Shown piece by piece: positions 1-64,000 of a DNA stretch of 64,000 nucleotides. The position numbers were made by a program, and so were the translations under genes. How positions within the stretch are numbered: the first letter of the stretch is position 1; the number at the start of each line of letters is the position of its first letter. The stretch lies in the NCBI GenBank assembly GCA_964429815.1, contig CAYSCM010000001.1, positions 96,001 to 160,000 of the forward strand. Reading direction: 5' to 3'. Below the pieces are notes generated by a model. That model made no database searches and was not told where the DNA came from. It saw only the letters and a list, made by a program, of their open reading frames with translations. The DNA comes from an uncultured Candidatus Saccharibacteria bacterium (lineage in GTDB: Bacteria > Patescibacteriota > Minisyncoccia > Phycocordibacterales > CAYSCM01).

Positions 1-700
<700 letters not shown>

Positions 701-1192
701 GCAAACCACAATTGTTTGATTGATTTTGATTACTTTACATTACCCACCTCGATTCTCCTTCGAAGAAACGAGGTTCGAATCACGTGATTTGGGTCACGCG
801 ATTCTCCCACCTCAAACACCCAAAGACCCCAATTTTCGCACATGGGATACGATGTTTTGATGGAATGCAGTTTTCAAAGACTCACACGTGCTCTTGAATT
901 ATGGAACTTCGCTCCATGCTTCCTTCGCTCGTCCGGAAATGAGAATGCGATTCTCGTTTCTCTCACTTCGCTAGGAAGTAAAAAATCCGCTCTGAAGCGG
1001 ACCGTTGGCTAACCGTATACACGGAATTACCCCCGCCGCTTGCTTTTAAAGCTGATCGAATAATTCATACACGTGGGGAGAGTATATGCCGGAGAGCCCT
1101 ACCTTGTCAAACCGAGGCTGTACTGAGAAAACACCAAGGAAAAGGGCCGCCTTGGGGGCGACCCTGCGCGCGAGCAAGATTCAGCGAGATCC

Positions 1193-1663
1193 TTAGGCCA
1201 ACGCCAAGGACCCTTGTCGCTCGCCTTGAAGTTCGGTGTAGAACTCGTGAGTGCGCCTCGCAAGCGCTCGATCCCAGGCCCGCGTGAGGGCGCCAAATGG
1301 GATGAGATTGTCTTCCATGAACGCGAGCGAGACAGGGTTGACGTCGTGGAGCACGCCGCCAGACTCGAGCTGCCGATTGTAGCTGCCTTCGAGCTGTCCC
1401 ATCATGCAAACCGAGTCGTACTGAATGTCGAGAAGACGCCGATTGACGATGCCTTCCCAGTTGCCGCGACCGTAAGTGCGGTCGAGAAACTCCATACCCT
1501 GGCCCACGCGCCTATCTGCCAGAATATCTACGATGTTTGGTGTCGGCTCGAGGCCGAACAGCCCTCCAAGGAAACTGCCTAGCATTTCGTTTCTCCTGCC
1601 TACATCGCCCCGTGCGATGCTTCTTATCGCATTGTAAAAGCGGTCCATTGTCGCGTCAAACAC
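1193..1663 (-). CDS. hypothetical protein (156 aa), no recognisable motif
   Basis: Longest ORF in the region. Its start lies immediately after a terminator hairpin. An overlapping plus-strand ORF (1214..1582) is the alternative. Confidence 0.4.
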   Translation of the reverse strand: MFDATMDRFYNAIRSIARGDVGRRNEMLGSFLGGLFGLEPTPNIVDILADRRVGQGMEFLDRTYGRGNWEGIVNRRLLDIQYDSVCMMGQLEGSYNRQLESGGVLHDVNPVSLAFMEDNLIPFGALTRAWDRALARRTHEFYTELQGERQGSLALA

Positions 1664-1690
1664 AAAACCGCCTGCATCGCAGGCGGTTTT
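1664..1690 (-). terminator. rho-independent terminator hairpin (AAAACCGCCTGC-atc-GCAGGCGGTTTT)
   Basis: Perfect 12-bp stem flanked by A/T runs, directly downstream of the membrane-protein gene stop at 1710. Confidence 0.6.
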
Positions 1691-1709
1691 GCATTAGAGA
1701 TGTTGGCGA

Positions 1710-2402
1710 CTATTTTCCTCGTGCGGCGATCTCTTCGCGCACGCGATCGATGTAGCGACCCGCAGCTGCCTGCCCTCCGAGACCGAAGGAGAGGCCGAGC
1801 GCTAGCGCGATCGCGACGACGACACCCGTGAAGAGAGTCTGGACGAACGCGGTCGCGACCTGGAGCTGATCAAGTGCGGCAAGCACCGCGAAGATCCAGA
1901 TGGACCAACGAGCCATCGTGCCGAGGAAGCGGGCCGAGTGCATTTCGGCGGCTTTGGCGGCCCCTGTGACGAGCGATTGCACGACCTGCGCAATGACAGC
2001 GGCCACCAACAATATCAGGACCGCGACGATCACCTGCGGGAGGTAGGAGAGCACCACATCACGCAAGAATGCGTTGACTTGAGTGAGGCCGAGCACCTCG
2101 AGGGAGGCGACGAGGAAGACGACAATGACGAACCACTTCACGAGACCCCCGAGGAAGGCTCCCGAGTCGAGTGAAAAGCCCGCACGAGAGAGCACTTCAT
2201 CGAAACCAGCCGACTTGAGGGCCTGGTCGACGCGCGCCGCGCGCACAATTTGTGCGACGATGCGACCAAGGCCTGCGCCCACGAGCCATCCGATGATGAA
2301 GATGACCAGAGCGACGATGAGGCTCGGTATGTAGCTGATCACTCCTGCGGAAAGTTCCTGGAATGACTGAGTGAGTACCGTAGCCCACGTATTAAGAAGC
2401 AT
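1710..2402 (-). CDS. integral membrane protein with two 'conserved TM helix' type repeats (MscS-associated-like)
   Basis: 230 aa, multiple hydrophobic helices, internally duplicated segments (…LSYIPSLIVALVIFIIGWLVG… / …LSYLPQVIVAVLILLVAAVIAQ…). Confidence 0.5.
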   Translation of the reverse strand: MLLNTWATVLTQSFQELSAGVISYIPSLIVALVIFIIGWLVGAGLGRIVAQIVRAARVDQALKSAGFDEVLSRAGFSLDSGAFLGGLVKWFVIVVFLVASLEVLGLTQVNAFLRDVVLSYLPQVIVAVLILLVAAVIAQVVQSLVTGAAKAAEMHSARFLGTMARWSIWIFAVLAALDQLQVATAFVQTLFTGVVVAIALALGLSFGLGGQAAAGRYIDRVREEIAARGK

Positions 2403-2561
2403 GTGTATCCGTACTTAAGTAGTTGCTAATGGTGGCGCGAAACGACGCTCCGCGCGCGTGTTGTAATCGAACTGCGGTGTATCTTCATTTTAGCACCTGC
2501 GAAACGGCGCAATGAACGAACGTGTGGAAATGCGAGTCGCTAACGAGGGCTTTCTTGGGCC

Positions 2562-3209
2562 TTATTTTGATGTCTGCTGCAGAGTAGACTCGCTGAGACC
2601 GAATCGATCGACGACGGCGCGATGCGGGTAGTCGAGCACGTCACGCACCAGACGGTCGTAGACGGAGAGGCGGTACTTGAAATCGCTCGTCGAGAAAACC
2701 GCGTAGCGGATCTCTCGGCCTATCTCGCTCTCGAGCCGGCGGATGGCACGCTCGAGAATGCGACGCTTCAAAGCGTCGCCGACGATGAGAATATCGACGC
2801 GGCTGTCGAAATCCTTGAGAAAAATGCCCGCGATGACGACGAACTTGAGCTTCCCCACTCCCGAGAGGCGCTTCATGATATCGGCTTCCTTCACCGGTGA
2901 GGTGTTAAGGAGGAAGCTGCCGAGCGCTTGAAGGTATGGGAAGCGCTCTTCGAGCACAATTCCCTTCACGCGTCGGCGCACTTCGATCTTCTTGCCTCCC
3001 TTTTTCTCAATGACGTCCTTGTAGAATGTTTTGCTCTTGATGAGCCCCGCTGCCCGAAGAAGATTCACCTCGACGCGGATTATCTTCTCGGGCACTTTCG
3101 TACGCGATGCGATATCGCCCAGCTCGTAGACGATGCGGGGATTGAAGACAAAGAGACGGATTACTTTCACGCGAGCTCCCGAGCCGAAGAGTTTACCGAG
3201 GATTTCCAT
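2562..3209 (-). CDS. hypothetical protein (215 aa), possible N-terminal winged-helix
   Basis: Clean ORF with basic/helical content; no catalytic motif recognised. Confidence 0.5.
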   Translation of the reverse strand: MEILGKLFGSGARVKVIRLFVFNPRIVYELGDIASRTKVPEKIIRVEVNLLRAAGLIKSKTFYKDVIEKKGGKKIEVRRRVKGIVLEERFPYLQALGSFLLNTSPVKEADIMKRLSGVGKLKFVVIAGIFLKDFDSRVDILIVGDALKRRILERAIRRLESEIGREIRYAVFSTSDFKYRLSVYDRLVRDVLDYPHRAVVDRFGLSESTLQQTSK

Positions 3210-3448
3210 GGAGTAATTTTAGCATAGAGCTCTTCCCCAGGCGCAAGCAAAAATCGCCCCGGTGGGGCGATTTTTGTGGTGTGGGTACAAAAACCCCGCA
3301 GCGCGGGGTTTTTGTACGAAAGCGTAACTTCGCCACGTGTTTTCTATTCGCCGTCGCTCATAGAAACCCACGGCCCCACCTCACTTCTGAGCCTAGCTAG
3401 GCTCAGCCTGCGGGCGTTCCGGTCGAAAAGTGCTCGAAAATAACTTTG

Positions 3449-3862
3449 TTATTTTAGTGTCACTTTTCCTCCAGCCGCTTCAATTTTCTTTTTGATCTCT
3501 TCTGCCTCTTCTTTCTTGACGCCTTCCTTAAGTTTGGAAGGGGCGCCGTCGACGAGGTCCTTCGCCTCTTTGAGTCCGAGCGCAAGAATTTCTTTGACCA
3601 CCTTGATGACCTGAATCTTCTGAGCGCCCCCATCGGTGAGCTCGATAATGAAGAGGGATTTTTCTTCTGCTGCCTCGCCGCCGCTTGCTCCTGGTGCTGC
3701 CGCAGCCGCGACCGCCGCCGCCGAGACGCCGAATTTCTTCTCAAGCGTCTTTACGAGCTCGTGGAGATCGAGGACCGACATGGTCTCGATCTCTGATATG
3801 AGTTTCTGGAACTTTGCAGGGACTTCAACTGCCTCTGCGGTGACTACTGTTTCATCTGCCAT
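3449..3862 (-). CDS. rplL: 50S ribosomal protein L7/L12
   Basis: 137 aa: Ala-rich hinge ([15 protein letters not shown]) followed by the conserved C-terminal domain ([42 protein letters not shown]...GGKVTLK). Confidence 0.93.
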
Positions 3863-3927
3863 AGATTTTGTAGTTAAGCCCTAAAGCGCTACGCGCTCGG
3901 GCAAGCCGATTCTTTAGGCGATCCGCC

Positions 3928-4419
3928 TTAGGCGGATTTAGCCTTCGCAATCTCGTTGAGAGCGATCACGAAGCGCTGAATCGGCGAGTTGATAAGATTG
4001 ACGAACATTCCATGAAGTACTGGTGTCGGGGGAATGGTGGCGATAGCCATCATCTCTTCCTTTCCTTTGAACGCACCTTTAAAGATACCCCCCACGATCG
4101 CGAGATTTTCCTTGAACTTCTTCGCAAACTGAAAGACCTCGCGCGCGGGGGCGACAGCGTCCGCGCCATAGGCGAGGGCTATCTCTCCTTCGAGCTTGGG
4201 CATTTCTCCTTCGTACTTCCCTTTTTCAAGGGCCTTGCGCACAAGCGTCTTTTTTGCGACGGTATAGCCTATCCCCGCGCTGCGGAGCGTCCTGCGCATC
4301 GCGGTCGTGTCCGCGACTGTGAGTCCCTTGAAGTGGACGAACGCGATAGATTCCGCGTTTTTAGCGATTTCCTCAACTCTCTTGAGGACATCGCCTTTCT
4401 TCTTTTTGCTGATTGCCAT
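3928..4419 (-). CDS. rplJ: 50S ribosomal protein L10
   Basis: MAISKKKKGDVLKRVEEIAKNAESIAFVHFKGLTVADTTAMRRTLRSAGIGYTVAKKTLVRKAL... is typical L10. ATG at 4417-4419; the longer ORF upstream of this ATG is low-complexity and not L10-like. Confidence 0.85.
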   Translation of the reverse strand: MAISKKKKGDVLKRVEEIAKNAESIAFVHFKGLTVADTTAMRRTLRSAGIGYTVAKKTLVRKALEKGKYEGEMPKLEGEIALAYGADAVAPAREVFQFAKKFKENLAIVGGIFKGAFKGKEEMMAIATIPPTPVLHGMFVNLINSPIQRFVIALNEIAKAKSA

Positions 4420-4534
4420 TTTTAGAAATAAAAAAGGCCAGTTAATCCCGGCTGAGTTCGACCACTGCGCAGGTACCTGTCGGATTATCCCTTTCTTAGG
4501 GGCCCTGCGGTCCTTGAGGCCAGGTGGGCTGATA
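4420..4534 (-). promoter_or_regulatory. possible rplJ (L10) leader region
   Basis: Positional inference only: a 115-nt untranslated stretch upstream of rplJ, where the L10(L12)4 autoregulatory leader usually lies. Structure not verified. Confidence 0.25.
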
Positions 4535-5056
4535 TTAGCGAGGAAGCGAGGAGGAGTCAAATGTCTCGCCCTCCCCCGCCTCCTGCTTGAGGCGCTCTGC
4601 GCGCCAGCCGACCATATTGGCAAGAAGCTGGAAGAGGGTACCGACCGCGGAGATGGCAAGGACAAAAATCGGGAACCACGCAAAGGGAGTGAGGAAGTAG
4701 AAGAAGCAGATGAAAAGACCCGCCCAGATCCCGAAGCACCACGGACACGCGAGGAGCTCGGCGATGGTGCGCCGCGGCCCATGGGCGGGCTTCTCCCGCA
4801 CGATGACGTACTCCCCCTCCTCGGTCTGTCCTATCTCCTTATCCAAAAACCAGTCCCGGACGAACTGGGTTATTTTGTCGTAGACGAAGAGACGTGTCGC
4901 GCGGAACGTCGCGAGCGCGATGAGTATCGCATCGAACAAAGAAACGGAGACAGGCAAAAGGTCGATCTTGTAGAGGATGTAGCCAAGCCCAAAGAAAACG
5001 ACGCCAAAAAAGAGCGTGAAGATAAAGTTCCAGAACCCCTGGTCATCTTGGTACAT
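4535..5056 (-). CDS. DUF1360-like membrane protein (CPWC motif)
   Basis: 173 aa, 3-4 TM helices, conserved CPWCFGIW motif. Confidence 0.5.
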   Translation of the reverse strand: MYQDDQGFWNFIFTLFFGVVFFGLGYILYKIDLLPVSVSLFDAILIALATFRATRLFVYDKITQFVRDWFLDKEIGQTEEGEYVIVREKPAHGPRRTIAELLACPWCFGIWAGLFICFFYFLTPFAWFPIFVLAISAVGTLFQLLANMVGWRAERLKQEAGEGETFDSSSLPR

Positions 5057-5266
5057 GCCCGTATATTAACGTAAAAACGCCTTTGCTGCCGCCGCTTCCT
5101 GTCGCAGAGCTTTGCTCTCATCGAGATAACCGACGACAAAGATGACGCCGAAGGAGAGAAGAAGGATGAGCGCAAATCCGAACAAAAACTTAAAAAAAGA
5201 CGTATTGAACATCGCTTGTCTTCCCCACTAGTATACCCGGGAAAACCAAGTCCAAAAATCCGATTC

Positions 5267-6286
5267 TCATTGGGCGATTTCGGTTGTCCGATTATACACC
5301 AGTTTCGCGATATTTTGAATGGTCGTGGCTAAGTCCGAAAAATCCTTTCCCTTGGTCATAATACATATAAGGTACGAATTTTCCTTAGCATACACAATGC
5401 CGCAGTCATGGAGGTTCCGCTCGACGATATCTCCCGCGGGAGTGAAAACCGTGCGCTCCCCAAACTTTTGTGCCACCTTGATGTCTTGGGGCACCGCTGC
5501 CTTGATCCCCTGGGTAAAATCCGGTGCCGTAAGAAACTCCATCGCCTTTTGCGAATATTCAGGGGTCAAATAGGTTGCGTTGTAGAGGACTCGGAAGAAA
5601 TATGAATACTGCTTTGCTGAGATAATGGTGACCGTTGGGCTATCGGCATAGGGCAGGGTGAGTCCAAGGTCAGTATACACTTCCGCAAGCGTTTTGAGAT
5701 CAATGTTTTCATCGAGAAGATGGGTCGCATTGTTATCCGAATTTTCAATCATCGCCTGAATAAGATCGATGATTTGGTAATTGCCTGGTTTTAGTTCGTT
5801 GGGAGAGCGAAATTGTTCCTTCGCGTTGTCATCGAATGAACCGTCGTAGGTGACTACCCTCGTAAGAATGCTCGGGTCGGTTTCGGCCTTCTTAAAATAG
5901 GCGATCATGAGCGGAACCTTGAGCAGGCTTGCAGGTGCGAACGGTTCGTTTTCGTCGATACCAAGCCATGAACCTTTAAGTCCTCGCACGTACACCGAGA
6001 CCTTATCGACTTTCCCCGCCGAAACCTGCTCGTCTATATAATGTTCGATCTCGCTCCGTAGTGACGTGGTTTGTGCCAAGTCATTGTTTTCATAGGTCGG
6101 GCACAAAAGGAGCGGCGATATGAGAGAGTACTTCCCCGTTTGCCGGATAGATGGTTCAACCTGTTCTTGACCGAGAGCAGGAGCCAGCGAAACAAAACCA
6201 ATGTGCAGGAAAAAACCCGCAAAAAGCCCCGCGAGAACAAGGGCAATTGGAGGAATTTTCAAGAGCGTGAAGGAGCGTATATTCAT
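5267..6286 (-). CDS. membrane-anchored class A beta-lactamase-like serine hydrolase
   Basis: N-terminal TM helix. S-x-x-K motif (PASLLKVPL), SDN motif (IENSDNNATHLL) and a KTG-like KFG(E) element in class-A spacing. ATG at 6284-6286. Confidence 0.6.
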   Translation of the reverse strand: MNIRSFTLLKIPPIALVLAGLFAGFFLHIGFVSLAPALGQEQVEPSIRQTGKYSLISPLLLCPTYENNDLAQTTSLRSEIEHYIDEQVSAGKVDKVSVYVRGLKGSWLGIDENEPFAPASLLKVPLMIAYFKKAETDPSILTRVVTYDGSFDDNAKEQFRSPNELKPGNYQIIDLIQAMIENSDNNATHLLDENIDLKTLAEVYTDLGLTLPYADSPTVTIISAKQYSYFFRVLYNATYLTPEYSQKAMEFLTAPDFTQGIKAAVPQDIKVAQKFGERTVFTPAGDIVERNLHDCGIVYAKENSYLICIMTKGKDFSDLATTIQNIAKLVYNRTTEIAQ

Positions 6287-6290
6287 GCCG

Positions 6291-7085
6291 CTACAGCGTT
6301 GCCTCTTCCGCTTTAATCTCCTGCGCAAGATCAGTCTTCCCAAGACGCACCGCCGTCGCATAGGCATTGCTGTACGCCGCAGCGGCATCCGCCATGCGCC
6401 CGAGGCTCTTGTAGTAGCGCGCAAGAATGATCCGCAGATCAATGGTGTCGGGTGCAGCGATAATTCCCTGTTTTAAGATGTCCTCCGGTGCGCCTGCCCC
6501 CCTCTTGTACAGAGTCGAATACAGCTGAAAAAGACCGCGGTACGCATTGGTGTCAGCTGCGTTAAGCGCAATTACTTTTTTGTAGTAACCTTCTGCTCTT
6601 GCATAGTCTCTAAGGAAGTTCGTGTAGAGGTCAGCAAGGTTATACAGCGGTGTCGCATTTTTTGGTGCCAGCGCCGTGACATATTCCCATGCGATCCGGG
6701 CCCCTTCATAATCTTCAGCAATTTTGCGCACCGTCCCGAGGCTCGTCCACGCGCCGGCATCCTGCGGGTTTTTAACGAGCATTTGCTCAAACTGGCCTGC
6801 GGCCTTTTGAATTGCATCTTTCTGGTCTTGAGAGAACGAGGCGGAAAGGGTGAGTGGCCGGTTTATTTGAGGCGTTGGAGGGAGTTTAGTCGTAGGGATC
6901 ACCGAAACGGTATAACTGTCGCCGGAGGTGGTAAGGCCCTGGGTCGACGTGGAAAAATCTATCGTTGGAGTGCTTGTGGACTGGGCGGTATCGCTGGAGG
7001 GGGATCGAAAGAACACAAAACCTCCGAGAATGAGGAGCGCAAAGGCAACTCCAATCGCGAGTGCTCGCGAGTTTTTCAAATTCAT
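6291..7085 (-). CDS. TPR-repeat protein with N-terminal membrane anchor
   Basis: TPR-like helical repeats (…AWTSLGTVRKIAEDYEGARIAWEYVTALAPKNATPLYNLADLY…). Start taken at MNLKNS (7085) because the longer N-terminus overlaps a 44-nt palindrome. Confidence 0.6.
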   Translation of the reverse strand: MNLKNSRALAIGVAFALLILGGFVFFRSPSSDTAQSTSTPTIDFSTSTQGLTTSGDSYTVSVIPTTKLPPTPQINRPLTLSASFSQDQKDAIQKAAGQFEQMLVKNPQDAGAWTSLGTVRKIAEDYEGARIAWEYVTALAPKNATPLYNLADLYTNFLRDYARAEGYYKKVIALNAADTNAYRGLFQLYSTLYKRGAGAPEDILKQGIIAAPDTIDLRIILARYYKSLGRMADAAAAYSNAYATAVRLGKTDLAQEIKAEEATL

Positions 7086-7108
7086 TACGCTAGAATACAC
7101 CAGAGGCA

Positions 7109-7152
7109 CGAAACACAAAACCCCACTCATATGAGTGGGGTTTTGTGTTTCG
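7109..7152 (-). terminator. 44-nt perfect palindrome / strong terminator (CGAAACACAAAACCCCACTCAT|ATGAGTGGGGTTTTGTGTTTCG)
   Basis: Perfect 22+22 inverted repeat 30 nt downstream of the stop of the 1163–1173-aa surface-protein gene; T-runs on both strands. Confidence 0.65.
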
Positions 7153-7182
7153 TCGTTGTCTCCGACGAAGCTAACCAGGAGG

Positions 7183-10100
7183 TTAGTTCGAACGAGCCTG
7201 AATCAACCCCGCAGACGGAAGTCCCGGAATTGAGTAGCCGTTGCTGAAGTCGACCGTACCATTGGTTCCATCCCAGAGGCTTGCGGTCGTTGTCGAGTTG
7301 CCTGCCCAGACAAAGTTGCTTGAGCTTGTGGCAATTCCTGACGTTGCGACCTGGAAGCCGGAGGTGAGGTTCGTTTGGTAGGCCGTATCGCTCTTGAGGG
7401 TCGTGACTGCCGAGTAGGTTGTTGCCGTACCCGTCACCGTACCACGAAGCTCAAAGTAGTAGGTCTGGCCCGACGGGACCTGAACAGCGTTCGGGGTCGG
7501 CTGGAAGACCTGCGTCGCGCCTTGCGTAGGCGTTGCGATCGTTGCTCCAACTTGGCCGCCGGTGCCCTGACCAGAGATGGCCTGCGAGTACGAGCTGTCC
7601 GTGAAGCCGTAGAGCGATACGTTCGAGATGTTCATCGAGGTCGTCGCGAACGAGAAGGCGAACTTCGCAACTCCGACAGGTCCTGCGCTGTTAGCCGTCA
7701 CTTTGAATCGCATGAGACGACCGTCCGCTACACCTGACGATGGGAGACTGTCGAGCGAGAGCGTTGGGTAGCTCTTGAAGAAGCGCACCCCAGCGGTCGT
7801 GCTTGAGCCGCTACCCTTGACCGTCTGGCCAGAGGAAGCGCCGGTGCCTTCGAAGCTGCTCGGGTCGACCTCAATGAGATCGCCGACGCCGGTCGGTGCG
7901 CTTACGCTGATGCCGGCGATGTCCGCTTTGATGGTGAGCGGAATGTCGGTATCGCGAGTCACCGTGAAGGGCGAGATGAGCGTCGACGTCGCAATGGTGT
8001 TGGCGCCCGTGAGGGTTGCCGTACCAAGGAGCGTCGAACCGCTGTAGATGTAGAGCTGGGTTAGGTCACCCGCGGCAGTCGACGTGTTACCTGCACCAGT
8101 CTTGCCGAGCGAGCTTGCAGCTGCCGTAAGGCCGAGCTTGATGAGGTTAAACGATTCGTTAGCTGAGCGGATGCGGAATACGCCGACCGTAACGCCCGTC
8201 GTACCAGCCGCATTGATTGCGTAGGATGGCGAGGATGGGTCTACGTTGAGCGTAACCGAGGCGCTCGAGGACACTGTGAGCGTACCGCTGTTTCCGGTGG
8301 TCGGAAGGACGGTAAGCGAGTTGCCCGACTGAACACCCGTGTAGGTGATCGTGTCGCCGGAGTTTACACCGAAGATGTAGGTTGTGGCAGCAGTCGCGGC
8401 GCTCGAGAGATTGCACTGGAGCCCGAGGGTCTTGACCGTTCCCTTCGCAATGGTGATCGCATTGTCGAGGGTAATGGTGTTGGCGCCCGCAGCGACCGTG
8501 TTGAGCGTGTTGCTTCCCGTGTTAAGGGGAGTTGCTCCGTCAAAGAGCTGACAACCGCTGAGGTTTCCTACGGCGCCGGTGCCGCTCTCCCTCACCACAA
8601 GCGAGGAAAGGCGGACGTCTTCCGACGAGCTCGCTGCGTCAAGCTGAATGTTGCTGAAGAGCACATTCTGGCTTCCCGCAACGACGTTTTGCGATGCCGG
8701 GGTAGCAGCCGCGGTTACACCGAGGGCTAGCGTACGAACCGTCATCGTGTTCATCGTGAAGTTGGTCGTCGAGATCGTGATCGAGTTACCCGTTACCTGG
8801 CCCGTTGGGCTCGTCCAACTCGACGGAGTCGTGTTGAGGACAACGGTAGAGCCGCTCGGCCATCCCGTCGAAGGGATTTTACCTTTGAGGGTGTAGGTGC
8901 GCGAGCCAACCGGGAAGGTTACCGAGCTCGTGAAGTTGACGATCGAAGCGGACGCATCTACCGGACCAGCAACGACTGCGCCGTTTTGGTCAACGATCGA
9001 CACGCTGGTGATTTCGCTCACTGACGTCGTACCAGTGGAGGTGACGTTGAACTTCATGCCGGAGACCGTAACTGGCTCGCCTGCGAAGTTCGTGACGAAC
9101 CCGCCGAGAACCGTATTGGGGACGTTAACCGGAATGTTCTGTGAAGCGACCGAGGTTGCATTCTGGATGGTCGTCACCGTACCTGCGTTGATCGTTACCG
9201 TTGAGCCTTGGAAGACTGGCTGACCGCTGGTGTAGGTCGTCGCGTGCGTTGAAGCCGTCGAGACCGTACCAGAACCCGCTGCCATCGCAACGCCGTAGCC
9301 ATAGAGCTGGCCCACGAAGTAGACATCCGAGGTCTTGTCGACGTCGAACTCGGCGATGCGACCGGCAGAGTTGTTGCCTGTGAGGTCGCCCTGGAGGACA
9401 ACATCAATCGAGAAGCCCTTCTGAACGAGGATACCGCCCGGGAAGGACGAGGTCACATAGCGTCCGTCAGCAGAGACTACCGTCGGGTAGTTTGTGCCGT
9501 TGATTACCGCGACAAGGTTGCCGACATCGCTTATCGAAGCAGAACCGTTGATGCGGAAGCGGATGGAGAAGAGTTTGAGATCTTCTGCTGAACCCGCGGT
9601 GAAGCGAACGCCTGTGAAGCGAACAGCGGTTGCGCCGATGTTCTTGGTAGTGGCCGCGTTCGGGTCAAGCGAAGAAATCGCTGTCGTGACCGAACCGAGG
9701 CTGAGGGTTCCGTTGACCGTATTTGCCGCACCCGTGATCGGGAGAGCACCTGAAACCGTGGCAGTAGTGTTAACTGCGACTACGGAGATCGCGGCTACTT
9801 GACCGGCATAGCTGCCGAGGCTTGAGCCCATGTTACCCGCAATCGTGTAGTTCGACGTTCCGGCCGGGACCGTAAAGGTTCCGCCGACCGTCGCATTGTG
9901 ATTGCTGTCGAAGGTCTGGGTGTTGCCGATCTGGAGACCGTTGCTGTCGACAAGTACGACGCTTGCAAAGGCCGCATCAGCTGCGAGTCCTGTGCGCTGG
10001 ACCGTGACACCGTTTACGGTGACCGGAGCGCCGCTGTTGTTCGTGATCGTGAAGTTCGTGAATGGAACACGCACTGCGCTCGTTGGCGCCAGCGAGTTCG

Positions 10101-10704
10101 CCGGCTGGGCTCCGCCTGAGACCATGATGGTTCCTGCTGTGGTGCCTGTGCCGCCGGTCGTGCCGGTGCCGCCGGTCGTGCCGGTCGTGCATGCGGCGTT
10201 CACAGCTGCGCGGGTCTTAGGACCGAAGTAGCCGGCCGCCGGAGCTATCCCGTTGGCGGTCTGGTACTTGCCGAGCGCTGCTGCCGTTTTGCTGCCGAAG
10301 TAGGTGGACTCATTGCCGGGAGAACCCGAACCCGATGCTGCAACCTGAGTCGCCGCTTTCGAGTTTAGGAACTGCTGAAGGGCCTTAACATCCGCTCCCG
10401 AGGAACCGACGGTGAGGCTGCGAGACCAGGTGTACGGGCAGACAGCGGCGCCTGAGGTAGTCGTGCCGCCGGTCGTGCCGCCCGTGGTCGGGAGACCAAG
10501 AAGCGAAGCGTTGACATTGTTGATCGTCGCTTGGTCGGCCCCGAAGGACTGGAGGAGCGAGAGGATTGACTGGATCTGGCTCTGCGTAAGTGCCGCTGCC
10601 TGTGCAGGCGAGGTCACGAACGAGAAGAGCGCGATAGCCATCCCGACAGCAACTGCAACCGCCGCAATTTTCATCACGGCTTTGTTTGTAATGCTGGAAT
10701 TCAT
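7183..10704 (-). CDS. very large secreted cell-surface protein with a peptidoglycan-binding (PG_binding_1-like) domain and Thr/Gly linkers
   Basis: Signal peptide (MKIAAVAVAVGMAIALFSFVTSPAQA). PG-binding-like module (…GADVKALQQFLN…YFGSKTAAALGKYQTANGIAPAAGYFGPKTRAAVNAAC). TTGGTGTTGGTGTTAGT linkers. About 1000 aa of Thr/Ser/Gly/Val-rich beta-strand repeats. Start could be 10674 or 10704. Confidence 0.7.
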   Translation of the reverse strand: MNSSITNKAVMKIAAVAVAVGMAIALFSFVTSPAQAAALTQSQIQSILSLLQSFGADQATINNVNASLLGLPTTGGTTGGTTTSGAAVCPYTWSRSLTVGSSGADVKALQQFLNSKAATQVAASGSGSPGNESTYFGSKTAAALGKYQTANGIAPAAGYFGPKTRAAVNAACTTGTTGGTGTTGGTGTTAGTIMVSGGAQPANSLAPTSAVRVPFTNFTITNNSGAPVTVNGVTVQRTGLAADAAFASVVLVDSNGLQIGNTQTFDSNHNATVGGTFTVPAGTSNYTIAGNMGSSLGSYAGQVAAISVVAVNTTATVSGALPITGAANTVNGTLSLGSVTTAISSLDPNAATTKNIGATAVRFTGVRFTAGSAEDLKLFSIRFRINGSASISDVGNLVAVINGTNYPTVVSADGRYVTSSFPGGILVQKGFSIDVVLQGDLTGNNSAGRIAEFDVDKTSDVYFVGQLYGYGVAMAAGSGTVSTASTHATTYTSGQPVFQGSTVTINAGTVTTIQNATSVASQNIPVNVPNTVLGGFVTNFAGEPVTVSGMKFNVTSTGTTSVSEITSVSIVDQNGAVVAGPVDASASIVNFTSSVTFPVGSRTYTLKGKIPSTGWPSGSTVVLNTTPSSWTSPTGQVTGNSITISTTNFTMNTMTVRTLALGVTAAATPASQNVVAGSQNVLFSNIQLDAASSSEDVRLSSLVVRESGTGAVGNLSGCQLFDGATPLNTGSNTLNTVAAGANTITLDNAITIAKGTVKTLGLQCNLSSAATAATTYIFGVNSGDTITYTGVQSGNSLTVLPTTGNSGTLTVSSSASVTLNVDPSSPSYAINAAGTTGVTVGVFRIRSANESFNLIKLGLTAAASSLGKTGAGNTSTAAGDLTQLYIYSGSTLLGTATLTGANTIATSTLISPFTVTRDTDIPLTIKADIAGISVSAPTGVGDLIEVDPSSFEGTGASSGQTVKGSGSSTTAGVRFFKSYPTLSLDSLPSSGVADGRLMRFKVTANSAGPVGVAKFAFSFATTSMNISNVSLYGFTDSSYSQAISGQGTGGQVGATIATPTQGATQVFQPTPNAVQVPSGQTYYFELRGTVTGTATTYSAVTTLKSDTAYQTNLTSGFQVATSGIATSSSNFVWAGNSTTTASLWDGTNGTVDFSNGYSIPGLPSAGLIQARSN

Positions 10705-11406
10705 AACGTAATGGTTACTGTTAATGCCCGTGTGAACGGGCGATTCGCGAGACTCACAGGAGTCGACCCCATGAAGCGCGCGAGGAGTGACCTTTGCATG
10801 AAGTGCTTTCGGCACTCGGTCACGGTTGATAATCACTTTTGTACTATTTCCCTACCCCCGTGGTATCGACCCGGAAGCTAGAGAACTAGTGGCGAAGAGA
10901 GGTGGTTGTTCTGTATGTATTCAGCCGAGGAGGAATAAAGAGTTGCGGTAAACTGAAGCACGAGGGCAGAGCCCTCATTTTTTGAAGAAACGAGTTTTTC
11001 GGTATATGAAATTGTCAACGTCCTTCCGTGCACCCCGGTTCATTTTCCTCAAAAGTTCTGAAATAACTCAGTTAATTCCAAGAAAAACACACTCCCAGAG
11101 CTCCGCCTATTATAGACGCGCTACTTTTGCGCATCAAAACGGACAATGTGGATAACTAACGCCAAAAAAGCCCACAGATTGGTCTTTTTTGGCCGTTTTC
11201 CACGCAGCGCGGAGCATACACAAGAAGACGGCACCGGTCAATGAACATTTCCTCTAAAAAATGGCGCAATACTTGGATACGATGTCAATTTTTAGGCAGG
11301 TTTAGGTTCCTTTGAGAGCTTAAGGCCTTCGGGGACCCTAAAGGGTGGAAGGAGGGGCGCACAAGGTGAAAATGTGGCAACTTAAAAATGTGATAACTCT
11401 GGTAAC

Positions 11407-12174
11407 TCAAGGTGTGCCCGGGGTCGGCACCTCGGTAACGGACAATGAATACGAGCTCCAGCGTCTCTCGCCTTCTTTTTTAAGGACACCCTCTTGGACC
11501 ATGGCTATAAGTTCGCGCTGAAGGGTTTTCTCACTGACACCCGTAATGGCTGTTGCTAAGTTTCTTATGGTTATTCTTTGGTTTTTGGACAGTAAATCCA
11601 AAACAATCCTCCTGCGATCTAAGCGCTGTGTAGCGGTTGAATCGGTCAATGAGACATTGCTATGTCCATTAGAAATGTCTTTTTTACTGCGTCTGGTGTG
11701 CGACTGTCCACCACTGAGCATTTTTTGATCAAGGCGTCCCTCCGGAATAAGGGCTTCGGCAAGGATCGCGGAGCGCTCGAGCGAAGAAACGCGCCCGAGA
11801 AGCTGTCGAAGCGCCTCGTATTCGTTGCGCAAAACAGCGACATTGGCGGAGCTAATAGAGCGAGAGCCTTCAGCGACTGTTAGATACGAAATGATGCCCA
11901 CCATGAGACCTTCGACACGGACAAGTTCGAGAGCGTTCCCAGCAAAAAGGTCTGCTATGGCGTGTAGGATGGAAATACTGGATGACCGAAGCGACGATCG
12001 CAAAGGCTCACTATGACCTAAACGGTCCGTTACAAGATGAACAGCAGAAGATAGTTTCTGTCCTTTTTGTAGAGCGTATAAGATTCCTTGATTAAAAGAT
12101 TTGGATTCTGAGACAATATTAATGTCTGATTTTGTCCAAAAAGGATTAATTTTTTCTTGTCTCATTGTGTCCAA
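11407..12174 (-). CDS. hypothetical protein with C-terminal DeoR/winged-helix-like HTH
   Basis: C-terminus …RRRIVLDLLSKNQRITIRNLATAITGVSEKTLQRELIAMVQEGVLKK… resembles a wHTH DNA-binding domain. Confidence 0.45.
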   Translation of the reverse strand: MDTMRQEKINPFWTKSDINIVSESKSFNQGILYALQKGQKLSSAVHLVTDRLGHSEPLRSSLRSSSISILHAIADLFAGNALELVRVEGLMVGIISYLTVAEGSRSISSANVAVLRNEYEALRQLLGRVSSLERSAILAEALIPEGRLDQKMLSGGQSHTRRSKKDISNGHSNVSLTDSTATQRLDRRRIVLDLLSKNQRITIRNLATAITGVSEKTLQRELIAMVQEGVLKKEGERRWSSYSLSVTEVPTPGTP

Positions 12175-12346
12175 TATATGTCTTTTATAACTATCGGACC
12201 TTCCCTGTAGCCTACAGTATACGTGTGTCTTTAAAGTTGATTCAATTGACGATCGTCAAAAACCGTTTTCTACCTCTTACTTTAGCCGTGGGTTCCTCTA
12301 CACCCGCTCCGGGGCGGCCTGAGAGGCTCAGCGTGCGTGCTATTAT

Positions 12347-14518
12347 GTGCCCACCATGGCTCGGAAGGAGAAAAAACCTCGATTTTGGTCGTCTTTTTCC
12401 ACTCTTCCGAGCGAAACGAAACGGGGTGTCGTTGCAGTCCTCCTTTTTGCCGCGACTGCTCTATGCATTCTTGCGGCTAACAACATGGCCGGTATCGGCG
12501 GTCGCGCTCTTTATAGCGGTATAAGCTATCTTTTTGGGCTCGGTTACTACCTTGTACCCATACTTACGCTCACGCTTGGCGTTATCTTGGTGCGTCCCCT
12601 GGAGCGGGAAGTCGGCCTCCTCAAAATCGCCGGAGCGCTTCTCCTCTTCTTTTCCGCGCTTGGCCTCGTCGACACCGTCGCTAAAAGCCGTGGTGGAGAG
12701 GTAGGAAACCTCATATCATCTCCGCTACAAGACCTCTTCGATCTTCCGGCTACCGTAGCGATCCTCGTAACGCTTCTTCTGATATCCTTCTTCATCCTTT
12801 TTGAGCTTAAATTCATCCTGCGAATGCCTGGCTGGCTTGCGACCGTCAGACTATTCAGGCGGAAGAGCGAAGACATCGATGAACCGGCCATAACGAGTTA
12901 TCAGGACGGCGAAGAGGAAGATGTCGAAGAAGACGAGGAAGAGCTTAATGAGGACGAAGAGGAGGACGAGGTGGAACCGAGAATCACCAAATCTCCCTTG
13001 GTTCCTGACTCCCCTGCCCCCGCCGGTTTTCGCTCTCGCATGCGCGGTGCATATATTCCTCCGCCACTGTCTCTTTTTGAACGTGACAAGGGTAAGCCTG
13101 GTGTTGGCGACATCAAAGCAAACGCAAACATAATCAAGCGTACCTTCCAGAACTTCGGTATCAGCGTTGAAATGGACGAGGTCTCCATCGGACCGACGGT
13201 CACTCGCTACGCGCTAAAACCCGCCGAGGGTGTGCGCCTCAGTAAGATCGTTTCGCTCCAGAACAACCTTGAGCTCGCCCTCGCCGCTCATCCGGTGCGC
13301 ATCGAAGCGCCCATTCCTGGAAAGTCGCTTGTTGGCATCGAAGTACCGAACTCGACGAAAGCTACCGTCGGCTTCGCGACACTCCTTTCTTCGACGGAAT
13401 TTACCTCGTCGGATAAGCCGCTTCTCCTTGCACTCGGCCGCGATATCGCTGGCTCCCCCATCCTCGCTAACTTGGCTAAAATGCCTCACGCTCTTATCGC
13501 GGGAGCCACCGGCTCGGGCAAGTCCGTGACTATCCATGCGCTCATAAATTCATTGCTCTATAGAAATTCCCCCGAGCAACTCCGGTTCATCATGATCGAT
13601 CCCAAGCGCGTCGAGCTCACTCTCTACAACAACATCCCCCACCTTCTCACCCCCGTCATCACTGATCCGAAAAAGACCATTCTCGCCCTCAAATGGGCCG
13701 GAAAAGAAATGGAGCGGCGCTACAACATTCTTGAAGCCGAGGGTGCGCGCGACATAGACTCCTACCACAAAAACGTCCTCGCGCCTGCCCTCGAAAAAAC
13801 CCATGGAAATGACGATGCTCCGGTCGAGACCATGCCCTACATCATCGTCATCATCGATGAACTCGCCGATATCATGCAGACCTACCCGCGCGAACTTGAA
13901 GCCGCGGTCGTGCGTCTCGCCCAGATGAGCCGCGCGGTCGGTATTCACCTCATTCTCTCCACGCAGCGACCGTCGGTGAACGTCATCACGGGCCTCATTA
14001 AGGCGAACGTTCCGGCCCGCATCGCACTTCAAGTCGCCTCCCAGATCGACTCGCGCACCATTCTCGACGGCTCCGGTGCGGAAAAGCTCCTCGGCGCAGG
14101 AGACATGCTCTATCTCTCCGGCGATATGGGCAAGCCGGTACGCCTCCAGGCTCCCTATCTCTCGGAGTCCGAGGTGAAAAAGGTCGCCAAGTATCTCAAG
14201 GACAACTATGCGGACCTTATCTCGGACGAAATACAATTTAGCGATGAAAGTAAGGGCGTTGGCCTCTCCCCCGCGTTCGAAGATGAGGAGATAGACGACG
14301 ACATGTATCAAGAGGCAAAACAAATCGTCGAAGAAGCCGGCAAGGCTTCGACGAGCTACCTTCAGCGCAAGCTTCGTATCGGCTACTCTCGCGCCGCACG
14401 CATCATGGACATACTCGAAGAGCGCGGCGTCATCGGGCCTGCGGACGGAAGCAAGCCGCGCGAAGTGCTCGGCGCTTCCGGAAGCAAAGAGGGTGAAGAG
14501 GGTGGCGAAGACGTATGA
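12347..14518 (+). CDS. ftsK: DNA translocase FtsK
   Basis: N-terminal 4-TM domain, acidic linker (EEEDVEEDEEELNEDEEEDE), motor domain with Walker A GATGSGKS and the conserved …IIVIIDELADIM…HLILSTQRPSVNVITGLIKANVPARIALQV…, and a C-terminal gamma wHTH (YLQRKLRIGYSRAARIMDILEERGVIG). Confidence 0.92.
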   Translation: MPTMARKEKKPRFWSSFSTLPSETKRGVVAVLLFAATALCILAANNMAGIGGRALYSGISYLFGLGYYLVPILTLTLGVILVRPLEREVGLLKIAGALLLFFSALGLVDTVAKSRGGEVGNLISSPLQDLFDLPATVAILVTLLLISFFILFELKFILRMPGWLATVRLFRRKSEDIDEPAITSYQDGEEEDVEEDEEELNEDEEEDEVEPRITKSPLVPDSPAPAGFRSRMRGAYIPPPLSLFERDKGKPGVGDIKANANIIKRTFQNFGISVEMDEVSIGPTVTRYALKPAEGVRLSKIVSLQNNLELALAAHPVRIEAPIPGKSLVGIEVPNSTKATVGFATLLSSTEFTSSDKPLLLALGRDIAGSPILANLAKMPHALIAGATGSGKSVTIHALINSLLYRNSPEQLRFIMIDPKRVELTLYNNIPHLLTPVITDPKKTILALKWAGKEMERRYNILEAEGARDIDSYHKNVLAPALEKTHGNDDAPVETMPYIIVIIDELADIMQTYPRELEAAVVRLAQMSRAVGIHLILSTQRPSVNVITGLIKANVPARIALQVASQIDSRTILDGSGAEKLLGAGDMLYLSGDMGKPVRLQAPYLSESEVKKVAKYLKDNYADLISDEIQFSDESKGVGLSPAFEDEEIDDDMYQEAKQIVEEAGKASTSYLQRKLRIGYSRAARIMDILEERGVIGPADGSKPREVLGASGSKEGEEGGEDV

Positions 14519-14865
14519 GGCGCCGCGCACTGCGCTCCTATCTCTCGATCGGTATCGCCGTGCTTTTCGTCCTCACACTCTTCGGCTATACCTTCTTTCG
14601 CACGGAAAACCTCATTGTAGGGCCCCAAATTGTCATAGAGTCTCCCACGAATGGGTCAACGCTCTCCGACCCCTACGTCGAAATACGCGGGCACGCCCAC
14701 AATGTAAGTTACCTCTCCCTCAATGGGGCGCAAATATTCACCGATGAATCCGGGGCATTCTCAGAGAAATTGTTGGCGCCGTACGGCTATACTATAATGA
14801 CCCTCAAAGCTCGGGACCGATACGGGCGCACCGTGACCAAGACGCTCGAGCTGGTCTACCAATAG
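14515..14865 (+). CDS. small membrane-anchored hypothetical protein (116 aa)
   Basis: ATGA overlap with the ftsK stop; N-terminal TM helix. Confidence 0.45.
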   Translation: MRRRALRSYLSIGIAVLFVLTLFGYTFFRTENLIVGPQIVIESPTNGSTLSDPYVEIRGHAHNVSYLSLNGAQIFTDESGAFSEKLLAPYGYTIMTLKARDRYGRTVTKTLELVYQ

Positions 14866-14907
14866 TTCTTCCGTTTTTTATTACCAACTCTAGTACTAGG
14901 CGCGTGT

Positions 14908-15960
14908 ATGGCACTTAAAGAAAAGAAAGAGAGGGACGTTAAGGTGAGCGGCGAGACCATCGAGAACACTCTTAAAGCCATCAAGACGAAGTTCGGCGAG
15001 GAATCCATTATGAGACTCGGACAGCGACCCAAGGTCGACACCGACGCCATTTCGACTGGCTCCATTGGGCTCGATTGGGCGCTCGGCATCGGCGGCCTCC
15101 CTCGAGGCCGTATTATCGAAATATTCGGCCCGGAATCCTCGGGTAAGACGACGCTTTCCCTCCACGTCGTCGCCGAAGCTCAGAAGAAAGGCGGTGTCTG
15201 CGCTTTCATAGACGCAGAACACGCGATGGATCCAGAATACGCAAAGCGTCTTGGGGTTAATACGGCGGAACTCCTCATTAGCCAGCCCGATACCGGAGAA
15301 CAAGCTCTTGAGATCGCCGAAAGCCTCGTGCGAAGCGGAAAGATAGACGTCATTGTCATAGACTCCGTGGCGGCGCTTACGCCCAAGGACGAGATCGAGG
15401 GGGACATGGGACAGTCGCATGTGGGCAAACAGGCACGTCTCATGAGCCAGGCCCTCCGGAAACTCACCGCCATTGTCGCGAAATCGAAGACGATCGTCGT
15501 TTTCATAAACCAGATACGTATGCAAATCGGGGTCATGTTCGGCAATCCGGAAACGACGCCCGGCGGTAAAGCGCTAAAGTTCTACACGTCGGTGCGACTT
15601 GATATCCGCCGCATTGCCCAGATCAAGAAGGGCGATGAGGTGATGGGAGGTCGGGTGCGCGTCAAGGTCGTCAAAAACAAGGTCGCGGCGCCGTTTAAAT
15701 CGACCGAGTTCGACCTTATGTATAACGAAGGGATTTCCCGCGAAGGAGAACTTATCGCGCTTGGCGAGAGCCTCGGCGTCGTCGAGAAGTCCGGTAGCTC
15801 CTACGCGTTCGGCGAGGTAAAGCTCGGGCGCGGCTACGACGCGACACGCACCTTCCTGCGGGAAAACAAAAAAATCGCGGGCGAAATACTCAAAGAAATA
15901 AAGAAAAAGCTTAAGGCCGGGGAGGGCGCGGTGAAACCCTCCGAAGCCTCCGAGGAGTAA
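14908..15960 (+). CDS. recA: recombinase RecA
   Basis: …[64 protein letters not shown]… is near-canonical RecA with Walker A and L1/L2 loops. Confidence 0.97.
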
Positions 15961-15991
15961 CAAAATTGCCGCCGAAGAGGCGGTCGTTTTG

Positions 15992-16312
15992 TTATATGCG
16001 CACCCGGGCGTATTCGGTTTTTCGGAACACTTCGAGCCCGAGTGCAATAAGTGCACCGAGGAAAACGACAAGGAGAAGCTGAACCAGCGTGCCGGTGTTG
16101 AGGAATGCTGAGGCCATAAAGGTGAGCGTTGCGCGCACGTTGAGGAGCGAAGGCATGTTTTCGAGGACGTGTGAAATCGAGACGAGCGAGGCTACCGCAG
16201 CCGTTGAGATGAGCATGACGTAGAGCTTCAGTGCACGCGCCGAGGTCGCGCGACGGAGCACGTAGATCGCGTAGATGCGGCGCATAATGGTACGGCGTAG
16301 GGCGTTGTTCAT
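15992..16312 (-). CDS. small membrane protein (106 aa); candidate anti-sigma factor by position
   Basis: Downstream of, and co-oriented with, the ECF sigma factor gene; 2-3 TM helices. No anti-sigma domain motif recognised. Confidence 0.35.
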   Translation of the reverse strand: MNNALRRTIMRRIYAIYVLRRATSARALKLYVMLISTAAVASLVSISHVLENMPSLLNVRATLTFMASAFLNTGTLVQLLLVVFLGALIALGLEVFRKTEYARVRI

Positions 16313-16323
16313 GAAGAGTGGTC

Positions 16324-16914
16324 TTATGCTACTAAATCGGATGCGATTTTTTTAAACTCTTTCTTTGCGCGGTGGATGCGTGTCTTTACGGCCCCGACGC
16401 TCATTCCCTCCTCCTTGGCTATCTCCTTCTGCGGCTTACCATCGAGAAAATGAAGGGAAAGAATACGAGAGAGATGCTGGGGCATTTTCGAAAGGACCGA
16501 TATGAGATACTCGCGTGCATCGAGCTTTTCGAACTGGCGCATCACCGTGTCCGGAAGGGCTTCGTAGAATTCCGGATCGAGCGGCGCCTGCCCAAGCCAC
16601 TCGCGCTTGCGCTTCTGGTAGTGCGTGAGCGCCGTGTTGATGAGGATGCGATACCCCCATGATTTGAATGAAGCGCCTTCGACCGTCTTGAAGCGCCCCG
16701 CATTGAGGTAAATCTTCGCGAACGATTCCTGGACGATGTCCTCGGCCTCTTCCTTGCTCCGGACTATCGATCCGGCTTTGCGGACGAACGCGTCCTGATA
16801 GCGCGAAAGGAGCACCTCAAAGAGCTGCGGGTGCCGGATCGAACGCGCCAATACTTCCTCGTCGGCTAGCGTTTTAAGATCGTCTTCCTGTGCTTCAAGA
16901 TCGAGCAATCCCAT
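16324..16914 (-). CDS. ECF-type RNA polymerase sigma-70 factor
   Basis: Sigma-70 region 2 (…DIVQESFAKIYLNAGRF…) and region 4 HTH (…KEIAKEEGMSVGAVKTRIHRAKKEF…). Confidence 0.85.
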   Translation of the reverse strand: MGLLDLEAQEDDLKTLADEEVLARSIRHPQLFEVLLSRYQDAFVRKAGSIVRSKEEAEDIVQESFAKIYLNAGRFKTVEGASFKSWGYRILINTALTHYQKRKREWLGQAPLDPEFYEALPDTVMRQFEKLDAREYLISVLSKMPQHLSRILSLHFLDGKPQKEIAKEEGMSVGAVKTRIHRAKKEFKKIASDLVA

Positions 16915-17056
16915 GGGTGAGTGGGAGAGGGCTGGCGACCGGCCCGCCCCTTCACTCCGCTACTATAATCGACCTCGTACGCCAATGACAACCATAGTGG
17001 CTTCCAAAGGTTACACATTGTCAGGCGCTAGAAACTTGGCTATGATGCGCCCTACT

Positions 17057-17632
17057 ATGACGATGCTCGAATACAACGACATAACGCCGCGCAGGTTTAT
17101 CATCCTCGACGGGGAGCCCTACGAGGTGCTCTCCTCGCACGTCTTCCGCAAGCAACAGCGCAAACCCGTGAATCAGACCAAGCTTCAGGGACTCGTCTCC
17201 GGCCGTGTCGTCGAGAAAAGCTTTCATCAGGCTGAAAAAGCCGAGGAAGCCGAGATCGGCACGCGCGAGATCAAGTATATTTTCAACAAACGCGGCGAAT
17301 ATTGGTTTTCCGACCCATCCGACCCCTCACAGCGCTTTTCCCTGCCGGAGACGACAGTCGGCGAAAAGGCGCACTTCCTTAAGGGAAATACCATCGTCGA
17401 AGCGCTCGTCTTTGATGAGAAAATCGTCGGGGTACACCTTCCCATTAAGGTGGAACTCGAAGTAACCGAGGCGCCGCCAAACATAAAAGGAAATACCGCG
17501 ACTGGCGGCTACAAAGTCGTGACCCTTGAAACGGGGGCCACCATGGACGTCCCTATGTTCATAAACGCCGGCGATGTCATTCGCATCAACACGGAGACTG
17601 GCGCCTATGTCGAGCGAGTCAACAAGGGCTAA
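17057..17632 (+). CDS. efp: translation elongation factor P
   Basis: …FIILDGEPYEVLSSHVFRKQQRKPVNQTKLQGLVSGRVVEKSF… and the C-terminal OB domains are typical EF-P. Start chosen at MTMLEY; the upstream part of the ORF is not EF-P-like. Confidence 0.85.
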   Translation: MTMLEYNDITPRRFIILDGEPYEVLSSHVFRKQQRKPVNQTKLQGLVSGRVVEKSFHQAEKAEEAEIGTREIKYIFNKRGEYWFSDPSDPSQRFSLPETTVGEKAHFLKGNTIVEALVFDEKIVGVHLPIKVELEVTEAPPNIKGNTATGGYKVVTLETGATMDVPMFINAGDVIRINTETGAYVERVNKG

Positions 17633-17673
17633 CAAAAAAACCGGGATATATCCCGGTTTTTTTGTTGAAGTCT

Positions 17674-17868
17674 CTAACGCGCGACGAATGGGAGGAGCCC
17701 CATAATGCGGGCGCGCTTCACCGCGGTCGCGAGCTTGCGCTGATTCTTCACGCTCATGCCGGTACGGCGGCGGGAAAGTATGCGTCCATGAGGGTTAAGA
17801 AACTTCTTGAGAAGCTCGGTGTCTTTGTAATCGATGTGTTTGAGTTCTTGGGTTTCGTTTTTCTTCAT
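17674..17868 (-). CDS. rpsR: 30S ribosomal protein S18
   Basis: …[49 protein letters not shown]…. Confidence 0.92.
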
Positions 17869-17877
17869 GGATTCGCA

Positions 17878-18327
17878 TTAAAACGGGATATCGTCGGGAT
17901 TTATTTCTTCCGCCGGGTACTCGATGGCGTCGGCTTCCTTCTCTTTTCCCTTCCCTTTAGCAGGGGTCCCCTCTGAGGCCACGGTACCGGCGCCCCCTCC
18001 CGCGCTGCGTGGGCCGAATTGGATCCGGTCGGCCACTATCTCGGTGCGGTATTTCTTTTGACCTTCACTCTCCCAAGAGCGGGTTTGGAGGCGGCCTTCG
18101 ATGAGGACTGAGCTTCCCTTCTTGAGGTACTGTGCCGCGGTCTCCGCCTGACGGCCGAAGACTACCACGTTGTGAAATTCAGTCGACTCCTGCTTTTGTC
18201 CTTCCTTGTCGCGCCACACGCGATTGGTCGCGACCGAAAAGCTCGCGACCTGAACGCCGGAGGGAAGCGAGCGCAACTCCGGGTCGCGGGTGAGATTGCC
18301 TATAATGAATGCCTTATTGAGATACAT
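17878..18327 (-). CDS. ssb: single-stranded DNA-binding protein
   Basis: MYLNKAFIIGNLTRDPELR…NRVW…QESTEFHNVVVFGRQAE… OB fold, Gly-rich linker, acidic C-terminal tail (DDIPF). Confidence 0.93.
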   Translation of the reverse strand: MYLNKAFIIGNLTRDPELRSLPSGVQVASFSVATNRVWRDKEGQKQESTEFHNVVVFGRQAETAAQYLKKGSSVLIEGRLQTRSWESEGQKKYRTEIVADRIQFGPRSAGGGAGTVASEGTPAKGKGKEKEADAIEYPAEEINPDDIPF

Positions 18328-18810
18328 TTAAATTTTTTCGCCGACGAGCTCTTCGATCTTCTTATCAAGTTCCGCCTCGGAGACCGGAACTTGTGCCTCC
18401 TCTTTGACGAGCTTGCGAAGTGTCGTGGTCGGTGTGACTTCTCGGACGCCAGCGACCATGCGCCTTGGGGCCATAGTCGATTCACGCACCGTAGTGATGA
18501 GAAGGTGGCGGAGAATATTCGAGTTTCCCCCAGCATCAGCTTTAAGTTCCGCCGCCATGAGAGGTGCCATCTCGAATTTCACCCATCCGAAATGCGTCGT
18601 GTTGAATTTGACAAGCTTTCCCGCGTTCTCCTTGGACATCGTGTACGAGAGATCAATCATTTTAGGAGCCTCCTCGGCGAGAATGACGCCGCCACGCCTT
18701 TCTATCTGTGACTTGAGCGAAGAAACCTCATGGGCAATATCCCCTTCCGAGAGGGTCGGAAGGAGGTGGTAGCCGAGTTCGTAGACTTTGGCGTCCGTCT
18801 CTTTTTCCAT
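18328..18810 (-). CDS. rpsF: 30S ribosomal protein S6 with C-terminal extension
   Basis: Canonical rpsF-ssb-rpsR context. N-terminal …KVYELGYHLLPTLSEGDIAHEVSSLKSQIERRGGVIL… fits the S6 fold pattern. ATG at 18808-18810. Confidence 0.7.
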   Translation of the reverse strand: MEKETDAKVYELGYHLLPTLSEGDIAHEVSSLKSQIERRGGVILAEEAPKMIDLSYTMSKENAGKLVKFNTTHFGWVKFEMAPLMAAELKADAGGNSNILRHLLITTVRESTMAPRRMVAGVREVTPTTTLRKLVKEEAQVPVSEAELDKKIEELVGEKI

Positions 18811-18856
18811 GTGGGTAGAGACTACCACGACCTCAGGAGGCGCGCAATTGAGCCCT

Positions 18857-19639
18857 CTAGAAGCCGAAAACCCTCGCCACGTTTTCGCGCAAGGTCGTGG
18901 AAACGCTTTGAAGCGGCTCCCCGCGAAGTTCTGCGATTTTTTTTACGGTCTCGACGACGAAGCTCGGTTCGTTGCGTTTCCCGCGGTGCGGCAACGGTGC
19001 GGCAAAGGGAGCGTCAGTTTCAGCCATTATCATGGAAAGCGGAACTTCTCGTATCGCAGCGTCATAGTCGCGCGCGAACGTGATGACGCCCGGGAACGAT
19101 ACGGTAAAACCGAGCTCGTTGTATCGTTTGGCGATCACCGCGGAACTTGTGAAGAAATGGATGTTGCCGCGAAGGCCGTCTCCCGCTTCCTTTTTGTACT
19201 CACCGAGGAGACAGAGCATTTCCTCATGCGCGCTGCGACAGTGGACCATGAGCGGCTTATCGTGTTTGAGGGCAAAATCGATTTGTCTTCGCAGCTCTCT
19301 CTCCTGCCGCGCGCGCTCTTGTTCATCGACTCCGTCCCTCCGATAGAAATCGAGGCCGCACTCCCCTATCGCCACCACCTTACTCTCCGAGACGAGGACT
19401 CCAAACTCTGTTGGGTCGAATCCCTCCGTCGCGTTGTCCGCGGGATGTAACCCGACCGCGGCCCACACCCCCGGCGAGAGCTTCGCGAGCTCAACGGCAC
19501 GACGCGAACTCTCGAGGTCGACACCGACGGTTATGGTCGAAACATCCGCATCCCGCATACGGGAGAGAACCTTCTCACGGTCACGCTCAAACTCCTTGAA
19601 GGAGACGTGCGAGTGTATGTCGACAAAGCGCGTACTCAT
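18857..19639 (-). CDS. tatD: TatD-family metal-dependent hydrolase/DNase
   Basis: MSTRFVDIHSHVS… (HxH), …AIGECGLDFYR…, …HCRSAHEE…, …AETDAPF…. Confidence 0.88.
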   Translation of the reverse strand: MSTRFVDIHSHVSFKEFERDREKVLSRMRDADVSTITVGVDLESSRRAVELAKLSPGVWAAVGLHPADNATEGFDPTEFGVLVSESKVVAIGECGLDFYRRDGVDEQERARQERELRRQIDFALKHDKPLMVHCRSAHEEMLCLLGEYKKEAGDGLRGNIHFFTSSAVIAKRYNELGFTVSFPGVITFARDYDAAIREVPLSMIMAETDAPFAAPLPHRGKRNEPSFVVETVKKIAELRGEPLQSVSTTLRENVARVFGF

Positions 19640-21072
19640 TCTTTTCGTACAAAAAGTGCCCCGGGATTTCTACCTTCGAGGAGCGCATCCTCGACGGTCT
19701 TCGCGATTTTCGGCAGAAACGGTCGCAGCAAGACCGCGATTTCCCCCAGTTCTTCGAGAAGGTAGCGTAGGTGTTCTCGCGCTTTTTCCGGCTCGGTTTT
19801 GATGAGCTTGAACGGCCCAGTATCTTGAATATAGGCGTCAAGCTCACCGATTCGTCCGAAAAGACGGTCGAGCACCCGATTAACCTCAAGCTGCTCGAGA
19901 TGCTCACGATAGTCGTTCTCGACGGAGAGGATCTCCTCGCCTGAGGGGAGCCGGGAAAGTTTTACGCCGAGCGTTGCAGCCATCGTGAGCGTGCGCGACA
20001 CCAAATTTCCCAGCCCGTTTGCCAGGTTGGCGTTGTACGCTTCTTTAAACCCCTCTCGTGTAATATCGCCATCTTCAAAGGGAGATACGTGGCGCAGGAG
20101 GTAATAACGAACCGCTTCCGCGCCATACTCGGAGATAAGCTCCTGCGGGTCGATGACGTTACCGAGCGTTTTGCTCATCTTCTTGCCGCCCGACGTGATA
20201 AAACCGTGCACGAGGATGCGCTTTGGGAGTAAAAGCCCCGCAGAGAGGAGCATCGCGGGCCAGATGGCCGCGTGGAAACGCAGAATATCCTTGCCGATGA
20301 CGTGAAGGTCTGCTGGCCACCATGTCGCGAATGTCTTCTCATCGCGCCCGTAGCCGATCGCGGTTATGTAGTTGGAAAGCGCATCGCACCACACGTACAT
20401 ACGCTGAGAGGCATCGCCGGGCACGGGAATACCGATGGAGACTTTGGAGCTTGGGCGCGAAAAACTTACGTCAGAAAGTCCCTTCGAGAGAAGAGCAAGT
20501 ATCTCCCCCCGACGAGAGGCGGGTATTATTTCGAGCTCGTTGGATTCAATAAGGTCTTTAATGCGGCCGCTATAGCGAGAGAGCCTGAAAAAATAGTTTT
20601 CTTCTGAAAGTCTCTCCGGAGCCGTGCCATGGTCGGGACATTTGCCGTCGACGAGATCCTTTTCCGTGATGAACGCCTCGTGTCCCACGCAGTAGAGGCC
20701 TTCGTAGGAAGCTCGGTAGATATCTCCCGCTTCGAGGAGCTTTCTCCAGAGCGCTTGCGCCCCGGGGTAATGGATATTCTCGTCGCTCGTGCGAATGAAC
20801 TGGTCATACGAGCTCTCGAGAGAGGAAAACAGGGACATAAAGTTCCCGACGATGCCATCAAGAAACGGCTTCACCTCCTGCCCCGCTTCTCTGGCGGCGC
20901 GTACCACTTTTTCAGTGTTTTCATCAGAGCCAGTGAGGAGATAGGTCTCATCCCCCATGAGCCGGTGATAGCGCGCGAGTGCATCTGCAAGCACCGTCGT
21001 GTATGCGTGCCCGAGATGAAGCTTTGCGTTGGGATAGAAGATCGGCGTTGTTATGTAGAATTTCTTCGCCAT
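19636..21072 (-). CDS. metG: methionyl-tRNA synthetase (short, no C-terminal tRNA-binding extension)
   Basis: HIGH motif (HLGHAYTT), KMSKT (KMSKS-type) motif, and the …WCDALSNY… MetRS core. Confidence 0.93.
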   Translation of the reverse strand: MAKKFYITTPIFYPNAKLHLGHAYTTVLADALARYHRLMGDETYLLTGSDENTEKVVRAAREAGQEVKPFLDGIVGNFMSLFSSLESSYDQFIRTSDENIHYPGAQALWRKLLEAGDIYRASYEGLYCVGHEAFITEKDLVDGKCPDHGTAPERLSEENYFFRLSRYSGRIKDLIESNELEIIPASRRGEILALLSKGLSDVSFSRPSSKVSIGIPVPGDASQRMYVWCDALSNYITAIGYGRDEKTFATWWPADLHVIGKDILRFHAAIWPAMLLSAGLLLPKRILVHGFITSGGKKMSKTLGNVIDPQELISEYGAEAVRYYLLRHVSPFEDGDITREGFKEAYNANLANGLGNLVSRTLTMAATLGVKLSRLPSGEEILSVENDYREHLEQLEVNRVLDRLFGRIGELDAYIQDTGPFKLIKTEPEKAREHLRYLLEELGEIAVLLRPFLPKIAKTVEDALLEGRNPGALFVRKE

Positions 21073-21118
21073 GACAAAAGACTATGGGCTTTTACGCGCC
21101 GATGCAACCTGCTTTCGA

Positions 21119-22195
21119 TCAGGCCCGGTACGGTTGGTGGTGATGGAGCTTGTCGAGCTCGACGTCTTTTTTCTTCTGTATGTCGCTCACGAATTCCTGA
21201 AGGGCCGCCGCGATGGGAACGGAGAGGAGCACCCCGAGGAACCCGGCGAGCTCTCCGCCGATGAGGAGCGCGAGGATTACCAGAAGCGGCGGGACCCCGA
21301 CGACCTTGCGCACGACGAGCGGATAGATGAGATGGCTCTCGAACTGCTGCACGATGAGGTAGAGACCCGCGGTGAGAAGAGCATGTGTGACTCCGCCGGA
21401 GACTCCCGCTATCGCGATGCCCGGGATGGCGCCAATGATGGGGCCGAAGATCGGAATGAGCTCGCAGATCGCCGAAATGACTGCCAGCGCGAGCGCATAC
21501 TTCACATCAAGAATGGTGAGGCCAAGGTAGACGAATACCGCGACGATGAGAGCGAGGATTATCTGCCCTTGCATCCAGCGGCCGATCTTGCGCTGGGAGC
21601 GACGCCAGAGATCTATGACGTAGTCCTGGTGCTCGACCGGCGTCACGACCCGCAGGAAATCATCGATGCCAGTCTCTTGGACCGCGAAGTAGAACGAAAA
21701 GACGATGATGAGGATGAACGAGAAGACGCCGCCGAAAAAGCCGGATACGGTGCGTATGAAGCCACCGGAGAGATTAGACAGCGAATCCTGCACGTTCTTG
21801 ATGATGTCAGGAAGCGATAGAGACTGGGCAACCGCATGCGATTGAGCTATGGCCTGCGAGGGCAAAACTGAGGAAAGATCGAAGGTATCTATGAGGTGCG
21901 GCACGAAACTGAGGAAATTGAGAAAGTCGCCGAGGACCGCCGGAACGAAGAGATAGAAAACACCGAAGATGATGGCCAGGACGATGAGGTAGACGAGGAG
22001 TACTGAGAAAACCCGAGGGATTTTGTAGCGCATGAACCAGTGCGCCGCCGGTTCTATCGACGAAGCAAGAACGATGGAGGTTAGAACGATGAGGACGAGG
22101 TTTCTCAGATAAAAGAGCGCGGCAATAAGGAGCAGGAGGAGAATGGTTCGCAGGACGGTCCCAAACGATATAGAGACGGAGATGTGCTTTTCCAT
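21119..22195 (-). CDS. AI-2E family (PerM/UPF0118) transporter
   Basis: 8 TM helices with the family-typical …IIGAIPGIAIAGVSGG…LIVQQFESHLIYPLVVRKVVGVPPLLVILALLIGGELAGFLGVLLSVP…. Start at MEKHIS. Confidence 0.7.
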   Translation of the reverse strand: MEKHISVSISFGTVLRTILLLLLIAALFYLRNLVLIVLTSIVLASSIEPAAHWFMRYKIPRVFSVLLVYLIVLAIIFGVFYLFVPAVLGDFLNFLSFVPHLIDTFDLSSVLPSQAIAQSHAVAQSLSLPDIIKNVQDSLSNLSGGFIRTVSGFFGGVFSFILIIVFSFYFAVQETGIDDFLRVVTPVEHQDYVIDLWRRSQRKIGRWMQGQIILALIVAVFVYLGLTILDVKYALALAVISAICELIPIFGPIIGAIPGIAIAGVSGGVTHALLTAGLYLIVQQFESHLIYPLVVRKVVGVPPLLVILALLIGGELAGFLGVLLSVPIAAALQEFVSDIQKKKDVELDKLHHHQPYRA

Positions 22196-22217
22196 TCCTC
22201 CTATAGTACCACTTCCG

Positions 22218-23516
22218 CTAACGCGGCAGCGTTTTCCCGAGCGAATCCGTGGAAGTGCGGGTCTGGGCGCCCGAGTCACGCTCTCGCACCGTGACGGTAC
22301 CGTCTTCAAGCGTCTGAAAGTCCACGGTGACACAGGAGGGGGTCCCTATTTCGTCCTGTCGGCGGTAGCGCTTCCCAATGTTGCCATTATCATCCCAGAG
22401 AATTTGCGGAATGTCTTTCTTGAGCGTATCGAAAATTTCGCGTGCGCGTCGGACAAGCTCCGGCTTATTTTTGAGAAGTGGAAAGACCGCAGCTTTTACC
22501 GGCGCAACGGAAGGTTTGAGCGCCAGGTAGACGCGCTTCTCCCCTCCGAGCTCGTCCTCGCGATAGGCACTGGAGAGAACCGCAAGCACCGTGCGACCGA
22601 GCCCGAAGGTGGGCTCGATGACGTGAGGCATAAAGCGTTCTTTCGTTTCTTCGTCGAGGAAGGTGAGGTCGACGCCGCTTTCGGCTTGGTGGTTTTTTAG
22701 GTCGTAGTCGGTTCGGTACGCAAGCCCGTAGAGTTCTTTACGGCCAAAAGGAAAATCGAACTCAAAGTCGATGGTGCGCTTGCTGTAGTGTGCGCGATCC
22801 CCGGGCGCGACCTCGAGCTCATGGACCTTCCCCGTGTCAATGCCGACTCCCTCCATCCACGACCACATTTCCGTGCGCCAGTATTCAAAGTGCTTCTCCC
22901 ACTCGCTCTCGCGTATAAAATACTCGAATTCCATTAGGTCGAACTCACGAACACGGAACAAAAAGTCGCGCGGCGCTATTTCGTTGCGAAACGCTCTTCC
23001 GGCCTGCGCAATACCAAAGGGGAGCTTCGGGTGGAACGAGTCTATGACGTTCTTGAAATTGACGAACATGCCCTGCGCTATCTCGCCGCGCAGGTAGCCG
23101 CGGCCCCCCGTTCCTGCTGCTCCCATATCGACCGGAAAGAGGAGGTTAAACATCTTGCTCTCCTCGAGCGAGCCGTCGCACTCCGGACATTTTTTAGGAT
23201 CTGCGAGTTGGTCGGCACGGAAGCGACGTTTACACTTCTTGCACTCGACCATCGGGTCGGCAAAACCCGCGAGGTGTCCGCTCGCCTTCCACACAGCCTC
23301 AGGCATGATGACACTGCTGTCGAGGCCATACATGTCCTGTCGACCCTCGACGAAGCGGCGCCACCAGAGATTCTCGATATTTTTCTTAAGCGCGACGCCA
23401 AGCGGCCCGTAGTCCCAGGTTCCGGAGAGCCCGCCGTAGATTTCTGAACCTTGATAAACAAAACCGCGGCGTTTGCTGAGAGATACTATCTTCTCCAAGA
23501 GGTCGTGGTCGGCCAT
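22218..23516 (-). CDS. glyQS: glycyl-tRNA synthetase, class II dimeric (archaeal/eukaryal-like) type
   Basis: …RRGFVYQGSEIYGGLSGTWDYGPLGV…, class II motif 2 region (…FGIAQAGRAFRNEIAPRDFLFRVREFDLMEFEYF…), C-terminal anticodon-binding domain. Start at MADHDLL. Confidence 0.9.
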   Translation of the reverse strand: MADHDLLEKIVSLSKRRGFVYQGSEIYGGLSGTWDYGPLGVALKKNIENLWWRRFVEGRQDMYGLDSSVIMPEAVWKASGHLAGFADPMVECKKCKRRFRADQLADPKKCPECDGSLEESKMFNLLFPVDMGAAGTGGRGYLRGEIAQGMFVNFKNVIDSFHPKLPFGIAQAGRAFRNEIAPRDFLFRVREFDLMEFEYFIRESEWEKHFEYWRTEMWSWMEGVGIDTGKVHELEVAPGDRAHYSKRTIDFEFDFPFGRKELYGLAYRTDYDLKNHQAESGVDLTFLDEETKERFMPHVIEPTFGLGRTVLAVLSSAYREDELGGEKRVYLALKPSVAPVKAAVFPLLKNKPELVRRAREIFDTLKKDIPQILWDDNGNIGKRYRRQDEIGTPSCVTVDFQTLEDGTVTVRERDSGAQTRTSTDSLGKTLPR

Positions 23517-23520
23517 AGTC

Positions 23521-25386
23521 TTATGGTTGTACCACTCCTGCCGCTCCCGAACCACCTGCGCCTTGCGTTGTGAGGGCGGAAGCGGTTGCCGAGACGTTCG
23601 AGCCCGTGAAGCGGTCGACACCCGAGAGAGACTGCTCCCCTACCAGGGTCGGCATCGAGCCGACCTGACTGCTACTTGGCGTGAAGGAGATATCGAACAC
23701 CGCCTGCTGCAGTGCGCTACCCGCGGCGAGATTATCGATCTGCCATGTCACCATACCTCCTACCTGACTGTAGGAAACGGCACTACTGCCGCTGCCGACG
23801 TACGCAACGTACGAAGGAAGAGCGGCGGTGACACGCGCATCCCCGACCTGGTTTGCGGAATTTTTCGCGATGAGCGTTACGCGATAGCGGCTTTCCGTGT
23901 TCGCTTTGGGTAAAGCAGGACCGGAGAGCATCGAGATGGATGAGGTAAGCGAGAGATCTGAGGATATTTTGACCATGCGGGTGAGCGAAGCCTCGACGCT
24001 CTCCGGGACATTTTGCTCCGAGAGCCGGCTCCCCTGTGCGGAGACCGAAAGCTTTATCTGCGGATTACGTAGCCCCCCGGAGAGAACGACGGGGGAGAAA
24101 CTGAACGAGAAGTGCCCTGATTGGCCAGGCGCGATAGAGACAAGCTCCGCGCTCGTGTCGCGGTTCCAGAGGATGGTATTGTCCGAGCTTCGATAAAAGC
24201 CCTCCTCCGAGATGATGCTCCCCGGATTGAGCCCGGCACCGGAGAACGAGAGCGCTATTTGCCCGTCGGTAATGGGCACAGTGAGGTTGTTGTTCCAAGT
24301 GAGGTCGCCGCGGATCATCGCTCCCGGGGTGGCGACGTAAGGATCGCTCGAAGCGCCATTGAGTGCGAGGTCTATCGATATGAACGGCTTCTTGACCGTG
24401 ACCGATTGGGAAACATCCGTGAAAGCCGCTTTCAACGAGCGCTCATCGGTATCGCTCTGAAGCCCCGCCTGGAAACGGAACAGGCGCTCTTCGCTATCCT
24501 GCCCCTGGAGAACACCAGTGAGTGTCACGCTTTTTTTATCCCCAGGCGTCAGCGTCCCAAGGTTCCATACCGTGCTGCCGTAGGTCGCCCGTGGAGAGGC
24601 GGAGGTGAATGTGAAGCCGAAGGGGTAGGTGGCGTTGAGGAGGACGTTCTGAAGTGGCGTCTGTGAGTTGCTCGTCACATCAACCGTGAAAGAGAGAGCT
24701 TGGCCCGAGACCGTTTCCGTCGGGGCTTTGACCGTAATGGAGAGCGGTGAGGACGAGAGGAGAACAGGATATACCACGTCCTTGTAGAAGATGGCGTTGC
24801 TTCCCTCGACACGATACTCGACCGTGATCTTAATGTCTTTCTCTGAGCGCTCCTGTCCGAAGAGGACGGCATGAATGGTCTTTTGAGCGCTCCCTCCCGG
24901 AGCGATATCCCCTATCGAGAGCCGGTCGCGCGAGAGTTCGACCCCGATATTCCCTGAGGTACGCGTACCGTCCGGGTACTCGACGATGAGGTCCGCGAGC
25001 TGGATGGGTGTCGCGTTGGCGTTCCTCACGCTCACCTGGAGGGTGAGCTCATCGCCGCCGGAAATTGTGGTGGGTCCGGCAATATCGATGGCCAAGTTTT
25101 GGGCCGAGACTACGTTACCGCCGCGCAGATAGAAGAACGCACCGAAGGCGACCGCGAGAGCGAAGAACGCCACCGATAGGATGAGGACGGTAGCGGGACG
25201 GAAATAACGTGAACGCTCCGCACGGGAAATGACGTCGGCGACCGGGGCCGAGAGGTCCGTGTGGCTCCACGTGCGCGGCGTAGACTCGTCATGTTGGTAG
25301 AGCACTCGCCGCTCACGGGTGAGCTGCGGCTCCTCACGCGAGTAGAGCTTCTTCTTGAGCTTATCGATGCTTCCCTCGGGCTCCAT
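23521..25386 (-). CDS. membrane-anchored surface protein with repeated beta-sandwich (CARDB/DUF11-like) modules
   Basis: Cytoplasmic N-tail, one TM helix, then ~530 aa of Ser/Thr-rich beta-rich repeats (…LSITVKAPTETVSGQALSFTVDVTSNSQTPLQNVLLNATYP…). Confidence 0.55.
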   Translation of the reverse strand: MEPEGSIDKLKKKLYSREEPQLTRERRVLYQHDESTPRTWSHTDLSAPVADVISRAERSRYFRPATVLILSVAFFALAVAFGAFFYLRGGNVVSAQNLAIDIAGPTTISGGDELTLQVSVRNANATPIQLADLIVEYPDGTRTSGNIGVELSRDRLSIGDIAPGGSAQKTIHAVLFGQERSEKDIKITVEYRVEGSNAIFYKDVVYPVLLSSSPLSITVKAPTETVSGQALSFTVDVTSNSQTPLQNVLLNATYPFGFTFTSASPRATYGSTVWNLGTLTPGDKKSVTLTGVLQGQDSEERLFRFQAGLQSDTDERSLKAAFTDVSQSVTVKKPFISIDLALNGASSDPYVATPGAMIRGDLTWNNNLTVPITDGQIALSFSGAGLNPGSIISEEGFYRSSDNTILWNRDTSAELVSIAPGQSGHFSFSFSPVVLSGGLRNPQIKLSVSAQGSRLSEQNVPESVEASLTRMVKISSDLSLTSSISMLSGPALPKANTESRYRVTLIAKNSANQVGDARVTAALPSYVAYVGSGSSAVSYSQVGGMVTWQIDNLAAGSALQQAVFDISFTPSSSQVGSMPTLVGEQSLSGVDRFTGSNVSATASALTTQGAGGSGAAGVVQP

Positions 25387-25407
25387 TTCAAACAGTATAT
25401 CGCGATT

Positions 25408-25998
25408 TCAAAGCTGCGTTTGGGCAAGGACTTCGTTGACGAGCTTCACCGCAGCAGGACGATCAGGGATGAACTCCCGACAAAGCCCTCGCTCGAGTAC
25501 GCCTGTGAGATAGCGCTGCCACTGCGGTTTCGGAAGACGATAGCCAAGCTCGGAGAACACGCGTAGTACGAGGATGCTCTCAAAGGCTTTGAGCTCCTCC
25601 AGCTCAAGGGGAAGGTCTGGAAGAAGGGTGAATGCGTCGACGATAGTGTCGAAAAGGGGCGTATTTTGTTCCTCGCCAGCGACGAGACGACCAAGAAGGC
25701 GCATCACGCTAGCGACGAGACGCATTTTGTCAGGAAAGTCCTTGAGGCTTCGGTAGAGGCTCAGCTCGGCGGACGCGCCCCGAACTCTCCAGACGCCGCG
25801 CCCGCGCACGAGCGTTACATCAATGAGCGAGAACGGTTCGAGTGCAAAGCGCAGCTTCGAGCGTGCCTCGCGCACGCTCGCGCCGACGGCACGTAGGAGA
25901 CCGCACTCACGAGTGAAAAGCTCTACGAGGCGATCTGATTCGCGCAGCGGATGCGCACGCAGGACGAGCGCGCGTGTTTGGATCGCAAGGACGGCCAT
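25408..25998 (-). CDS. recO: DNA repair protein RecO (short form)
   Basis: N-terminal OB fold (…RALVLRAHPLRESDRLVELFTRECGLLRAVGASVREARSKLRFALEPFSL…). The C-terminal domain lacks an obvious Zn finger. Confidence 0.7.
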   Translation of the reverse strand: MAVLAIQTRALVLRAHPLRESDRLVELFTRECGLLRAVGASVREARSKLRFALEPFSLIDVTLVRGRGVWRVRGASAELSLYRSLKDFPDKMRLVASVMRLLGRLVAGEEQNTPLFDTIVDAFTLLPDLPLELEELKAFESILVLRVFSELGYRLPKPQWQRYLTGVLERGLCREFIPDRPAAVKLVNEVLAQTQL

Positions 25999-25999
25999 A

Positions 26000-28900
26000 T
26001 CAAAGTTTCGCTATCGCGATGTACACCGCTCCTGCGTCGAGTTCCACCGTATCTCCTGCGATGTCGGGCTCGAAGCGCACGTCCATGGCCCCGGTCTCGA
26101 GCTTAAGCTGGGAGAGGTACTCTTCGACGAGGTTTCGTCCGGGGGAATCCGCCCGCACGTTGATGAGGATGCGATCATTGGGTTTGAGGGCGAGTTCCTT
26201 GCGGGAATCCTGGATGGCGCGTACAAGTTCGCGAAAATCGCCTTCCCGCATAAGTTCCTTCGTGAGCGTGGTGTCGAGAGAAACGGGTTCCAAAAGCTTC
26301 TGGTCAACGAGGAATTTTTTGACATTAAGTTCTTCCTCAATAATGGAAAAAAACTCTGCGGGAATACGTTCCCGAGCGGTGAGTGAGGAGAGCGGTTGAC
26401 GCACCCGAATACCCACTTTCGCACGAGCCTCGAGACCGGCAGTCACGACGTCGCGAACCTCCTTCATCTGAGCAAGGAGCGTGAAATCGACATCGCCTGC
26501 CTTTGGCCATTCGAGAAGATGAACACTCTCCCCCTGCGCACCTACCGCAAGATGAATCTCTTCCGCAATGAAAGGCATGAGCGGGGCGACGAGCTTTGCG
26601 ACGATCGAGAGCGCCTCGCGTTGTCCTGCAAGCGCAAAGCGCTTGTCCGCCGCGTCAGTGCCTTTCACGCGCTCCCGAGAGCGGCGCAGGTACCACGTCG
26701 AATAGTCCTCGATAAACGCTCGTAGACTCCGACAGGCGCGCGGCGTATCGTAGCGCTCAAACGCGTCTGCCACTTCAGCCGTCGTCTCGTCGAGGCGCGC
26801 AAACATCCAGCGGTCGAGAATGTTGCGGCTTTGCCGAGCGTTCGTGGTGCGGTCGTCCTCTTTCCCGTACAGCTCGTAGAACTTGAGACAGTTCCGTAGC
26901 ATACCAACGACGCGATTATGGATGTCGCGCACGTCCTCGTCGCGGAATTGAATGTCTTCCGATTGCATGACGACGGAGCCCATGAGGTAGAAACGATACG
27001 CGTCAGCGCCGTAGCGATCGAGGAGCGTGAGCGGATCGGTGTAGTTGCCTTTCGACTTGCTCATTTTGTTGCCGTCCGCGGCCAGGATGTTCCCCGTCGA
27101 GACGACGTTTTTGAAGGAGGTACGCCCAAAGAGCGCGACCGCGACCGCGTGCATGTAGTAAAACCACGTGCGTGTCTGCGCGATGTACTCGGCGATAAAA
27201 TCGGCTGGGTAGCCACGGCGTCGACGCAAGAATCCGCTGCGTGGCTCGAAATGCGGGAGAGCGGAGCCGAGGTAGTGACTCTGGGCGAACGGCATCGAGC
27301 CGCTTTCGACCCAGCAGTCTATGACCTCGGGAATGCGCTCATACTCGCGTCCTTCCGCGTCGAGGAGCGTTAGGGTGTCGGTGTAGGGCCTGTGGAGGTC
27401 TATTTCGAACGCCTCATCGTGCGGCAGCGGCTTGAACGCAAAGACCTTAAACTCCGCGTTGTCGAGCCAGACGGCATCAAAACGGCCGACCTCGGAAGCG
27501 GTACGCGGTATAGAATTGCCGTGCACGAGCGCGTGAAGCTCTCGCAACGGCGATTCGTGCGAGACGATAAGGATGTTCTTCTTCGCGTAGCGTTGGTCGA
27601 CGTCGTAGATGAAGCGCCCTACCCGTACTCGTACATCGGTATAGTTTTCGCCGCCATCCGGCCGCTTCACGTACGCGACAGAAAATTCCCCGTAGAATTG
27701 GTGGTACGCCGAGACAGGTTTGCCGTCAAAAGTGCCTACGTTCACTTCGCTAAGGCGCTCATCGTAGATGATGTCGTTGGGAGAAATTCCCCACTGCTTC
27801 GCAAGAAGCTCCGCACTCTCTCGCGCACGCACGACGGGAGAAGCGAAGATGACGTCGGGCTTGTCGATGCGCGTACCTGCCTCACGGACCTGGAGCTCGC
27901 CGAGTTTCGTAAGATGATTATCCGCATCGGGGCGCGAGCTCACGAATCCCTCTTCGTTGCTCTTAGCCTGCCCATGGCGCATGATCGTGTAGCGATTCCC
28001 CGAGCCCTTTGCTCTTTCGCGAAGCTCGGCAAGAGAACCGATGACCAGTACGCGGGAACCCCCTTTCTCTTTCCAAATAGGAAGCGGCGATGCCCAGTAG
28101 CGATTGCGCGAGATGGTCCAATCGGGCGCGCTCTCGAGGATGTTCTTGAAGCGGCCGCGCTTCAGGTGCTCGGGAACCCAGGTTATCGTTTCGTTTTCGG
28201 AGAGCATCCTCTTCTTTATCTTTTGGATATTGATGAACCATGACGACACGGCGTTGTAGATGAGCGGCGTTCCGCAGCGGTAGCAGTGCGGGTAGGAGTG
28301 CGTATGCTGCTCCCGCGCGAAGAGGAGGCCACGTTTGTCGAGATCCGCCTTGATGTCTCCCTCGGCCTCCTTTATATAGCGCCCGTGGAGAAATTCCGGC
28401 ACGAGCTCGTTGTAGGCCGCCGATGGCGAGAGAAGCTGTATCATCGGGAGCCCCTCTTTCTGCCCTAGCGCAAAGTCATCCTCGCCGTACATGACGGCAG
28501 TATGGACGATCCCGGTCCCCTCCTTGGTCGAGACAAAATCAGCCGCGAGCACTTCGTGATGCTTCCCTGGGTGAGAGACGACCGGTGCCACCGCGTAGAG
28601 CGGCTCGTAGGTTATGCCGACGAGCTCGCTGCCTTTAAAGTCGCGCTCGGTGGAGTACGTCCGGCCGAGCGGAGCGAATGTTTTGTCGACGAGGTTTTTC
28701 GCGATGAGGTAGTGGGATCCTCCCGTCTCGGTAAAATTGAGTCCCTCCATCTCTTTCTTGCCTCGGTAGACCAGGCTGTAGTCGATGTCGGGCCCGACCG
28801 CAAGCGCGACGTTCCCCGGAAGCGTCCAGGGCGTCGTCGTCCACGCGAGGAGGTAGGTGTTCTCCGGAAGATTGTACGCGGTCGCGTTTGTTATTCTAAA

Positions 28901-29545
28901 GCGTACCGTTACCGCCTCCTCCGTGATGTCCTTGTAGGTGTGGTCCATCGCGATCTCAGCCTTAGCGAGCGGTGTTTCGCAGTGCGGACAGTACATGAGG
29001 ACACGCTTACCTTCGTAGAGAAGGCCTTTCCCGTTCATTTCCGAGAGCGCCCACCAAACGCTCTCGATGTAGTCGTTGTCCATCGTCTTGTAGGCGTCCT
29101 TGAACTCGACCCAGCGTCCGATGCGGTCCACGTAGCGCTCCCAATCGCTCGCGAACTGGAGCACGGAGGCACGCGCTTCGGCATTAAACTTAGCGACCCC
29201 TATTCTTTCAATGTCTTTCTTCGTTTTGAGGCCGAGCTTCTGCTCGATGAGCGTCTCGATAGGCAGCCCGTGGCAATCCCACCCCCACTGTCGAAGTACG
29301 CGGTAGCCGCGCATGGTCTTGTAGCGCGGGAATACATCTTTGACGACCGACGAGAGGAGGGATCCGTGGTGCGGAAGCCCGGTGGCGAACGGAGGGCCGT
29401 CATAGAAAATAAATTCCCCGCGGGGGGCGTCTTTTCCTTCGGATTTCTTGAAAATGCCGCGCTCTTTCCAGTATGCCAACACCTTCTCTTCCCGCGCCGC
29501 AGTATCGCTCTTTGCGGATTCGTGAGCCTTCATTGAGAGCTTCAT
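26000..29545 (-). CDS. ileS: isoleucyl-tRNA synthetase (type-2-like) with an inserted histidine-phosphatase (PGAM-like) domain
   Basis: HIGH region (…PPFATGLPHHGS…), CP1 editing domain (…WTTTPWTLPGNVALAV…), WTISRNRYWASPLPIW, KMSKSKGN, anticodon-binding domain. Between …VIGSLAELRERAKGSGN and DLHRPYTDTLTLLD…IPEVIDCWVESGSMP lies a ~200-aa block (approx. nt 27400-28000) with RHG (TIMRHGQAKSN) and SH (ILIVSHESPLREL) signatures of the histidine phosphatase superfamily. Start at 29545 or 29533. Confidence 0.9.
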   Translation of the reverse strand: MKLSMKAHESAKSDTAAREEKVLAYWKERGIFKKSEGKDAPRGEFIFYDGPPFATGLPHHGSLLSSVVKDVFPRYKTMRGYRVLRQWGWDCHGLPIETLIEQKLGLKTKKDIERIGVAKFNAEARASVLQFASDWERYVDRIGRWVEFKDAYKTMDNDYIESVWWALSEMNGKGLLYEGKRVLMYCPHCETPLAKAEIAMDHTYKDITEEAVTVRFRITNATAYNLPENTYLLAWTTTPWTLPGNVALAVGPDIDYSLVYRGKKEMEGLNFTETGGSHYLIAKNLVDKTFAPLGRTYSTERDFKGSELVGITYEPLYAVAPVVSHPGKHHEVLAADFVSTKEGTGIVHTAVMYGEDDFALGQKEGLPMIQLLSPSAAYNELVPEFLHGRYIKEAEGDIKADLDKRGLLFAREQHTHSYPHCYRCGTPLIYNAVSSWFINIQKIKKRMLSENETITWVPEHLKRGRFKNILESAPDWTISRNRYWASPLPIWKEKGGSRVLVIGSLAELRERAKGSGNRYTIMRHGQAKSNEEGFVSSRPDADNHLTKLGELQVREAGTRIDKPDVIFASPVVRARESAELLAKQWGISPNDIIYDERLSEVNVGTFDGKPVSAYHQFYGEFSVAYVKRPDGGENYTDVRVRVGRFIYDVDQRYAKKNILIVSHESPLRELHALVHGNSIPRTASEVGRFDAVWLDNAEFKVFAFKPLPHDEAFEIDLHRPYTDTLTLLDAEGREYERIPEVIDCWVESGSMPFAQSHYLGSALPHFEPRSGFLRRRRGYPADFIAEYIAQTRTWFYYMHAVAVALFGRTSFKNVVSTGNILAADGNKMSKSKGNYTDPLTLLDRYGADAYRFYLMGSVVMQSEDIQFRDEDVRDIHNRVVGMLRNCLKFYELYGKEDDRTTNARQSRNILDRWMFARLDETTAEVADAFERYDTPRACRSLRAFIEDYSTWYLRRSRERVKGTDAADKRFALAGQREALSIVAKLVAPLMPFIAEEIHLAVGAQGESVHLLEWPKAGDVDFTLLAQMKEVRDVVTAGLEARAKVGIRVRQPLSSLTARERIPAEFFSIIEEELNVKKFLVDQKLLEPVSLDTTLTKELMREGDFRELVRAIQDSRKELALKPNDRILINVRADSPGRNLVEEYLSQLKLETGAMDVRFEPDIAGDTVELDAGAVYIAIAKL

Positions 29546-29564
29546 TCTAGCCGCAATACGTGAA

Positions 29565-29597
29565 AGAAAAAAGCCGCCCCAGGGGTGCGGCGGCTTG
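29565..29597 (-). terminator. rho-independent terminator-like hairpin upstream of ileS
   Basis: AAGCCGCC…GGCGGCTT stem followed by a T-run on the minus strand, about 20 nt before the ileS start. Confidence 0.45.
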
Positions 29598-29629
29598 CGG
29601 GCCGACACTAGGGTGCCGGCCCGGGGACT

Positions 29630-29914
29630 CTAGGCAGATTCGGTGTAGGGGAGGCGAAGATCGAGATGGCCGTGATCGATGCAGCCCTGCCAACGAGCAA
29701 GCGCCGAGAAGCGCTCGCGAGTTTCGCGGTCCGCGTCATCAATGCCGGAGACCGGTATGGTACGCGCAACGCGCCTACCACAGGGAGTCGAAAGAACTTG
29801 TTTGCGCAGGATGCGGCTGGGGTTCAGTACGGCACGCAGCATGCGCTCGAGGTCGGCCGGGCTTTTAGCGTCGTTTTGGTAAAAAGACTCGGTCATGGGA
29901 ACCTCATATCGCAA
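29630..29914 (-). CDS. hypothetical protein (94 aa)
   Basis: ORF between argS and ileS; no motif recognised. Confidence 0.35.
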   Translation of the reverse strand: MRYEVPMTESFYQNDAKSPADLERMLRAVLNPSRILRKQVLSTPCGRRVARTIPVSGIDDADRETRERFSALARWQGCIDHGHLDLRLPYTESA

Positions 29915-30023
29915 GCTACTGTTCGCCCCAGGCTATCAGAAACGCCATGAACCGTTCGTGAACCGTCTCACGAATAAAGACCCTACGTGCAGCAAGGTTT
30001 CAACGTGACAGCAATGAACACCG

Positions 30024-31694
30024 CTACATTTTTTCAGGTGCGACGATGCCGAGGAGCCAGAGCCCATTTTTCATCGTCTGGGCGAAGGCCCCCGTGAGTG
30101 AGAGCTTGTACGCTGCGTAGTCCTTATCGTCAACGATGCGCTCAGCTGCGTAGAAACTATTGAAAGCTCCCGCAATTTGCGTGAGGTAGGTCGTAAGATA
30201 GTGCGGCTCATACTCCGCTGTAGCGCGCGCGACGACTTCCGGGAATCTATAGAGGAGCCGTTCGAGCTCGTAGGACTTGGCGGGAGGATTCTCACTATCA
30301 GCTTCCACCCCCATCTCGTGCGCCTTCGCGATGACCGAAGCCGCCCGAGTATGCGCATATTGAATGTATGGCCCCGAGTCTCCCTCGAGCGACACGGACT
30401 TCTCCGGGTCGAACACGATATCCTTCCCTGTTCCCTGCCGCAGGATGGAGTACTTGATCGCCGCAACGGCGACATCGGCCGAAAGGGTCCCTTCCATCGA
30501 GCGGGTTTCCTTCATGCGCTCCCGCACAAGGACCTCCACATCCTCGATGAGCGATTCGCCGCTCACGATGTTGCCTTTGCGCGAGGACATCTTGCCGGAG
30601 GAGAAACGCATCATGCCGTGCGCGATGTGCCGGATTTTGTCGGCGATATCGGGAAAAATCTTGCGCATTGCGGCGATGACAACCTTGAAGTATTCCGCTT
30701 GTTCGGAGGCGGTGACGGTGATTGAGATATCTGAAGACCACGTTTTTTCCTTAAGTTTGGCGAGGCCGAGCTCTTTCGCTTCGTACGTCGGAAAGCCATC
30801 CCTGGTGAGAAATACGCGCGTGTGGAGGGCGTGGCGCTCCCCGCGAAATACCGTCGCTCCGTCGCTTTTTTCAAAGACATCCGGCCGGCTCTCCACAATC
30901 GTCCTGCCGACCGAGCCCGTCTCGCTCTCAAAAAAGAAATAGTCGAACCGTGTACCGAGTTTACGGTAAATTTCGTCGAAATGATCCAGGGATGTTTTTT
31001 TTCCTGCCTCGTAGAGCGCGCTTATTTTTGCATCACTCTTTTCGTAGATTTTACGATTTATAGCGACGATTTCCTCCCTGGCCCCCGCATCACGTTCGTA
31101 AGCTTCTGAACCCGCCACATAAGCTTTGCCTAGGTCTTCTATGCTCGAAGCGTCGAGGTCATGCTTTTGTAATGCCCAGATCGCCTTCGCCACATGCGGC
31201 CCCACATCGCCCTGGTAGTTGGCGCGATTTATCGTCGCACCGGAGAATTCGATGATGCGAGAAAGCGATTCCCCGATCGCGTTGCTCATGAGATGCCCGA
31301 TATGAAAAACCTTGAAGGGGTTAGGCTGCGTGTACTCCACCATCACCCGCTTGTCCTTAAGGGCTTCGCTGCGTCCGAAGCGCTCGCCCTCATCGGCAAT
31401 AAGCCCGATTGATTCTGCAAAAAAAGTTCGCGACAAATGGACGTTTATGAAGCCTGGCCCCGCACTGTCGATACTCTCTATAAAGGGATGATTCTGTTTC
31501 GCGAGATTTCCTCGAAGCACCTGGGCCACCTCGTGCGGCGCCTGTCCGGTCGTCTTCCCGAGCACGAGGGCAATGTTGCTCGCAAAATCCCCATGAGAGA
31601 GGTCGCTTGGATGCTCGAGCGTAAAAGAAATAGCCGGAAATTTCGCGCTTGTGCGCGCCTCCTCGAAAGCTTGTATGAGCTTTTCTCTGACCAT
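30024..31694 (-). CDS. argS: arginyl-tRNA synthetase
   Basis: N-terminal Add-1 domain, HIGH-like (…FHIGHLMSNAIG…), MSSR (KMSKS-equivalent …GKMSSRKGN…), DALR anticodon-binding C-terminus. Confidence 0.92.
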   Translation of the reverse strand: MVREKLIQAFEEARTSAKFPAISFTLEHPSDLSHGDFASNIALVLGKTTGQAPHEVAQVLRGNLAKQNHPFIESIDSAGPGFINVHLSRTFFAESIGLIADEGERFGRSEALKDKRVMVEYTQPNPFKVFHIGHLMSNAIGESLSRIIEFSGATINRANYQGDVGPHVAKAIWALQKHDLDASSIEDLGKAYVAGSEAYERDAGAREEIVAINRKIYEKSDAKISALYEAGKKTSLDHFDEIYRKLGTRFDYFFFESETGSVGRTIVESRPDVFEKSDGATVFRGERHALHTRVFLTRDGFPTYEAKELGLAKLKEKTWSSDISITVTASEQAEYFKVVIAAMRKIFPDIADKIRHIAHGMMRFSSGKMSSRKGNIVSGESLIEDVEVLVRERMKETRSMEGTLSADVAVAAIKYSILRQGTGKDIVFDPEKSVSLEGDSGPYIQYAHTRAASVIAKAHEMGVEADSENPPAKSYELERLLYRFPEVVARATAEYEPHYLTTYLTQIAGAFNSFYAAERIVDDKDYAAYKLSLTGAFAQTMKNGLWLLGIVAPEKM

Positions 31695-31703
31695 GCTGCT
31701 ACG

Positions 31704-32798
31704 TTAGCGCACTTCAGCAACGAGCGGAACGGGTGCGCTTGCGGCGACAACCGTGAATGTGCGCCTACCGATGAGTGCTCCGCTTGTCGTTTCGACTGAG
31801 CAACGCCACTTTCCGGGCGTGAGTGACTCTGCAAAGCTGTAGCCACGGAATCCCCGCGTCCGCCCGCCGGAGAGCGGGAAAGAGACGCGTGCCCGCGTCT
31901 GCCACACTTCTTTCGCTTCATCATAGTGCTCAAGGCGGTGGAACACGTTGGTCGAGAGCCCCGAGGGCGCGTAGACGGAGCTGAAACAGTACGCCCGCTC
32001 GCCGGGCGTGGCATGAAAGAGCGCATCGACCGGCCGCCAGAGGAGGTACCAGGGCCGCGGCTCGTAGGAAACCAGGTACTCCCCTGCGTCATTCTTCACG
32101 ATGCTATGATAAATGCCGATCTCGGTAAGGGAGAGCGGTACGGGCGGAATGAAGTTGCCGACGTAGAGGCCTACGAAAATCCAAAAGATGATGCCGAGCA
32201 TGAGCGAGAGCCGCCGGAGGTTTTCCCGCACGAGCTTGGGAGCTATGACCCACAGGAAGAGGAGGTAGAGGCTTATGTATATGAGGCTTACGAGCGCGCT
32301 TATGAAAAACATCCGCGGGCCGATCTGGGAAAGAAGGACAGGGACAAGAAGCGCCGCGTAGGCGAAGATGAGCGTGTAGTAGACGCTCACGTGGAAGTAC
32401 ATGCGACCATAGCGATCCTTGAAGAATTCGTTGCCGATGAGAAGCGCCGCGAGGACGAGAAGGAAAAGCCAATTGCCGACCAGGGTCCCGCTCTGACCGT
32501 AAAAGACGAAGAGCCCGCTCGCGAGGTTGCCGAAGGAGAACTGGAGGAGAAGCAGCGGACGAAGCTGCGGCTCCTCTCTTCCCCGCGCTTTGCGCATATT
32601 AAGGAGAGCAATGGTGCCGCCTGCGATAAGGACGTAGGAGACGAGGATGATATTGCCGTACACCTGGTCAGGACGGCCGAGTGTTAAAAGATCCCATACG
32701 AACCCGCCGAGGAGCGCAGCTGCGGGCAGATGAGCGCGGTAGCGCAGGAGTATGAGCCTGAGTGGATTGAGCCAAGGAGGCAACTGAGACTGGGGCAT
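31704..32798 (-). CDS. polytopic membrane protein with C-terminal extracytoplasmic domain (hypothetical)
   Basis: About 7 TM helices followed by a ~130-aa soluble C-terminal domain. Confidence 0.5.
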   Translation of the reverse strand: MPQSQLPPWLNPLRLILLRYRAHLPAAALLGGFVWDLLTLGRPDQVYGNIILVSYVLIAGGTIALLNMRKARGREEPQLRPLLLLQFSFGNLASGLFVFYGQSGTLVGNWLFLLVLAALLIGNEFFKDRYGRMYFHVSVYYTLIFAYAALLVPVLLSQIGPRMFFISALVSLIYISLYLLFLWVIAPKLVRENLRRLSLMLGIIFWIFVGLYVGNFIPPVPLSLTEIGIYHSIVKNDAGEYLVSYEPRPWYLLWRPVDALFHATPGERAYCFSSVYAPSGLSTNVFHRLEHYDEAKEVWQTRARVSFPLSGGRTRGFRGYSFAESLTPGKWRCSVETTSGALIGRRTFTVVAASAPVPLVAEVR

Positions 32799-32821
32799 GT
32801 CTCAAGTATAACGCTCTACGT

Positions 32822-33019
32822 CTAGAGCCCTCCTACGTTTGAGTACGTACTGATGAACTGTGGCACGGCAAAAAGAAGGCCAAGGGCAGGAAGGACGATA
32901 AAAATGACCGTTATGACAAAAGTCCACAACAGATACTTTCGCGTGCGTTCCGCAGCTCGATAGATCTCATCGAGTTTTTTATCCTGCGCGTCGAGGCGTC
33001 TCTGGAGTTCGGGGTCCAT
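32822..33019 (-). CDS. small membrane protein (65 aa)
   Basis: Charged N-terminal coil plus one TM helix. Confidence 0.35.
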   Translation of the reverse strand: MDPELQRRLDAQDKKLDEIYRAAERTRKYLLWTFVITVIFIVLPALGLLFAVPQFISTYSNVGGL

Positions 33020-33058
33020 CTCAGTAGCCTAGCACGATAGAGGGACAGGAGTTCCCCT

Positions 33059-34342
33059 CTATCTGCGGGAGCGATACCTACTCCGCCCGCTGCGCATGGG
33101 ATGTGCGCCGCGACGGAAATGGTCTTGATGAGCCCTGCGAGAAGCTTGAGCCTGTGGTGATTGTCCAAATTCGGCTGGCCGTAGAACTGGCGAAGAAGAG
33201 GGCGATTCCCCTTCTCGAACCTTGAGCGGTTTGCGGATGAGGCGTTCGATATCACGAATCTCGGCACGCTCATCGGGAAGGACGAGCGATATGGCGTGAC
33301 CAGAGGCTCCGGCACGGGCGGTGCGGCCGATGCGGTGCACGTAGTCGGCGGAGGTTGAGGGGAGATCAAAGTTTACGACGAGCTCCACTCCCTGAACATC
33401 GATCCCTCGTGCGGCGATGTCAGTAGCGACCAGGACACGATATCGGCCGGATTTAAATCCTTCGAGCGCTTCCTTGCGCTGGTTGAGCGAGCGATTGGAG
33501 TGAATCTCCGCGGAGCTATGCCCTTGCGCACGAAGTGCGGCCGCAACGCGCTTGGCGCCAAATTTCATGCGCGTAAAAACAATGACAGAGCCGCGGTATT
33601 CATTGAGAATGCGCGAGAGTGCGTGCGACTTCTCCTCCTTGGTGCGCACCATGATAATTTCCTGGGTTACCTTCTCCGCAGTTGTTCCTTGTGGTGCGAT
33701 CTCAATTGAGACGGGAAGCTTCATCGTTGTGGAAGCGATTTTCATAATTTCCGGTGAGAGTGTGGCGGAAAAAAGGAGAGTCTGCCGCTCCCGTGGAACA
33801 GCTGCAATAATTTTTTTCACCTGCGGAAGAAAGCCCATGTCGAGCATGCGGTCAGCCTCATCGAGCACGAGAAGATGTACGCCATCGAGCTTGACCGTTT
33901 TTTGATTAAGGTGGTCAATGAGTCGCCCCGGGGTCGCGATGATGACGTGTGGTTTGCGAGAAATTGCACTGAGTTGAGGCTCCATACCCATACCACCAAT
34001 GAGAACGGCGGTGCGCAACCCATTCACACGCCCCAGTTTTTGAAATTCTTCATCCACCTGCAGTGCAAGTTCACGCGTCGGAACGACGACGAGACCGGCG
34101 CCCCCGCTTTGGGCGAGGCGTTGGATCATCGGGATACCAAAGGCAAGCGTTTTGCCGGTCCCGGTCTGCGCGATGCCGATGAGATCCTTGCCCTCAAGGG
34201 CGAGCGGGATCGCTTTGTGCTGAATGAGGGTCGGGGTCGTAAACCGAAGATGCGAAAGTATCTCAAGCATACCGGGCGCGATGCCGAGCCCTTGAAAGGT
34301 AAGTTCTTGTGGGGTGCCAGCGTGCGTCATTGAGGCGAGCAT
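33059..34342 (-). CDS. DEAD-box ATP-dependent RNA helicase
   Basis: Q-motif region, Walker A AQTGTGKT, PTRELA, DEAD (VLDEADRM), SAT, HRIGRTAR, and an Arg-rich C-terminal tail. Confidence 0.95.
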   Translation of the reverse strand: MLASMTHAGTPQELTFQGLGIAPGMLEILSHLRFTTPTLIQHKAIPLALEGKDLIGIAQTGTGKTLAFGIPMIQRLAQSGGAGLVVVPTRELALQVDEEFQKLGRVNGLRTAVLIGGMGMEPQLSAISRKPHVIIATPGRLIDHLNQKTVKLDGVHLLVLDEADRMLDMGFLPQVKKIIAAVPRERQTLLFSATLSPEIMKIASTTMKLPVSIEIAPQGTTAEKVTQEIIMVRTKEEKSHALSRILNEYRGSVIVFTRMKFGAKRVAAALRAQGHSSAEIHSNRSLNQRKEALEGFKSGRYRVLVATDIAARGIDVQGVELVVNFDLPSTSADYVHRIGRTARAGASGHAISLVLPDERAEIRDIERLIRKPLKVREGESPSSSPVLRPAEFGQSPQAQASRRAHQDHFRRGAHPMRSGRSRYRSRR

Positions 34343-34429
34343 AGCATGGGCTTGCCCGTAGCGCTTGTCAGCGTCCGAACAAAAACCGCGGCCGCCGAAG
34401 CGGCCGCGGTTTTGTAAAGATAGTACGGA

Positions 34430-34837
34430 TCAGTCGTGCTCGAACACGTGGAGAAGGCGCGCTCGGCCGGAACCCGAAAGCACAATACCGAAAGAGACCG
34501 CGGTGAGGAGAAGCTCCAGTTCTGAGCCGGAGAGGCCGCGCTTAGGAAGCGTCACAAGAATAAAGGCAAAAAGTGCGACAAGGCCAGTGCCGACCGCGGC
34601 CGCGCGCGTGAGAATACCCGCGACGAGCATGATACCGCCGAGAAGCTCGACTGCCGGCACGAGGTAGGCAAGCCAGGCCGGAATGCCGAGGCTTCCCATA
34701 AATGCGACGGTCGCGGTCATGTTGCTGAATTTCATCCAGCCATGATTGATAAACATGAGGCCGGCCGCAACGCGGATGAGTAAAAGTCCCGCCCATGGGC
34801 GGTACCAGAACTTACTAATGCGATTAAGATTTTTCAT
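34430..34837 (-). CDS. DoxX-family membrane protein
   Basis: …LLLIRVAAGLMFINHGWMKF… and 4 TM helices typical of DoxX. Confidence 0.55.
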   Translation of the reverse strand: MKNLNRISKFWYRPWAGLLLIRVAAGLMFINHGWMKFSNMTATVAFMGSLGIPAWLAYLVPAVELLGGIMLVAGILTRAAAVGTGLVALFAFILVTLPKRGLSGSELELLLTAVSFGIVLSGSGRARLLHVFEHD

Positions 34838-34958
34838 ACTGTCTTCACTATACGGTGAGTTCGAGCGGAGCTGTAGCCACTTATGCACGGGCGTTTGACA
34901 CTCTCATAGGCCCCCGCTAGGCTTGCCGCAGTCTTGTTCAACAACCGAGGGGAAACCC

Positions 34959-35840
34959 ATGGACTACAAACCGCTCTCCGAGCGTACCCCCGACACGCAG
35001 TATCGGGAGCGCCTCGTCGATATCCTCGAAAACGGCATTCTCGCTAAAGGTTTGCCGCAAGGCATCGGCGCACTCACCCGCTTCGGAACGCTCCGACCGA
35101 TGGTCTTTGACCTGCGCAATGGGGTCCCACTCATCACGGAGCGCAAACTTGGCTCCTGGAAAAGTGCGGTCGCCGAAATTCTCGCATTCATCAATGGAGC
35201 GCGTGACATTGATGAAATCGAATCGTTCGGCGTCAACAAGGCGTTCTGGAGCCCCTATCGCGGGAAAGGTACCGAGCTTGGGCTTTCCCCCAACGACATG
35301 GGGCCTGGCTCCTACGGTGGTGTCTTTGGTCACTATGAGCGGGCCGACGGGAGTACGTTCAATCAGTTCGAACTCCTCCTCGAGCAAATGCAAAACTTCC
35401 CGAAACTTCGTACACACCGCGTCGTGAATAACAGGCCTGAATACACGGCTCGAGGGCCGAATCGTAAGGTCATTGTGGCTCCTTGCCACGGCGAACTTCA
35501 CCTGCGAGACCTGGGAAGAATTGACATGCGTATGGATCAACGCTCTGCCGATTTTCCGATCGGAGTGCCGCACAATATGATTCAATACGCCGCTCTTCTT
35601 CTCATGATCTGTCAGGTCCTTCGTCGTGAGCCAGGCAACTTCATCCACTCCTTTGCGGATGCCCACATCTACGAGAATCAGGTGGAGTCGGCCAAGGAGC
35701 TCGTCTCCCGGCCGGCAAAACCCTTCCCTACACTCCATCTAAACCCGTCGGTGACAAATCTCTTCGACTTCAGGATTGAACACTTCGAGCTGCGGGAATA
35801 CGATCCGCACCCGCCACTGTCGATTCCCTACGCGCCGTAA
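34959..35840 (+). CDS. thyA: thymidylate synthase (ThyA) family enzyme, divergent
   Basis: ThyA-like motifs in order: …RPMVFDLRNGVPLITERKLGSWKSAVAEILAFI…, nucleophile region VIVAPCHGELHL, …DQRSADFPIGVPHNMIQYAALLLMICQV…, …HSFADAHIYENQ…. Divergent from canonical ThyA. Confidence 0.7.
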   Translation: MDYKPLSERTPDTQYRERLVDILENGILAKGLPQGIGALTRFGTLRPMVFDLRNGVPLITERKLGSWKSAVAEILAFINGARDIDEIESFGVNKAFWSPYRGKGTELGLSPNDMGPGSYGGVFGHYERADGSTFNQFELLLEQMQNFPKLRTHRVVNNRPEYTARGPNRKVIVAPCHGELHLRDLGRIDMRMDQRSADFPIGVPHNMIQYAALLLMICQVLRREPGNFIHSFADAHIYENQVESAKELVSRPAKPFPTLHLNPSVTNLFDFRIEHFELREYDPHPPLSIPYAP

Positions 35841-35892
35841 ACTGCCGCGCTCTCCCTGTCGGGAGAGCGCTTTCTTTTGTATAGTCAGCTCC

Positions 35893-36360
35893 ATGGCAAA
35901 AAAGTATGTCGACCGAAACGCTGCCCTAGGACGAAAAAACTACTTACAGGTGATAGACCGCATTATCAAAGACCGTGTGTGCCCCTTTTGTGAAGAACAT
36001 TTTTTGAAATACCACACAAAACCTATTTTGAAGCGCGGCTCCCACTGGCTCCTGACGAAAAACATGAATCCCTACGCGGGTACGAAGCATCATTTCCTGT
36101 TCGTACATCGACGACATATTGAAAATCCGACTTCGATGAGCGACGCGGCATGGAAGGAGCTCCTCGCGCATATTCGCTACGTTGTTAAAAAATTCAAATT
36201 GCCGGGAGGAGGTCTTTATGTGCGTTTTGGCGATCCGCGCTATTCGGCCGCCTCGGTCGCCCATCTTCACGCCAACGTGATTCTCGGCACAAAACGGGGG
36301 AAACATACTGAGCCGATCGGTGTTGACCTTAGTTATAAGAAAAAACGCCCTCGTTTCTAG
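35893..36360 (+). CDS. HIT-family (histidine triad) hydrolase
   Basis: CPFCE near the N-terminus and the triad VAHLHANVILG. ATG at 35893. Confidence 0.75.
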   Translation: MAKKYVDRNAALGRKNYLQVIDRIIKDRVCPFCEEHFLKYHTKPILKRGSHWLLTKNMNPYAGTKHHFLFVHRRHIENPTSMSDAAWKELLAHIRYVVKKFKLPGGGLYVRFGDPRYSAASVAHLHANVILGTKRGKHTEPIGVDLSYKKKRPRF

Positions 36361-37223
36361 CTAGAAACGAGGGCGTCGTGAAGTTCCACGCGAACGATCT
36401 CGACGTTGCGAGAACGGAGGGTGTCGGCTCCCGCCACCAACGAGTACCCTTCAGCGTAGAAGAGTCTTCGAATGCCGGCGTTTGCGATGGCGGCGGCACA
36501 CGGAGGACACGGGAAGGTGGTGCAGTAGAGGTCACAACCGTCCGTGGAGATTCCGCGTTTCGCTGCCGCAGAGATCAGGCCGTTCTCCCCATGGAGGGAG
36601 AGAGTGGCATCAATGTGCTGCCCCGGCTCGAAGTTGCTTCGGGGATCGCCAAGAACGTAAGCGGTTTGCTCAAGCGGCAGATGGGTGTTGAAGGCCACGA
36701 GGAGTGGTTTCCCATCCCGGCACAGCAGCGCCCCAATTTGACGCCACCAGTCGGGAGAGCGTTTCGCCAAGGCGTACGCCCGCCGCATGAGTTCTCGATC
36801 AAGACCCTCTCTTGATACGACGACACCCTCTTCGGGATTCTTTTTATGCGTCGTCGTCGTCCAATCCCAGCGTAGTTTCCATCCGGAGTCGAACTCCACT
36901 TCTCGATCGGAGAAGTACATCTTCGCAAAGAGCCGGGCGATATCTTCGTCCGGCATCGCGATCCGACGAGCGGCAAGGGTATGGAAGTTCTCCCTCGTGA
37001 GTACCTCAACCCGCTCGAAGAGGTAGAGTGCGCGGATCATGGCCGCTGCGGTCTGGGGCTTCAATCCCGGCAAATGCCGCACCAACGACTTGTGCTCGCT
37101 GATGAAGTCTTCGCCGAGAATCCACAGCTCTCCGCCGGCGTATGTATGGAAGAGCTCCACATACCCGCTGTGTGGAGCGGGTATGTAGGCAACGAGCGTT
37201 TTAAGAGCCGGTGCCGAGTCCAC
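36357..37223 (-). CDS. dCMP/CMP deaminase zinc-binding domain protein with an uncharacterised ~140-aa N-terminal domain
   Basis: C-terminal half: …DRELMRRAYALAKRS…GALLCRDGKPLLVAFNT…HGENGLISAAAKRG…TFPCPPCAAAIANAGIRRLFY (H-x-E and PCxxC zinc ligands). The N-terminal 140 aa have no recognised family. Confidence 0.75.
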   Translation of the reverse strand: MDSAPALKTLVAYIPAPHSGYVELFHTYAGGELWILGEDFISEHKSLVRHLPGLKPQTAAAMIRALYLFERVEVLTRENFHTLAARRIAMPDEDIARLFAKMYFSDREVEFDSGWKLRWDWTTTTHKKNPEEGVVVSREGLDRELMRRAYALAKRSPDWWRQIGALLCRDGKPLLVAFNTHLPLEQTAYVLGDPRSNFEPGQHIDATLSLHGENGLISAAAKRGISTDGCDLYCTTFPCPPCAAAIANAGIRRLFYAEGYSLVAGADTLRSRNVEIVRVELHDALVSS

Positions 37224-37884
37224 GGTCCATCTCCTCGATCAGTTGACCAAGACGTGCGCGCAAGTCCTTCATCATCTCGAGCTTGCCATCCATGGCGAGC
37301 CTGCGAATGATGGCTGTTGTCGACGTTTCCGCTTGCGGCGGCAAATTTACCAGGTGCTCGCAGTACCTCTTGATACCATCGAGCGCTGGCAAATCCTTTG
37401 TCGACGTGGAGACGATACGCACATCGTGCTTCACGAGCTTGAAGAGCGTATCGGCCTCGTATTGCGGCACGATGATGTCCACTTCCCGCATTTGCCCGAG
37501 AACTTCGCAGCGCTCGGCCATTGGCGTCAGCGGGCGTGTCGGCCCTTTACGGGCTTTTGTGAGCTCGTCGGTATCGATGCCGACCACCATCACGAGTTCA
37601 GCCTCGGGATAGAGTTTCTTCGCTTCGATCTTGCCGGTCTCGATGTACCTGCCGTGACCGACGTGGTACATATCCCATACGCCGGTCGTAAAGGCCACAA
37701 CGCAGCCCATTGAATGGACGTGATCGACCACCTCAACAAGCTCCTGGTGGTTGTCGAAGTAGCGATCTTCAAAGGTCGCCCTCCCTTTCAAAATGCGCAA
37801 CGCGCGCTTATGAACGGGATTCGGGATCGTCCTTTGGTGCCCGTCCGTGTGTGGAAGGGGCGCCACCTTGGTGATGTCGTTCAT
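37201..37884 (-). CDS. cytidylyltransferase-family nucleotidyltransferase (RfaE-domain-II/TagD/RibL-like)
   Basis: …VAFTTGVWDMYHVGHGRYIE… (HxGH), then …LVMVVGIDTDELTKARKGPTRPLTPMAERCEVLGQMREVDIIV…, matching the heptose-1-P adenylyltransferase / glycerol-3-P cytidylyltransferase layout. ATG at 37882-37884. Confidence 0.7.
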   Translation of the reverse strand: MNDITKVAPLPHTDGHQRTIPNPVHKRALRILKGRATFEDRYFDNHQELVEVVDHVHSMGCVVAFTTGVWDMYHVGHGRYIETGKIEAKKLYPEAELVMVVGIDTDELTKARKGPTRPLTPMAERCEVLGQMREVDIIVPQYEADTLFKLVKHDVRIVSTSTKDLPALDGIKRYCEHLVNLPPQAETSTTAIIRRLAMDGKLEMMKDLRARLGQLIEEMDRGLGTGS

Positions 37885-38007
37885 TTTGCTAACCTCACAA
37901 GTAACTGACTGAGAAAACCCTACCATGAAGGAAGCCCGGCGAAAGATTGCCGCTGCGGGCGAACTATTGTATAGAGCTAGGTGGGTTCGCAACCGCATAG
38001 GTGAGTC

Positions 38008-38505
38008 ATGCCGGAGAGAGTGAGCATCATCGCCGCGCTTGGGAAAAACCGCGAGCTCGGCAAGGACAACAAGCTCCTCTGGCGTATCCCAGAGGATCTA
38101 AAGCGCTTTAGGGAGCTCACGATGGGACATCCCGTCGTGATGGGAAGACGTACCTTCTGCTCCATTCTCGCCTCGCTTGGTAAGCCCCTCCCCGGGCGCA
38201 CCAGCATCGTCATTACCCGGGAAGTCGGTTGGGGTAAGCCGGGCGCCGTCGTCGTCAACTGTTTCGAGATGGCACTTCGCAGAGCCCGTGCGCTCTCCGA
38301 CCAGGAAGTCTTCATTGGCGGCGGGGCGCAGATCTACGAGGAGGCACTTCCCTTCACCCATCGCCTCTACCTCACTCTCATCGATGAGCAGAAGGATGGC
38401 GATGTGTTCTTTCCAGAATACGAACGCGAGTTTACGAGAACACTCTTTGAGAAGAGGGGTGTTCACGAAAACGTACACTACCGATTCGTAACCCTTGAAC
38501 GATAG
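38008..38505 (+). CDS. folA: dihydrofolate reductase
   Basis: …SIIAALGKNRELGKDNKLLWRIPEDLKRFRELTMGHPVVMGRRTF… and the …FIGGGAQIYEEAL… DHFR signature. Confidence 0.93.
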   Translation: MPERVSIIAALGKNRELGKDNKLLWRIPEDLKRFRELTMGHPVVMGRRTFCSILASLGKPLPGRTSIVITREVGWGKPGAVVVNCFEMALRRARALSDQEVFIGGGAQIYEEALPFTHRLYLTLIDEQKDGDVFFPEYEREFTRTLFEKRGVHENVHYRFVTLER

Positions 38506-38595
38506 GAAACCGCCGCGACTCTCGTCGCGGCGGTTTTTCCTTCGCTTGTCTTATACGCACATTTCGTGTAGAGTCACTCCGGATGGAGGTGGCTC

Positions 38596-38853
38596 ATGGA
38601 CTCTCTAAAAGCCTTCTGGGACGTTCTCCGAGAGGACTGGCAAGCTCTCGCGGTCGGATTGATTGCTCAAGTGTCTCTACAGAGCATACCCTTGCTTCCA
38701 CTTCTTATTTTCGAGGATAAAGTTCTCGACAAATATCGCGAACCTGCGTTTATTTGTTCTTTTTTTTGGATACTGCTTACCGTTTTTATTGGAACATACG
38801 TGTACGATCGCATGTGCGATACGTTCGAACACAAACGCCGTCAGCTCCGCTGA
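38596..38853 (+). CDS. small membrane protein (85 aa)
   Basis: Two predicted TM helices. Confidence 0.35.
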   Translation: MDSLKAFWDVLREDWQALAVGLIAQVSLQSIPLLPLLIFEDKVLDKYREPAFICSFFWILLTVFIGTYVYDRMCDTFEHKRRQLR

Positions 38854-38886
38854 CGGCGTTTTATCTTTTTACTTGAGTTGGCTCAC

Positions 38887-39309
38887 CTATTTTACTTCGA
38901 TCCCCATCGAGCGAGCAGAGCCCTCGATGATGCGCATGGCACCCTCGATATCTTTGGCATTGAGATCCGCCATTTTCTTCTCAGCGATCTCGCGAACCTG
39001 CGCCTTGGTAACAACGCCAGCGCGAGAGAGCGGCGTCTTCCCCGAACCTTTCTCGATACCGGCCGCTTTCATGAGGAGGTTACTTGCCGGCGGGGTCTTC
39101 AGGATGAAGTCGTAGCTCCTATCTTCGTAGACGGAAATCTCGACCGGGATCATGTCTCCCATCATCGGACGCGTTTTTTCGTTAAATTTATTGACGAAGT
39201 CGCCGATGTTGATACCCGCCTGACCGAGCGTCGGGCCAAGCGGTGGTGCGGGAGTCGCCTTTCCGGCGGGAGCTATGAGCTTTACCTTTTTGATTACTTT
39301 CTTTGCCAT
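38887..39309 (-). CDS. rplK: 50S ribosomal protein L11
   Basis: [46 protein letters not shown]… is canonical L11. Confidence 0.95.
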
Positions 39310-39326
39310 GAGAGTAGAAATCTAGC

Positions 39327-39872
39327 TTACATCTTCCGAACCTGCAAGAAATCAAGTTCGACCGGCGTTTCGCGGCCGAACATCGGAACCATAATCTTCA
39401 CCTTGCCGCGCTCTTCATCCACCTCCCCGATGCGCCCCTCGAGATCCTTGAACGGCCCGTCAACAATGACGACCGGCTCATCAAGGTTGAAGTCGATCTT
39501 GTGTTTTACCGTCTCGCTCTTCATGCGACGGAAGAGGCTTTCGATCTCTTCCTCCGTAAGCGGCACTGGATTGACTCCCGAGCCAACGAAACCGGTCACG
39601 CGCGGCGTGTTGCGCACCACGTACCAAGAATTGTCGTCGACAACCATGTCGACGAGCACGTAGCCTGGGTATATTTTTTCTTCCTCTTCGACGCGCTTGC
39701 CGCCTTTCACCTTTATCTTGCGCTCCGTCGGCACGACCACGTCGAAAATCTTTTCGCCAACGCCGAGCGATTCTATGCGCTGCTTGAGATTGCGCGCGAC
39801 CGCGTTTTCGTAGCCGGCGTAGGTGTGGATCGCGTACCAGTGCCGCTCACCCGTTGAAGCTTGTTTTGCCAT
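39327..39872 (-). CDS. nusG: transcription termination/antitermination factor NusG
   Basis: …WYAIHTYAGYENAVARNLKQR… NGN domain and the C-terminal KOW (…VVIVDGPFKDLEGRIGEVDEERGKVKIMVPMFGRETPVELDF…). Confidence 0.93.
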   Translation of the reverse strand: MAKQASTGERHWYAIHTYAGYENAVARNLKQRIESLGVGEKIFDVVVPTERKIKVKGGKRVEEEEKIYPGYVLVDMVVDDNSWYVVRNTPRVTGFVGSGVNPVPLTEEEIESLFRRMKSETVKHKIDFNLDEPVVIVDGPFKDLEGRIGEVDEERGKVKIMVPMFGRETPVELDFLQVRKM

Positions 39873-39875
39873 AAT

Positions 39876-40052
39876 TTAGATTATTTTTTGAAGCCCGTAG
39901 GTAAAGGCTGCGTCGAAGACGCCGAGAAAGAGCGACACGCCGATCGAGATGCCGATGACGAGAAGTGTAAAGACGATCGCTTGGCGACGGGTCGCCCACG
40001 ATACGTGCCGAAGTTCGGCCCTGGTTTCCTTGAGATAGTCGATGAGGCTCAT
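39876..40052 (-). CDS. secE: preprotein translocase subunit SecE
   Basis: 58 aa, MSLIDYLKETRAELRHVSWATRRQAIVFTLLVIGISIGVSLFLGVFDAAFTYGLQKII, single TM, directly upstream of nusG. Confidence 0.85.
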   Translation of the reverse strand: MSLIDYLKETRAELRHVSWATRRQAIVFTLLVIGISIGVSLFLGVFDAAFTYGLQKII

Positions 40053-40070
40053 GAGAGTTTTTTCCTATTA

Positions 40071-40090
40071 AAAAACCCCTTGCGGGGGTT
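40071..40090 (-). terminator. rho-independent terminator (AACCCCCGCAAGGGG + T-run on minus strand)
   Basis: GC stem-loop followed by TTTTTT, located between the orphan gene and secE. Confidence 0.6.
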
Positions 40091-40120
40091 GCTAGTACAG
40101 AAACCCTACTCCCTTTTCGG

Positions 40121-40159
40121 AGCGTTGTCAATAAAGAAAAAGACCTGGTTTCTTGCGAA
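40121..40159 (-). terminator. rho-independent terminator (13-bp perfect stem AAGACCTGGTTTC-ttgc-GAAACCAGGTCTT)
   Basis: Perfect hairpin immediately after the stop at 40182, followed by TTTCTTTAT on the minus strand. It is the first of two tandem terminators. Confidence 0.65.
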
Positions 40160-40181
40160 ACCAGGTCTTGCGTGCAAGGGA

Positions 40182-40994
40182 TTACTTGGACGACCGGTAC
40201 TGCTTTTGCCCGACCGGCCCTTTCTTGGGCTGGTCCTCGAGGCGGCGCGTGCGGTTTTCCGCCCGACGCGCCTCACGCTCGGCGCGCGAGGGCTTGGGGC
40301 TCTCCTGCGGCGAGTTGGGCAGGACGACGACATTGTCGCCCGCGGGTTTCACCTGCCGGTCGCGCGGATAGCGCCGCGAGATGGTCCTTCCCTCCTTGCG
40401 GAAGGTGACCGCCCAGAAGGGGCCGTCCGGGCGACGGTCGACGCTCCAGCCATGGATCTTCATGGCCTCAATGTCGACGTCGGAGGGCTCCGCGGCGGAG
40501 TGGCCGAGCGCGTAGTGTGCCCTGAGGGCCTTATACGCGGGGCCGGGAAGGAGTTTCTTCCCGACGTTTGCTTCCCCATGCGGGTAACTCCCGAAGCGGA
40601 AGCCCCAGACGCCGCCGAGGCGAACCAGGCAGAACCCCAGAATCGACGCGGCTTGGGCCGCGCGGCACATGTGCCGCACGTCCTCGGCCGTGGCCGGTCG
40701 GTCCTGAACCGACGCGAGGGCGACGATCGCGTCCTCGAATGCCACTTTCGCGAACCGCTTGCGCGGTTCGTCGAAGGAGCAGGCGCCGAGGAAGCGCTCG
40801 TAGGTCGAGCGCGACAAGTGCGCCCTGCCTTCGGTCATGGAGTCGGCGAGCCGACTCCAGTCATCGCCATTTTCGGCGCGGGCGTAGTCCATCGCCCTGT
40901 GGAGGGCCGCGTTGATCAACTTGCCGTCGCCCTCAGCGGTGCCACTTTGGGCACGCTCGAGACACTCGTCGAACGTCAGGAAAACCACCGTCAT
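40182..40994 (-). CDS. hypothetical cytoplasmic protein (270 aa) with basic low-complexity C-terminus; locally elevated G+C
   Basis: Clean ORF; no signal peptide and no motif recognised. Composition by eye is more GC-rich than neighbours. Confidence 0.5.
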   Translation of the reverse strand: MTVVFLTFDECLERAQSGTAEGDGKLINAALHRAMDYARAENGDDWSRLADSMTEGRAHLSRSTYERFLGACSFDEPRKRFAKVAFEDAIVALASVQDRPATAEDVRHMCRAAQAASILGFCLVRLGGVWGFRFGSYPHGEANVGKKLLPGPAYKALRAHYALGHSAAEPSDVDIEAMKIHGWSVDRRPDGPFWAVTFRKEGRTISRRYPRDRQVKPAGDNVVVLPNSPQESPKPSRAEREARRAENRTRRLEDQPKKGPVGQKQYRSSK

Positions 40995-41089
40995 GGAAGA
41001 CCCCTACAGGTTGAAGTGCGGAAGGTACAAAACAGCGACCCTCAGGGTCGCTGTTTCATTCAAGCACAGAATAGTTAATTTGTCAATAT

Positions 41090-41935
41090 CTACCGTATCT
41101 CGTAGGTGATGGTGACGTTGCTCGCGTAGCGGTTCTGTCCTGCCGGGATTTCCGGAGCCGTCGACGGTGCCCCTCCCGCCCCGTACGCGGTCGCCTTATC
41201 GAAGTAGACGGGTCCACCGTTTTCGTTGAAGGAAACGATGCGCACAAGGCGCACCCCGAGCTCCTGCGCGAGTTCCTGCGCGCGGCCCTTAGCCTGCGCG
41301 ATGGCCTTCGTGCGAGCCTGATCTTTCGCCACGTCCTCATTGTCGAGCGTGAAGGAAACGCCGCTGACGTTTTCGACATTGAGCTTCCCGACCCCGGCGA
41401 GGAGCATGCCAACCTTGGCGGTGTCATGCACCTTCACCTCAACGCTCTGGGACACCTCGTAGCCGATGAGCGTCTGCTTCCCCTGCGGGCACGGATAGGC
41501 GAAGCACTGGATGGTCCCGTAGTCGTATTTCGGGTAGATAGCGTAACCCGTCGTTTTGATGTCTTTCTCGTTGATGTTTTGCGACTTGAGATAGGCTAGC
41601 GCGTCGTTCATCTTTTTGGTCGCCGCCGCCTGCGCTTCAGCGGTCGTTTTCGCACTCTGCACTACTGAAAAGGAGAAGGTGGCGACATCAGGGGTCGCAT
41701 AGACTTCGCCTTCCCCCTGGACCGTAATGGTGTTGGTGGGGGCAACGCCCGAGCCGATGTAGCGCAAATTCATAAAAGCGCCGACCGTGAGAGTGAGGAG
41801 GTAGAAGCCGAGGACGACCATGGTCGCAAGCGCCGCACGCGACAGCCACAGTTTTGTTTTTGGATCTGCCGACTGATCAAACATAGAAAATAGTTTTAAT
41901 GACTGAGTGAATTGAGTTAATAAAGTATAACGCAT
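41090..41935 (-). CDS. SIMPL (DUF541)-like secreted/membrane-anchored protein
   Basis: N-terminal TM or signal anchor, ~230-aa domain with SIMPL/BP26-like alternating beta pattern, Ala/Gln-rich helix …AEAQAAATKK…. Confidence 0.45.
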   Translation of the reverse strand: MRYTLLTQFTQSLKLFSMFDQSADPKTKLWLSRAALATMVVLGFYLLTLTVGAFMNLRYIGSGVAPTNTITVQGEGEVYATPDVATFSFSVVQSAKTTAEAQAAATKKMNDALAYLKSQNINEKDIKTTGYAIYPKYDYGTIQCFAYPCPQGKQTLIGYEVSQSVEVKVHDTAKVGMLLAGVGKLNVENVSGVSFTLDNEDVAKDQARTKAIAQAKGRAQELAQELGVRLVRIVSFNENGGPVYFDKATAYGAGGAPSTAPEIPAGQNRYASNVTITYEIR

Positions 41936-41980
41936 CCGTGTACGCAGAAGATGACGGAATAATGAAGCTTCCGTTACCGG

Positions 41981-42643
41981 CTATTGTCCGGACGTCGAGG
42001 TCCCAAGCATCGTCGCCGAATCAAGAGCGCTCTCCGGACCGCGGTTCTTGTAGCGCAAAATGAAATCTCGAAGGCGCTGTAGCTCGTCGAGGGAAGTCGT
42101 CGCCCCCGCCAGATTGAACTTGTCGAGCCTGCCCCACGCGGCGGCGGCCACGTCGGTGTCGTTTTCATTGCGGCGCGTGACAATAACCTTCACGCCATCA
42201 AGAAGCCCCTTGAGCGCTTGAATTGTCGTCGATGAGACGGAGCCCTTATAGGAAATCCATACGTCGCCGTGCTCAAGGTTGTGGACGACGCGCATGTCCG
42301 GAAGCCCGCGGCCATAAAAACCGACCGGTGCCGGCGTGGCGAAGTGAGGTCCGGAGGTCGGGGGGTTGCTGTTGTAGGTAGTGGGTCGCGGCGAACCTTC
42401 CGGAATATGCTCCCGGCCCACGATAGTGTATGCGATGCTCCTGTCGGGGCCTTTCGGAATCTCGGCCGAGACGGCGCTCCAGAGCGCGTACCCAAGCCCG
42501 ATAAAGACAAGGAGGGCGACGCCCCACCCGATGAAACGTCCTGTGCCACGGCGACGGACCGAGGCTCCCGGTGTCGTCGGCCTTTCTTTTTTTTCTTGGG
42601 CGCGACGCGCTTCGTACTGCTCTTTGGGTGTGAGCTCTGCCAT
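41981..42643 (-). CDS. membrane-anchored DUF3105-like protein (HNLEHG motif)
   Basis: N-terminal TM anchor and the conserved …RVVHNLEHGDVWISY… motif. Confidence 0.45.
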   Translation of the reverse strand: MAELTPKEQYEARRAQEKKERPTTPGASVRRRGTGRFIGWGVALLVFIGLGYALWSAVSAEIPKGPDRSIAYTIVGREHIPEGSPRPTTYNSNPPTSGPHFATPAPVGFYGRGLPDMRVVHNLEHGDVWISYKGSVSSTTIQALKGLLDGVKVIVTRRNENDTDVAAAAWGRLDKFNLAGATTSLDELQRLRDFILRYKNRGPESALDSATMLGTSTSGQ

Positions 42644-42690
42644 GCGTAAGAGCCTAGCATAAAAAAGCAGCCTCGACGAAATCGAGGCCG

Positions 42691-43158
42691 CTAGAATGAC
42701 GGCACGAAGAAGTCTATATGGTCAAAATCGCCGGCACGGTTTCGATAGTAGACGTTTGCCTGTATTTTCTCTCCCGCAAGAAGTCTCGGTAGAAAGTGGC
42801 GATCCGACTCAAACATGCGCTCGTACGGCAGCTCGGCGACGTCGAACCACCGCGGAATCATGTCGTTCGTCTCGCGCGGTTCGCCGGTGAAATAGTCTGT
42901 TTCGTACACGTGCGTTTCGAAGTCGGGAACTCCTGCCGCGAAGAATACTATGATGCCGACTCTCCGAAGACGTCCTTCGTCAAGGAATATCCCGAGCTCT
43001 TCCCGCACTTCGCGCAGAAGACACCCCGTAAGGCTCTCGCCCGCTTCCTGTTTCCCCCCAGGACCAACAATCACGCCCTTGCCGATCTCGCCCTTTTTCT
43101 TTTCTCCGAGCAGGAGTTTGTCACCTCTGCGAATATGAACCAGCGTTGCTACTTTCAT
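42691..43158 (-). CDS. NUDIX hydrolase
   Basis: Nudix box GPGGKQEAGESLTGCLLREVREELGI. Confidence 0.85.
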   Translation of the reverse strand: MKVATLVHIRRGDKLLLGEKKKGEIGKGVIVGPGGKQEAGESLTGCLLREVREELGIFLDEGRLRRVGIIVFFAAGVPDFETHVYETDYFTGEPRETNDMIPRWFDVAELPYERMFESDRHFLPRLLAGEKIQANVYYRNRAGDFDHIDFFVPSF

Positions 43159-43182
43159 GGGCTTCTCCTTTCTGCATACATT

Positions 43183-43896
43183 CTAGACACCGGCGAGACG
43201 TATGACAACGTAGAGCAATCCAATACCAATGAGCGTCATCACCGTGGTGAGGCGCATGGGGTGTGCGTGATGGCTCTCAGGAAGCAAATCGGCAGCGCCG
43301 ATATAGAGAAAGAATCCGGAAAAGAGCGCGAGGAGCAGACCAAGCGATGTCTGAGGTACGCTAAAGAAAAAGGTCGAGAGAACACCGACGACAGGCGCTG
43401 CTGCATCTACCAACAGCCAGTGAAAGGCGCGACGCCGATCACTTCCGCTTCGTAAAATCAGATTGACCGTATTGATGCCGTCGGAGAAATCATGCGTTAG
43501 CACCGCCGCGGCGACGATAAGCCCGACAGCGGAGGAAACCTGGAAGGCAAGTCCGATCGCAATACCATCAAGAAAACTGTGGAACGAGAGGCTTCCAGCT
43601 CCGAAACTTCCTCGATGGGTGTGCGCGTGATCTCCCCCGTGGGCATGATGTAAAATGAGCCTATCAAGAACGAGATAGAGAACAAATCCTAGGGCCATGA
43701 TGGAGACAATAAATGAGGGCTTGAAGGTTCCGCCAGCAAGCTCGAGAGCTTCAGGGATAAGATCAAAAAAGGCCACCGCGATAATGGCACCCGCAGAAAA
43801 CCCTAGAACAAGATGGAGACGATCCCGCAACCGTAGAGCAAAAATCCCGCCAAGAAGTGTGGCGCCACATGCAGCAGCGGCGATGAGGTAAATCAT
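43183..43896 (-). CDS. ZIP-family metal transporter (ZupT-like)
   Basis: 8 TM helices, His-rich loop (HHAHGGDHAHTH), and the …HSFLDGIAIG…/…HDFSDG… ZIP signature helices. Confidence 0.85.
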   Translation of the reverse strand: MIYLIAAAACGATLLGGIFALRLRDRLHLVLGFSAGAIIAVAFFDLIPEALELAGGTFKPSFIVSIMALGFVLYLVLDRLILHHAHGGDHAHTHRGSFGAGSLSFHSFLDGIAIGLAFQVSSAVGLIVAAAVLTHDFSDGINTVNLILRSGSDRRRAFHWLLVDAAAPVVGVLSTFFFSVPQTSLGLLLALFSGFFLYIGAADLLPESHHAHPMRLTTVMTLIGIGLLYVVIRLAGV

Positions 43897-43911
43897 GACG
43901 TGAGCGCTCTC

Positions 43912-44355
43912 TTAGTATTCCCCAAGTGGGAGCGGTTTCACAGGGGTCATAAATGCACGCGGATCGCGCTTCCAGACATCAGAGATATCGGCGTAAAGCT
44001 CGAGCTCATTGCCGTCCGGGTCCCGTATGTAGAGACTGTGGGTCACACCGTGATCGCTTGCACCGACGATCTCGACCGTTCCTTTAAGCTCTTGGTACAC
44101 GGCCCTGAGCGCTTCGGCCCCGTCGCCGATTTTAAAACCGATGTGGTAGAGACCCGGCTCGGGAAAGGCTCTCTCCGGTGCCCTACCCCCTACTTCTATG
44201 AGGAGCAGTTCATGGTGGGTGCGGCCGGAAGAAAAAGCGGCAGCTCCCGGGAATCGGCCTATTTCTCGAAAGCCGAGCGTGTCGCGATAAAAATCCGCGC
44301 TCCTCTTTACGTTGCTTACATAAAGCACCACGTGCCCAAGTTCCTTGATCTCCAT
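43912..44355 (-). CDS. glyoxalase/VOC-family protein
   Basis: …LGHVVLYVSNVKRSADFYRDTLGF…HHELLL…GLYHIGFKIGD…DPDGNELELY…. Start at MEIKELGH. Confidence 0.75.
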   Translation of the reverse strand: MEIKELGHVVLYVSNVKRSADFYRDTLGFREIGRFPGAAAFSSGRTHHELLLIEVGGRAPERAFPEPGLYHIGFKIGDGAEALRAVYQELKGTVEIVGASDHGVTHSLYIRDPDGNELELYADISDVWKRDPRAFMTPVKPLPLGEY

Positions 44356-44416
44356 TAGGTTAGCGAGCGTCCTTTGACTGCTCGAGTCAGGATGACACTC
44401 ACAGTGTAACGCGGAT

Positions 44417-45133
44417 CTAGTATCCGGCGAACTCCTCAAAGCGGATGTCGTCTTCGGAAACGCCTACGCCGGAGAGCATCTTATGCATGGCAGCGACCAT
44501 CCCTAGCGGACCTGCTATGTAGAAAATCGCAGCTGTGAGGTCGCCGAGGTGGCGCCCGAGCATTGCCTCATCAAGATAGCCTCTCTCCCCGCTCCACGAT
44601 TGCCGCGATTTTTCCATATCAGTCATGGTTGCTATGAGGTGAAAGTTTTTATGTTCGTCCGCAAGACTTTGAAGATCGGCAAGGAAGGCAGTGTCTTCGG
44701 GGCGTCTGTTGGAGTAAAAAAGGCAGAGTTCGTAGGGAAGTTTTCGGTGGAGGGCATCCTTAATCATCGAGAAAAAAGGCGTGATGCCGATGCCGCCCGC
44801 CAGAAATACCGCCGGGCGTTTTTCGTTGGTGTGGAGGCGAAAAGAACCCATCGGACCCTCAAGGGAAAGACCCGTACCGATCGCCATACTTTTGAGCGTG
44901 CGCTTGAAGGCTGTGTCCCGCATGCGGGTCGTTATACTAAGTTCGTGCTCATGTGGAGCGGAGACCAGTGAAAAGGTGCGCGTATTCCCCTCCGCATCGG
45001 TCTCCGGTGGGTTTTCGAGGGTGAGGTCGATCGTCTGTCCCGCGATATAGGTGAGCCCCTCCGGCTTTTCAAAATAAAAACGCATCGTGCCTTCGGCAAC
45101 AGTTTCCCTATTGGTGAGTTTTGTATGCATCAC
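44417..45133 (-). CDS. ferredoxin-NADP reductase-like oxidoreductase (FAD/NAD-binding)
   Basis: RxFS-type FAD motif (NTRTFSLVSAP), GGIGITPF NAD(P) motif, C-terminal …EEF. Confidence 0.8.
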   Translation of the reverse strand: MMHTKLTNRETVAEGTMRFYFEKPEGLTYIAGQTIDLTLENPPETDAEGNTRTFSLVSAPHEHELSITTRMRDTAFKRTLKSMAIGTGLSLEGPMGSFRLHTNEKRPAVFLAGGIGITPFFSMIKDALHRKLPYELCLFYSNRRPEDTAFLADLQSLADEHKNFHLIATMTDMEKSRQSWSGERGYLDEAMLGRHLGDLTAAIFYIAGPLGMVAAMHKMLSGVGVSEDDIRFEEFAGY

Positions 45134-45281
45134 TCTATTTTACCTGGGTCAGAGGGGTGCAGTTAATACGACTGACTTCATGGCCATTCTATCAGATCCC
45201 GAGTACATGGCGGGGGTGAAGGAGAAGTTGAACATCATAGCCACCCTCCAAATTATGGCGGAGCGAGTGTAGACTAACGTT

Positions 45282-46097
45282 ATGGAAGATGCCGGCCCCA
45301 ATCCTTCAAACATTTTTAAAGGCACGGCTTGGTACTACGCTCGGTATCGTCGCCCTTACCCAAAGCAGTTGTTAGAAGATATTGCTTCCTACTACCATCT
45401 TGATGGAAAGGGTCGCCTTCTCGATTTGGGCTGTGGAACTGGTGAGTTGACCACTCCTCTCGCCTCTTATTTCGAAAGAGCCACTGGCCTAGATCCGAGC
45501 TCAGATATGCTGGCAGAGGCGAGGTCAAAAGCAAAGGAACAAGGCGCCCTAAATATAACTTGGACACAAGGCAAAGCAGAAGATCTCGACGAAAGTTATG
45601 GGTCTGTGCGTCTCACAACAGCAGGAGTTTCTTTTCATTGGATGAAACAGCCTGTTGTTTTTGAGAATGTTTATCGCATCACAGAAAATGCTGGAGGAAT
45701 GGTGATTATTGGCGACACGTCGCCGGTGCGCGGCAAAGAAAAAACCGAGGATTGGAAGATGAAGCGCAAGGAACTGATCGTAAAATATCTTGGCGAAGAT
45801 AGGCGCGCCGGGGATCACCTGCACAAAGATTTTATTCCGAAAAAACGGCCATTTGAGGAATTAATTGCCGAGTCGCCATTCCACACTTTTGAATTTAAGG
45901 AATATCCCTACACAACAGAACGCAACATCGATGAAATAATTGGATTTTTATACTCTACGTCGTATGCCACTAAACGTCTCTTTGGAGAGAGCGTGGGCGA
46001 ATTCGAGCAGGAACTTCGCAGTGAACTTCTGAAGCTCGTGCCCTCAAACAAGTTCATTGAGGACGGCAAAGCGGACGCATTTTTCCTGCTCAAATAG
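45282..46097 (+). CDS. class I SAM-dependent methyltransferase
   Basis: Motif I LLDLGCGTGELT, acidic motif II (…GLDPSSDML…), motif III region. Confidence 0.85.
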   Translation: MEDAGPNPSNIFKGTAWYYARYRRPYPKQLLEDIASYYHLDGKGRLLDLGCGTGELTTPLASYFERATGLDPSSDMLAEARSKAKEQGALNITWTQGKAEDLDESYGSVRLTTAGVSFHWMKQPVVFENVYRITENAGGMVIIGDTSPVRGKEKTEDWKMKRKELIVKYLGEDRRAGDHLHKDFIPKKRPFEELIAESPFHTFEFKEYPYTTERNIDEIIGFLYSTSYATKRLFGESVGEFEQELRSELLKLVPSNKFIEDGKADAFFLLK

Positions 46098-46119
46098 ACA
46101 GTTCGATTAAGACCTATCA

Positions 46120-46193
46120 GGGGTGCCTACCCGGATTTGAACCGGGGATAACAGAGCCACAATCTGTTGTGTTACCACTACACTATAGGCACC
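46120..46193 (-). tRNA. tRNA-His (anticodon GTG)
   Basis: Folds as a cloverleaf with G-1, 7-bp acceptor GTGCCTA/TAGGCAC, anticodon stem ACAGA/TCTGT with loop TTGTGGC, T-arm CCCGG-TTCAAAT-CCGGG. Confidence 0.85.
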
Positions 46194-46214
46194 ATCCTTT
46201 GATTATCACTCCTG

Positions 46215-46772
46215 TTAGCGATAATCGGGAGCGTCCTCTTTTATAGCAGATTGTCTGTTCGTTAGTCGAGCGAGCGCAAAGAGGATAGAAGAAAGGCGGT
46301 TGAGGAACGCCCTCGTGTGTTCGCCAACGGAGCGCTCTCCCTCATCGGCGACCGCAATGACCTTGCGTTCCGTCCGACGCGCCATGGCGCGCGCAGTATC
46401 GAAGAGCGCGGAGAGTTCCGTTCCTCCCGCGATGGAAAAAGTCGTGATGGGCGGCAATTCCTTTTCGATAGTATCGACTAGCTTCTCGATTGCCGTTACC
46501 TTGTTTTTCTCGATGGTCTTTTCCGCGCCCGCAACTTCCGCTTGCACGATGAAAAGATTCTTCTGGAGCCCGTGGACGATGTCGATGAATGGTATGCCGT
46601 GAAGTTCCCGCTTTTCCGCCTTGGCGCGCATTTTAACGACGCCGAGAAACGAATTGACCTCATCAAGAGAGCCGAGAGCTTCACTGATAGCCGAGGCTTT
46701 GGAAATGCGCTTACCCGGCTCCTCCTTGAGCGTTTTCATGGTGCCGTTGTCACCTTTGCCGGTATAGAGCAT
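46215..46772 (-). CDS. PduO-type ATP:cob(I)alamin adenosyltransferase-family protein (PF01923-like)
   Basis: N-terminal MLYTGKGDNGTM… and …ISEALGSLDEVNSFLGVV… match the PduO/MMAB family signature. ATG at 46770-46772. Confidence 0.75.
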   Translation of the reverse strand: MLYTGKGDNGTMKTLKEEPGKRISKASAISEALGSLDEVNSFLGVVKMRAKAEKRELHGIPFIDIVHGLQKNLFIVQAEVAGAEKTIEKNKVTAIEKLVDTIEKELPPITTFSIAGGTELSALFDTARAMARRTERKVIAVADEGERSVGEHTRAFLNRLSSILFALARLTNRQSAIKEDAPDYR

Positions 46773-46869
46773 ACGGGCAGTATACATAGGCAGTGCATTT
46801 GTGCCATTGATTGCCGATTTGTGCCGCTGTGGTAGTCTCGCGACAGACACCGTACAGAGGAGGAGTTGC

Positions 46870-47559
46870 ATGGCACTTCCTGGGCACCGCGCTTCGTGCA
46901 CGGCGCTCTCGAATGAGGAGCGCTGTTGGTGCGAAGCGAAGCACTACGCAGAAATGCTCGCCATTTCAGCGTTCATTCTCGTTGTCGAACTTGTTGCCGG
47001 CTACTTTTCCAATAGCCTCGCATTGTTTGCCGATGCGGGACATGTGGCGGGGGATAATCTCTCCCTCATCATTAACCTCATCACTGCTGTACTCGTCGCG
47101 CGTGGAACGCGGCGTGGGAAGGTGAGACCGTGCGCGTTTCGAGCTGGGTTGATACTCCTCGTGGCCGTTATCATGTGGGTCATCGCCGAGGCAATCACTC
47201 GTTTCGGCGACCCACACAACGTCAACAGCGTGTACATGATCGCTGCCGCTCTAATATGCGCCCCACTCACCGTGGTCCAAATGCGCTCGCACGGTTTGGT
47301 CGCCGATGAGCACAAGGATGATGCACACGACGTCCAGCATCGACACTTCTTCAAGGACTTCCTCATCCACTGCTCAGTGATTGTCGGCGGAGTGCTCGTC
47401 CTGACGACCGGACTCGCCTGGTTCGACTCCATACTGTCGATTTTCATCGGGCTGTTCGTTCTCGGCGACCTCGCGCTCCACTACATGGTTCGCCATGGAT
47501 CTAAGAAATCCACCGAACATCGTGGACACAATCACTCGGGGCACCCGCATTCACACTAA
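46870..47559 (+). CDS. cation diffusion facilitator (CDF) family transporter, TM domain only, His-rich C-tail
   Basis: …GYFSNSLALFADAGHVAGDNLSLIIN… signature and 6 TM helices, ending in HRGHNHSGHPHSH. The usual C-terminal cytoplasmic domain appears absent. Confidence 0.65.
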   Translation: MALPGHRASCTALSNEERCWCEAKHYAEMLAISAFILVVELVAGYFSNSLALFADAGHVAGDNLSLIINLITAVLVARGTRRGKVRPCAFRAGLILLVAVIMWVIAEAITRFGDPHNVNSVYMIAAALICAPLTVVQMRSHGLVADEHKDDAHDVQHRHFFKDFLIHCSVIVGGVLVLTTGLAWFDSILSIFIGLFVLGDLALHYMVRHGSKKSTEHRGHNHSGHPHSH

Positions 47560-47628
47560 TCCCGTTCGCCACAAGCGAGCGGGTTTTCTATTTGTAGAAA
47601 TGGAAAAAATCATTATGATGTGCTGTAC

Positions 47629-47715
47629 GCGCGGGTGGCGAAATTGGCAGACGCACTACCTTGAGGTGGTAGCGCCCTTACGGGCATGGAGGTTCAAGTC
47701 CTCTCCCGCGCACCA
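47629..47715 (+). tRNA. tRNA-Leu (anticodon GAG), CCA encoded
   Basis: Acceptor GCGCGGG/CCCGCGC, anticodon stem CTACC/GGTAG with loop TTGAGGT, long variable arm (GCCC-ttac-GGGC), T-loop TTCAAGT, 3' CCA. Confidence 0.88.
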
Positions 47716-47749
47716 AAACAAGAACGCCTTTGAGAAAAGGCGTTCTTGT

Positions 47750-48208
47750 TTATTTAACTTCCGCTGGGGTCTCTTCCGTGGGAGTCGACTCCGTTGGCGT
47801 TTCTGCCGAGGCAGCGTGCTTGGTATCGGAGGCGCTCGCCTTTTGGGAGATGACCAGGGTATTTCTCATTTGGCGGCGGATTTCTTTCGCCACCTTTTCG
47901 CGCACGTGGTAGAGCTTGGCGCGGCGGACTTTTGCGCGACGGAGCACTTCGATCGATTCGATCATGGGAGAGTAGAGTGGGAAAATCTTTTCTACCCCTA
48001 CCCCGCTCGTGACACGACGTACGGTAAAGGTTGCGCCCGGTTCGGCGCCGTGCTTTCGCGCGAGCACCAGTCCTTCAAACGCCTGGAGGCGCGTCTTGCC
48101 GCCCTCGACGATTTTTTGGCTCACCCGCACGGTATCTCCCGCACGAAGGTCGAGTGTTTTTCGCGCTTCGATATCAACAGGAGAGATTTTTACTGCCGTT
48201 TTTTGCAT
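47750..48208 (-). CDS. rplS: 50S ribosomal protein L19 with C-terminal Thr/Glu-rich extension
   Basis: …[69 protein letters not shown]… is canonical L19. Start at MQKTAVK. Confidence 0.9.
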
Positions 48209-48247
48209 AACGTCGCCCACTCTAGCACGGTGGGATACGCCCCGCAA

Positions 48248-48994
48248 CTAAAGCCCGATTTGAGCCGCGGCATCGGCGAAATCCGCGGGGAGCGGAGCCT
48301 CGACTAGGATGATCTTCCCTGTCGCGGCGGTAAAGGAGAGGGAGCGTGCATGAAGCGCCAGGCGCGTAAACCCAAGAAGCGGTGTGTGCTTTGGGGCGTA
48401 GAGCGCATCGCCGACGACGGGGTGATTGATGGCCTTGAAGTGGACGCGTATCTGGTGCGTGCGCCCGGTTTTCGGGCGTGCCTCGACATAGGTGACCCCC
48501 TCCCCGCGTTTGAGGACGGCGTACTCGGTCACCGCTTCCCGAAGCGCTCCCTTAGCGCCGCGTTGCGCACTACGCAATCGAAAATCTTTGCGGGAGGTGC
48601 CGATGGGACGGTCGATGACGCCACCCTCTTCCTTGATAAGCCCGTGCACGAAGGCGAGGTATTTTTTCTCGACGCGACGCTCTTGGAATTCTTTTTTGAG
48701 ATACTCGAAAGCTCTCTGATTTTTCGCAAGAATGATGACACCGGAGGTTTGCCGATCGAGTCGGTGCACGATACCGGGACGCGTTATGAGGGTACCATCC
48801 GGAGCACGCATCGGCTCCCCCACGTCAGCGAGCCCGGGGTAGCGTTCCCCCACCCAATCTGAGAGCGTCGGGGCCTTATTCCGACCATCCGCATGCACGG
48901 CGAGGCCGGAGGGTTTATTAAGAGCGAGGACATCATCGTCCTCATAGAGAACCGTCGGCTCCTTAGCGGCCCATGCGTCGGCTCCTGCCTGCAT
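48248..48994 (-). CDS. RluA-family pseudouridine synthase
   Basis: …LALNKPSGLAVH…, catalytic HRLDRQTSGVIILAK, and …GRTHQIRVH…. Confidence 0.88.
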   Translation of the reverse strand: MQAGADAWAAKEPTVLYEDDDVLALNKPSGLAVHADGRNKAPTLSDWVGERYPGLADVGEPMRAPDGTLITRPGIVHRLDRQTSGVIILAKNQRAFEYLKKEFQERRVEKKYLAFVHGLIKEEGGVIDRPIGTSRKDFRLRSAQRGAKGALREAVTEYAVLKRGEGVTYVEARPKTGRTHQIRVHFKAINHPVVGDALYAPKHTPLLGFTRLALHARSLSFTAATGKIILVEAPLPADFADAAAQIGL

Positions 48995-49694
48995 ATTCTT
49001 TGAGAATGCTCGTGAATTCTTCTTTTGCAAAGGCCGGCCAATAGGTTTTCGAAAAATACAATTCGCTATAAACGCTCTGCCAGGGTAAAAAGCCCGAGAG
49101 GCGCTGTTCACCGGAGGTGCGGATGATGAGGTCGGGGTCCGGCATTCCCGCGGTCATGAGATTGTTCGCGACCACATCTTCCGTTATCTCTTCTGGTTTT
49201 AGACCTTTCGCCGCTATGCTTTTTACCGCGTGCACGAGCTCATTGCGACCCCCGTAGGCGAGCGCTATGTAGAAATTGAATTCCCCCACGCTCCCTTTCG
49301 TTTCCTCCTCTGCCCGTCTGACGATCTTCTCGGTGTCCTTCGGTAGAAGAGAAAGGTCGCCGACGACGTGGAGCACCCCACCCTCTCGTTTGAATTCCGC
49401 GAGAAACCCGCGTACCGCGACACGGATAAGTTTTTGATAGTAGGCGACTTCCTCGGCGGTGCGCTTGAGGTTTTCCGTGGAGAGGGCGTAGACGACGACG
49501 TTCTTGACGCCGGCCTCTCGGCACCATACAAGTACTTCTTTTATTTTGTTCAAGCCAGCCCGATGTCCTTCGAGTTTTGGGAGTCCTCGCTCCGCCGCCC
49601 ATCGGCGATTGCCATCCATAATGATGCCAAGCGTCATGGGCACTTTCAGTTCCGAAAGCGGTTGTTGGGTATGGTTGCGAGGCTCTAGTTTCAT
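48963..49694 (-). CDS. uppS: undecaprenyl-diphosphate synthase (cis-prenyltransferase)
   Basis: …LGIIMDGNRRWA…, …YALSTENLKR…, …ALAYGGRNE…, …IRTSGEQRLSGFLPWQS…. Confidence 0.93.
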   Translation of the reverse strand: MKLEPRNHTQQPLSELKVPMTLGIIMDGNRRWAAERGLPKLEGHRAGLNKIKEVLVWCREAGVKNVVVYALSTENLKRTAEEVAYYQKLIRVAVRGFLAEFKREGGVLHVVGDLSLLPKDTEKIVRRAEEETKGSVGEFNFYIALAYGGRNELVHAVKSIAAKGLKPEEITEDVVANNLMTAGMPDPDLIIRTSGEQRLSGFLPWQSVYSELYFSKTYWPAFAKEEFTSILKEYAGRSRRMGR

Positions 49695-49795
49695 CTATAT
49701 TAAAACGCGGGATAAACCGCGCCGTCACACTATAGTATTCAATTTATATACGAGTCGCAAGAGAAAAGGTGCCCCAGCCTGGAACACCTTGTGGT

Positions 49796-50092
49796 TCAAA
49801 AGTTTTTGGATTCAATCCGCTCTTTTCGTGCTGGACGGGCTCGAGTCATGGGTTCGGCAGGTTCCGCTCGCCTCCACCTACCTTCCCAAAGCGACAAATA
49901 TAATGTGGCGCCAGCTCCTTCAAAATAACTATTTTTTCTTTGTTCCGCAACAAAACCGTTCAGTAACTTTTTAGCCTCCCGGATTGCTGTTTTCTGACTG
50001 ACGGCTTCAAATTCCTCGACCTTCCATCCAACATGGTCGTCCTTGTCATGTCCCCCATCCAGCACCACCCACATCCGTAAGTGGAATTTCAT
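49796..50092 (-). CDS. hypothetical protein (98 aa)
   Basis: ORF only. Confidence 0.3.
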   Translation of the reverse strand: MKFHLRMWVVLDGGHDKDDHVGWKVEEFEAVSQKTAIREAKKLLNGFVAEQRKNSYFEGAGATLYLSLWEGRWRRAEPAEPMTRARPARKERIESKNF

Positions 50093-50153
50093 TTCGACCT
50101 CCTGTTGTGTGCTTCTTGCTTCGATAACCGATGCAAAAAAAGAAAGTTTCGTT

Positions 50154-50170
50154 GTGCGCGCTGAGGGATT
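50154..50170 (-). repeat. 17-nt direct repeat duplicating the 3' end of tRNA-Val (GTGCGCGCTGAGGGAYT)
   Basis: Plus-strand gtgcgcgctgagggatt at 50154-50170 matches gtgcgcgctgagggact at 50311-50327, which is the acceptor 3' strand, discriminator and T-stem of tRNA-Val. Confidence 0.6.
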
Positions 50171-50311
50171 CTCTCCCTACAGGAGCAGTACCCCGATTGG
50201 ATCCGCCCTGCGGATGCTCAATCGGGCTTCGAGTCCCTACGCACACTCCCCCAGAGTGTACTCCAGCGCGAAACGAAATGGCGCCGGTAAAACCAAGCAC
50301 CATTTATTCTG

Positions 50312-50384
50312 TGCGCGCTGAGGGACTCGAACCCCCGACCATCCCGGTGTAAACGGGGCGCTCTACCAACTGAGCTAAGCGCGC
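50312..50384 (-). tRNA. tRNA-Val (anticodon TAC)
   Basis: Acceptor GCGCGCT/AGCGCGC, D-arm GCTC-AGTTGGTA-GAGC, anticodon loop TTTACAC, T-loop TTCGAGT. Confidence 0.88.
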
Positions 50385-50770
50385 ATTCTCGGAAGATATT
50401 CGAGAAATCTCTTGAGCGCAACTACAAAAACCCCGGCGTTACCCCATAGGAGCGGCAGCCAAAGCGGAGCTCCTAAGAAATGGGGCCGCGTGTAGTGCCA
50501 AGCGCCATAGTAGATAGCAATCGCTTCAGAGAAAGGTCCGAGGATCGCAATGACGATAAAGACGATCGCGGTAGTTCGGCTTCGCTGGAGCATGAGAGCT
50601 ACGACAGACAAAGCGCCAAGGGCCAGAACCACAATAAGAGTCTGTTGCCACAAAAAAACAGTGCAGACGAGTGTGATCGCAGAGACGCTGCAACTTCCCA
50701 AAAATCTTTTTACTTCAGACATTTTCTGGTGCACCATATCGGGAAAGATCTCGGACCGCCGTGCAAGCAA
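50375..50770 (-). CDS. small polytopic membrane protein (131 aa)
   Basis: Three hydrophobic helices. The 3' end overlaps the tRNA-Val 5' end by ~10 nt. Confidence 0.4.
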   Translation of the reverse strand: MLARRSEIFPDMVHQKMSEVKRFLGSCSVSAITLVCTVFLWQQTLIVVLALGALSVVALMLQRSRTTAIVFIVIAILGPFSEAIAIYYGAWHYTRPHFLGAPLWLPLLWGNAGVFVVALKRFLEYLPRMRA

Positions 50771-50990
50771 CTTTAGATATCCTCGTGCAGCACTATACCA
50801 CAGAGCTGCGGGAAGTAGAGGTTGTCGGACAGAAGGAGGTCGCCCAGTCCATGGTGAATGAAACCGAATGCCTGTTTGAGAAGTAAAAGTGGTGGAGTCG
50901 ACGCGAGTTCGCTATTCTTTGCCAGCTACCATACGCAAAGGTTTTTGGCTTCGTCATAGCACTCCAAACAAAACTTCAAGCGAGGACGAC

Positions 50991-51386
50991 ATGGCAGCCG
51001 ATAGAGAAACATACTGGTATTGGTACACCTCCGGCGTTACCAGTGAATCGAAACTCGATGAGATGAGAAAATTCCAGCTTCGGGATGTACTCGACTTTGG
51101 TTCCGAAGTCCCGGAGTTTGAGTTCGACAGCGACGCACTTGTTGAAGCTGCCTGTCTTCATCTCAGCGTACACCAAATTTCCCTTCGCGGCGCATGGGAG
51201 CATGTCAAATGTTGCGAGGCGTGTCTGACATGGGCTCGCAAGAAGAAACATCTGTGGGAGCTTGCCACGGATCAATGTCTCCGCGCCGGAGGGACGAATC
51301 TTGAAGAATTTCGACGGGCCGTTGAACGACCCCGTCGGGAAGAAATGAGGAAGCATCTCGGCATGAGTGTACGGAAAGGTAACTAA
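50991..51386 (+). CDS. hypothetical protein (about 130 aa), Cys/Trp-containing, in an AT-richer tRNA-flanked segment
   Basis: ORF between tRNA-Val and tRNA-Arg; start taken at MAADRETYWYW. No motif recognised. Confidence 0.35.
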   Translation: MAADRETYWYWYTSGVTSESKLDEMRKFQLRDVLDFGSEVPEFEFDSDALVEAACLHLSVHQISLRGAWEHVKCCEACLTWARKKKHLWELATDQCLRAGGTNLEEFRRAVERPRREEMRKHLGMSVRKGN

Positions 51387-51453
51387 CGACACCGGAACCC
51401 CGCGGAACCCCCGCGGGGCTTCTTTTGGGAGTCGTCAGGGTAGTCAATCAGGG

Positions 51454-51525
51454 TGCCCCCGCGAGGAATCGAACCCCGATCAGCGGCTTAGAAGTCCGCA
51501 GTTTTATCCATTAAACTACGGGGGC
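51454..51525 (-). tRNA. tRNA-Arg (anticodon TCT)
   Basis: Acceptor GCCCCCG/CGGGGGC, D-loop AATGGATA, anticodon loop CTTCTAA, T-loop TTCGATT. Confidence 0.8.
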
Positions 51526-51548
51526 AAGGCATCGCCACTCTAGCAACC

Positions 51549-51872
51549 TCACCTGCGAGGGTCAACGAGCGAGGGCTGTTGCGAGAGCGCTCGCTCAAAA
51601 TCACTGCTGCGCGCCCGCCACGCGGAAAGCACGTCGGAGAGCTTCGCGCGATCGACCGTGAGCGTCGGTTGGAGAGCGGACTCCGGAGCGGAAAAATCGC
51701 CGGAGCGAACACGCAGATACATCCACACGGAAAGCGAACACATGAGGAGCGTGAGGATAAGCGCCACGAAAAGCAGGGCCGTCCAGTCGCCCGCAGGGTT
51801 ACGCATCCGCGCGCGTGATACTAAGCGTTTACGTAGCCACCCTCCGAGGTCTTTGAGCGATATGTCTTTCAT
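51549..51872 (-). CDS. small membrane protein, fourth gene of pilus-assembly operon (PilP-position)
   Basis: Single TM helix, co-oriented and abutting the pilO-like gene. Confidence 0.4.
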   Translation of the reverse strand: MKDISLKDLGGWLRKRLVSRARMRNPAGDWTALLFVALILTLLMCSLSVWMYLRVRSGDFSAPESALQPTLTVDRAKLSDVLSAWRARSSDFERALSQQPSLVDPRR

Positions 51873-52408
51873 GGTGCGAGTTTGGAAAAATGCGCCGTAA
51901 TGGAGGCGGACCACTGTGTCGAAGAAGCCAGATCGAAACGTGTGAATCGTGCGAACGATATGCCGCCAACGATGGGAAGTTTTTCGAACTGGTAGAGGTA
52001 GCGCATGACGCCGCCGAAGGTGCCGGAGAGTTTGATCGCTATTGGCACGCCTTCGAGGACGGAAGTCTTCGTCGCTTTCTCGACGTTCACGGAATCGACG
52101 GAAAGGTCCACGCGGCTTGTCCGACCTATCTCTTCGATGGTCTTGAGAAAGTCGACGACTCCGTCCTGACCCACGAAATAGGTGTCTGCCTCCCGTCGCG
52201 CCGATGCGGTATCACCAAGGAGCGCCTTGAGGCCGCGTAATTGCTCTTCCTTCTGGGAACTCTGGGTCAACTCGCCGCTGATTCCGGCGGTTTCTTCATT
52301 AATAGCGGTTATCCTGCCGTACACGTACAGCAGCGACGCCCCCGCGACGAACGTGAAGAGGGTCGCGAGCATGAGAGGGACACTTTTACGCAAGACATTC
52401 ATGGTCAA
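51869..52408 (-). CDS. pilO: type IV pilus assembly protein PilO-like
   Basis: N-terminal TM, coiled-coil segment, C-terminal ferredoxin-like domain; operon position after pilN. Confidence 0.55.
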   Translation of the reverse strand: MTMNVLRKSVPLMLATLFTFVAGASLLYVYGRITAINEETAGISGELTQSSQKEEQLRGLKALLGDTASARREADTYFVGQDGVVDFLKTIEEIGRTSRVDLSVDSVNVEKATKTSVLEGVPIAIKLSGTFGGVMRYLYQFEKLPIVGGISFARFTRFDLASSTQWSASITAHFSKLAP

Positions 52409-52941
52409 AACAGGCCCGTAAGGGTGAGGATGAAGTCGACGTCGCTATCTTTGGCAAGATCGGAGACGGGAAGGATCACGGAGGAAAAGAGCGCCTCCTT
52501 TTTGAGCTCCTTGTGGTAGGACAACAGCGCGTCGCGCGTGCTCGCGATGCCCACAACCACCAGCTCTCCTCCCTGATCGCGCTTTGTGTAGCTTATATCG
52601 TTGACGCGAACACCGGAGGGCCGTACCCCAAGTGCCGCTTCCACGGCGCTAAAGAGCTTCCCGGTACTTTGACTTCCCGACAGAACGCCGAGTTTTTCTT
52701 TAAGCGCCGCTATTTCGCTGGAGGGCGCCTCTTTTTCTTCCGCAGCAAGGATCGCATCGAGGTTTTCTTTGGCAAGCGTCGCCTCGCGGTTTTTGGAGAG
52801 AGAAAAAATGTACGTGGGAAGAAGCGAGACGGCGCCGATGAGAAACACGACCCCGAGGAGCGTGACGGCTGCTGCCGCAAGGCGGATATAGTAGCTAAGC
52901 CGAAGGGCTCGGCGGGTTTCCCGATCGATAAGGTTGATCAT
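52405..52941 (-). CDS. pilN: type IV pilus assembly protein PilN-like
   Basis: Short cytoplasmic N-terminus (MINLIDRETRRALRL), TM helix, periplasmic coiled-coil; 4-nt overlaps with both neighbours. Confidence 0.6.
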   Translation of the reverse strand: MINLIDRETRRALRLSYYIRLAAAAVTLLGVVFLIGAVSLLPTYIFSLSKNREATLAKENLDAILAAEEKEAPSSEIAALKEKLGVLSGSQSTGKLFSAVEAALGVRPSGVRVNDISYTKRDQGGELVVVGIASTRDALLSYHKELKKEALFSSVILPVSDLAKDSDVDFILTLTGLF

Positions 52942-53966
52942 AATCGTCGCAACGCAAGCCCCGCGACCGTCGCGTAGCCGAGCGAGTGCGGGCGGTCGAT
53001 CGGCGGTATGTAATCGTCGAAGGAGAACGCGTTGACCCAGACGTTGCCAAGCGACACCGGCACCTTGAGGCTCTGCGAGAGATACTCGGAGAGCCCGATA
53101 AGGTTGCCGTTGCCGCCGCACAGTACGAGTTCGTCTATCTTCGGGTAGGGGCGATTATCTGGCGTCTTGCGTGAATTCCAGTATATGAAATGGCGATTTA
53201 TCTCGTCTTTGAGCGCTGCGATGGTGTTCATGAGGGAACTCCACAGTTCGGTATCCGTTTGGCTTCGGGTAAAGCCCTGTTCGTTCTTGCGTCGCTCGGC
53301 CTCTTTTTCGTCGACGTTGAACGTCTTGCGAATGGCCGCGGTGAGCGCATTGCCGCCGACCTCGACGGTCGCGGTAAAAAGAAGTTTGCCCGAGGAGACG
53401 ATCGCAAGCCCCGTACGCGCCCGGCCGAAGTCGACGACGAAGTACGTTCTACCGCTTCCCCGTGGAATGAGAGACCGAGCGATGGCTTGGGCCTCTATTT
53501 CAAACGATAGCGCCGTGAGGCCCGCCTTTGAAAAAGCGCTCTGGTAAGCCTCGACGATGGAGCGGCTGTAAACGGAGACAATGACACTCTGGCCTTCGGC
53601 AGACGGCGCCGCGAGCGGTTCATAATCAAACACTGCCTCCGCGCTCCCGACCGGCACGTTTTCCTCGAGGTGAAACTCGATGACGGTACGCTCTTCGGAG
53701 GGAGCCGCATCGGCGGGTACGTTCGTCTGAAAGAGATAGGCCTCCTCTTCCGGAAGCGATGCGCGGACGTACTCAAGATGCTCTTCTTTTCGCAGCTTGC
53801 CGAGAATACTTGCAAGAGCGTCGATGTCCTTGATGAGCCCTCCCTCGACAATGCCGGGCGCGATCGGGCGATCCCCGAACCTTCCTATACGAAGCTCTCC
53901 AGGGTGTCCGACAAACTCCAAAAACTTGACTGACGAATCGGATATGTCGATGCCGACCGATGGCAT
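52938..53966 (-). CDS. pilM: type IV pilus assembly protein PilM (actin-like ATPase fold)
   Basis: MPSVGIDISDSSVKFLEF… N-terminal phosphate-1 motif and …YFVVDFGRARTGLAIV…, …LVLCGGNGNL…. Start at MPSVGID. Confidence 0.75.
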   Translation of the reverse strand: MPSVGIDISDSSVKFLEFVGHPGELRIGRFGDRPIAPGIVEGGLIKDIDALASILGKLRKEEHLEYVRASLPEEEAYLFQTNVPADAAPSEERTVIEFHLEENVPVGSAEAVFDYEPLAAPSAEGQSVIVSVYSRSIVEAYQSAFSKAGLTALSFEIEAQAIARSLIPRGSGRTYFVVDFGRARTGLAIVSSGKLLFTATVEVGGNALTAAIRKTFNVDEKEAERRKNEQGFTRSQTDTELWSSLMNTIAALKDEINRHFIYWNSRKTPDNRPYPKIDELVLCGGNGNLIGLSEYLSQSLKVPVSLGNVWVNAFSFDDYIPPIDRPHSLGYATVAGLALRRL

Positions 53967-54079
53967 GGTAAGAAAGCGCGGCGGCGGAAAGAGCCGCAAA
54001 TAGAGAGGGGTTGTGGTGCGCGCAAGGGACATAGATCTTGTCCTTAGTATAGCGCGCCGCCGCGCGCACAAAAAAGAAT

Positions 54080-54427
54080 CTAGCGCAGCCGCATCCCGGC
54101 CGGAACGTCGCGCGAGGGGTGGAGGAGCGAAAATCGTCCTTCATCGTCGGTCGCGGCAAGTATCATGCCCTGGCTTTCAAGCCCCCTGATGACGCGCGGC
54201 TCGAGATTGGCAACGAACAAACACTCCTTGCCGATGAGCTCGGTGAGGTCGGGGAAGTACGCCGCAATACCGGACACTATCTGCCGCGACCCACCCTCCC
54301 CGAGGTCCACAGAAAGGCGCAGGAGCTTATCCGTCTGCGGTACCCGCTCCGCAGAAAGAATTTTTCCTATACGCAGGTCGAGCTTTTTGAAATCGTCGAG
54401 AGAAATGAGCGGCTTTTCTTCAGGCAT
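54080..54427 (-). CDS. tRNA-binding domain protein (CsaA/Trbp111/EMAP-II-like OB fold)
   Basis: …DFKKLDLRIGKILSAERVPQTDKLLRLSVDLGEGGSRQIVSGIAAYF…VANLEPRVIRGLESQGMIL…. Confidence 0.85.
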   Translation of the reverse strand: MPEEKPLISLDDFKKLDLRIGKILSAERVPQTDKLLRLSVDLGEGGSRQIVSGIAAYFPDLTELIGKECLFVANLEPRVIRGLESQGMILAATDDEGRFSLLHPSRDVPAGMRLR

Positions 54428-54818
54428 GGCGATGTTTTGCCAGGTAGTTTTCTAAAATAATAGCGGCGGCGGAGGCATCGCTTGCTTTCCCTTTCCCTTT
54501 TTCTTTCCCTTGAAAGCGGCTCGCCTCGAAGGAGGAAAAATGTTCCGGTTCAAGCTCGACCGGGATGCCGAGCTCACGTTCAAGATCAGCTTTAAAGCGA
54601 CGGATTTCGGCCATGATGGGATTTTCTGCACCGGCGTGCGTCACCGACTCACCGATCACGACCGTGGCGACGCTCTTTTCACGCACGAGCTCGGCAACAT
54701 CAGGAAGAAGCATACGGTCATTGGGAAAAACGGCGTGCGGCAAGGCGATGTTTCCCTCCTCGTCGGTGAGAGCGATCCCGACGCGGTTTCTGCCGTAGTC
54801 GATACCCATGAGCCGCAT
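54420..54818 (-). CDS. ruvX: Holliday-junction resolvase-like RuvX/YqgF
   Basis: MRLMGIDYGRNRVGIALTDEEG…PVELEPEHFSS…. RNase H-like fold motifs. Confidence 0.88.
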   Translation of the reverse strand: MRLMGIDYGRNRVGIALTDEEGNIALPHAVFPNDRMLLPDVAELVREKSVATVVIGESVTHAGAENPIMAEIRRFKADLERELGIPVELEPEHFSSFEASRFQGKEKGKGKASDASAAAIILENYLAKHRHA

Positions 54819-54972
54819 AATGATTTAGAGAGAGGCGATGACGGAGGGAGCGCCGAGGAGAATGACGCCGAGGAGAACCGCGGAAATCACTATCCCTATG
54901 ACCATCATCGCATCGCGCATGTACGCACAATAGCACAATTTTGTCGCCTCGACCGAGTGGTGTACTGGATGA

Positions 54973-55455
54973 GTGGAGGAGTATAAAAGAAATCCGAACG
55001 TCGCCTGCGCGAGGTGTGGGAAACAAATTTATCGAAGACCGGGAGAACTTCAAAAAAGCGGGGGGCGGGCATTTTGTGGACAAGTATGTTACGGAATCTC
55101 CCAACGAAAAGAAAGACCCTGTGTCGTATGCGGAGCTCCAATCCTTGCAAGCGCCCATAAGAAAACCTGTAGTCGGGGCTGTGCAAACACAAACCGCGCA
55201 GGACTTACCTACAATGGACGACGTCCGAAGGATAAAGTCGTATACCAACGTGGTCTAAAGATTCGGCTGCTTGCTCTACGCGGACCTGCGTGCGAGAGAT
55301 GTGGATACAATAAAATTCAGATCCTCAACGTTCATCACAAAGATAGGAATCGCAAGCACAATGAAATGTCAAATCTCGAATTACTTTGCCCGAACTGTCA
55401 CGCTGAAGAGCACTATCTGGAAAAGAATCTGGTTAATGATAAGGTGCTCACATAG
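54973..55455 (+). CDS. HNH endonuclease with two N-terminal zinc ribbons
   Basis: C-x2-C…C-x3-C pairs, then the HNH His-Me finger …CERCGYNKIQILNVHHKDRNRKHNEMSNLELLCPNCHAEEH…. Confidence 0.8.
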   Translation: MEEYKRNPNVACARCGKQIYRRPGELQKSGGRAFCGQVCYGISQRKERPCVVCGAPILASAHKKTCSRGCANTNRAGLTYNGRRPKDKVVYQRGLKIRLLALRGPACERCGYNKIQILNVHHKDRNRKHNEMSNLELLCPNCHAEEHYLEKNLVNDKVLT

Positions 55456-55538
55456 GGAAGGGTGCTCCGAATGGTAAGGAACCGGTCTTGAAAACCGGCG
55501 CCCGCAAGGGCTTGTGGGTTCGAGTCCCACCCCTTCCG
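55456..55538 (+). tRNA. tRNA-Ser (anticodon TGA)
   Basis: Acceptor GGAAGGG/CCCTTCC, anticodon stem CCGGT/ACCGG with loop CTTGAAA, long variable arm (GCCC-gcaa-GGGC), T-arm GTGGG-TTCGAGT-CCCAC, discriminator G. Confidence 0.8.
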
Positions 55539-55541
55539 CAG

Positions 55542-57206
55542 ATGAATGCTACGATTATTTCCATGAACCCGCTTGCGGACGAGTTGCGCGCCGTCGTGAA
55601 GGGAGAGGTCCTCGATTCTCCCGAGGCACTCGAGCGCGCAAGTCGCGATGCCAGCCTCTTTCGCGTCGTGCCGGAGGTGGTAGTACAGCCGCGCGACGCG
55701 AATGATCTCTGCACACTTGTGCGGTTTGCGACAGAACAAAAAAAGGCCGGCCGTCACATCTCCCTCACGGCGCGCTCCGCGGGCACCGACATGAGCGGTG
55801 GCCCCTTGGGAGATTCCATCATTGTGGATATGACGGCGCACTTTACCCGCACCCTTGAGGTGGGAGAGGGGTACGCTATCGTCGAGCCAGGCGTCTATTT
55901 CCGCGACTTCGATGCGAAAACGGCCGAGAAAGGGCTTGAGCTTCCAAGTTATACCGCATCCCGGCGAATAAATACCGTAGGCGGTATGGTCGGCAACGAT
56001 TCCGGGGGCGAAAAAAACCTCAAGTACGGTAAAACCGCCCGCTACGTCGAGGAGTTGGAGGTAGTGCTTGCGGATGGCAAAACCCACACGCTTCGCGCCC
56101 TCGAGGGCAAGGCTCTCGGCAATAAACTGCGCGAGGAAAGCTTCGAAGGGGAACTCTACCGGAAGGTTGCAGCGCTCCTCCAAGAGCATCGTAGCGAAAT
56201 TGAACAGGCCAAGCCCGTCGTGTCGAAAAATTCCTCCGGCTATGCGCTGTGGGACATTGGCGACGGAAGCAGCCGGCTCGATCTCGCACGGCTCATGGTG
56301 GGCTCGCAAGGAACGCTTGGCATCGTGACCAAGATGCGCTTCAAGCTCGTACGCCCGAAGCCCTATTCGTCGATGCTCATCATCTTCCTGCGCGACCTTG
56401 CCGACCTGCGTGAGCTTGTTCCGGCTGCGCTTACCCACGGACCAGACAGCTTTGAAAGTTACGACGACAAGACCTTTTCGCTTGCCATACGATACTTCCC
56501 TGAATTCGCCGCGCAGCTTAAATCCGGCGTCCTCGGGCTCTTCCTCTCCTTTCTTCCCGAACTTTGGATGCTCCTGCGCGGTGGCGTCCCGAAGCTCGTT
56601 CTTCTCATAGAGTTTCGCGCCGAAACGCAAGCAGAAGCGTTTAATGCCACAAAGCGTCTGCAGACTGATATCGAAAAGCTCGGACTTCACGAAGCCATGC
56701 GCATCTCGCCCGACGAACGGCATTCGGGTAAATACTGGGCCATCCGCCGCGAGAGCTTCAACCTGCTGCGTAAAAAGGTGCGCGGCATGCGCACCGCTCC
56801 CTTTATCGACGATTTCGTGGTGCCCCCCTCCTCACTCCCTGAATTCCTTCCAAAACTTCAGGAGATCCTCTCGCGCTATGATCTTACCTACACCGTGGCG
56901 GGACACGTGGGTGACGGGAATTTTCACATCATTCCGCTCATCGACCCAAAGCGCGACGGTATAGCCGAGCTCATCGAGAAACTGAGCCACGAGGTGTATG
57001 AGCTCGTGCTTTCCTTCCATGGTTCAATAACCGGAGAACATAATGACGGGCTCGTGCGCACCCCGTGGGTCCCGAAAATGTTCGGCCCCGTCATGCTCTC
57101 ACTCTTTGTCGACGTGAAGAACATGTTCGACCCGCTCGGCATTTTCAACCCGGGGAAGAAAGTCGGGACGACCTTTGCGCAAGCACAGGCGCACCTTGAC
57201 CTATAA
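55542..57206 (+). CDS. FAD-linked oxidase (GlcD / D-lactate dehydrogenase-like, FAD_binding_4 + C-terminal oxidase domain)
   Basis: …VVQPRDANDLCTLVRFATEQKKAGRHISLTARSAGTDMSGGPLG…, …VEPGVYFRDFD…, C-terminal …HVGDGNFH…. ATG is 3 nt after tRNA-Ser. Confidence 0.8.
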   Translation: MNATIISMNPLADELRAVVKGEVLDSPEALERASRDASLFRVVPEVVVQPRDANDLCTLVRFATEQKKAGRHISLTARSAGTDMSGGPLGDSIIVDMTAHFTRTLEVGEGYAIVEPGVYFRDFDAKTAEKGLELPSYTASRRINTVGGMVGNDSGGEKNLKYGKTARYVEELEVVLADGKTHTLRALEGKALGNKLREESFEGELYRKVAALLQEHRSEIEQAKPVVSKNSSGYALWDIGDGSSRLDLARLMVGSQGTLGIVTKMRFKLVRPKPYSSMLIIFLRDLADLRELVPAALTHGPDSFESYDDKTFSLAIRYFPEFAAQLKSGVLGLFLSFLPELWMLLRGGVPKLVLLIEFRAETQAEAFNATKRLQTDIEKLGLHEAMRISPDERHSGKYWAIRRESFNLLRKKVRGMRTAPFIDDFVVPPSSLPEFLPKLQEILSRYDLTYTVAGHVGDGNFHIIPLIDPKRDGIAELIEKLSHEVYELVLSFHGSITGEHNDGLVRTPWVPKMFGPVMLSLFVDVKNMFDPLGIFNPGKKVGTTFAQAQAHLDL

Positions 57207-57228
57207 GGGTATACTACAGAGAAGTTCT

Positions 57229-57711
57229 ATGGAGACCATTTCGTGGCAGGCCTACGAGTACGAGCACCGAGAGCGCAGTGCCGACTGGTACTGGGCGCTC
57301 GGCATTCTCGCCATCGCCGCTGCGGTTACCGCGATACTTTTCAGCGATATTCTCTTCGGGGTCCTTATACTTATCGCCGCGTTCACGATGGCGCTCTTTG
57401 CCGCCCGGCCGCCGCGACTCCTCACGTTTGAGATCGGAGAGCGGGGCATCAAGGTCGGCCGTCACTTCTTTCCTTACCTATCGCTCCATTCTTTCTGGGT
57501 CGAAACCGGACATGAGGGGCATCGCCCTGCGCTCATTTTACGCTCCAAGAAGGCGCTTTCCCCGCACATCGTGCTTCCGCTTTCCTCACGAAACCCCTCC
57601 GTCCGCTTCCCCGACCCGCACGAGGTGCGCGATAGCGTGCTGAGCAAGCTTCCGGAGGAAGAGCAGCGTGAATCGCTCGCAGAGCATCTCCTTGAATTCT
57701 TTGGATTTTAA
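57229..57711 (+). CDS. membrane protein (160 aa), hypothetical
   Basis: Two TM helices after METISWQAYEYEHRERSADWYWALGILAI…. Confidence 0.45.
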   Translation: METISWQAYEYEHRERSADWYWALGILAIAAAVTAILFSDILFGVLILIAAFTMALFAARPPRLLTFEIGERGIKVGRHFFPYLSLHSFWVETGHEGHRPALILRSKKALSPHIVLPLSSRNPSVRFPDPHEVRDSVLSKLPEEEQRESLAEHLLEFFGF

Positions 57712-57875
57712 ATGAAAACCGCCCCGCCTTTTGCGGGACGTGTTGTGCGTGCATTTGTGCTTTTCCGGCGGGAGCGAGCTTATATTTTGAAATGCCTTAC
57801 GGATAGCCGGCTTGTTGAGCAGAGAAACTCCGAGCACGAAATATCGTGCATTTCAAAATATATGCGAGCGGAGTT

Positions 57876-58586
57876 CTATTGCTCTTGAAAGCGCGGGACG
57901 ATTCCCACGGTGACCGCGCGGGAAACAGCACCACCGCCTGAGGCAATGCACGATAGCGTGTACGTGCTCTGTGAGGTGAGGGCTGGTGTATGGGTCGTGC
58001 CGGATAGGCCGGAGCTAGAGACTCCTGGCCCGGCAATGGAACAACCGGTGACGTTGCTTGCCGACCACGTGATGGTAGAGGCTTCACCCGAGCGGACAGT
58101 CGCCGGATTCGCCGTCACGGAAAGGCCTGCCGTGCTTACGGTGACATTCACGGTCGCTTGACTGCCGTTGCTGCAAACGAGAGTGTAGGTCGTGCTTGAG
58201 GAGGGCGTTACGTTGACATTTCCGGACGTAGCTCCGCCGGTCGAAAAGTTGCTACCCGAGGAGCTTGCGGAGTTAATGCAGCTCCAGGCGAGCTTCACGG
58301 TGCTTCCGGAAAGGATCGTAATACTTGAGCCCGAGCCGCCGCCACCCGGCGTCTGATCAGTGCCCGTAAAGGTTGGGGTGCACTCGCCTGCAATATGCGC
58401 ATAAGAAGGGCATGAAGCGGGAACGACGCCGCCTCCCGAAGCTCCATTTGGCGAGTACGCGACGACCCCGAGCTCTACCGAGTTTTCCGCGAGGGGAAAC
58501 GGGCTCTGTGTTGCCATGACGAGAAGTGCGACAACGCCAAGAGAAAAGATGAGGACGATTTCCCGGACGCCGAGAGATTTACCCAT
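57876..58586 (-). CDS. secreted Ser/Thr/Gly-rich protein with Ig-like repeats
   Basis: Signal anchor, repeated …TYTLVCSNGSQATVNVTV… / …TYTLSCIASGGGAVSRAVTV… beta-sandwich-like segments. Confidence 0.5.
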   Translation of the reverse strand: MGKSLGVREIVLIFSLGVVALLVMATQSPFPLAENSVELGVVAYSPNGASGGGVVPASCPSYAHIAGECTPTFTGTDQTPGGGGSGSSITILSGSTVKLAWSCINSASSSGSNFSTGGATSGNVNVTPSSSTTYTLVCSNGSQATVNVTVSTAGLSVTANPATVRSGEASTITWSASNVTGCSIAGPGVSSSGLSGTTHTPALTSQSTYTLSCIASGGGAVSRAVTVGIVPRFQEQ

Positions 58587-58622
58587 GTTCCTATGATACG
58601 TAAAGTGCGCCAGCGCAGGAAA

Positions 58623-59345
58623 TCAGTTCTCAACAAGGGCTAGGTTGCGAGCGATCGCGCTCCTCATTTCGGAAACACCGTGCGCTGCGACGGCTGGGTC
58701 ATTGCCGGGATACGCTCTATCCCACTGCTCCGGCGTGAGTTTTGTGGCTGCAACTTTGGCCGCGAGAAATTCCTGCCGCGCCTCTTCCCTTTTGCCGAGG
58801 TTGAGGAGGGCCGAACCATGCGAGAGGAGGAGCCATGGGTTCGCAGCATCAAACTGGAGTGCGTAGCGCGTCTGCGCCTCAGCCTCGGCAAATCTTCCCT
58901 GCGAGAAATACATCCAGGCGAGGTCATTATTGGCGGCCCAATTATGCGGATCCCAGGAGAGAAACGTTTGGAAATCCTTCTGCGCCGCCGGGTAGTTTTT
59001 CTGGTAGCCCTCAATAAGCCCCCGAATGTAGTAGGAGGCCATAAGCGAATTTCCGTGAAGTTCGAGTTGTTTGTTGATCTTCACGAGCGCCGAATCGAAA
59101 TTCCCTCGTAAAAAATCGATGCGCGCGAGCTGATGCCACGCATCAGGCACCGAGGGATCAAGCGCAAGCGCCTTCTCAAAATAGTTCTGCGCACGATCGA
59201 GGTCATACTCCCCTTTTCCATCAACATTAAAGTAGTAGTTTCCGCGTTCGAGTGCCTGCTTCGCTGTGAGTGAGATGGGGACTGTGAGAAAAGCTCCCAC
59301 CCCCCAAAAAGCCAAAATTGAGAAGCCCAAAATCCATTTCATCAA
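58623..59345 (-). CDS. TPR-repeat protein, secreted
   Basis: Signal peptide and 4-5 TPR units (…AWHQLARIDFLRGNFDSALVKINKQLELHG… etc.). Confidence 0.75.
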   Translation of the reverse strand: MMKWILGFSILAFWGVGAFLTVPISLTAKQALERGNYYFNVDGKGEYDLDRAQNYFEKALALDPSVPDAWHQLARIDFLRGNFDSALVKINKQLELHGNSLMASYYIRGLIEGYQKNYPAAQKDFQTFLSWDPHNWAANNDLAWMYFSQGRFAEAEAQTRYALQFDAANPWLLLSHGSALLNLGKREEARQEFLAAKVAATKLTPEQWDRAYPGNDPAVAAHGVSEMRSAIARNLALVEN

Positions 59346-59484
59346 GTAATTGTACGACAGAGACCCTTGAAATCCTTCTTTCCTATTGGGAAATATCGAA
59401 GTGTCTTGACAAAACTACAAAAAAGGTTATAGTGGTTTCCAGATAGGCTCTCGCGGTGAGAGCCCCAACCAGGAGTATCTTTCC

Positions 59485-59961
59485 ATGAAAATCGCCTTCT
59501 TGGGGTTCATCGCGGCTCTCGCCGCGCTGAGCTCCCCCACTCTTGCGTCGGACCCCGTTCCTGTAAACGAGGCGCCGTACGCGAAGAAGCTTCGTCCCGT
59601 GCAGCTCGCGGCCGATCCGGCCATGCCAACCAAGGCGCCGATGGGCCAGGATCTCATGAATATCTTGGCCATCTGTTCGACAAAGTCTCCGGGCGGCATT
59701 CCGGGTCGGTACTCTGCGGGACGCAGCGGTCGCACCTGGATCCATGTGAGCCGGGATGCCAGCGGTAAGTTCATCGTCAAGACCAAGAACGACTTTTCCA
59801 TCTTGGTCCTCACCGAGGTCAACAGTTATTCGGTGAACGGCATGAACATCACCGTCAAGACGATGCAGACGACCTGGACCGCTAGCTACGATCCCGGCTC
59901 GAAGAGCCTGTCGGGCTCCATGCCGGGCGGTACGCTCACATACGACCTCAGCGGCTGTTGA
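59485..59961 (+). CDS. small secreted protein (158 aa), hypothetical
   Basis: Signal peptide MKIAFLGFIAALAALSSPTLASD. Confidence 0.5.
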   Translation: MKIAFLGFIAALAALSSPTLASDPVPVNEAPYAKKLRPVQLAADPAMPTKAPMGQDLMNILAICSTKSPGGIPGRYSAGRSGRTWIHVSRDASGKFIVKTKNDFSILVLTEVNSYSVNGMNITVKTMQTTWTASYDPGSKSLSGSMPGGTLTYDLSGC

Positions 59962-59987
59962 GGTTCCTGCCCGACAAACGAAACCAG

Positions 59988-60018
59988 GGCACGATTCGCT
60001 AGAATCGTGCCTTTTTTT
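59988..60018 (+). terminator. rho-independent terminator (GGCACGATTC-gcta-GAATCGTGCC-TTTTTTT)
   Basis: Perfect 10-bp stem plus T7 run, 27 nt after the stop at 59961, at the composition boundary. Confidence 0.7.
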
Positions 60019-60061
60019 CTTTAACTGTTTGCTTCAGGCAATTGAGCTTCTATACTATTTT

Positions 60062-61492
60062 ATGAAAATGACCGAGGAACTTAAAACGATTTTTTATTAC
60101 AACGTACTTGAAGGAATAGAAAAACTGGTTCCGAAGTTTGTTTTTGATGAAAATAGAATTGCTCGTAATGACACTTCTTTCAAGGTCTACTTGCAAACAC
60201 TAAAACTCTATACGAGGATTCTAACTTCTCTGGACCAACAAACCGACTCTCTGTATCGAAAATTCGAGGAGAAGCGCCTGCGTAAGATATTCGAACTTGC
60301 GAACCAAACCACTTGGTGGCAACAATATTTTAGAAAGCACAACATTAATCCTTCTCTGCTCCGAAGCCTCGCCGATCTTGCTCTCATTCCACCTATTTCG
60401 CGATTTGATCTCGTAGATCTCCCCAAAAAAGATCTCCTCCTTTTTTCTGAAAACGACCCACACCTAGTATGGAGAAGTTCTGGCGGAAGCACTACCGGCA
60501 CTCCATTTCAATGGGCTCTCAATAAAAATCTACTTACATTTCATGTAATGGCTAGATTCGTCACTGCCTTTGAAGAGCACTCCCTATCTTTTGATACTTT
60601 TGCTACCAAAGGAGCTTATACGGAAATTAATTATCCACATGGATCCCATCGTTCCGAATTTAAATGGTTTTCGATTGGAGACTATTTTGCGTGGAGTGAC
60701 GAAAAAGAAAGCGGATCAAAATTGAATCATCTTGTCTCAATTCTTCAAAAGAATGAGCCTTTAATAGTCCGCATAATTCCAAGTGAACTTCATTGGCTTA
60801 CGGGAGAGTTTAAAGAAAAGAACCTCTCCATTCCTGTAGCTCTTTTTTCAGTTACAGGACAGCAGCTGCAACCCGGAGTTAGAAAACTTGCTGAAGATTA
60901 TTTTAAATGTCCCGTGCTCGTCCATTATGGAGCTCAGGAGATGGGGCCTCTATCGCTCGAATGTAAAGATGTGCATGGTTACTACCACATTTTTCGCGAG
61001 CGTGTAATTGTGGAAATTCTTGATACCGAGGGCAGATCTGTGCCCCCAGGTAGTGAGGGAAACCTCACAATAACAGTTCTCGACAACACCGCCATGCCTC
61101 TTATCCGTTACCAGCCCGGTGATTTGGCTGCGCTCCATACTGATATTTCCTGTTCTTGTCGTAATAGATCACCACTTTTGGAGATCCGAAGTCGATCTAC
61201 CGACGTATTTAAATTCGACAATGGAGAGATCCTGCCAGCAAGAAATGTTTTAAGAATTTTTGGTAGTGAACCACTTGTTTCTTTAGTAAAACGGTTTCAG
61301 GTACGTCAAGAACAGTTTAATTCCTGCGCCATTTTAATCCAACCTCGCGATTCGATATCCGAGAATGTTATATCTATACTTCGAAACAAGCTGCATGCGT
61401 TTTATGGAGGGAAACTCAAGGTCACGATTAAAGTAGTACACCATCTCCAACAAGATGGGAGGAAGTTTAAGGTGTTTGTGCCATTGAAATAG
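60062..61492 (+). CDS. CapK/PaaK-like adenylate-forming enzyme (phenylacetate-CoA ligase / coenzyme F390 synthetase family)
   Basis: Family-typical …WRSSGGSTTGTPFQWA… phosphate-binding motif, with …YQPGDLAAL… and C-terminal subdomain. Start at MKMTEEL (60062) or MLQAIE (60029). AT-rich. Confidence 0.65.
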   Translation: MKMTEELKTIFYYNVLEGIEKLVPKFVFDENRIARNDTSFKVYLQTLKLYTRILTSLDQQTDSLYRKFEEKRLRKIFELANQTTWWQQYFRKHNINPSLLRSLADLALIPPISRFDLVDLPKKDLLLFSENDPHLVWRSSGGSTTGTPFQWALNKNLLTFHVMARFVTAFEEHSLSFDTFATKGAYTEINYPHGSHRSEFKWFSIGDYFAWSDEKESGSKLNHLVSILQKNEPLIVRIIPSELHWLTGEFKEKNLSIPVALFSVTGQQLQPGVRKLAEDYFKCPVLVHYGAQEMGPLSLECKDVHGYYHIFRERVIVEILDTEGRSVPPGSEGNLTITVLDNTAMPLIRYQPGDLAALHTDISCSCRNRSPLLEIRSRSTDVFKFDNGEILPARNVLRIFGSEPLVSLVKRFQVRQEQFNSCAILIQPRDSISENVISILRNKLHAFYGGKLKVTIKVVHHLQQDGRKFKVFVPLK

Positions 61493-61494
61493 GA

Positions 61495-62286
61495 TTAGTT
61501 TGGAAATTCTGCGAGTTCGCACAGGCGATCATAGAGATTTTGAATTTTTTTTGGAACACTCGTGGATACAAATGTTCGTTTCCTTTCTGGTTTTATACTT
61601 TCGGTATTAATTTTTCCTCCAATTACGTTCGCCAACTTGTTGAGTCCGTCCGGAGAATAGAGCTGGTCTAAATGCATGAATAGCCATGAATCGCCCTTTT
61701 TAAAATGTTTTTCCAAGATGTGCTCATTAAGGCAAAACCAAGCTTCTAAACTCTTTTCATAGTTAATTTTAAACTCTTTCATAAGTTCAAACTCATCTAC
61801 AAACCTAAGAATACTCCGCGCCGTCTCTGCCGGATGTCTAAACATACAAACGAAGGTGGTTTTAGGAATAAAGGGTTTCCAAGCGCTTAGAGTGTAAGAA
61901 AATCGTGGATCTTTTAGGCAAAAGGGTGTTTTCTGAACCTGCCTTAAGATCTCTTGCTCCTGCGTTTTGGTGGCAATAATGGGTTTATCAAGGGGAATGC
62001 GTGCCAACCAGCGTTGCCATCGCTTAGGAATATGAAAATAGTTAGAATCATGTTCGTGTGGTCGTGCAGGCACTACATTCGACAGAATATCCTCATTAAT
62101 CGATCGAATGCTTATCGACTCAAAGGTTCCATCGGGATTTGAAACTCTCGGCGGAACAAACTCACCCCCAGAATAGTAGTGCGGGTTTCCCCTTATAATT
62201 GCTCCCGCCGCGGCACTTGTGCCACTCCTTCCACACCCAAGCACGATGACATTTCTCATTCGGCGATTATACCTGAGGAAATTCAA
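61495..62286 (-). CDS. sulfotransferase-family protein
   Basis: PAPS 5'-phosphate-binding loop …VIVLGCGRSGTSAAAGA… near the N-terminus and a …RHPAETARS… 3'-phosphate-binding-like region. Confidence 0.6.
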   Translation of the reverse strand: MNFLRYNRRMRNVIVLGCGRSGTSAAAGAIIRGNPHYYSGGEFVPPRVSNPDGTFESISIRSINEDILSNVVPARPHEHDSNYFHIPKRWQRWLARIPLDKPIIATKTQEQEILRQVQKTPFCLKDPRFSYTLSAWKPFIPKTTFVCMFRHPAETARSILRFVDEFELMKEFKINYEKSLEAWFCLNEHILEKHFKKGDSWLFMHLDQLYSPDGLNKLANVIGGKINTESIKPERKRTFVSTSVPKKIQNLYDRLCELAEFPN

Positions 62287-62330
62287 TATATGCGATTTTC
62301 CTAGGAAAGGATTTAAAATGAAAGAAGTGG

Positions 62331-62555
62331 ATGGAGGAACCTATGTCGGAACAAACAATCTCCCCGAGACTTTACGCCTGGATTGTATGGACTACACTCT
62401 GCGCCACTGTTCTTTTTACAGCCAGCGCTTGGTGGATAACAGACGGAGATGTCAAAGCGATTTTTACAACTTTTACTCTTTCGATGGTGCTAATCCAACT
62501 CGTTCTTTGGTTGTGCGTTTTTTTTCTCAAAAAACACCCCTTTTTCTCCAAGTGA
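62331..62555 (+). CDS. small two-TM membrane protein (74 aa), uncertain
   Basis: Hydrophobic ORF in the gap between sulfotransferase and oxidase. Its 3' end overlaps the convergent oxidase gene by ~66 nt, which lowers confidence. Confidence 0.25.
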   Translation: MEEPMSEQTISPRLYAWIVWTTLCATVLFTASAWWITDGDVKAIFTTFTLSMVLIQLVLWLCVFFLKKHPFFSK

Positions 62556-64000
62556 AGTACTTGATACCTCGGGAAACCGAGGTTCTTTTTTTCTAAGTAG
62601 TGGTATATACCTGCCAGGGGAAATGATATCTCGTGAATCGATGGCTTCTTTTATTTTTTTTGCAACTTTCCAAAACTCTACGTCTTCTTTAACTACAAGG
62701 TGCATATGCTTTGCTGTCGCCCTTTGAATCTGTGCTCCAGCTTCTTTTGTACGATACGCGAGCATCTCATAACATGCGTGTGCTCTCTGAGTCTCCTCCG
62801 GGGAGCTCTTATTGAAAAGAATAGTACAAGAGATGAAAAGTGTCCGATCCGAAAAGTTCAAAAGGTTTATAATGGGATCGATTTGAAACTTTGCTAATAT
62901 TTCATGCGCAATAGTCAAAAAACGATTAATATTAGTTTTCTGCATTGGGAGAACCGTCGCAAAGAGAATAAATCCACATTCTGGATCAGAGTCATAATTT
63001 AAATTTTTATTTAAGAAATTCTCCCGATCAAGGGGGGACATCCCTCCAATTTTTTTCCAAAAGGGAAGTATCGGATTTCTAGCCGAATGATTTCCTTCAA
63101 TCGAACTCAAATATGAAATCACCATAGGCATAAATGCTAGGTGTTTTTGAAACCATCCTGGAGTAATTTTTTTGAGTAAACGTAACCAAAAGCTGAGGTT
63201 TGAGGAAAAAAAACTTATCCGTGACGAATGGGGGTGATAAAAATCGTAGACCGTACGCCGAGCCGCCTTGACGACCGATCGAGGTCCTTGAATACTTCCA
63301 AAGACGATCCATTCAGAAAGCCCATTTTTTCGCAAGTATATACGAGCAATATGTTCATGTATTGCCCTTCCCGATGCGGCGTACTCTTTTTTATATTCTG
63401 TCAACCTCGTCAAAGTTCTACCTGGACCCTGAATCTTAATTGCTGGGACGATTCCAGGTAATCGTTGCAATACTTCTCGAGAGGCATCAACGATGTCCCC
63501 GACAGCATCGTTTTGTTTTGTAATAATGAAGAAAGTTTCCGTATATTCCTGTTTGCGCGAGAGAGCAAATGTTGCCCTTGTTACAATGCCCAAGTTGCTT
63601 TGCGCAAAGAGTCCATCGATATACGGACCAACTCCCCATTTGTAGAAGGCATCCGATATTTCTTTATCTGGATCAATAAGCGGAGATTTATACACATCTC
63701 CGTTAGGAAGTACCACCTCAATTCCAATTAGAGACGAAAACCGGTCGACGGGCATAGTTGCACTAAGTCCACGTTCAAGCATATTTCCAATAAGGCTCGA
63801 TGACGGTCCGGCACCCGTAAGAGGGGGTAAAAATTCAATCTTATGCTTGGTAAGAAAATGCTCGAGCTCTCCCGTAGTAACTCCGGGTTCAACGGTAATA
63901 AAACCTAGGTCGGCATGCGGTGCAGTGATTTTCTTCATATTAGATAGATCAAGAATCACCGCACCTTCAATGGGTGGGGTCGCGCTACCATAGCCCCAAT
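62490..64000 (-). CDS. FAD-linked oxidase (FAD_binding_4 / PCMH-type), N-terminus beyond window end
   Basis: …GYGSATPPIEGAVILDLSNMKKITAPHADLGFITVEPGVTTGELEHFL… is the FAD-binding PCMH signature. The frame is open to nt 64000 with no stop, so the gene is truncated by the window. Confidence 0.7.
   Translation of the reverse strand, partial: WGYGSATPPIEGAVILDLSNMKKITAPHADLGFITVEPGVTTGELEHFLTKHKIEFLPPLTGAGPSSSLIGNMLERGLSATMPVDRFSSLIGIEVVLPNGDVYKSPLIDPDKEISDAFYKWGVGPYIDGLFAQSNLGIVTRATFALSRKQEYTETFFIITKQNDAVGDIVDASREVLQRLPGIVPAIKIQGPGRTLTRLTEYKKEYAASGRAIHEHIARIYLRKNGLSEWIVFGSIQGPRSVVKAARRTVYDFYHPHSSRISFFSSNLSFWLRLLKKITPGWFQKHLAFMPMVISYLSSIEGNHSARNPILPFWKKIGGMSPLDRENFLNKNLNYDSDPECGFILFATVLPMQKTNINRFLTIAHEILAKFQIDPIINLLNFSDRTLFISCTILFNKSSPEETQRAHACYEMLAYRTKEAGAQIQRATAKHMHLVVKEDVEFWKVAKKIKEAIDSRDIISPGRYIPLLRKKEPRFPEVSSTSLGEKGVFFEKKNAQPKNELD

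Follow-up and report, generated by a model that had tools for sequence, protein, structure and literature searches.

In E. coli and B. subtilis, the genes secE-nusG-rplKAJL-rpoBC are contiguous, and this is the canonical bacterial order. The 64-kb stretch of DNA analyzed in this work, referred to here as the window, is part of a 501,704-bp NCBI contig and departs from this arrangement in that its secE-nusG-rplK and rplJ-rplL blocks are separated and no rplA, the gene for ribosomal protein L1, follows rplK. This raises the question of whether rplA has been lost, has moved elsewhere in the genome, or is missing due to an assembly error. The evidence compiled below indicates that the window very probably belongs to a high-GC member of the Paceibacteria (OD1-L1; Kaiserbacteria/Adlerbacteria-like), in whose common ancestor rplA was lost once and in which rplJ-rplL form a separate unit.

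Gene content of the two ribosomal protein clusters

The features identified at both loci are listed in Table 1. The secE-nusG-rplK cluster spans positions 40052-38887 on the minus strand, and the exact NusG protein is present on three independent Logan contigs. A sequence-only reading of the window had proposed that this cluster is followed by a small membrane ORF and folA without an intervening rplA, and Pfam, tblastn, and L1 HMM searches bear this out, with the addition that both neighbors are on the strand opposite to rplK and converge on it across a GC-rich hairpin. This hairpin is probably a bidirectional terminator, a function suggested by its sequence and position. The 85-aa ORF had no Pfam match and no tblastn match across 80 related loci and is, as judged from these searches, species-specific. 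The cytidylyltransferase-like gene adjoins the dCMP deaminase gene in relatives too, and the latter belongs to a dTMP-synthesis neighborhood beside rplK(A) that is found in L1-less and L1-bearing relatives alike; thyA is near rplK in 46 of the 80 related loci.

Table 1. Features of the rplK and rplJ-rplL loci in the window
Feature	Coordinates	Strand	Basis and remarks
secE (58 aa)	39876..40052	-	Pfam SecE, E 8e-14; also called on Logan contigs L001-L003
nusG (181 aa)	39327..39872	-	Pfam NusG, E 9e-29, and KOW domain
rplK, L11 (140 aa), final gene of the operon	38887..39309	-	Pfam Ribosomal_L11_N and Ribosomal_L11, E 1e-25 to 1e-27
Palindromic GC-rich hairpin, 13-bp stem	38833..38861	.	Terminator scan and the sequence itself; lies between the stop codon of rplK and that of the 85-aa ORF facing it
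85-aa ORF, two hydrophobic segments (two-TM)	38596..38853	+	Hydropathy analysis; called as gene on L001-L003
folA (dihydrofolate reductase)	38008..38505	+	Pfam DHFR_1, E 1e-45; convergent with rplK
Cytidylyltransferase-like gene (227 aa per Logan contigs)	37201..37884	-	Pfam CTP_transf_like
dCMP/cytidine deaminase	36357..37223	-	Pfam dCMP_cyt_deam_1
thyA (thymidylate synthase)	34923..35840	+	Pfam Thymidylat_synt, E 5e-52
DUF1360 membrane protein, directly upstream of rplJ	4535..5056	-	Pfam DUF1360, E 6e-23
rplJ, L10 (163 aa)	3928..4419	-	Pfam Ribosomal_L10, E 6e-19
rplL, L7/L12 (137 aa)	3449..3862	-	Pfam Ribosomal_L12_N and Ribosomal_L12, E 9e-26
p215, basic 215-aa protein with N-terminal winged helix, downstream of rplL	2562..3209	-	Conserved; weak wHTH Pfam match only
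Mechanosensitive-channel family protein (230 aa)	1710..2402	-	Pfam MS_channel_1st_1, E 1e-17; syntenic in relatives
151-aa ORF	1193..1648	-	Called as gene on L084
23S rRNA gene, 5' part, cut by window edge	1..692	-	Rfam LSU_rRNA_bacteria, 435 bits, model positions 1-604

The rplJ-rplL cluster spans positions 4419-3449, also on the minus strand. The L10 domain is located inside a longer ORF (3928-4782, minus strand), of which the 163-aa frame is the true gene according to the calls on contigs L084, L085, and L107. The Pfam and Rfam identities agree with the earlier claim that this cluster is far from rplK, at a distance of 34.5 kb, and is followed by unrelated genes and a 23S rRNA gene, with no rpoB. 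Both rpoB and rpoC are absent from the window, where the sole ORFs of more than 1000 aa encode a PG_binding protein and IleRS. No 16S rRNA gene was found in the window upstream of the 23S rRNA gene, which is preceded by a promoter-like site (1110-1081) and a terminator-like site (1165-1143). Ribosomal protein leaders, including the Rfam L10 leader, and other RNAs were not detected near rplJ and rplK. The DUF1360 gene is kept upstream of rplJ in five relatives (L086, L088, L090, L092, and L104), and the 151-aa ORF, which had no Pfam match, has a 43% identical copy in L086. The window has a GC content of 55% and also encodes rpsF-ssb-rpsR and a class II aminoacyl-tRNA synthetase, as called on the Logan contigs.

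MAG contigs may be chimeric, and one or more chimeric joins could have removed rplA or parted the two clusters. However, nine Logan contigs, assembled independently from runs SRR12313479, SRR12313480, and SRR12313482, together span both junctions, namely, rplK/folA and DUF1360-rplJ-rplL-...-23S, and are 100% identical to the window without gaps; misassembly, which the sequence-only reading had named as a possible objection, is therefore excluded. The same gene orders were also seen in dozens of unrelated assemblies, and the chance of an assembly or binning artifact is practically negligible.

Absence of L1 from the window and from most related loci

A tblastn search of the window with the E. 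coli and Thermus L1 proteins returned nothing better than an E value of 0.02. An L1 HMM, built to include seven Parcubacteria L1 proteins, was applied unfiltered to all six-frame segments of at least 25 aa of the window and gave no match at E ≤ 10, and L1 remnants were absent from every six-frame segment of the window. In the source genome, the L1 search covered these 64 kb. In approximately 1.2 Mb of L1-less related loci (61 around rplK and 10 around rplJ), the HMM detected no L1, and among all the loci fetched its matches were confined to seven L1-bearing loci and the unrelated locus L105.

The uL1-lacking Parcubacteria termed OD1-L1, a group ascribed to Brown et al. in 2015, reportedly correspond to the GTDB class Paceibacteria, an equivalence said to go back to Tsurumaki et al. 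in 2022 and to a 2025 MBE article (msaf288). OD1-L1 owes its name to the absence of rpL1 (PMC5220378), and complete genomes confirmed that L1 is lost (PMC9297842). The loss in Paceibacteria is stated explicitly in surveys of complete and high-quality genomes, which report rplA to be absent genome-wide (PMC5220378, PMC9297842, PMC12641178). L1 loss is already known, and the L1-less split layout is ordinary for this class. Two further traits have been reported for the uL1-less group. The gene for the GTPase Der (EngA) is missing (PMC12641178), and no Der-like protein was found among the ORFs scanned in the window. The interaction between anti-SD and SD sequences is often lost (PMC9297842); SD-like motifs were found upstream of 4 of the 34 gene starts in the window, as compared to a background of 16%, a scarcity that fits the reported anti-SD loss. 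This evidence is indirect, as the 3' end of the 16S rRNA lies outside the window.

Phylogenetic position and gene order

Among 185,579 species genomes, the closest L11 genes were all from Paceibacterota/Parcubacteria MAGs, with a best identity of 80% and no genome of this same species in the GTDB set, and the best named matches were Paceibacterota, Kaiserbacteria, and Adlerbacteria. L1 is encoded immediately after rplK in 7 of the 68 informative related genomes and is not found there in the other 61. In a two-protein neighbor-joining tree (NusG and L11, 78 taxa), for which outgroup class names were taken from MAG titles, 100 of 100 bootstraps place the seven L1-bearing loci in a clade of their own, set apart from the window, which is nested among about 65 species that form a clade without L1 after rplK. 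Phylogenetic placement and gene order comparison, both suggested as checks by the sequence-only reading, thus uphold its view that the missing rplA matches the published loss in OD1-L1 Parcubacteria and that the layout, both parts of which are conserved in relatives, is a lineage marker.

The L1-bearing loci (Moraniibacteriota, Kerfeldbacteria, and others) have the order rplK-rplA-dCMP deaminase-thyA-folA, whereas L1-less loci have rplK followed by a convergent folA, an arrangement observed in 32 of the 61 L1-less loci. In the L1-bearing sister lineages, rplJ-rplL are not within 10 kb of rplK-rplA. Since these sisters show the split too, L1 loss did not cause it, and the comparison shows that rplJL had already parted from rplK(A) before this loss. 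It also localizes the presumed ancestral deletion to the junction between rplK and the dTMP genes. At the other locus, the order rplJ-rplL-p215-MS channel-23S recurs in ten metagenome contigs (L086, L090-L092, L094, L097, L098, and L100-L102) with L10 identities of 50-79% and GC contents of 38-53%; a 23S rRNA gene follows rplJL in about 8-10 related loci.

A possible alternative is that rplA merely left the rplK operon and survives elsewhere, which would amount to a rearrangement and not a loss. In its favor, the search covered 64 kb of a genome that measures 500 kb or more, relatives keep the L1 stalk of the rRNA, and relocation does happen in this lineage, as is clear from the move of rplJ-rplL and rpoBC away from rplK. 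However, the firm nesting of the window within the L1-less clade, the lack of L1 around rplK and rplJ in the L1-less relatives, and the genome-wide absence reported in the surveys cited above make relocation quite improbable, and a single ancestral loss remains the preferred reading.

The L1 stalk and the protein p215

It has been reported that helix 78 of the 23S rRNA, and with it the L1 stalk, is kept despite rplA loss (PMC12641178). Since the 23S rRNA gene of the window is cut at model position 604, before the L1 stalk, the evidence comes from relatives. In the closest one, L086, helices 76-78 are intact with respect to the Rfam model, including the GGGAG / AAAUACCA stalk core, and in L094, L097, L098, L100, and L101 the stalk is unchanged in length, and helix 77 shows compensatory changes. 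Such a well-preserved L1-binding core could mean that something still binds there. Stalk retention neither proves nor disproves L1 loss.

The conserved protein p215 was considered as a cryptic L1 and rejected: it contains only a noise-level tblastn match (E 6), its alignment to L1 by hhalign had a probability of 0.6%, and its AF2 model (pLDDT 82) had ArsR/MarR winged-helix regulators, and not L1, as top Foldseek matches. A search of PDB sequences with p215 gave no match. It is also the candidate if L1 were replaced by a non-homologous or unrecognizably divergent stalk-binding protein: p215 is basic (44 K+R versus 26 D+E), is similar in size to L1, has 1656 homologues in Patescibacteria, and is syntenic with rplJL and 23S across the clade (10 loci), and the stalk core of L086 is intact. 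However, apart from the negligible hhalign score and the resemblance of a confident model to DNA-binding regulators, several L1-less relatives are changed at otherwise conserved stalk positions, e.g., 2125 and 2172, which points to relaxed constraint rather than to a protein that still binds there. Such a replacement is considered extremely doubtful. Very little weight is likewise given to the broader proposals that a non-homologous protein, p215 or another lineage-specific one, occupies or regulates the L1 stalk, or that the conserved rplJ-rplL-p215-channel-23S block is an undescribed unit coupling the expression of stalk proteins and rRNA.

Proposed history and significance

According to the favored scenario of a single loss, the ancestral order would have been that of the L1-bearing sisters, with secE, nusG, rplK, rplA, dCMP deaminase, thyA, and folA on one strand and rplJ-rplL already elsewhere. 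In Paceibacteria, rplA would then have been deleted without a detectable remnant, leaving an operon that terminates at rplK, here presumably at the hairpin, and folA/thyA would have been inverted such that folA converges on rplK. As a separate unit, rplJ-rplL would precede the winged-helix gene, the gene for the mechanosensitive channel, and a 23S rRNA gene that is unlinked and has a promoter-like site of its own, and rpoB and rpoC would be located elsewhere. Because helices 76-78 are retained, we infer that the L1 stalk of a working ribosome may consist of RNA only, and L1 could not exert its classical translational feedback on the L11 operon.

The layout, in which secE-nusG-rplK end without rplA, often facing folA, and rplJ-rplL precede an unlinked 23S rRNA gene, is a quick and reliable synteny marker for assigning contigs to L1-less Paceibacteria. 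The published studies give the presence or absence of L1 and not the gene order; the present analysis adds, as a description, the orders rplK|folA and rplJ-rplL-wHTH-MS channel-23S. Beyond annotation, the finding matters little: how a ribosome with an RNA-only stalk functions and what controls rplK once its repressor is gone are questions already posed in the literature, and the window adds no testability to them.

Comparison with known systems

No essential difference was noted between the window and OD1-L1/Paceibacteria. They share an rplK without rplA after it, the retention of helices 76-78 of the 23S rRNA, as seen in the relatives of the window, and the lack of a Shine-Dalgarno signal upstream of genes, and the window is placed among MAGs of Paceibacterota, Kaiserbacteria, Vogelbacteria, and Campbellbacteria. 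With the L1-bearing sister Parcubacteria (L056, L059, L066, L067, and L077, from Moraniibacteriota and Kerfeldbacteria) it has in common secE-nusG-rplK followed by the dCMP deaminase/thyA/folA neighborhood as well as the non-adjacency of rplJ-rplL and rplK, but these sisters have rplA directly after rplK and folA/thyA on the rplK strand, whereas the window lacks rplA and has an inverted folA. Compared to the canonical cluster, the internal order of secE-nusG-rplK and of rplJ-rplL is the same and both blocks are on the same strand, whereas the contiguity from rplK through rplA, rplJ, rplL, and rpoB to rpoC is broken by the missing rplA, by the distance between the blocks, and by an rplL that is not followed by rpoB/rpoC.

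Organization of the two clusters

In the 64-kb window (GC 54.8%), rplJ-rplL forms a unit separate from the rplK operon, which terminates without rplA. The positions that the sequence-only reading had assigned to secE-nusG-rplK (Pfam) and to rplJ-rplL at 3.45-4.42 kb (Pfam, independent gene calls) proved exact. That reading had also placed a small membrane ORF and folA directly downstream of rplK; both are present, but on the opposite strand and converging on rplK, with a spacer of 33 nt between rplK and the 85-aa ORF. As it further stated, rplL is followed by unrelated genes and a 23S rRNA gene, and not by rpoB (Pfam, Rfam, ORF scan). A promoter-like site of its own precedes the 23S gene. Both rpoB and rpoC are absent from the window, in which the only ORFs of >1000 aa encode a PG_binding protein and IleRS. 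Searches for known ribosomal protein leader RNAs ahead of rplK and rplJ found none.

Features of the two clusters (window coordinates)
Feature	Position	Strand	Basis or context
secE	39876-40052	-	Pfam
nusG	39327-39872	-	Pfam
rplK	38887-39309	-	Pfam
Hairpin, 13-bp stem	38833-38861		Between stop codons of rplK and 85-aa ORF
85-aa ORF, two hydrophobic segments	38596-38853	+	Convergent with rplK
folA	38008-38505	+	Convergent with rplK
rplJ, 163 aa	3928-4419	-	Independent gene calls; Pfam L10 domain inside longer ORF 3928-4782(-)
rplL	3449-3862	-	Pfam
215-aa protein (p215)	2562-3209	-	First gene after rplL
Mechanosensitive (MS)-channel family protein	1710-2402	-	After p215
151-aa ORF (p151)	1193-1648	-	After MS-channel gene
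Terminator-like site	1165-1143		Between p151 and 23S gene
Strong promoter-like site, TTGACA-18-TATACT	1110-1081		Ahead of 23S gene
Bacterial 23S rRNA, first 604 model positions	1-692	-	Rfam

Misassembly, which had been named as a possible refutation, is ruled out: exact-protein look-ups retrieved nine Logan contigs, derived from the three runs SRR12313479, SRR12313480, and SRR12313482, that match the window gaplessly at 100% identity across both junctions. They span SIMPL-p270-secE-nusG-rplK, the convergent p85-folA, and CTP-transferase-dCMP deaminase on one side and TPR-beta-lactamase-DUF1360-rplJ-rplL-p215-MS channel-p151-23S start on the other. A single NCBI contig (501,704 bp) records both clusters.

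The highly conserved secE-nusG-rplK operon is flanked by the 85-aa membrane ORF (p85) and, upstream of secE, by a basic 270-aa ORF (p270; 40182-40994, -). Neither has a Pfam match or a tblastn match among 80 related loci, and both are species-specific ORFans.

Absence of L1 and comparison with relatives

Searches of the window with E. coli and Thermus L1 (tblastn) returned only noise (best E 0.02, inside ileS). An L1 HMM, built from seven Parcubacteria L1 proteins of related loci and the two references, was run unfiltered on all six-frame stop-to-stop segments of at least 25 aa from the window and from every locus fetched; it matched the seven L1-bearing loci at E values of 1e-104 to 1e-113 and gave no match in the window at E<=10. 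The lack of rplA beside rplK is thus upheld for the 64-kb window.

A scan of the L11 protein against one genome per GTDB species yielded 80 loci, from genomes titled Paceibacterota, Parcubacteria, Vogel-, Kaiser-, Campbell-, Taylorii-, and Nomurabacteria; since the best identity was 80%, this set holds no same-species genome. In 68 loci the sequence extends for 1.5 kb or more beyond rplK; rplA lies immediately downstream in seven of them (Moraniibacteriota, two Kerfeldbacteria, and four others), and none occurs within up to 10 kb in the remaining 61. Convergent folA was found in 32 of these 61, in 18 of them within 1.5 kb. In a neighbor-joining tree of NusG plus L11, 100/100 bootstraps separate the window from a group made up of the seven L1-bearing loci and no more than four further leaves. 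The window matches the L1-less relatives in gene order and placement, and the sequence-only reading, that the missing rplA fits the published Parcubacteria L1 loss, is correct. Because of this placement, rplA is very likely absent from the entire source genome.

The L1-bearing loci show the single-strand order secE > nusG > rplK > rplA > dCMP deaminase > thyA > folA, whereas the L1-less loci, and likewise the window, show rplK > folA< (CTP-transferase > dCMP deaminase >) thyA<. These orders indicate that the dTMP-synthesis genes are ancestral neighbours of rplK(A). Neither rplJ nor rplL occurs within 10 kb of rplK in any locus, L1-bearing or L1-less. Judging from these relatives, rplJL would have separated from rplK(A) before L1 was lost, and the loss may have been accompanied by an inversion at this very junction.

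For the rplJ cluster, 20 loci were obtained by scanning metagenomes with L10. The close relative L086 (402-kb contig Ga0207952_1000008; L10 identity 79%) and loci L090-L092, L094, L097, L098, and L100-L102 (L10 identity 50-58%, GC 38-53%) share the arrangement rplJ-rplL-p215-MS channel-(small ORF)-23S 5' end. In none of the related rplJ loci does rpoB follow rplL; L1 lies upstream of L10 only in L105, an unrelated locus (35% identity).

The 215-aa protein is not L1

Being basic, approximately L1-sized, and syntenic across the clade, p215 was tested as a cryptic L1. This was rejected: its only Pfam signals are weak winged-helix ones, there was no match to PDB sequences, the hhalign probability against L1 was 0.6%, and a confident AF2 model (pLDDT 81.8, pTM 0.71) has ArsR, SmtB, and MarR winged-helix regulators as its best, though weak, Foldseek matches (E about 0.01). 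Most likely, p215 is a DNA-binding regulator with a predicted N-terminal winged helix and an extra C-terminal alpha/beta domain. Its 1656 homologues are unannotated and essentially all from Patescibacteria, and the family is fixed between rplL and the MS-channel gene, upstream of 23S.

Other genes in the window

Two genes upstream of rplJ, this reduced CPR genome carries a class A beta-lactamase-family gene (5267-6286, -; Pfam Beta-lactamase2, E 1.5e-31). The sole Pfam match of a 1217-aa protein (7183-10836, -) is a peptidoglycan-binding domain; L086 has a 39% identical copy at the equivalent site upstream of rplJ.

The catalytic domain of the 1181-aa IleRS (26000-29545, -) is split between its two halves by a His_Phos_1 domain (Pfam, histidine-phosphatase superfamily) at about aa 520-700. 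All of the best 120 homologues (52-64% identity; Paceibacterota, Kaiser- and Adlerbacteria) share this insertion, and its catalytic residues R519, H520 (RHG motif), R570, and H659 are invariant in 30 aligned sequences. No paper on it was found in a limited literature set.

Logan gene calls revealed rpsF-ssb-rpsR (17674-18810, -) and a 432-aa class II aminoacyl-tRNA synthetase (tRNA-synt_2b plus HGTP_anticodon; 22218-23516, -), which naive longest-ORF picking at 55% GC masks with longer opposite-strand or overlapping ORFs. A 97-nt tRNA-Ser(GCT) called by ARAGORN within the 3' portion of the metS coding sequence (19669-19765, -) is probably a false positive, because no Rfam hit reaches the gathering score there.

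23S rRNA, the L1 stalk, and translation initiation

Across H76-78, the 23S rRNA of L086 can be aligned with the Rfam model, and both conserved cores, UAGGUGGGAG and UGAAAUACCA, are intact. Five further relatives have an unchanged stalk length, compensatory H77 changes, and some changes at the normally conserved positions 2125 and 2172. Over E. coli 2120-2178, in a comparison whose CPR sequences all come from L1-less relatives, G2125 and U2172 vary in the L1-less relatives L094, L097, L098, and L100, and the same four keep helix 77 by compensatory double changes, e.g., GGUGG/CCACC to GACGG/CCGUU.

The 23S gene of the window is not preceded by a 16S gene, which means that the rRNA genes are unlinked; the order in L086 is 23S - tRNA - 5S (14201-18515). 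The L086 23S spans 3709 nt against 2925 model positions; the excess of some 780 nt is inserted sequence and probably represents an intron or IS.

Shine-Dalgarno-like motifs (GGAG, GAGG, or AGGA) precede 4 of the 34 gene starts, versus 16% of random 17-mers, i.e., without enrichment window-wide. Instead, the leaders of the ribosomal protein genes are rich in A/T.

Relation to known systems

The split layout without rplA is ordinary for an entire bacterial class and has already been published, and the novelty of the conserved gene orders (rplK with convergent folA; rplJ-rplL-p215-MS channel-23S) is descriptive only. In the E. coli L11 operon, L1 acts as translational repressor (PMC2175363), a feedback that presumably could not operate here. 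E. coli survives L1 loss, although its growth and translation rate are impaired (cited in PMC5220378), and this tolerance suggests that ribosomes whose L1 stalk consists of RNA only would be viable. Tsurumaki et al. (2022; PMC9297842) confirmed the absence of uL1 in a Parcubacteria subgroup from complete genomes and reported that uL1-lacking lineages are largely devoid of the anti-Shine-Dalgarno motif; the stalk and Shine-Dalgarno data of the window and its relatives agree with the published work on this L1-less lineage.

Follow-up and report, generated by a model that had tools for sequence, protein, structure and literature searches.

Our analysis revealed an isoleucyl-tRNA synthetase (IleRS) gene, ileS, in which one unbroken frame on the minus strand holds a type-2 IleRS together with what appears to be a complete histidine phosphatase, catalytically competent and of the PhoE/CobC/PspA kind, nested within the synthetase. 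The gene lies in the 64-kb stretch of DNA that we analyzed as a whole (hereafter, the window), which belongs to a Parcubacteria (Paceibacteria) member of the CPR. The same phosphatase module is recurrently nested in, or fused with, other tRNA-linked, adenylate-forming enzymes, namely ValRS, ArgRS, and TsaC. On balance, we lean slightly towards a bifunctional IleRS-phosphomonoesterase whose second activity is tied to tRNA charging. A full-text literature search retrieved no paper describing a phosphatase within IleRS and no published function for the domain; the architecture had also been new to the author of the preliminary description of this DNA, which was made from the sequence alone.

We first delimited the gene itself. 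Counted from a GTG, the open reading frame covers positions 26000–29608, and 29608 is also as far as the stop-to-stop frame reaches. The likely start is an ATG further in (Table 1), and gene callers use yet another ATG, at 29533. The resulting protein, of 1181 residues (1180 in the preliminary description), is co-linear with type-2 IleRS, as had been proposed. The whole protein scored 797 bits against the NCBIfam ileS equivalog TIGR00392, above the cut-off of 621, and it contains the HIGH-type and KMSKS motifs, the CP1 editing domain, and the anticodon-binding domain. Similarly, a Pfam scan of the whole protein returned tRNA-synt_1 (1.3e-113), Anticodon_1, and DUF5915, with His_Phos_1 (PF00300) in between. 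The structures closest to the full-length model complete the assignment to type 2: Foldseek gave P. megaterium IleRS2 (8c8v), yeast IleRS (8wnd), and T. thermophilus IleRS (1ile) as the best matches and ranked the type-1 structures 8c9e and 1qu2 below these. Across 58 aligned members of the IleRS family, KMSKSK and the residues of the HIGH region are invariant, indicating that the synthetase is intact; judging from this conservation, the IleRS part probably performs the housekeeping activation of isoleucine and charging of tRNAIle. A public protein with 100% identity is present (P0001/P0128).

The order of subdomains along the protein is that of an IleRS on both sides of the insert; their names here follow PMC7191050 and PMC7955072. 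The N-terminal part consists of the first Rossmann half (with PHHGS, the HIGH-type motif, at residue 58), the CP core, the CP1 editing domain, and CP2, and it continues through the WTISRNRYW linker into the first half of CP3, which ends in ...GSLAELRERAKGSGN. After the insert, native CP3 resumes with a segment whose DLHRPY element is invariant or nearly so across the family alignment. The C-terminal part then provides the remainder of CP3, the second Rossmann half (with DCWVESG, and KMSKS at 27053–27067), the anticodon-binding domain, and the DUF5915 domain.

Table 1 Features of the ileS locus, in nucleotide positions of the window; residue numbers refer to the 1181-aa protein.
Feature	Position	Strand	Description
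argS (arginyl-tRNA synthetase)	30024..31694	-	Pfam Arg_tRNA_synt_N, tRNA-synt_1d, DALR_1; upstream of ileS, co-directional
ileS, type-2 IleRS with nested phosphatase	26000..29545	-	1181 aa from likely ATG start 29545
IleRS N-terminal part	27995..29545	-	Pfam tRNA-synt_1 residues 21-512; aligns to solved-IleRS residues ~402-491
Nested His_Phos_1 domain	27434..27994	-	Residues 518-704, ~187 aa; PF00300 E=4.8e-29
RHG motif	27971..27979	-	R523, H524 (predicted phospho-accepting nucleophile), G525
R573, second phosphate-binding Arg	27827..27829	-	SPxxR motif; invariant
E600, predicted general acid	27746..27748	-	DERLxE motif; invariant among inserted copies
H663, second catalytic His	27557..27559	-	ILIVSH motif
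Native CP3 resumes, KPLPHDEAFEI-DLHRPY	27383..27433	-	Aligns to T. thermophilus IleRS TKPLPEPFDPHRPY
IleRS C-terminal part	26000..27382	-	Pfam Anticodon_1, tRNA-synt_1g, DUF5915
recO-like gene	25408..25998	-	Pfam RecO_N; directly downstream of ileS

The insert had been placed inside the catalytic core, within the Rossmann-fold domain. Alignment to solved IleRS does not bear this out: the insertion site falls at the tip loop of the CP3 connective-peptide subdomain, which is variable and peripheral to the Rossmann core proper. In solved enzymes, the two flanks are only about 5–6 residues apart (residues 491 and 497 in human, 478 and 485 in P. megaterium IleRS2, approximately 480 and 485 in T. 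thermophilus), and CPR IleRS without the insert have 3–12 residues at this site. The expectation of a short spacer in other IleRS was thus correct, and its figure of about 10–15 residues is replaced by these values; with only a few residues at this point, type-2 IleRS do not normally show the spacing seen here.

Between these flanks, the insert matched His_Phos_1 strongly, scoring 101.8 bits where the family model requires 21.7 and covering profile positions 3–163 of 194. The preliminary description had reported a module of about 200 residues (~538–735) bearing the RHG and SH signatures. Both signatures are there, SH being residues 662–663, while the size and bounds required correction (Table 1). 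Structure prediction with AF2 gave the insert on its own a pLDDT of 96.9 and a pTM of 0.93, and pLDDT remained at 90–97 within the full-length model; the insert is thus predicted to be an autonomous histidine-phosphatase fold. When compared with solved structures by Foldseek, the model of the insert matched 9mmh, 4ij5/4ij6, 1h2e, 4pz9, and 6nru with a probability of 1.00 and TM of 0.7–0.8. A profile search against the PDB recovered PspA (1.3e-26) and PhoE (9e-26), and PspA, PhoE, CobC, and GpgP are the nearest structures. The profile score, the alpha/beta fold, and the catalytic set R523/H524/R573/E600/H663 together place the insert in branch 1 of the histidine phosphatases.

The active site is conserved far beyond this genome. 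Among the 58 aligned IleRS, H524 is invariant, and R523 and H663 are each conserved in at least 90%. Every complete copy examined, whether inserted (118 of 118) or stand-alone (43 of 43), has R-H-[G/A], and all 161 have a histidine at the position of H663. The full series R-H-[G/A]..R..E..R..H is likewise kept in both sets (118/118 and 43/43), with minor conservative exceptions. Identity nonetheless averages 36% over the insert, versus 62% over the remainder of the protein. Strict retention of the catalytic residues in an otherwise diverging domain argues against an inert spacer that has lost catalysis.

A metagenome-type assembly as the source might also suggest an assembly chimera or a mis-called open reading frame. 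However, the frame is uninterrupted, as the preliminary description had observed, composition is flat across the insert with no break at its edges, and the same nested architecture occurs in hundreds of independent assemblies. All 120 IleRS homologues among the matches listed carry the PF00300 insert, and it is contiguous in 80 of the 80 best GTDB species-level Parcubacteria loci, which span GC contents of 32–62% and include Kaiser-, Adler-, Nomura-, and Campbellbacteria. Since the insertion is common to other CPR ileS genes, an assembly chimera is untenable, and we regard an artefact or an inert spacer as practically negligible. The wider homologue set came from an exhaustive search of representative sequences with the insert; in a set of 5.8 billion proteins, an insert-only query reached no more than 7 proteins, all stand-alone, and none of the IleRS copies, owing to a word-index limit. 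Many of the carrier proteins are now annotated as “class I tRNA ligase family protein” or “hypothetical protein”. We also considered an intein or another self-splicing or mobile insertion. This candidate was rejected: scanning the full-length protein against Pfam gave no intein or homing endonuclease family, and the insert is an entire enzyme fold whose active-site residues are conserved.

Comparison with characterized families narrowed the identity of the phosphatase by exclusion. An assignment to the dPGM family fails, with NCBIfam scores of 73.8 bits against 225 for dPGM_arch and 34.9 against 316 for PRK01295; the insert, at ~187 aa, is also shorter than the dPGM architecture (~230–250 aa). 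The scores likewise stayed below the cut-offs for the CobC alpha-ribazole phosphatase TIGR03162 (68.1 vs 162.9), the PspA phosphoserine phosphatase equivalog (55 vs 350), and the SixA equivalog (32.4 vs 74.5). As the insert lies under every NCBIfam equivalog cut-off, no function can be transferred to it from any characterized enzyme.

We then turned to the genomic context. The order argS-ileS-recO-DUF11 is conserved around inserted ileS genes, and argS-ileS synteny was found in 60 of the 80 genome loci that carry the insert. In the inserted genomes, argS and ileS have no separate gene of this phosphatase between them, and the 64-kb window holds no second phosphatase copy. The closest free-standing homologues are phosphatases of 186–205 aa, with named examples from Staskawiczbacteria. 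In all 25 stand-alone loci with adequate flanks, the gene order is argS-phosphatase-ileS, with a median gap of 9 nt between argS and the phosphatase (tblastn); a single stand-alone copy, at locus L003, sits away from argS and ileS. The preliminary claim that the module is a domain and not a neighbouring gene therefore holds in the present genome, but not in sister lineages, where it is indeed a separate gene between argS and ileS. These stand-alone Parcubacteria phosphatases (P0121–P0126, P0161, P0202, and others) are the closest homologues found, being 35–41% identical to the present insert and about 45% identical to other inserted copies. Like the insert, they span the fold from first to last strand at the same length and reside in the argS...ileS neighbourhood; unlike it, they are followed by an IleRS without an insert, and they bear an SSWPEKFxNPLT motif that is absent from the insert of the present lineage. 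The downstream ileS is continuous and encodes 918–969 aa in all stand-alone loci other than L001 and L002. For these two loci, with their fragmented argS and ileS, an alternative genetic code was considered and rejected, the in-frame stop of the L002 ileS being TAA and not TGA; the L001 argS is frameshifted or deleted.

The separate gene looks like the ancestral state, and it also suits a plainer explanation, in which an ordinary small-molecule enzyme came to adjoin ileS, was later fused with it, and is linked to the synthetase by shared expression only. In a reduced genome, such an enzyme might serve nucleotide salvage, for example, or the turnover of phospho-sugars or phospho-amino acids. 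CP3 is structurally variable and permissive, gene fusions are frequent in compact CPR genomes, and small-molecule phosphatases account for all of the nearest structures and profiles (the riboflavin-pathway HFP 9mmh, PspA, PhoE, GpgP, and CobC). The distribution of the module tells against it, however. The same subfamily is nested at several IleRS sites, in some cases as two copies per IleRS; one ValRS carries four copies; and ArgRS and TsaC occur fused to it, the catalytic residues of the IleRS copies being intact in all. Among the top 150 representatives, the fusion partners are limited to aaRS, TsaC, and the in-frame Y1_Tnp/GNAT of P0247, and the stand-alone copies keep, apart from the exception above, to the vicinity of argS and ileS. 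Weighing both sides, we find a mere metabolic hitch-hiker somewhat unlikely.

In a neighbour-joining tree of IleRS cores, the inserted and stand-alone states are interspersed in both major clans (bootstraps of key nodes, only 49–81%). An “LPxN” linker shared after the insert might suggest a single insertion event, but it is no evidence for one, the motif being native IleRS sequence (TKPLPEP in T. thermophilus). Mere gene adjacency could account for the associations with ArgRS and IleRS, and nesting by itself does not prove mechanistic coupling. We infer that the phosphatase is functionally coupled to tRNA charging beyond co-expression.

The bifunctional enzyme that we favour could operate as follows. 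The insert belongs to the same subfamily as the separate 186–205 aa protein of the argS-phosphatase-ileS gene row, and nesting in ileS would hard-wire it to the synthetase in both expression and location. By the established mechanism of the superfamily, attack of H524 on a phosphomonoester would yield a phospho-histidine intermediate, with the phosphoryl group held by R523, R573, and H663 and the leaving group protonated by E600; water would then free phosphate from the phospho-histidine. As substrate, we rank first a 2'/3'-phosphate borne by a tRNA or nucleotide, whose removal may recondition unchargeable ends, and next the clearance of AMP or PPi. Hydrolysis of aminoacyl-adenylate, previously suggested, is chemically unlikely for a phosphomonoesterase fold; we set it aside because the phosphate of the adenylate is doubly substituted, whereas this fold acts on terminal phosphoryl groups. 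The tRNA-end phosphatase activity suggested alongside it is still a live candidate. No single-substrate model readily accounts for the several intact copies found in some polypeptides.

Repair of tRNA ends is a specific version of this coupled model, in which the domain strips the tRNA of a 3'(2')-phosphate, or of the last phosphate on a CCA end that has been pyrophosphorylated, and so restores chargeability; metal-independent ribotoxins and tRNA-pyrophosphorylating toxins would be examples of the sources of damage. All four partners (IleRS, ValRS, ArgRS, and TsaC/YrdC) belong to tRNA metabolism, and in yeast IleRS the pocket for tRNA A76 is lined by the CP2-CP3 linker, which immediately precedes the insertion. 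In addition, toxSAS enzymes pyrophosphorylate the tRNA 3' end and thereby block charging. Yet no RNA-binding extension is apparent in the stand-alone form, we know of no tRNA 3'-phosphatase with a histidine-phosphatase fold, and the PADLOC defence models had zero matches to the insert or to the whole protein (on the stand-alone phosphatase, they gave a chance-level match alone, E=0.0027). As a specific model, repair seems to us unlikely.

The shared chemistry of the partners offers another possibility, since IleRS, ValRS, ArgRS, and TsaC each turn ATP into AMP and PPi. Hydrolysis of one of these products in cis could pull activation forward where cytosolic PPi is high or pyrophosphatase capacity weak, and several copies per chain would raise the local activity. 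To our knowledge, though, branch-1 histidine phosphatases are phosphomonoesterases or mutases, with no dedicated pyrophosphatase among them; hydrolyzing AMP would be wasteful for an organism that salvages nucleotides, and proximity, as the free-standing form shows, is dispensable. Product clearance is thus quite unlikely in our view.

We consider very unlikely a role as a built-in protein phosphatase, reversing an inhibitory phosphorylation of IleRS, or as a detoxifier of a phosphorylated antimetabolite directed at aaRS. HipA-type kinases that target class-I aaRS and GNAT immunity against “Trojan-horse” inhibitors provide the analogies. Some members of the superfamily act on protein or phospho-histidine, and the insert has a weak match to SixA. 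Against this, we know of no phosphorylated IleRS inhibitor, neither a kinase nor a toxin gene was seen in the conserved neighbourhood, the insert is closest to small-molecule enzymes, and the PADLOC result counts against this role as well. In its favour, the IleRS P0247 bears both a phosphatase and a GNAT domain, and NCBIfam has an “ileS_w_GNAT” model; GNATs detoxify warheads that target aaRS (bioRxiv 10.64898/2025.12.02.691738).

The aaRS are among the most conserved enzymes, and additions to them have usually proved meaningful, for instance in editing, in tRNA binding, or in signalling. In the present case, IleRS has kept, across a large Parcubacteria group, a second catalytic center of unrelated chemistry that seems to be active. 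The recurrence of the module in ValRS, ArgRS, and TsaC, and its place as a fixed operon partner where it is unfused, amount to a “Rosetta-stone” signal of a functional link, and they give a testable handle on a step of tRNA or nucleotide metabolism in organisms that do not grow in culture by themselves. A bolder proposal, which we offer tentatively and hold to be possible if doubtful, is that the domain represents an unrecognized phosphatase step integral to translation in a large CPR branch, acting either on tRNA ends that bear a phosphate or on a by-product of adenylate formation. Such action would be the reason for its repeated nesting in the class-Ia synthetases IleRS and ValRS, with up to four intact copies, and for its fusion to ArgRS and TsaC. 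If true, this would add a new auxiliary step to tRNA charging and a second kind of aaRS “accessory active site” besides editing. Were the role purely metabolic, the protein would still be a natural example of an adjacent gene nested into a permissive CP3 loop, useful for protein engineering and for CPR annotation.

Compared with known systems, the insert shares its fold (TM 0.7–0.8) with PhoE, CobC, PspA (iPSP), GpgP, and the riboflavin-pathway HFP (1h2e, 6nru, 4ij5, 4pz9, and 9mmh). With PhoE/CobC/PspA-type enzymes, it also has in common a compact size (~190–210 aa), the catalytic RHG...R...E...H series, and the lack of dPGM-specific extensions; it differs from them in its low identity (20–26%), its nesting within another enzyme, and the tie of its subfamily to the argS/ileS position. 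Fusions of His_Phos_1 with an unrelated enzyme have precedents in the Rv2228c-type RNase H/acid phosphatase (NF005567) and in PFK-2/FBPase-2. NF005567 was the second-best NCBIfam match of the insert (71 bits, against a family cut-off of 326), but both precedents are joined end-to-end and have no aaRS partner, whereas the present domain is nested. IleRS is known to tolerate another extra catalytic domain, the N-acetyltransferase of NF040702 (“ileS_w_GNAT”), which differs in its inserted fold and chemistry; at 313 versus 1999 bits, the present protein is not a member of that family. The closest analogue within synthetases is the CP1 editing domain of IleRS, ValRS, and LeuRS, alongside which the INS domain of ProRS may be named as another nested aaRS domain. 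Like CP1, the phosphatase is a hydrolytic domain in a connective-peptide loop of a class-I Rossmann fold, an arrangement that results in two active sites per polypeptide. CP1, however, is ancient, universal in IleRS, ValRS, and LeuRS, and acts on mischarged tRNA, whereas the phosphatase is lineage-specific, of an unrelated fold, and located in CP3.

One long minus-strand ORF, ileS, encloses the region in which the preliminary description had claimed a phosphatase domain within a single uninterrupted frame, and both the frame and the RHG and downstream SH signatures it had read there were borne out. Translation probably starts at the ATG at 29545, whose Met is residue 1 in all numbering, and the product then has 1181 aa. 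Among its Pfam matches, His_Phos_1 (PF00300; E=4.8e-29, 101.8 bits vs. a cut-off of 21.7) falls between two stretches of tRNA-synt_1 (1.3e-113); Anticodon_1 and DUF5915 were recognized as well. The protein exceeded the NCBIfam ileS equivalog threshold (797 vs. 621 bits), and the best Foldseek matches of its full-length model were type-2/eukaryote-like IleRS (8c8v, 8wnd, and 1ile); the host protein is a type-2 IleRS. GC content and skew showed no break over the inserted segment. The gene lies in a neighborhood rich in aminoacyl-tRNA synthetase genes, detailed below with other features of the window.

Features of the window, with coordinates on the window
Feature	Position	Strand	Remarks
Bacterial 23S rRNA gene	1-692	minus	5' 604 model positions; runs off window end
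ORF, 1217 aa	7183-10836	minus	only Pfam match PG_binding_1 (peptidoglycan-binding), 9.5e-8
Synthetase-rich neighborhood	19636-31694	minus	also holds ileS and argS
metG	19636-21072	minus	
Class-II synthetase	22218-23621	minus	tRNA-synt_2b and HGTP_anticodon (Pfam)
AI-2E transporter, DUF11 protein, recO	within 19636-31694	minus	between the synthetase genes
ileS ORF	26000-29608	minus	from GTG; encloses 27400-28000
Inserted phosphatase	27434-27994	minus	within ileS
RHG motif	residues 523-525	minus	in the insert
Second catalytic histidine	H663	minus	in the insert, in ILIVSH
argS-ileS spacer	29546-30023		478 nt; place of the phosphatase gene in sister lineages
ORF in the spacer	29630-29914	minus	94 aa
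Five tRNA genes	46122-55538		

Structure prediction indicated an autonomous histidine-phosphatase fold. Modelled alone, from an alignment of 34 relatives, the insert reached a pLDDT of 96.9 and a pTM of 0.93, and its residues kept a pLDDT of 90-97 within the full-length model (overall pLDDT 85.2, pTM 0.75). The top Foldseek matches of the insert were all histidine phosphatases (TM 0.7-0.8, 20-26% identity): the riboflavin-pathway HFP (9mmh), phosphoserine phosphatase PspA (4ij5/4ij6), PhoE (1h2e), glucosyl-3-phosphoglycerate phosphatase (4pz9), and CobC (6nru). A profile search against PDB sequences likewise retrieved PspA (1.3e-26), PhoE (9e-26), and CobC (6e-22). Model score, motifs, and fold thus all place the insert in His_Phos_1. 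As for its identity within that family, dPGM, CobC, PspA, and SixA were each rejected on score (bits/cut-off: dPGM_arch 74/225, CobC 68/163, PspA 55/350, and SixA 32/74.5; RNase H/acid phosphatase scored 71/326). No NCBIfam equivalog cut-off was reached, and the insert is therefore a distinct phosphatase subfamily to which the specific function of any characterized family is not transferable.

To locate the insertion site, we aligned the 397-residue stretch around it to all PDB sequences. Only about 5-6 residues separate the two flanks in solved IleRS (positions 491 and 497 in human cytoplasmic IleRS, 478 and 485 in P. megaterium IleRS2, and about 480 and 485 in T. thermophilus IleRS), and insert-free CPR IleRS have 3-12 residues at the same site, compared with 187 aa here, so the spacing is abnormal, as originally suspected. 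KPLPHDEAFEI, right before DLHRPY, proved to be native IleRS sequence (its T. thermophilus counterpart is TKPLPEPFDPHRPY), and the insert therefore comprises residues 518-704. Its junction maps to yeast IleRS residues about 492-498 and thus falls within CP3 (residues 459-526 in yeast, PMC7955072; 473-534 in C. albicans, PMC7191050). The topology of this peripheral connective-peptide subdomain varies from one IleRS to another, and the T. thermophilus version bears a zinc motif (PMC7191050). A second clan of CPR IleRS has CxxC...CxxC flanking the insert. Just upstream, the CP2-CP3 linker (ARDWNVSRNRYWG) lines the tRNA A76 pocket in yeast IleRS (PMC7955072). The insertion itself thus stands, but since the junction is peripheral, its assignment to the catalytic core does not; the phosphatase is nested in the tip of CP3.

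The same insertion, sought in other CPR ileS genes, was widespread. PF00300 was present in all 120 homologues listed (52-64% identity, with one, P0001, 100% identical), among which the named taxa were Kaiserbacteria, Adlerbacteria, Paceibacterota, Minisyncoccia, and the Parcubacteria group. With one genome per GTDB species, relatives were encoded at 314 loci, and in the best 80 of these the insert was always one contiguous match (80/80, GC 32-62%). Inserts in homologous IleRS span 192-208 aa, with a mean identity of 36%, compared with 62% outside the insert. Across 58 sequences, H524, R573, and E600 were invariant, as were KMSKSK and the HIGH region, and R523 and H663 were at least 90% conserved; the pattern R-H-[G/A]-x-R-E-R-H occurred in 118/118 complete inserted copies. 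Because it is conserved, the insert is not an artefact. Many of these genome loci (L004, L006, and L007 among them) are from MAGs titled "uncultured Candidatus Saccharibacteria bacterium" that encode a Parcubacteria-type nested IleRS in the same synteny; the label on those records is probably generic and of little informative value.

Searching with the insert alone recovered free-standing proteins of 179-199 aa (30-41% identity), and a profile search found 746 stand-alone proteins at E<=1e-20; named examples were mostly Candidatus Staskawiczbacteria. The order argS-phosphatase-ileS was seen on two of the three contigs examined first, the third (L003) being without it. Scanning metagenomes with a stand-alone alignment yielded 80 loci; the phosphatase was stand-alone at 42 of them and nested at 38. 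Wherever a stand-alone locus had adequate flanks on both sides, argS lay directly upstream and ileS directly downstream (25/25; median gap 9 nt by tblastn ends), and shorter contigs agreed as far as their sequence extends. The adjacent ileS was an unbroken gene (918-969 aa) with no insert at its CP3 site. In the nested state, argS also lies upstream of ileS, followed by recO and the DUF11 protein, in the window and at 60 of the 80 genome loci. The free-standing and nested phosphatases are therefore alternative states of one chromosomal position, a gene-neighbor connection with argS/ileS that is new. In the window, the spacer holds only a 94-aa ORF without similarity to the phosphatase profile, and no second phosphatase copy was found within the 64 kb.

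On the argS-phosphatase-ileS contig L002 (2869-5556), one in-frame TAA breaks ileS in the CP3 loop, precisely at the place that the insert occupies in other IleRS, with an ATG two codons later that no clear ribosome-binding site precedes. About 50 conserved core residues are also missing from this ileS, and KLSNS replaces KMSKS; it may be split, a pseudogene, or the product of a sequencing error. In the argS found upstream of the free-standing phosphatase on contig L001 (3641-5001), the frame is shifted and the HIGH region missing, and the downstream IleRS is of a different subtype (PPTANGKPGLHH). Locus L039 carries a nested copy and, nearby, a separate, divergent His_Phos ORF that falls apart from the other copies in the domain tree. 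A single stand-alone pattern has K at the second-arginine position (RHGDKERH); as patterns in the count are not tied to loci, it is only probably this ORF.

The number and direction of changes between the two states were examined in an NJ tree of IleRS cores with the insert removed (100 bootstraps). Two clans were recovered (100%), each containing nested and stand-alone states, with decisive nodes at only 49-81% support. Nested copies of the metagenome set shared 45% identity with stand-alone proteins vs. 33% with this lineage's nested copies, a comparison biased by the stand-alone query with which that set was fetched. A transition between the states has probably occurred more than once.

When 1.84 billion representatives were searched exhaustively with a profile, 541 matched at E<=1e-30, and we parsed the best 150 of them with our own HMMs and Pfam. 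Besides single-insert IleRS and stand-alone proteins, these included new architectures: multi-copy, ValRS, ArgRS, and TsaC. Two copies flank the DLHK strand in IleRS P0164, P0179, and P0235, and copies occur after the DCWFESGSMP segment (more fully DCWFESGSMP[FY]A) and immediately ahead of the anticodon-binding domain in P0151, P0240, P0177, P0212, and P0154. These last five, P0164, and P0179 have two copies, some outside CP3, with catalytic residues intact in each. P0132 is a ValRS (best PDB match 1gax at 6e-70 vs. 2e-31 for IleRS) with four copies, one after the QWF motif and three in tandem after SRQIWWGHRIPVWY, the topological equivalent of the CP3 site; its sequence is cut off by the contig end. 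A C-terminal His_Phos_1 with catalytic residues kept is found in P0275 (689 aa, ArgRS) and P0201 (387 aa, Sua5/YciO/YrdC, TsaC). Overall, the copies retain the full catalytic set (nucleophile His, two Arg, Glu, and second His), except for a degenerate P0225 copy and the contig-truncated fourth copy of P0132. P0247, a 1066-aa IleRS fragment that may be a chimeric ORF call, contains an in-frame IS200-like Y1 transposase domain (340-461), followed by the phosphatase (680-854) and then a GNAT acetyltransferase (935-1063).

Taken together, sequence and models show a predicted phosphomonoesterase domain, foldable and with an intact active site, carried by a permissive loop of an IleRS that is conserved and presumably functional. 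By the established mechanism of the histidine-phosphatase superfamily, H524 would accept the phosphoryl group, R523, R573, and H663 would bind it, and E600 would be the proton donor. The main rival explanation is that the phosphatase is purely metabolic and that its fusion merely followed from being the neighboring gene. Elsewhere, this subfamily occurs either as a fixed operon partner of ileS/argS or in fusions with other adenylate-forming enzymes linked to tRNA, and from this pattern of association we infer that the predicted activity serves tRNA charging. For a phosphatase serving charging, our preferred candidate substrate would be a 2'/3'-phosphate on tRNA ends or nucleotides, followed by a possible role in AMP or PPi clearance and, third, in phosphoprotein or antimetabolite detoxification.

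Full-text literature searches found no description of the nested architecture, and in public databases many of the nested proteins go under "class I tRNA ligase family protein", "hypothetical protein", or "isoleucyl-tRNA synthetase". Its logic has precedents: the CP1 editing domain is nested in the same Rossmann fold but is not a histidine phosphatase, and although none is a histidine phosphatase nested in an aminoacyl-tRNA synthetase, the RNase H/acid-phosphatase fusion, PFK-2/FBPase-2, and the NCBIfam exception model "ileS_w_GNAT" each follow a comparable logic.

What the first reader, a model, noticed from the sequence alone, without database searches (positions are those of the whole stretch)
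59980..64000. AT-rich island encoding a CapK/PaaK-like adenylating enzyme, a sulfotransferase and an FAD-linked oxidase: candidate acquired modification/biosynthetic cluster
- Downstream of a strong terminator at 59988-60018 the base composition changes abruptly. By eye the coding sequence is clearly AT-rich and the third-position bias differs from the preceding 60 kb.
- The genes are not housekeeping:
  - an ANL/PaaK-family adenylate-forming enzyme (SSGGSTTGTPF P-motif), of the kind found as CapK in capsule / amino-acid-sugar ligation loci;
  - a PAPS-dependent sulfotransferase (GCGRSGTS loop);
  - a small membrane ORF;
  - a PCMH-type FAD oxidase running off the window edge.
- Activation (adenylation), oxidation and sulfation together suggest synthesis or tailoring of a sulfated glycan, lipid or small molecule. 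Such clusters are unusual in streamlined CPR-like genomes.
- The upstream neighbours are secreted TPR / Ig-like proteins.
Basis: partly seen in the sequence, partly recalled or inferred. Interest (0 to 1): 0.72.

Follow-up and report, generated by a model that had tools for sequence, protein, structure and literature searches.

The report
Foreign-composition peptide-modification gene cluster in CPR bacterium
The AT-rich stretch at the end of the window is real and is the first 4 kb of a 9.2-kb gene cluster of foreign base composition that most likely modifies a small ribosomally made peptide rather than a sugar or lipid, and it belongs to a cluster family already reported in candidate-phyla-radiation bacteria, though with unusual accessory enzymes.

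Summary

- **Composition.** GC falls from 0.558±0.017 to 0.417 at about 60,020. GC3 falls from 0.67 to 0.36.
- **Not a misassembly.** Two independent single-run assemblies reproduce the junction with 0 mismatches.
- **Extent.** One of those contigs shows a 9.2-kb island (window-equivalent 60,021 to about 69,250). It ends at a tRNA-Arg(GCG).
- **Beyond the window.** The island also encodes:
  - a 376-aa membrane protein;
  - a 103-aa precursor-like peptide, with a TM leader, a TSAD motif, and a core rich in Tyr, Gly, Ser and Cys that ends in CC;
  - a SagD-type YcaO with a C-terminal PxPxP motif;
  - an AMMECR1–(α/α)6-toroid fusion.
- **Family.** This architecture recurs in more than 30 CPR/Patescibacteria loci. 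It matches the linear azol(in)e-peptide clusters already reported in CPR.
They form the tailoring end of the cluster. A PaaK-like ligase and a VAO/PCMH-type flavoenzyme occur as a pair in five loci. The sulfotransferase is seen only here.
- **Origin.** Syntenic relatives (L041, L005) carry a homologous cluster at the same locus, next to tRNA-Arg, S20 and RuvA (L041 also keeps the TPR flank). The island therefore looks like an in-situ swap for a low-GC allele, not a new insertion.
- **Novelty and interest.** New variant of a known kind; moderate interest.

The parts
59986..60023 (+). Intrinsic-terminator-like hairpin plus T-run after the 158-aa gene. It marks the left compositional boundary of the island.
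   Evidence: L002 9925-9952 plus T-run; L002 coordinate + 50,061 = window coordinate. RNAfold -22.4 kcal/mol. The GC profile switches here.
60062..61492 (+). PaaK-like (ANL superfamily) adenylate-forming enzyme, 476 aa, with the P-loop SSGGSTTGTPF. It is one half of a recurrent tailoring pair with the FAD oxidase.
   Evidence: PDB phenylacetate-CoA ligases at E=3.5e-16 and 4e-14; NCBIfam hits are far below the equivalog cut-offs. The exact protein lies on three independent contigs. Homologs at 43-45% identity sit next to FAD-oxidase homologs in L034 and L035, and at 28-31% in L005 and L041.
61495..62259 (-). PAPS-type sulfotransferase, 254 aa, with GCGRSGTS as the 5'-PSB loop and R141-x-P143-x5-S149 as the 3'-PB motif. 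It is present only in this copy of the cluster.
   Evidence: Sulfotransfer_3 at 26.3 bits against a cut-off of 27; 1,666 representatives with E<=1e-3; invariant motif residues; weak profile hits to a PDB sulfotransferase (5x2b), TPST1 and the CurM sulfotransferase; no homolog in the other loci examined (L004-L037). Its GC3 of 0.40 matches the rest of the island.
62331..62555 (+). Its status as a gene is unsupported.
   Evidence: No homolog in any related locus. It overlaps the 3' end of the FAD-oxidase gene. The gene caller chose a different frame. Codon-position GC is not informative.
62490..64000 (-). VAO/PCMH-type (4-phenol oxidoreductase-like) FAD flavoenzyme. The window holds the C-terminal ~503 codons of a 579-aa gene that ends at window-equivalent 64,229.
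   Evidence: FAD_binding_4 at 69 bits for the full protein; p-cresol methylhydroxylase E=3e-46; vanillyl-alcohol/eugenol oxidases 1e-28 to 1e-34; at the phenolate-pocket positions equivalent to PCMH Y95/Y473/R474 (residue roles recalled from memory, not checked here), this protein has Y/Q/R.
59485..59961 (+). 158-aa secreted protein of host-like composition that abuts the island. A positional counterpart exists in syntenic relatives.
   Evidence: GC3 0.79. 36% identical to the 194-aa protein at the same position in L041. Weak similarity to the 152-aa protein at the same position in L034.
58623..59345 (-). TPR protein with an N-terminal hydrophobic segment. It has host-like composition but is a conserved neighbour of this cluster family.
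   Evidence: TPR families; homologs at 31-45% identity within 10 kb of the YcaO/AMMECR1 genes in 14 other loci. 67% identity in syntenic L041.
57876..58586 (-). 236-aa Ser/Thr/Gly-rich Ig-like surface protein with an N-terminal TM segment. It is found next to the TPR gene in several related loci.
   Evidence: matches in L034, L021 and L024, each adjacent to the TPR homolog. No Pfam family.

Best explanation
**What it is.** The AT-rich stretch is the tailoring end of a 9.2-kb RiPP-type (ribosomally synthesised, post-translationally modified peptide) gene cluster. It spans window-equivalent 60,021 to about 69,250, which is L002 ~9,960-19,190.

**Gene order.** PaaK-like ligase (+), then on the minus strand: sulfotransferase, VAO/PCMH-type flavoenzyme, a 376-aa single-TM helical-repeat protein, a 103-aa precursor peptide, YcaO, and an AMMECR1-(α/α)6-toroid fusion. 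The cluster ends at a tRNA-Arg(GCG).

**Inferred mechanism.**
1. The precursor has a basic N-terminus, one TM helix, a conserved [A/T/V]-x-A-D junction, and a 50-aa anionic core: TPYSQSTYYGQSGYYGQSSYYSESGYGFAEGGGGGGSCEASVQGGGLECC.
2. The SagD-type YcaO, working with the AMMECR1-toroid protein, uses ATP to activate backbone amides at Cys/Ser residues and form thiazoline/oxazoline rings.
3. No SagB dehydrogenase is present, so the rings probably stay at the azoline level.
4. The PaaK-like adenylating enzyme and the 4-phenol-oxidoreductase-like flavoenzyme act as a paired tailoring module. One possible target is the Tyr-rich repeats; another is an aromatic acyl unit.
5. The PAPS-type sulfotransferase adds sulfate to a hydroxyl group. 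Tyr is one candidate.

**Origin.** The cluster has the composition of a low-GC donor. It nevertheless lies at a locus where syntenic relatives carry a divergent homologous cluster. It was therefore most likely acquired by replacing a resident cluster through recombination in conserved flanks, between tRNA-Arg/S20/RuvA on one side and the 158-aa/TPR genes on the other.

**Shown versus inferred.**
- Shown: composition, extent, gene families, the recurrent architecture, synteny.
- Inferred: every chemical step, the substrate of each tailoring enzyme, and the route of acquisition.

**What the confidence covers.** The figure of 0.7 is for the core claim: a peptide-modification cluster of foreign composition. 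The specific chemistry is less certain: azoline formation about 0.5, Tyr-directed tailoring about 0.25, in-situ replacement about 0.6.
For: **Composition and assembly.**

**Extent and content.**

**YcaO.**
- Pfam YcaO E=1.5e-47 and TIGR03604 SagD family E=4e-53.
- The C-terminal P-H-P-F-P motif is invariant in 29 homologs.
- PMC12338566 calls PxPxP the canonical motif of azoline-forming YcaO enzymes.

**Family distribution.** There are 114 YcaO relatives. Every one that carries an organism name is CPR. Of 30 genome loci, 25 are titled as CPR/Patescibacteria lineages, four only as 'bacterium' or 'Patescibacteria group', and one as Polyangiaceae.

**AMMECR1-toroid coupling to YcaO.**
- The gene lies directly upstream of YcaO in about 14 loci.
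- The two genes overlap by 8 nt here and by 4 nt in L041.
- P0242 fuses both into one 1,056-aa protein.

**Precursor peptides.**
- Seventeen small ORFs sit right after YcaO or the AMMECR1 gene. All have a TM leader, an xxAD motif, a core with at least 2 Cys and 0-1 Lys/Arg, and 10 of 17 end in Cys. One more follows the fused protein.
- The 103-aa frame has island-like GC3 (0.32). The frame the gene caller chose has 0.55.

**Tailoring pair.** PaaK-like and FAD-oxidase genes occur together in this island and in L005, L041, L034 and L035.

**Tyr-rich cores.** YYGQS-type cores occur only in the three loci that combine YcaO, PaaK-like and FAD-oxidase genes.

**FAD oxidase.** It is related to PCMH and VAO.

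**Same-locus synteny.** L041 and L005.
- Flank proteins are 65-77% identical to L041; cluster proteins are 31-48%.
- Cluster proteins are roughly equidistant among four genomes.
- GC in L041 is nearly uniform.

**Prior report.** LAP clusters in CPR: PMC7298704.
Against: - No E1-like or Ocin-ThiF partner, no SagB dehydrogenase, no protease and no transporter is encoded in the island. It is therefore not a canonical LAP/TOMM cluster, and heterocycle formation is unproven.
- Two loci (L034, L035) have the AMMECR1-toroid gene, the peptide, the TM protein, the PaaK-like gene and the FAD oxidase but no YcaO. Their cores also lack Tyr. YcaO chemistry may therefore not be central to the family, and Tyr may not be the target of the tailoring pair.
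- The FAD oxidase has Gln where PCMH has Tyr473.
- The sulfotransferase family is typically fused or adjacent to GT2 glycosyltransferases. No PAPS-synthesis gene lies in the 73 kb available.
- Every precursor has an N-terminal TM helix, which is unusual for released RiPPs.
- No close relative with an empty site or a high-GC allele could be found, so the replacement scenario rests on composition and synteny only.
- The host's CPR affiliation is inferred from relatives, not tested directly.
Confidence: 0.7

Rival explanations
1. The adenylating enzyme, the sulfotransferase and the FAD oxidase together build or tailor a sulfated glycan, lipid or small molecule, in the manner of a CapK-type capsule or amino-sugar locus. 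They are unrelated to the neighbouring peptide genes.
For: - Relatives of the sulfotransferase are often fused to, or sit beside, GT2 glycosyltransferases and methyltransferases.
- Its closest relative, P0243 (59% identity), is followed by a nucleotidyltransferase/APS-kinase gene.
- The L034 homolog of the PaaK-like protein has a weak CapK_C hit.
- A Nitrosomonas homolog of the FAD oxidase lies among N-acyl amino acid synthase genes, not peptide genes.
Against: - No glycosyltransferase, sugar-nucleotide, lipid or export gene lies in the 9.2-kb island.
- The PaaK-like/FAD-oxidase pair is found in five loci, always beside the AMMECR1-toroid gene, an xxAD peptide and the TM376 protein.
- All seven island genes share one composition.
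Confidence: 0.12
2. The cluster is native and vertically inherited at this locus. Its low GC reflects relaxed or different selection on accessory genes, not horizontal transfer.
For: - Homologous clusters occupy the same tRNA-Arg/S20/RuvA locus in L041 and L005; L041 also keeps the TPR flank.
- In several other genomes the cluster is also somewhat lower in GC than its flanks: L004, L022, L026, L013, L034.
Against: - GC3 is 0.36 against 0.67, with boundaries sharper than 100 bp at both ends.
- The closest syntenic relative, L041, has a cluster of near-native composition.
- Cluster proteins are no closer to L041 than to more distant genomes, although flank proteins are. The PaaK-like protein is closest to L034/L035.
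Confidence: 0.12
3. Assembly artefact: a chimeric join of two organisms at about 60.0 kb.
For: The abrupt change in composition, taken alone.
Against: - The left junction is reproduced with 0 mismatches in contigs assembled separately from two sequencing runs. One of those contigs also returns to host composition and host genes (tRNA-Arg, S20, RuvA, Mur ligase) on the far side.
- Both flanks are syntenic with L041.
Confidence: 0.02
4. The small ORF is not a released natural-product precursor. It is a membrane-anchored surface peptide or protein, and its modified acidic tail stays on the cell, for example for attachment to a host cell. The AMMECR1-toroid protein, not YcaO, would be the key modifying enzyme.
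For: - Every precursor has an N-terminal TM helix.
- There is no protease or exporter in the island.
- YcaO-less variants exist.
- The conserved neighbours are surface or secreted proteins: TPR, Ig-like, TM376.
Against: - The conserved A-x-A-D junction looks like a processing site.
- YcaO, PAPS-dependent and ATP-dependent enzymes are cytoplasmic.
- No direct evidence exists either way.
Confidence: 0.2

Closest known systems
Linear azol(in)e-containing peptide (LAP/TOMM) clusters, as reported in CPR genomes by Sharrar et al. 2020 (PMC7298704). Classical examples are microcin B17, streptolysin S and phazolicin.
   Same: - A SagD-type YcaO with a PxPxP C-terminus sits next to a small ORF with a Gly/Ser/Cys-rich core.
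- Most relatives of this YcaO (21 of 30 loci, plus L041 and L005) have a SagB-type nitroreductase beside it, as in the published CPR clusters.
   Different: - This copy has no SagB dehydrogenase, no E1-like or Ocin-ThiF partner, no peptidase and no transporter.
- The conserved partner is an AMMECR1-(α/α)6-toroid fusion. No paper in the searchable library links AMMECR1 with YcaO, cyclodehydratases or RiPP biosynthesis.
- The leader contains a TM helix and an xxAD motif.
- The accessory enzymes are a PaaK-like ligase, a VAO/PCMH-like flavoenzyme and a sulfotransferase.
p-Cresol methylhydroxylase, vanillyl-alcohol oxidase and eugenol oxidase (4-phenol oxidoreductases of the VAO/PCMH family)
   Same: Full-length homology (E=3e-46 to PCMH). 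The FAD_binding_4 domain is present. The residues equivalent to PCMH Tyr95 and Arg474 are conserved.
   Different: - Identity is about 30% or lower.
- The Tyr473 equivalent is Gln.
- There is no cytochrome subunit gene.
- The protein has a ~38-aa C-terminal extension.
- It sits in a peptide-modification cluster, not an aromatic-catabolism context.
Phenylacetate-CoA ligase (PaaK), PaaK-like ligases (e.g. AjiA1), CapK, and coenzyme F390 synthetase
   Same: The ANL P-loop and core motifs are present. The best solved relatives are PaaK enzymes. NCBIfam gives partial hits to PaaK, FlxY and F390 synthetase.
   Different: All curated equivalog cut-offs are missed by a wide margin (for example 60 bits against 646). 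There are no paa or capsule genes nearby. The acceptor and the acid substrate are unknown.
Tyrosylprotein sulfotransferases (TPST; RaxST acting on the RiPP RaxX) and glycan sulfotransferases of the Sulfotransfer_3 family
   Same: PAPS-binding motifs are present. A profile of the family hits TPST1 weakly (E~1e-4). A Tyr-rich peptide is encoded in the same island. The RaxST/RaxX parallel is recalled from memory, not tested here.
   Different: Similarity to TPST is marginal and equal to that for a PDB sulfotransferase entry (5x2b). Relatives are mostly in glycosyltransferase contexts. No relation to RaxST was tested.
AmmeMemoRadiSam system (AMMECR1 + Memo + radical SAM)
   Same: It contains an AMMECR1 domain (TIGR04335 E=4.5e-15, below cut-off). 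The AMMECR1 fold is confirmed by the model.
   Different: No Memo or radical-SAM gene is present. The AMMECR1 domain is fused to an N-terminal β-rich domain and a C-terminal toroid, and it is coupled to YcaO.

Membership tests
YcaO-dependent azol(in)e RiPP (LAP/TOMM) cluster | YcaO-domain enzyme with ATP/Mg-binding motifs | tested here: met
   Pfam YcaO at 162.9 bits. TIGR03604 SagD at 180.7 bits, below its 219 cut-off. The E150/E153/R154 (GELLER) and E266/Q269/R270/D271 (ELIQRD) residues are invariant in 29 homologs. Assigning these residues to ATP binding rests on my own knowledge of YcaO structures.
YcaO-dependent azol(in)e RiPP (LAP/TOMM) cluster | C-terminal PxPxP motif of azoline-forming YcaOs | tested here: met
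   The protein ends in ...PHPFP, and this is invariant in alignment A1. The motif's meaning is taken from PMC12338566.
YcaO-dependent azol(in)e RiPP (LAP/TOMM) cluster | Adjacent precursor peptide with a leader and a Cys/Ser/Thr-rich core | tested here: met
   A 103-aa ORF lies 50 bp downstream of YcaO. Its core has 3 Cys and 11 Ser/Thr. It has 16 counterparts with the same layout. Prediction only.
YcaO-dependent azol(in)e RiPP (LAP/TOMM) cluster | E1-like (C protein) or Ocin-ThiF (F protein) partner carrying the leader-recognition element | tested here: not met
   No such Pfam or NCBIfam family was found in any island ORF. An AMMECR1-toroid protein occupies the partner position instead.
YcaO-dependent azol(in)e RiPP (LAP/TOMM) cluster | FMN-dependent SagB-type azoline dehydrogenase | tested here: not met
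   tblastn with the L005 SagB-like protein found nothing in the window or L002. It found hits in 21 of 30 related loci. SagB is also present in L041.
YcaO-dependent azol(in)e RiPP (LAP/TOMM) cluster | Azol(in)e heterocycles in the product | not testable with these tools
   Needs mass spectrometry of the modified peptide.
ANL / PaaK-like adenylate-forming enzymes | P-loop and core motifs, and homology to solved PaaK enzymes | tested here: met
   The SSGGSTTGTPF motif aligns to the PaaK P-loop. PDB 9s3l E=3.5e-16 over residues 90-400.
ANL / PaaK-like adenylate-forming enzymes | Membership of a curated functional family (PaaK, F390 synthetase, FlxY, CapK) | tested here: not met
   All NCBIfam scores (32-93 bits) are far below their cut-offs (300-800). 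Pfam AMP-binding scores 22 bits against 29.9.
PAPS-dependent sulfotransferases (Sulfotransfer_3) | 5'-PSB loop and 3'-PB motif | tested here: met
   G8-x-G10-R-S-G-T-S15 is nearly invariant (at least 90%) and R141, P143 and S149 are invariant across 38 relatives. The Pfam score of 26.3 is just under the cut-off of 27.
PAPS-dependent sulfotransferases (Sulfotransfer_3) | Tyrosine (peptide) acceptor, as in TPST or RaxST | tested here: inconclusive
   The family profile hits TPST1 at E~1e-4, equal to a PDB sulfotransferase entry (5x2b). Relatives lie mostly in glycan contexts.
VAO/PCMH 4-phenol oxidoreductases | FAD_binding_4 domain plus full-length homology to PCMH, VAO or eugenol oxidase | tested here: met
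VAO/PCMH 4-phenol oxidoreductases | Phenolate-binding Tyr/Tyr/Arg triad (PCMH Y95, Y473, R474; residue roles recalled from memory) | tested here: inconclusive
   This protein has Y/Q/R. L041 and L034 have Y/Y/R. L035 has Y/H/R.
Integrase-mobilised genomic island | Deviant composition and a tRNA at one boundary | tested here: met
   tRNA-Arg(GCG) lies at L002 19,201-19,273, directly after the island.
Integrase-mobilised genomic island | Integrase or recombinase gene and flanking direct repeats | tested here: not met
   No such gene is among the island ORFs. No repeat links the two boundaries. The only repeat of note is a 19-nt copy of the tRNA 3' end, 157 nt further on the host side.
Integrase-mobilised genomic island | Site empty in related genomes | tested here: not met
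   Syntenic relatives L041 and L005 have a homologous cluster at the same site. No closer relatives were found.
AmmeMemoRadiSam system | AMMECR1 together with Memo and a radical-SAM protein | tested here: not met
   Only the AMMECR1 domain is present.

The most novel reading that the evidence does not exclude
**Reading.** AMMECR1-(α/α)6-toroid proteins, not YcaO, would define a new class of peptide-modification systems specific to the candidate phyla radiation.
- Its substrates would be membrane-anchored, anionic, Cys-containing peptides with an A-x-A-D junction.
- YcaO, SagB, the PaaK-like/VAO-like pair and, in this island, a sulfotransferase would all be optional add-ons.

**Consequences if true.**
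- It would give the AMMECR1 domain, whose function is unknown, its first biochemical context.
- This island would encode a sulfated, Tyr-modified azoline peptide displayed on or released from an episymbiont's surface.
Probability: 0.25. Interest if true: 0.8.

Novelty: new variant of a known kind. Interest (0 to 1): 0.55.

Why it matters
- **Specialised metabolism in CPR.** CPR bacteria have tiny genomes and few biosynthetic clusters. Modified peptides are among the few candidates for how they interact with hosts or competitors.
- **A fast-swapping locus.** The cluster sits at a conserved chromosomal site, and divergent alleles are exchanged there between lineages of different GC content. That pattern is typical of bacteriocin-like or surface-interaction loci under diversifying selection.
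- **A lead on AMMECR1.** The repeated coupling of an AMMECR1-toroid protein to YcaO, including a natural fusion, gives a concrete, testable hypothesis for a domain of unknown function that also occurs in humans.
- **Annotation blind spot.** Standard gene callers miss or mis-frame the precursor peptides, so this family is under-annotated.

Tried and rejected
- **Exact-protein look-ups with the longest-ORF starts** failed. The ATG starts 60,062 and 62,259 were the recorded gene calls.
- **Empty-site search.** Metagenome scans with the 200-aa flank protein and with the TPR protein found no close relatives. An empty-site or high-GC-allele test was therefore not possible.
- **Homolog search with the AMMECR1 fusion** returned one hit only, the fused P0242. 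Homologs were taken from fetched loci instead.
- **Structure prediction.**
  - A single-sequence model of the fusion was useless (pLDDT 37).
  - An 8-sequence alignment of proteins registered through cluster look-up worked (pLDDT 87).
  - The AFDB fold library was unavailable.
- **Canonical class II terpene cyclase: rejected.** There is no DxDD motif.
- **FAD oxidase as a SagB substitute: disfavoured.** L005 and L041 have both enzymes, and L034 and L035 have the FAD oxidase without YcaO.
- **Strict link between the FAD oxidase and Tyr-rich cores: weakened.** L034 and L035 have Tyr-free cores.
- **The 41-aa gene call as precursor: rejected** in favour of the 103-aa frame, on GC3 and homology.
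- **No hit to the APS-kinase-like protein of L038** in the 73 kb available. This is not informative for the whole genome.

Full report
**1. Observation**

The composition change is real.
- In 2-kb windows, GC stays at 0.49-0.60 up to 60 kb and is 0.41-0.43 from 60 to 64 kb.
- The last 3,982 bases have GC 0.417. 4-kb windows elsewhere give 0.558±0.017 (minimum 0.521).
- The tetranucleotide L1 distance to the rest of the window is 0.495, against 0.167±0.035 (maximum 0.311).
- Third-position GC is 0.37, 0.40 and 0.36 for the three genes in the window. Twelve host genes give 0.665±0.054.
- The switch falls right after a 12-bp-stem hairpin with a T-run at 59,986-60,023 (-22.4 kcal/mol).

The ORFs are as described.
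- A PaaK-like ANL enzyme: PDB PaaK E=3.5e-16, with NCBIfam PaaK/FlxY/F390 hits far below cut-off.
- A Sulfotransfer_3 protein: 26.3 bits against a cut-off of 27.
- A FAD_binding_4 oxidase that runs off the window.
- The 74-aa 'membrane ORF' has no support beyond being open.

**2. Not a chimera, and the true extent**

The exact sulfotransferase and PaaK-like proteins are on record on an NCBI contig of 501,704 bp. They are also on contigs assembled separately (Logan) from two sequencing runs.
- The 30-kb contig (L002) is identical to the window over 13,939 bp.
- The 2.1-kb contig (L003) covers 59,407-61,520 with no mismatch.

L002 continues past the window.
- GC stays at about 0.42 until L002 ~19,190 (window-equivalent ~69,250).
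- It then returns to 0.58-0.60.
- A tRNA-Arg(GCG) lies at the boundary. A 200-aa gene, S20, RuvA and a Mur ligase follow.
- The island is therefore 9.2 kb, and all seven genes share GC3 of 0.32-0.40.

**3. What the rest of the island encodes**

Beyond the FAD oxidase (579 aa in full) lie four more genes.
- A 376-aa protein with one N-terminal TM helix and a helical-repeat body. It matches no Pfam family.
- A 103-aa ORF.
- A 510-aa YcaO: Pfam E=1.5e-47; TIGR03604 SagD family E=4e-53.
- A 616-aa protein with an AMMECR1 domain. Its stop overlaps the YcaO start by 8 nt.

The YcaO ends in PHPFP, which is invariant in 29 homologs. PxPxP is described as the canonical motif of azoline-forming YcaO enzymes (PMC12338566).

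The 103-aa ORF reads MRSLGQLVINALSLASLVVFIFFTNLLNKDSSAAVPSVGNLGGLAVPNV-TSAD-TPYSQSTYYGQSGYYGQSSYYSESGYGFAEGGGGGGSCEASVQGGGLECC.
- The public gene call in this spot is a 41-aa ORF in another frame.
- The 103-aa frame has island-like GC3 (0.32 against 0.55) and has homologs.

**4. The family**

The YcaO has 114 relatives at 26-48% identity.
- Every one that carries an organism name is CPR/Patescibacteria.
- Of 30 genome loci, 25 are titled as CPR/Patescibacteria lineages, four only as 'bacterium' or 'Patescibacteria group', and one as Polyangiaceae.

Across those loci, plus five more reached through other proteins:
- The AMMECR1 fusion lies directly upstream of YcaO in about 14 loci.
- One genome fuses both into a single 1,056-aa protein, P0242.
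- A TM376 homolog follows in at least 12 loci.
- A SagB-type nitroreductase is present in 21 of 30 loci.
- A small ORF follows YcaO or the AMMECR1 gene in 17 loci, and one more follows the fused protein. Each has the same layout: a basic N-terminus, one TM helix, an [A/T/V]-x-A-D motif usually followed by x-P, then a 20-71-aa core with at least 2 Cys, 0-1 Lys/Arg, many Gly/Ser/Asp/Glu, and a C-terminal Cys in 10 of 17.

This is the kind of cluster Sharrar et al. 2020 described as linear azole peptide (LAP) clusters in CPR. They reported 110 clusters in 93 further genomes, 89 of them with a nitroreductase beside YcaO (PMC7298704). No paper in the searchable library links AMMECR1 with YcaO, cyclodehydratases or RiPP biosynthesis.

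**5. The three genes of the finding**

*FAD oxidase.*
- It is specifically a VAO/PCMH 4-phenol-oxidoreductase relative: p-cresol methylhydroxylase E=3e-46; vanillyl-alcohol/eugenol oxidases 1e-28 to 1e-34.
- At the PCMH phenolate-pocket positions Y95/Y473/R474 (roles recalled from memory) it has Y/Q/R. Cluster-associated relatives have Y/Y/R or Y/H/R.
- Its closest relatives (39-40% identity) sit in clusters with this order: AMMECR1-toroid, xxAD peptide, TM376, PaaK-like (opposite strand), FAD oxidase.
- The PaaK-like proteins there are 43-45% identical to this one.
- The pair also occurs in L005 and L041.

*The pair as a module.*
- It is a recurrent tailoring module of this peptide-cluster family.
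- L034 and L035 lack YcaO, and their cores lack Tyr.
- The three loci that combine YcaO with the pair all have YYGQS-type Tyr-rich cores.
- A Tyr (4-alkylphenol) target is therefore attractive but not established.

*Sulfotransferase.*
- It has no counterpart in the other loci examined (L004-L037), and none was annotated or matched in L041.
- Its family has 1,666 representatives at E<=1e-3. The PAPS-binding motifs are conserved.
- Relatives are often fused to GT2 glycosyltransferases or sit beside them.
- The closest relative (59% identity) is followed by a nucleotidyltransferase/APS-kinase gene.
- Profile hits to solved structures are weak and tie between a PDB sulfotransferase entry (5x2b) and TPST1.
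- Its composition matches the rest of the island, so it came with the island or from a similar donor.

**6. The AMMECR1 fusion**

An AlphaFold model built from an 8-sequence alignment is confident (pLDDT 87, pTM 0.84). It shows three parts.
- A β-rich N-terminal domain (residues ~19-110).
- An AMMECR1 fold: Foldseek 1zq7/1vaj at E~1e-9.

It has no DxDD motif and no Cys/His zinc site. The invariant residues cluster in GTGKIFEVLA, GGFRHD and WIDSxGH. Its activity remains unknown. Its role as the YcaO partner is inferred from adjacency, overlapping genes and the natural fusion.

**7. How it got there**

There is no integrase and no repeat linking the two ends. The only repeat of note is a 19-nt copy of the tRNA-Arg 3' end, 157 nt further on the host side.

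The locus is conserved in relatives.
- L041, a 402-kb metagenome contig, has this order: Mur ligase, RuvA, S20, a 201-aa gene, tRNA-Arg(GCG), SagB, AMMECR1-toroid, YcaO, a 103-aa Tyr-rich peptide, TM371, PaaK-like, FAD oxidase, two extra genes, a 194-aa gene, TPR, tRNA-Ser, RuvX, tRNA_bind. This matches both flanks of the island here.
- L005 has RuvA, S20, three tRNA-Arg genes, SagB, and then the cluster.

Protein identities between this genome and L041:

| Region | Proteins | Identity to L041 |
|---|---|---|
| Flanks | Mur ligase, RuvA, S20, TPR, 160-aa protein, RuvX | 65-77% |
| Cluster | AMMECR1 fusion, YcaO, peptide, TM376, PaaK-like, FAD oxidase | 31-48% |

- Cluster proteins are about equally distant among four genomes: YcaO is 48-51% for every pair.
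- The PaaK-like protein is closest to L034/L035.
- L041 has nearly uniform GC.
- The TPR gene on the GC-rich side is a conserved neighbour of the cluster in 14 other loci.
- Several other genomes also show the cluster as a low-GC patch.

The best reading is replacement of a resident cluster by a divergent allele from a low-GC CPR donor, through recombination in the conserved flanks. I could not find closer relatives to test this directly.

**8. Host**

The window also holds the 5' end of a 23S rRNA, several aminoacyl-tRNA synthetases, FtsK, and large surface proteins. Assignment to CPR/Patescibacteria is inferred from the named relatives of the cluster and of the flanking TPR protein. It was not tested directly.

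**9. Verdict**

- The interpretation as an acquired biosynthetic cluster is right in outline. It is wrong about the likely substrate and incomplete about the extent and the mode of acquisition.
- The cluster belongs to a known kind, CPR YcaO/LAP-type RiPP clusters. It is an unusual variant in five respects:
  - no SagB, E1-like partner, protease or exporter;
  - an AMMECR1-toroid partner;
  - a TM-anchored leader;
  - a PaaK-like/VAO-like tailoring pair;
  - a unique sulfotransferase.
- All chemistry is inferred.

Noticed in passing
window 26000-29608 (-): A 1,202-aa IleRS-like class I aminoacyl-tRNA synthetase carries a histidine-phosphatase (His_Phos_1) domain at residues 542-700, inserted between parts of the catalytic core.
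   Followed up: no
window 1-692 (-): The window starts inside a 23S rRNA gene: the first 604 model positions are present and the gene is cut by the window edge. It could be used to place the host phylogenetically.
   Followed up: no
window 55456-57206 (+): A GlcD-like FAD oxidase of host composition. Its longest ORF and public gene call start inside tRNA-Ser (55,456-55,538), so the real start is probably the Met at 55,542. The gene is absent at the matching position in the syntenic relative L041.
   Followed up: partly
L002 19259-19277 and 19416-19434 (window-equivalent ~69,320-69,495): The last 15 nt of tRNA-Arg(GCG) plus 4 nt are repeated (18 of 19) 157 nt further on the host side. This may be a relic attachment site of an older integration at this tRNA.
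   Followed up: partly
L002 15363-15690; L043 9257-9737: Public gene calls miss the precursor peptides. A 41-aa ORF here and a 99-aa ORF in L043 were called in the wrong frame, over the true TM-leader/xxAD/Cys-rich ORFs.
   Followed up: yes
L034 1157-7669; L035 2337-8823: Versions of the cluster without YcaO: AMMECR1-toroid, an xxADVP peptide with an acidic two-Cys core, TM376, PaaK-like and FAD oxidase. This suggests YcaO is optional in the family.
   Followed up: partly
L035 634-2295 and 155-637; L005 14012-15388; ten other loci: A phosphoribosyltransferase-PQQ β-propeller fusion (homologs in L034 and 10 GTDB loci besides L035) and a rhodanese (L034, L035 and 4 GTDB loci) are further conserved neighbours of the cluster family. 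Both are absent from this window and from L002.
   Followed up: partly
L043 4473-9171 (NCBI GCA_964361175.1): AMMECR1-toroid and YcaO are fused in one 1,056-aa protein (P0242). A second YcaO plus a nitroreductase are transcribed divergently next to it, and a weak M50-peptidase hit lies nearby.
   Followed up: partly
L045 6005-10711 (Nitrosomonas, CP054389.1): A 35%-identical homolog of the FAD oxidase lies between Acetyltransf_5 and FeeM-type N-acyl amino acid synthase genes and a PEP-CTERM protein. This may hint that the subfamily acts on acylated aromatic amino acids.
   Followed up: no
window ~11250-12250: The lowest 1-kb GC outside the island (0.459) lies around the ORF at 11,407-12,174 (-). 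It could be another small patch of atypical composition.
   Followed up: no
window 57910-58356 (+) versus 57876-58586 (-): In L041 the gene caller placed two short ORFs (68 and 60 aa) on the strand opposite to the 236-aa Ig-like ORF here, and these match the window at 59-61% identity. The strand of the real gene in this GC-rich stretch is therefore not fully settled. The 236-aa frame has protein-level matches in L034, L021 and L024.
   Followed up: partly
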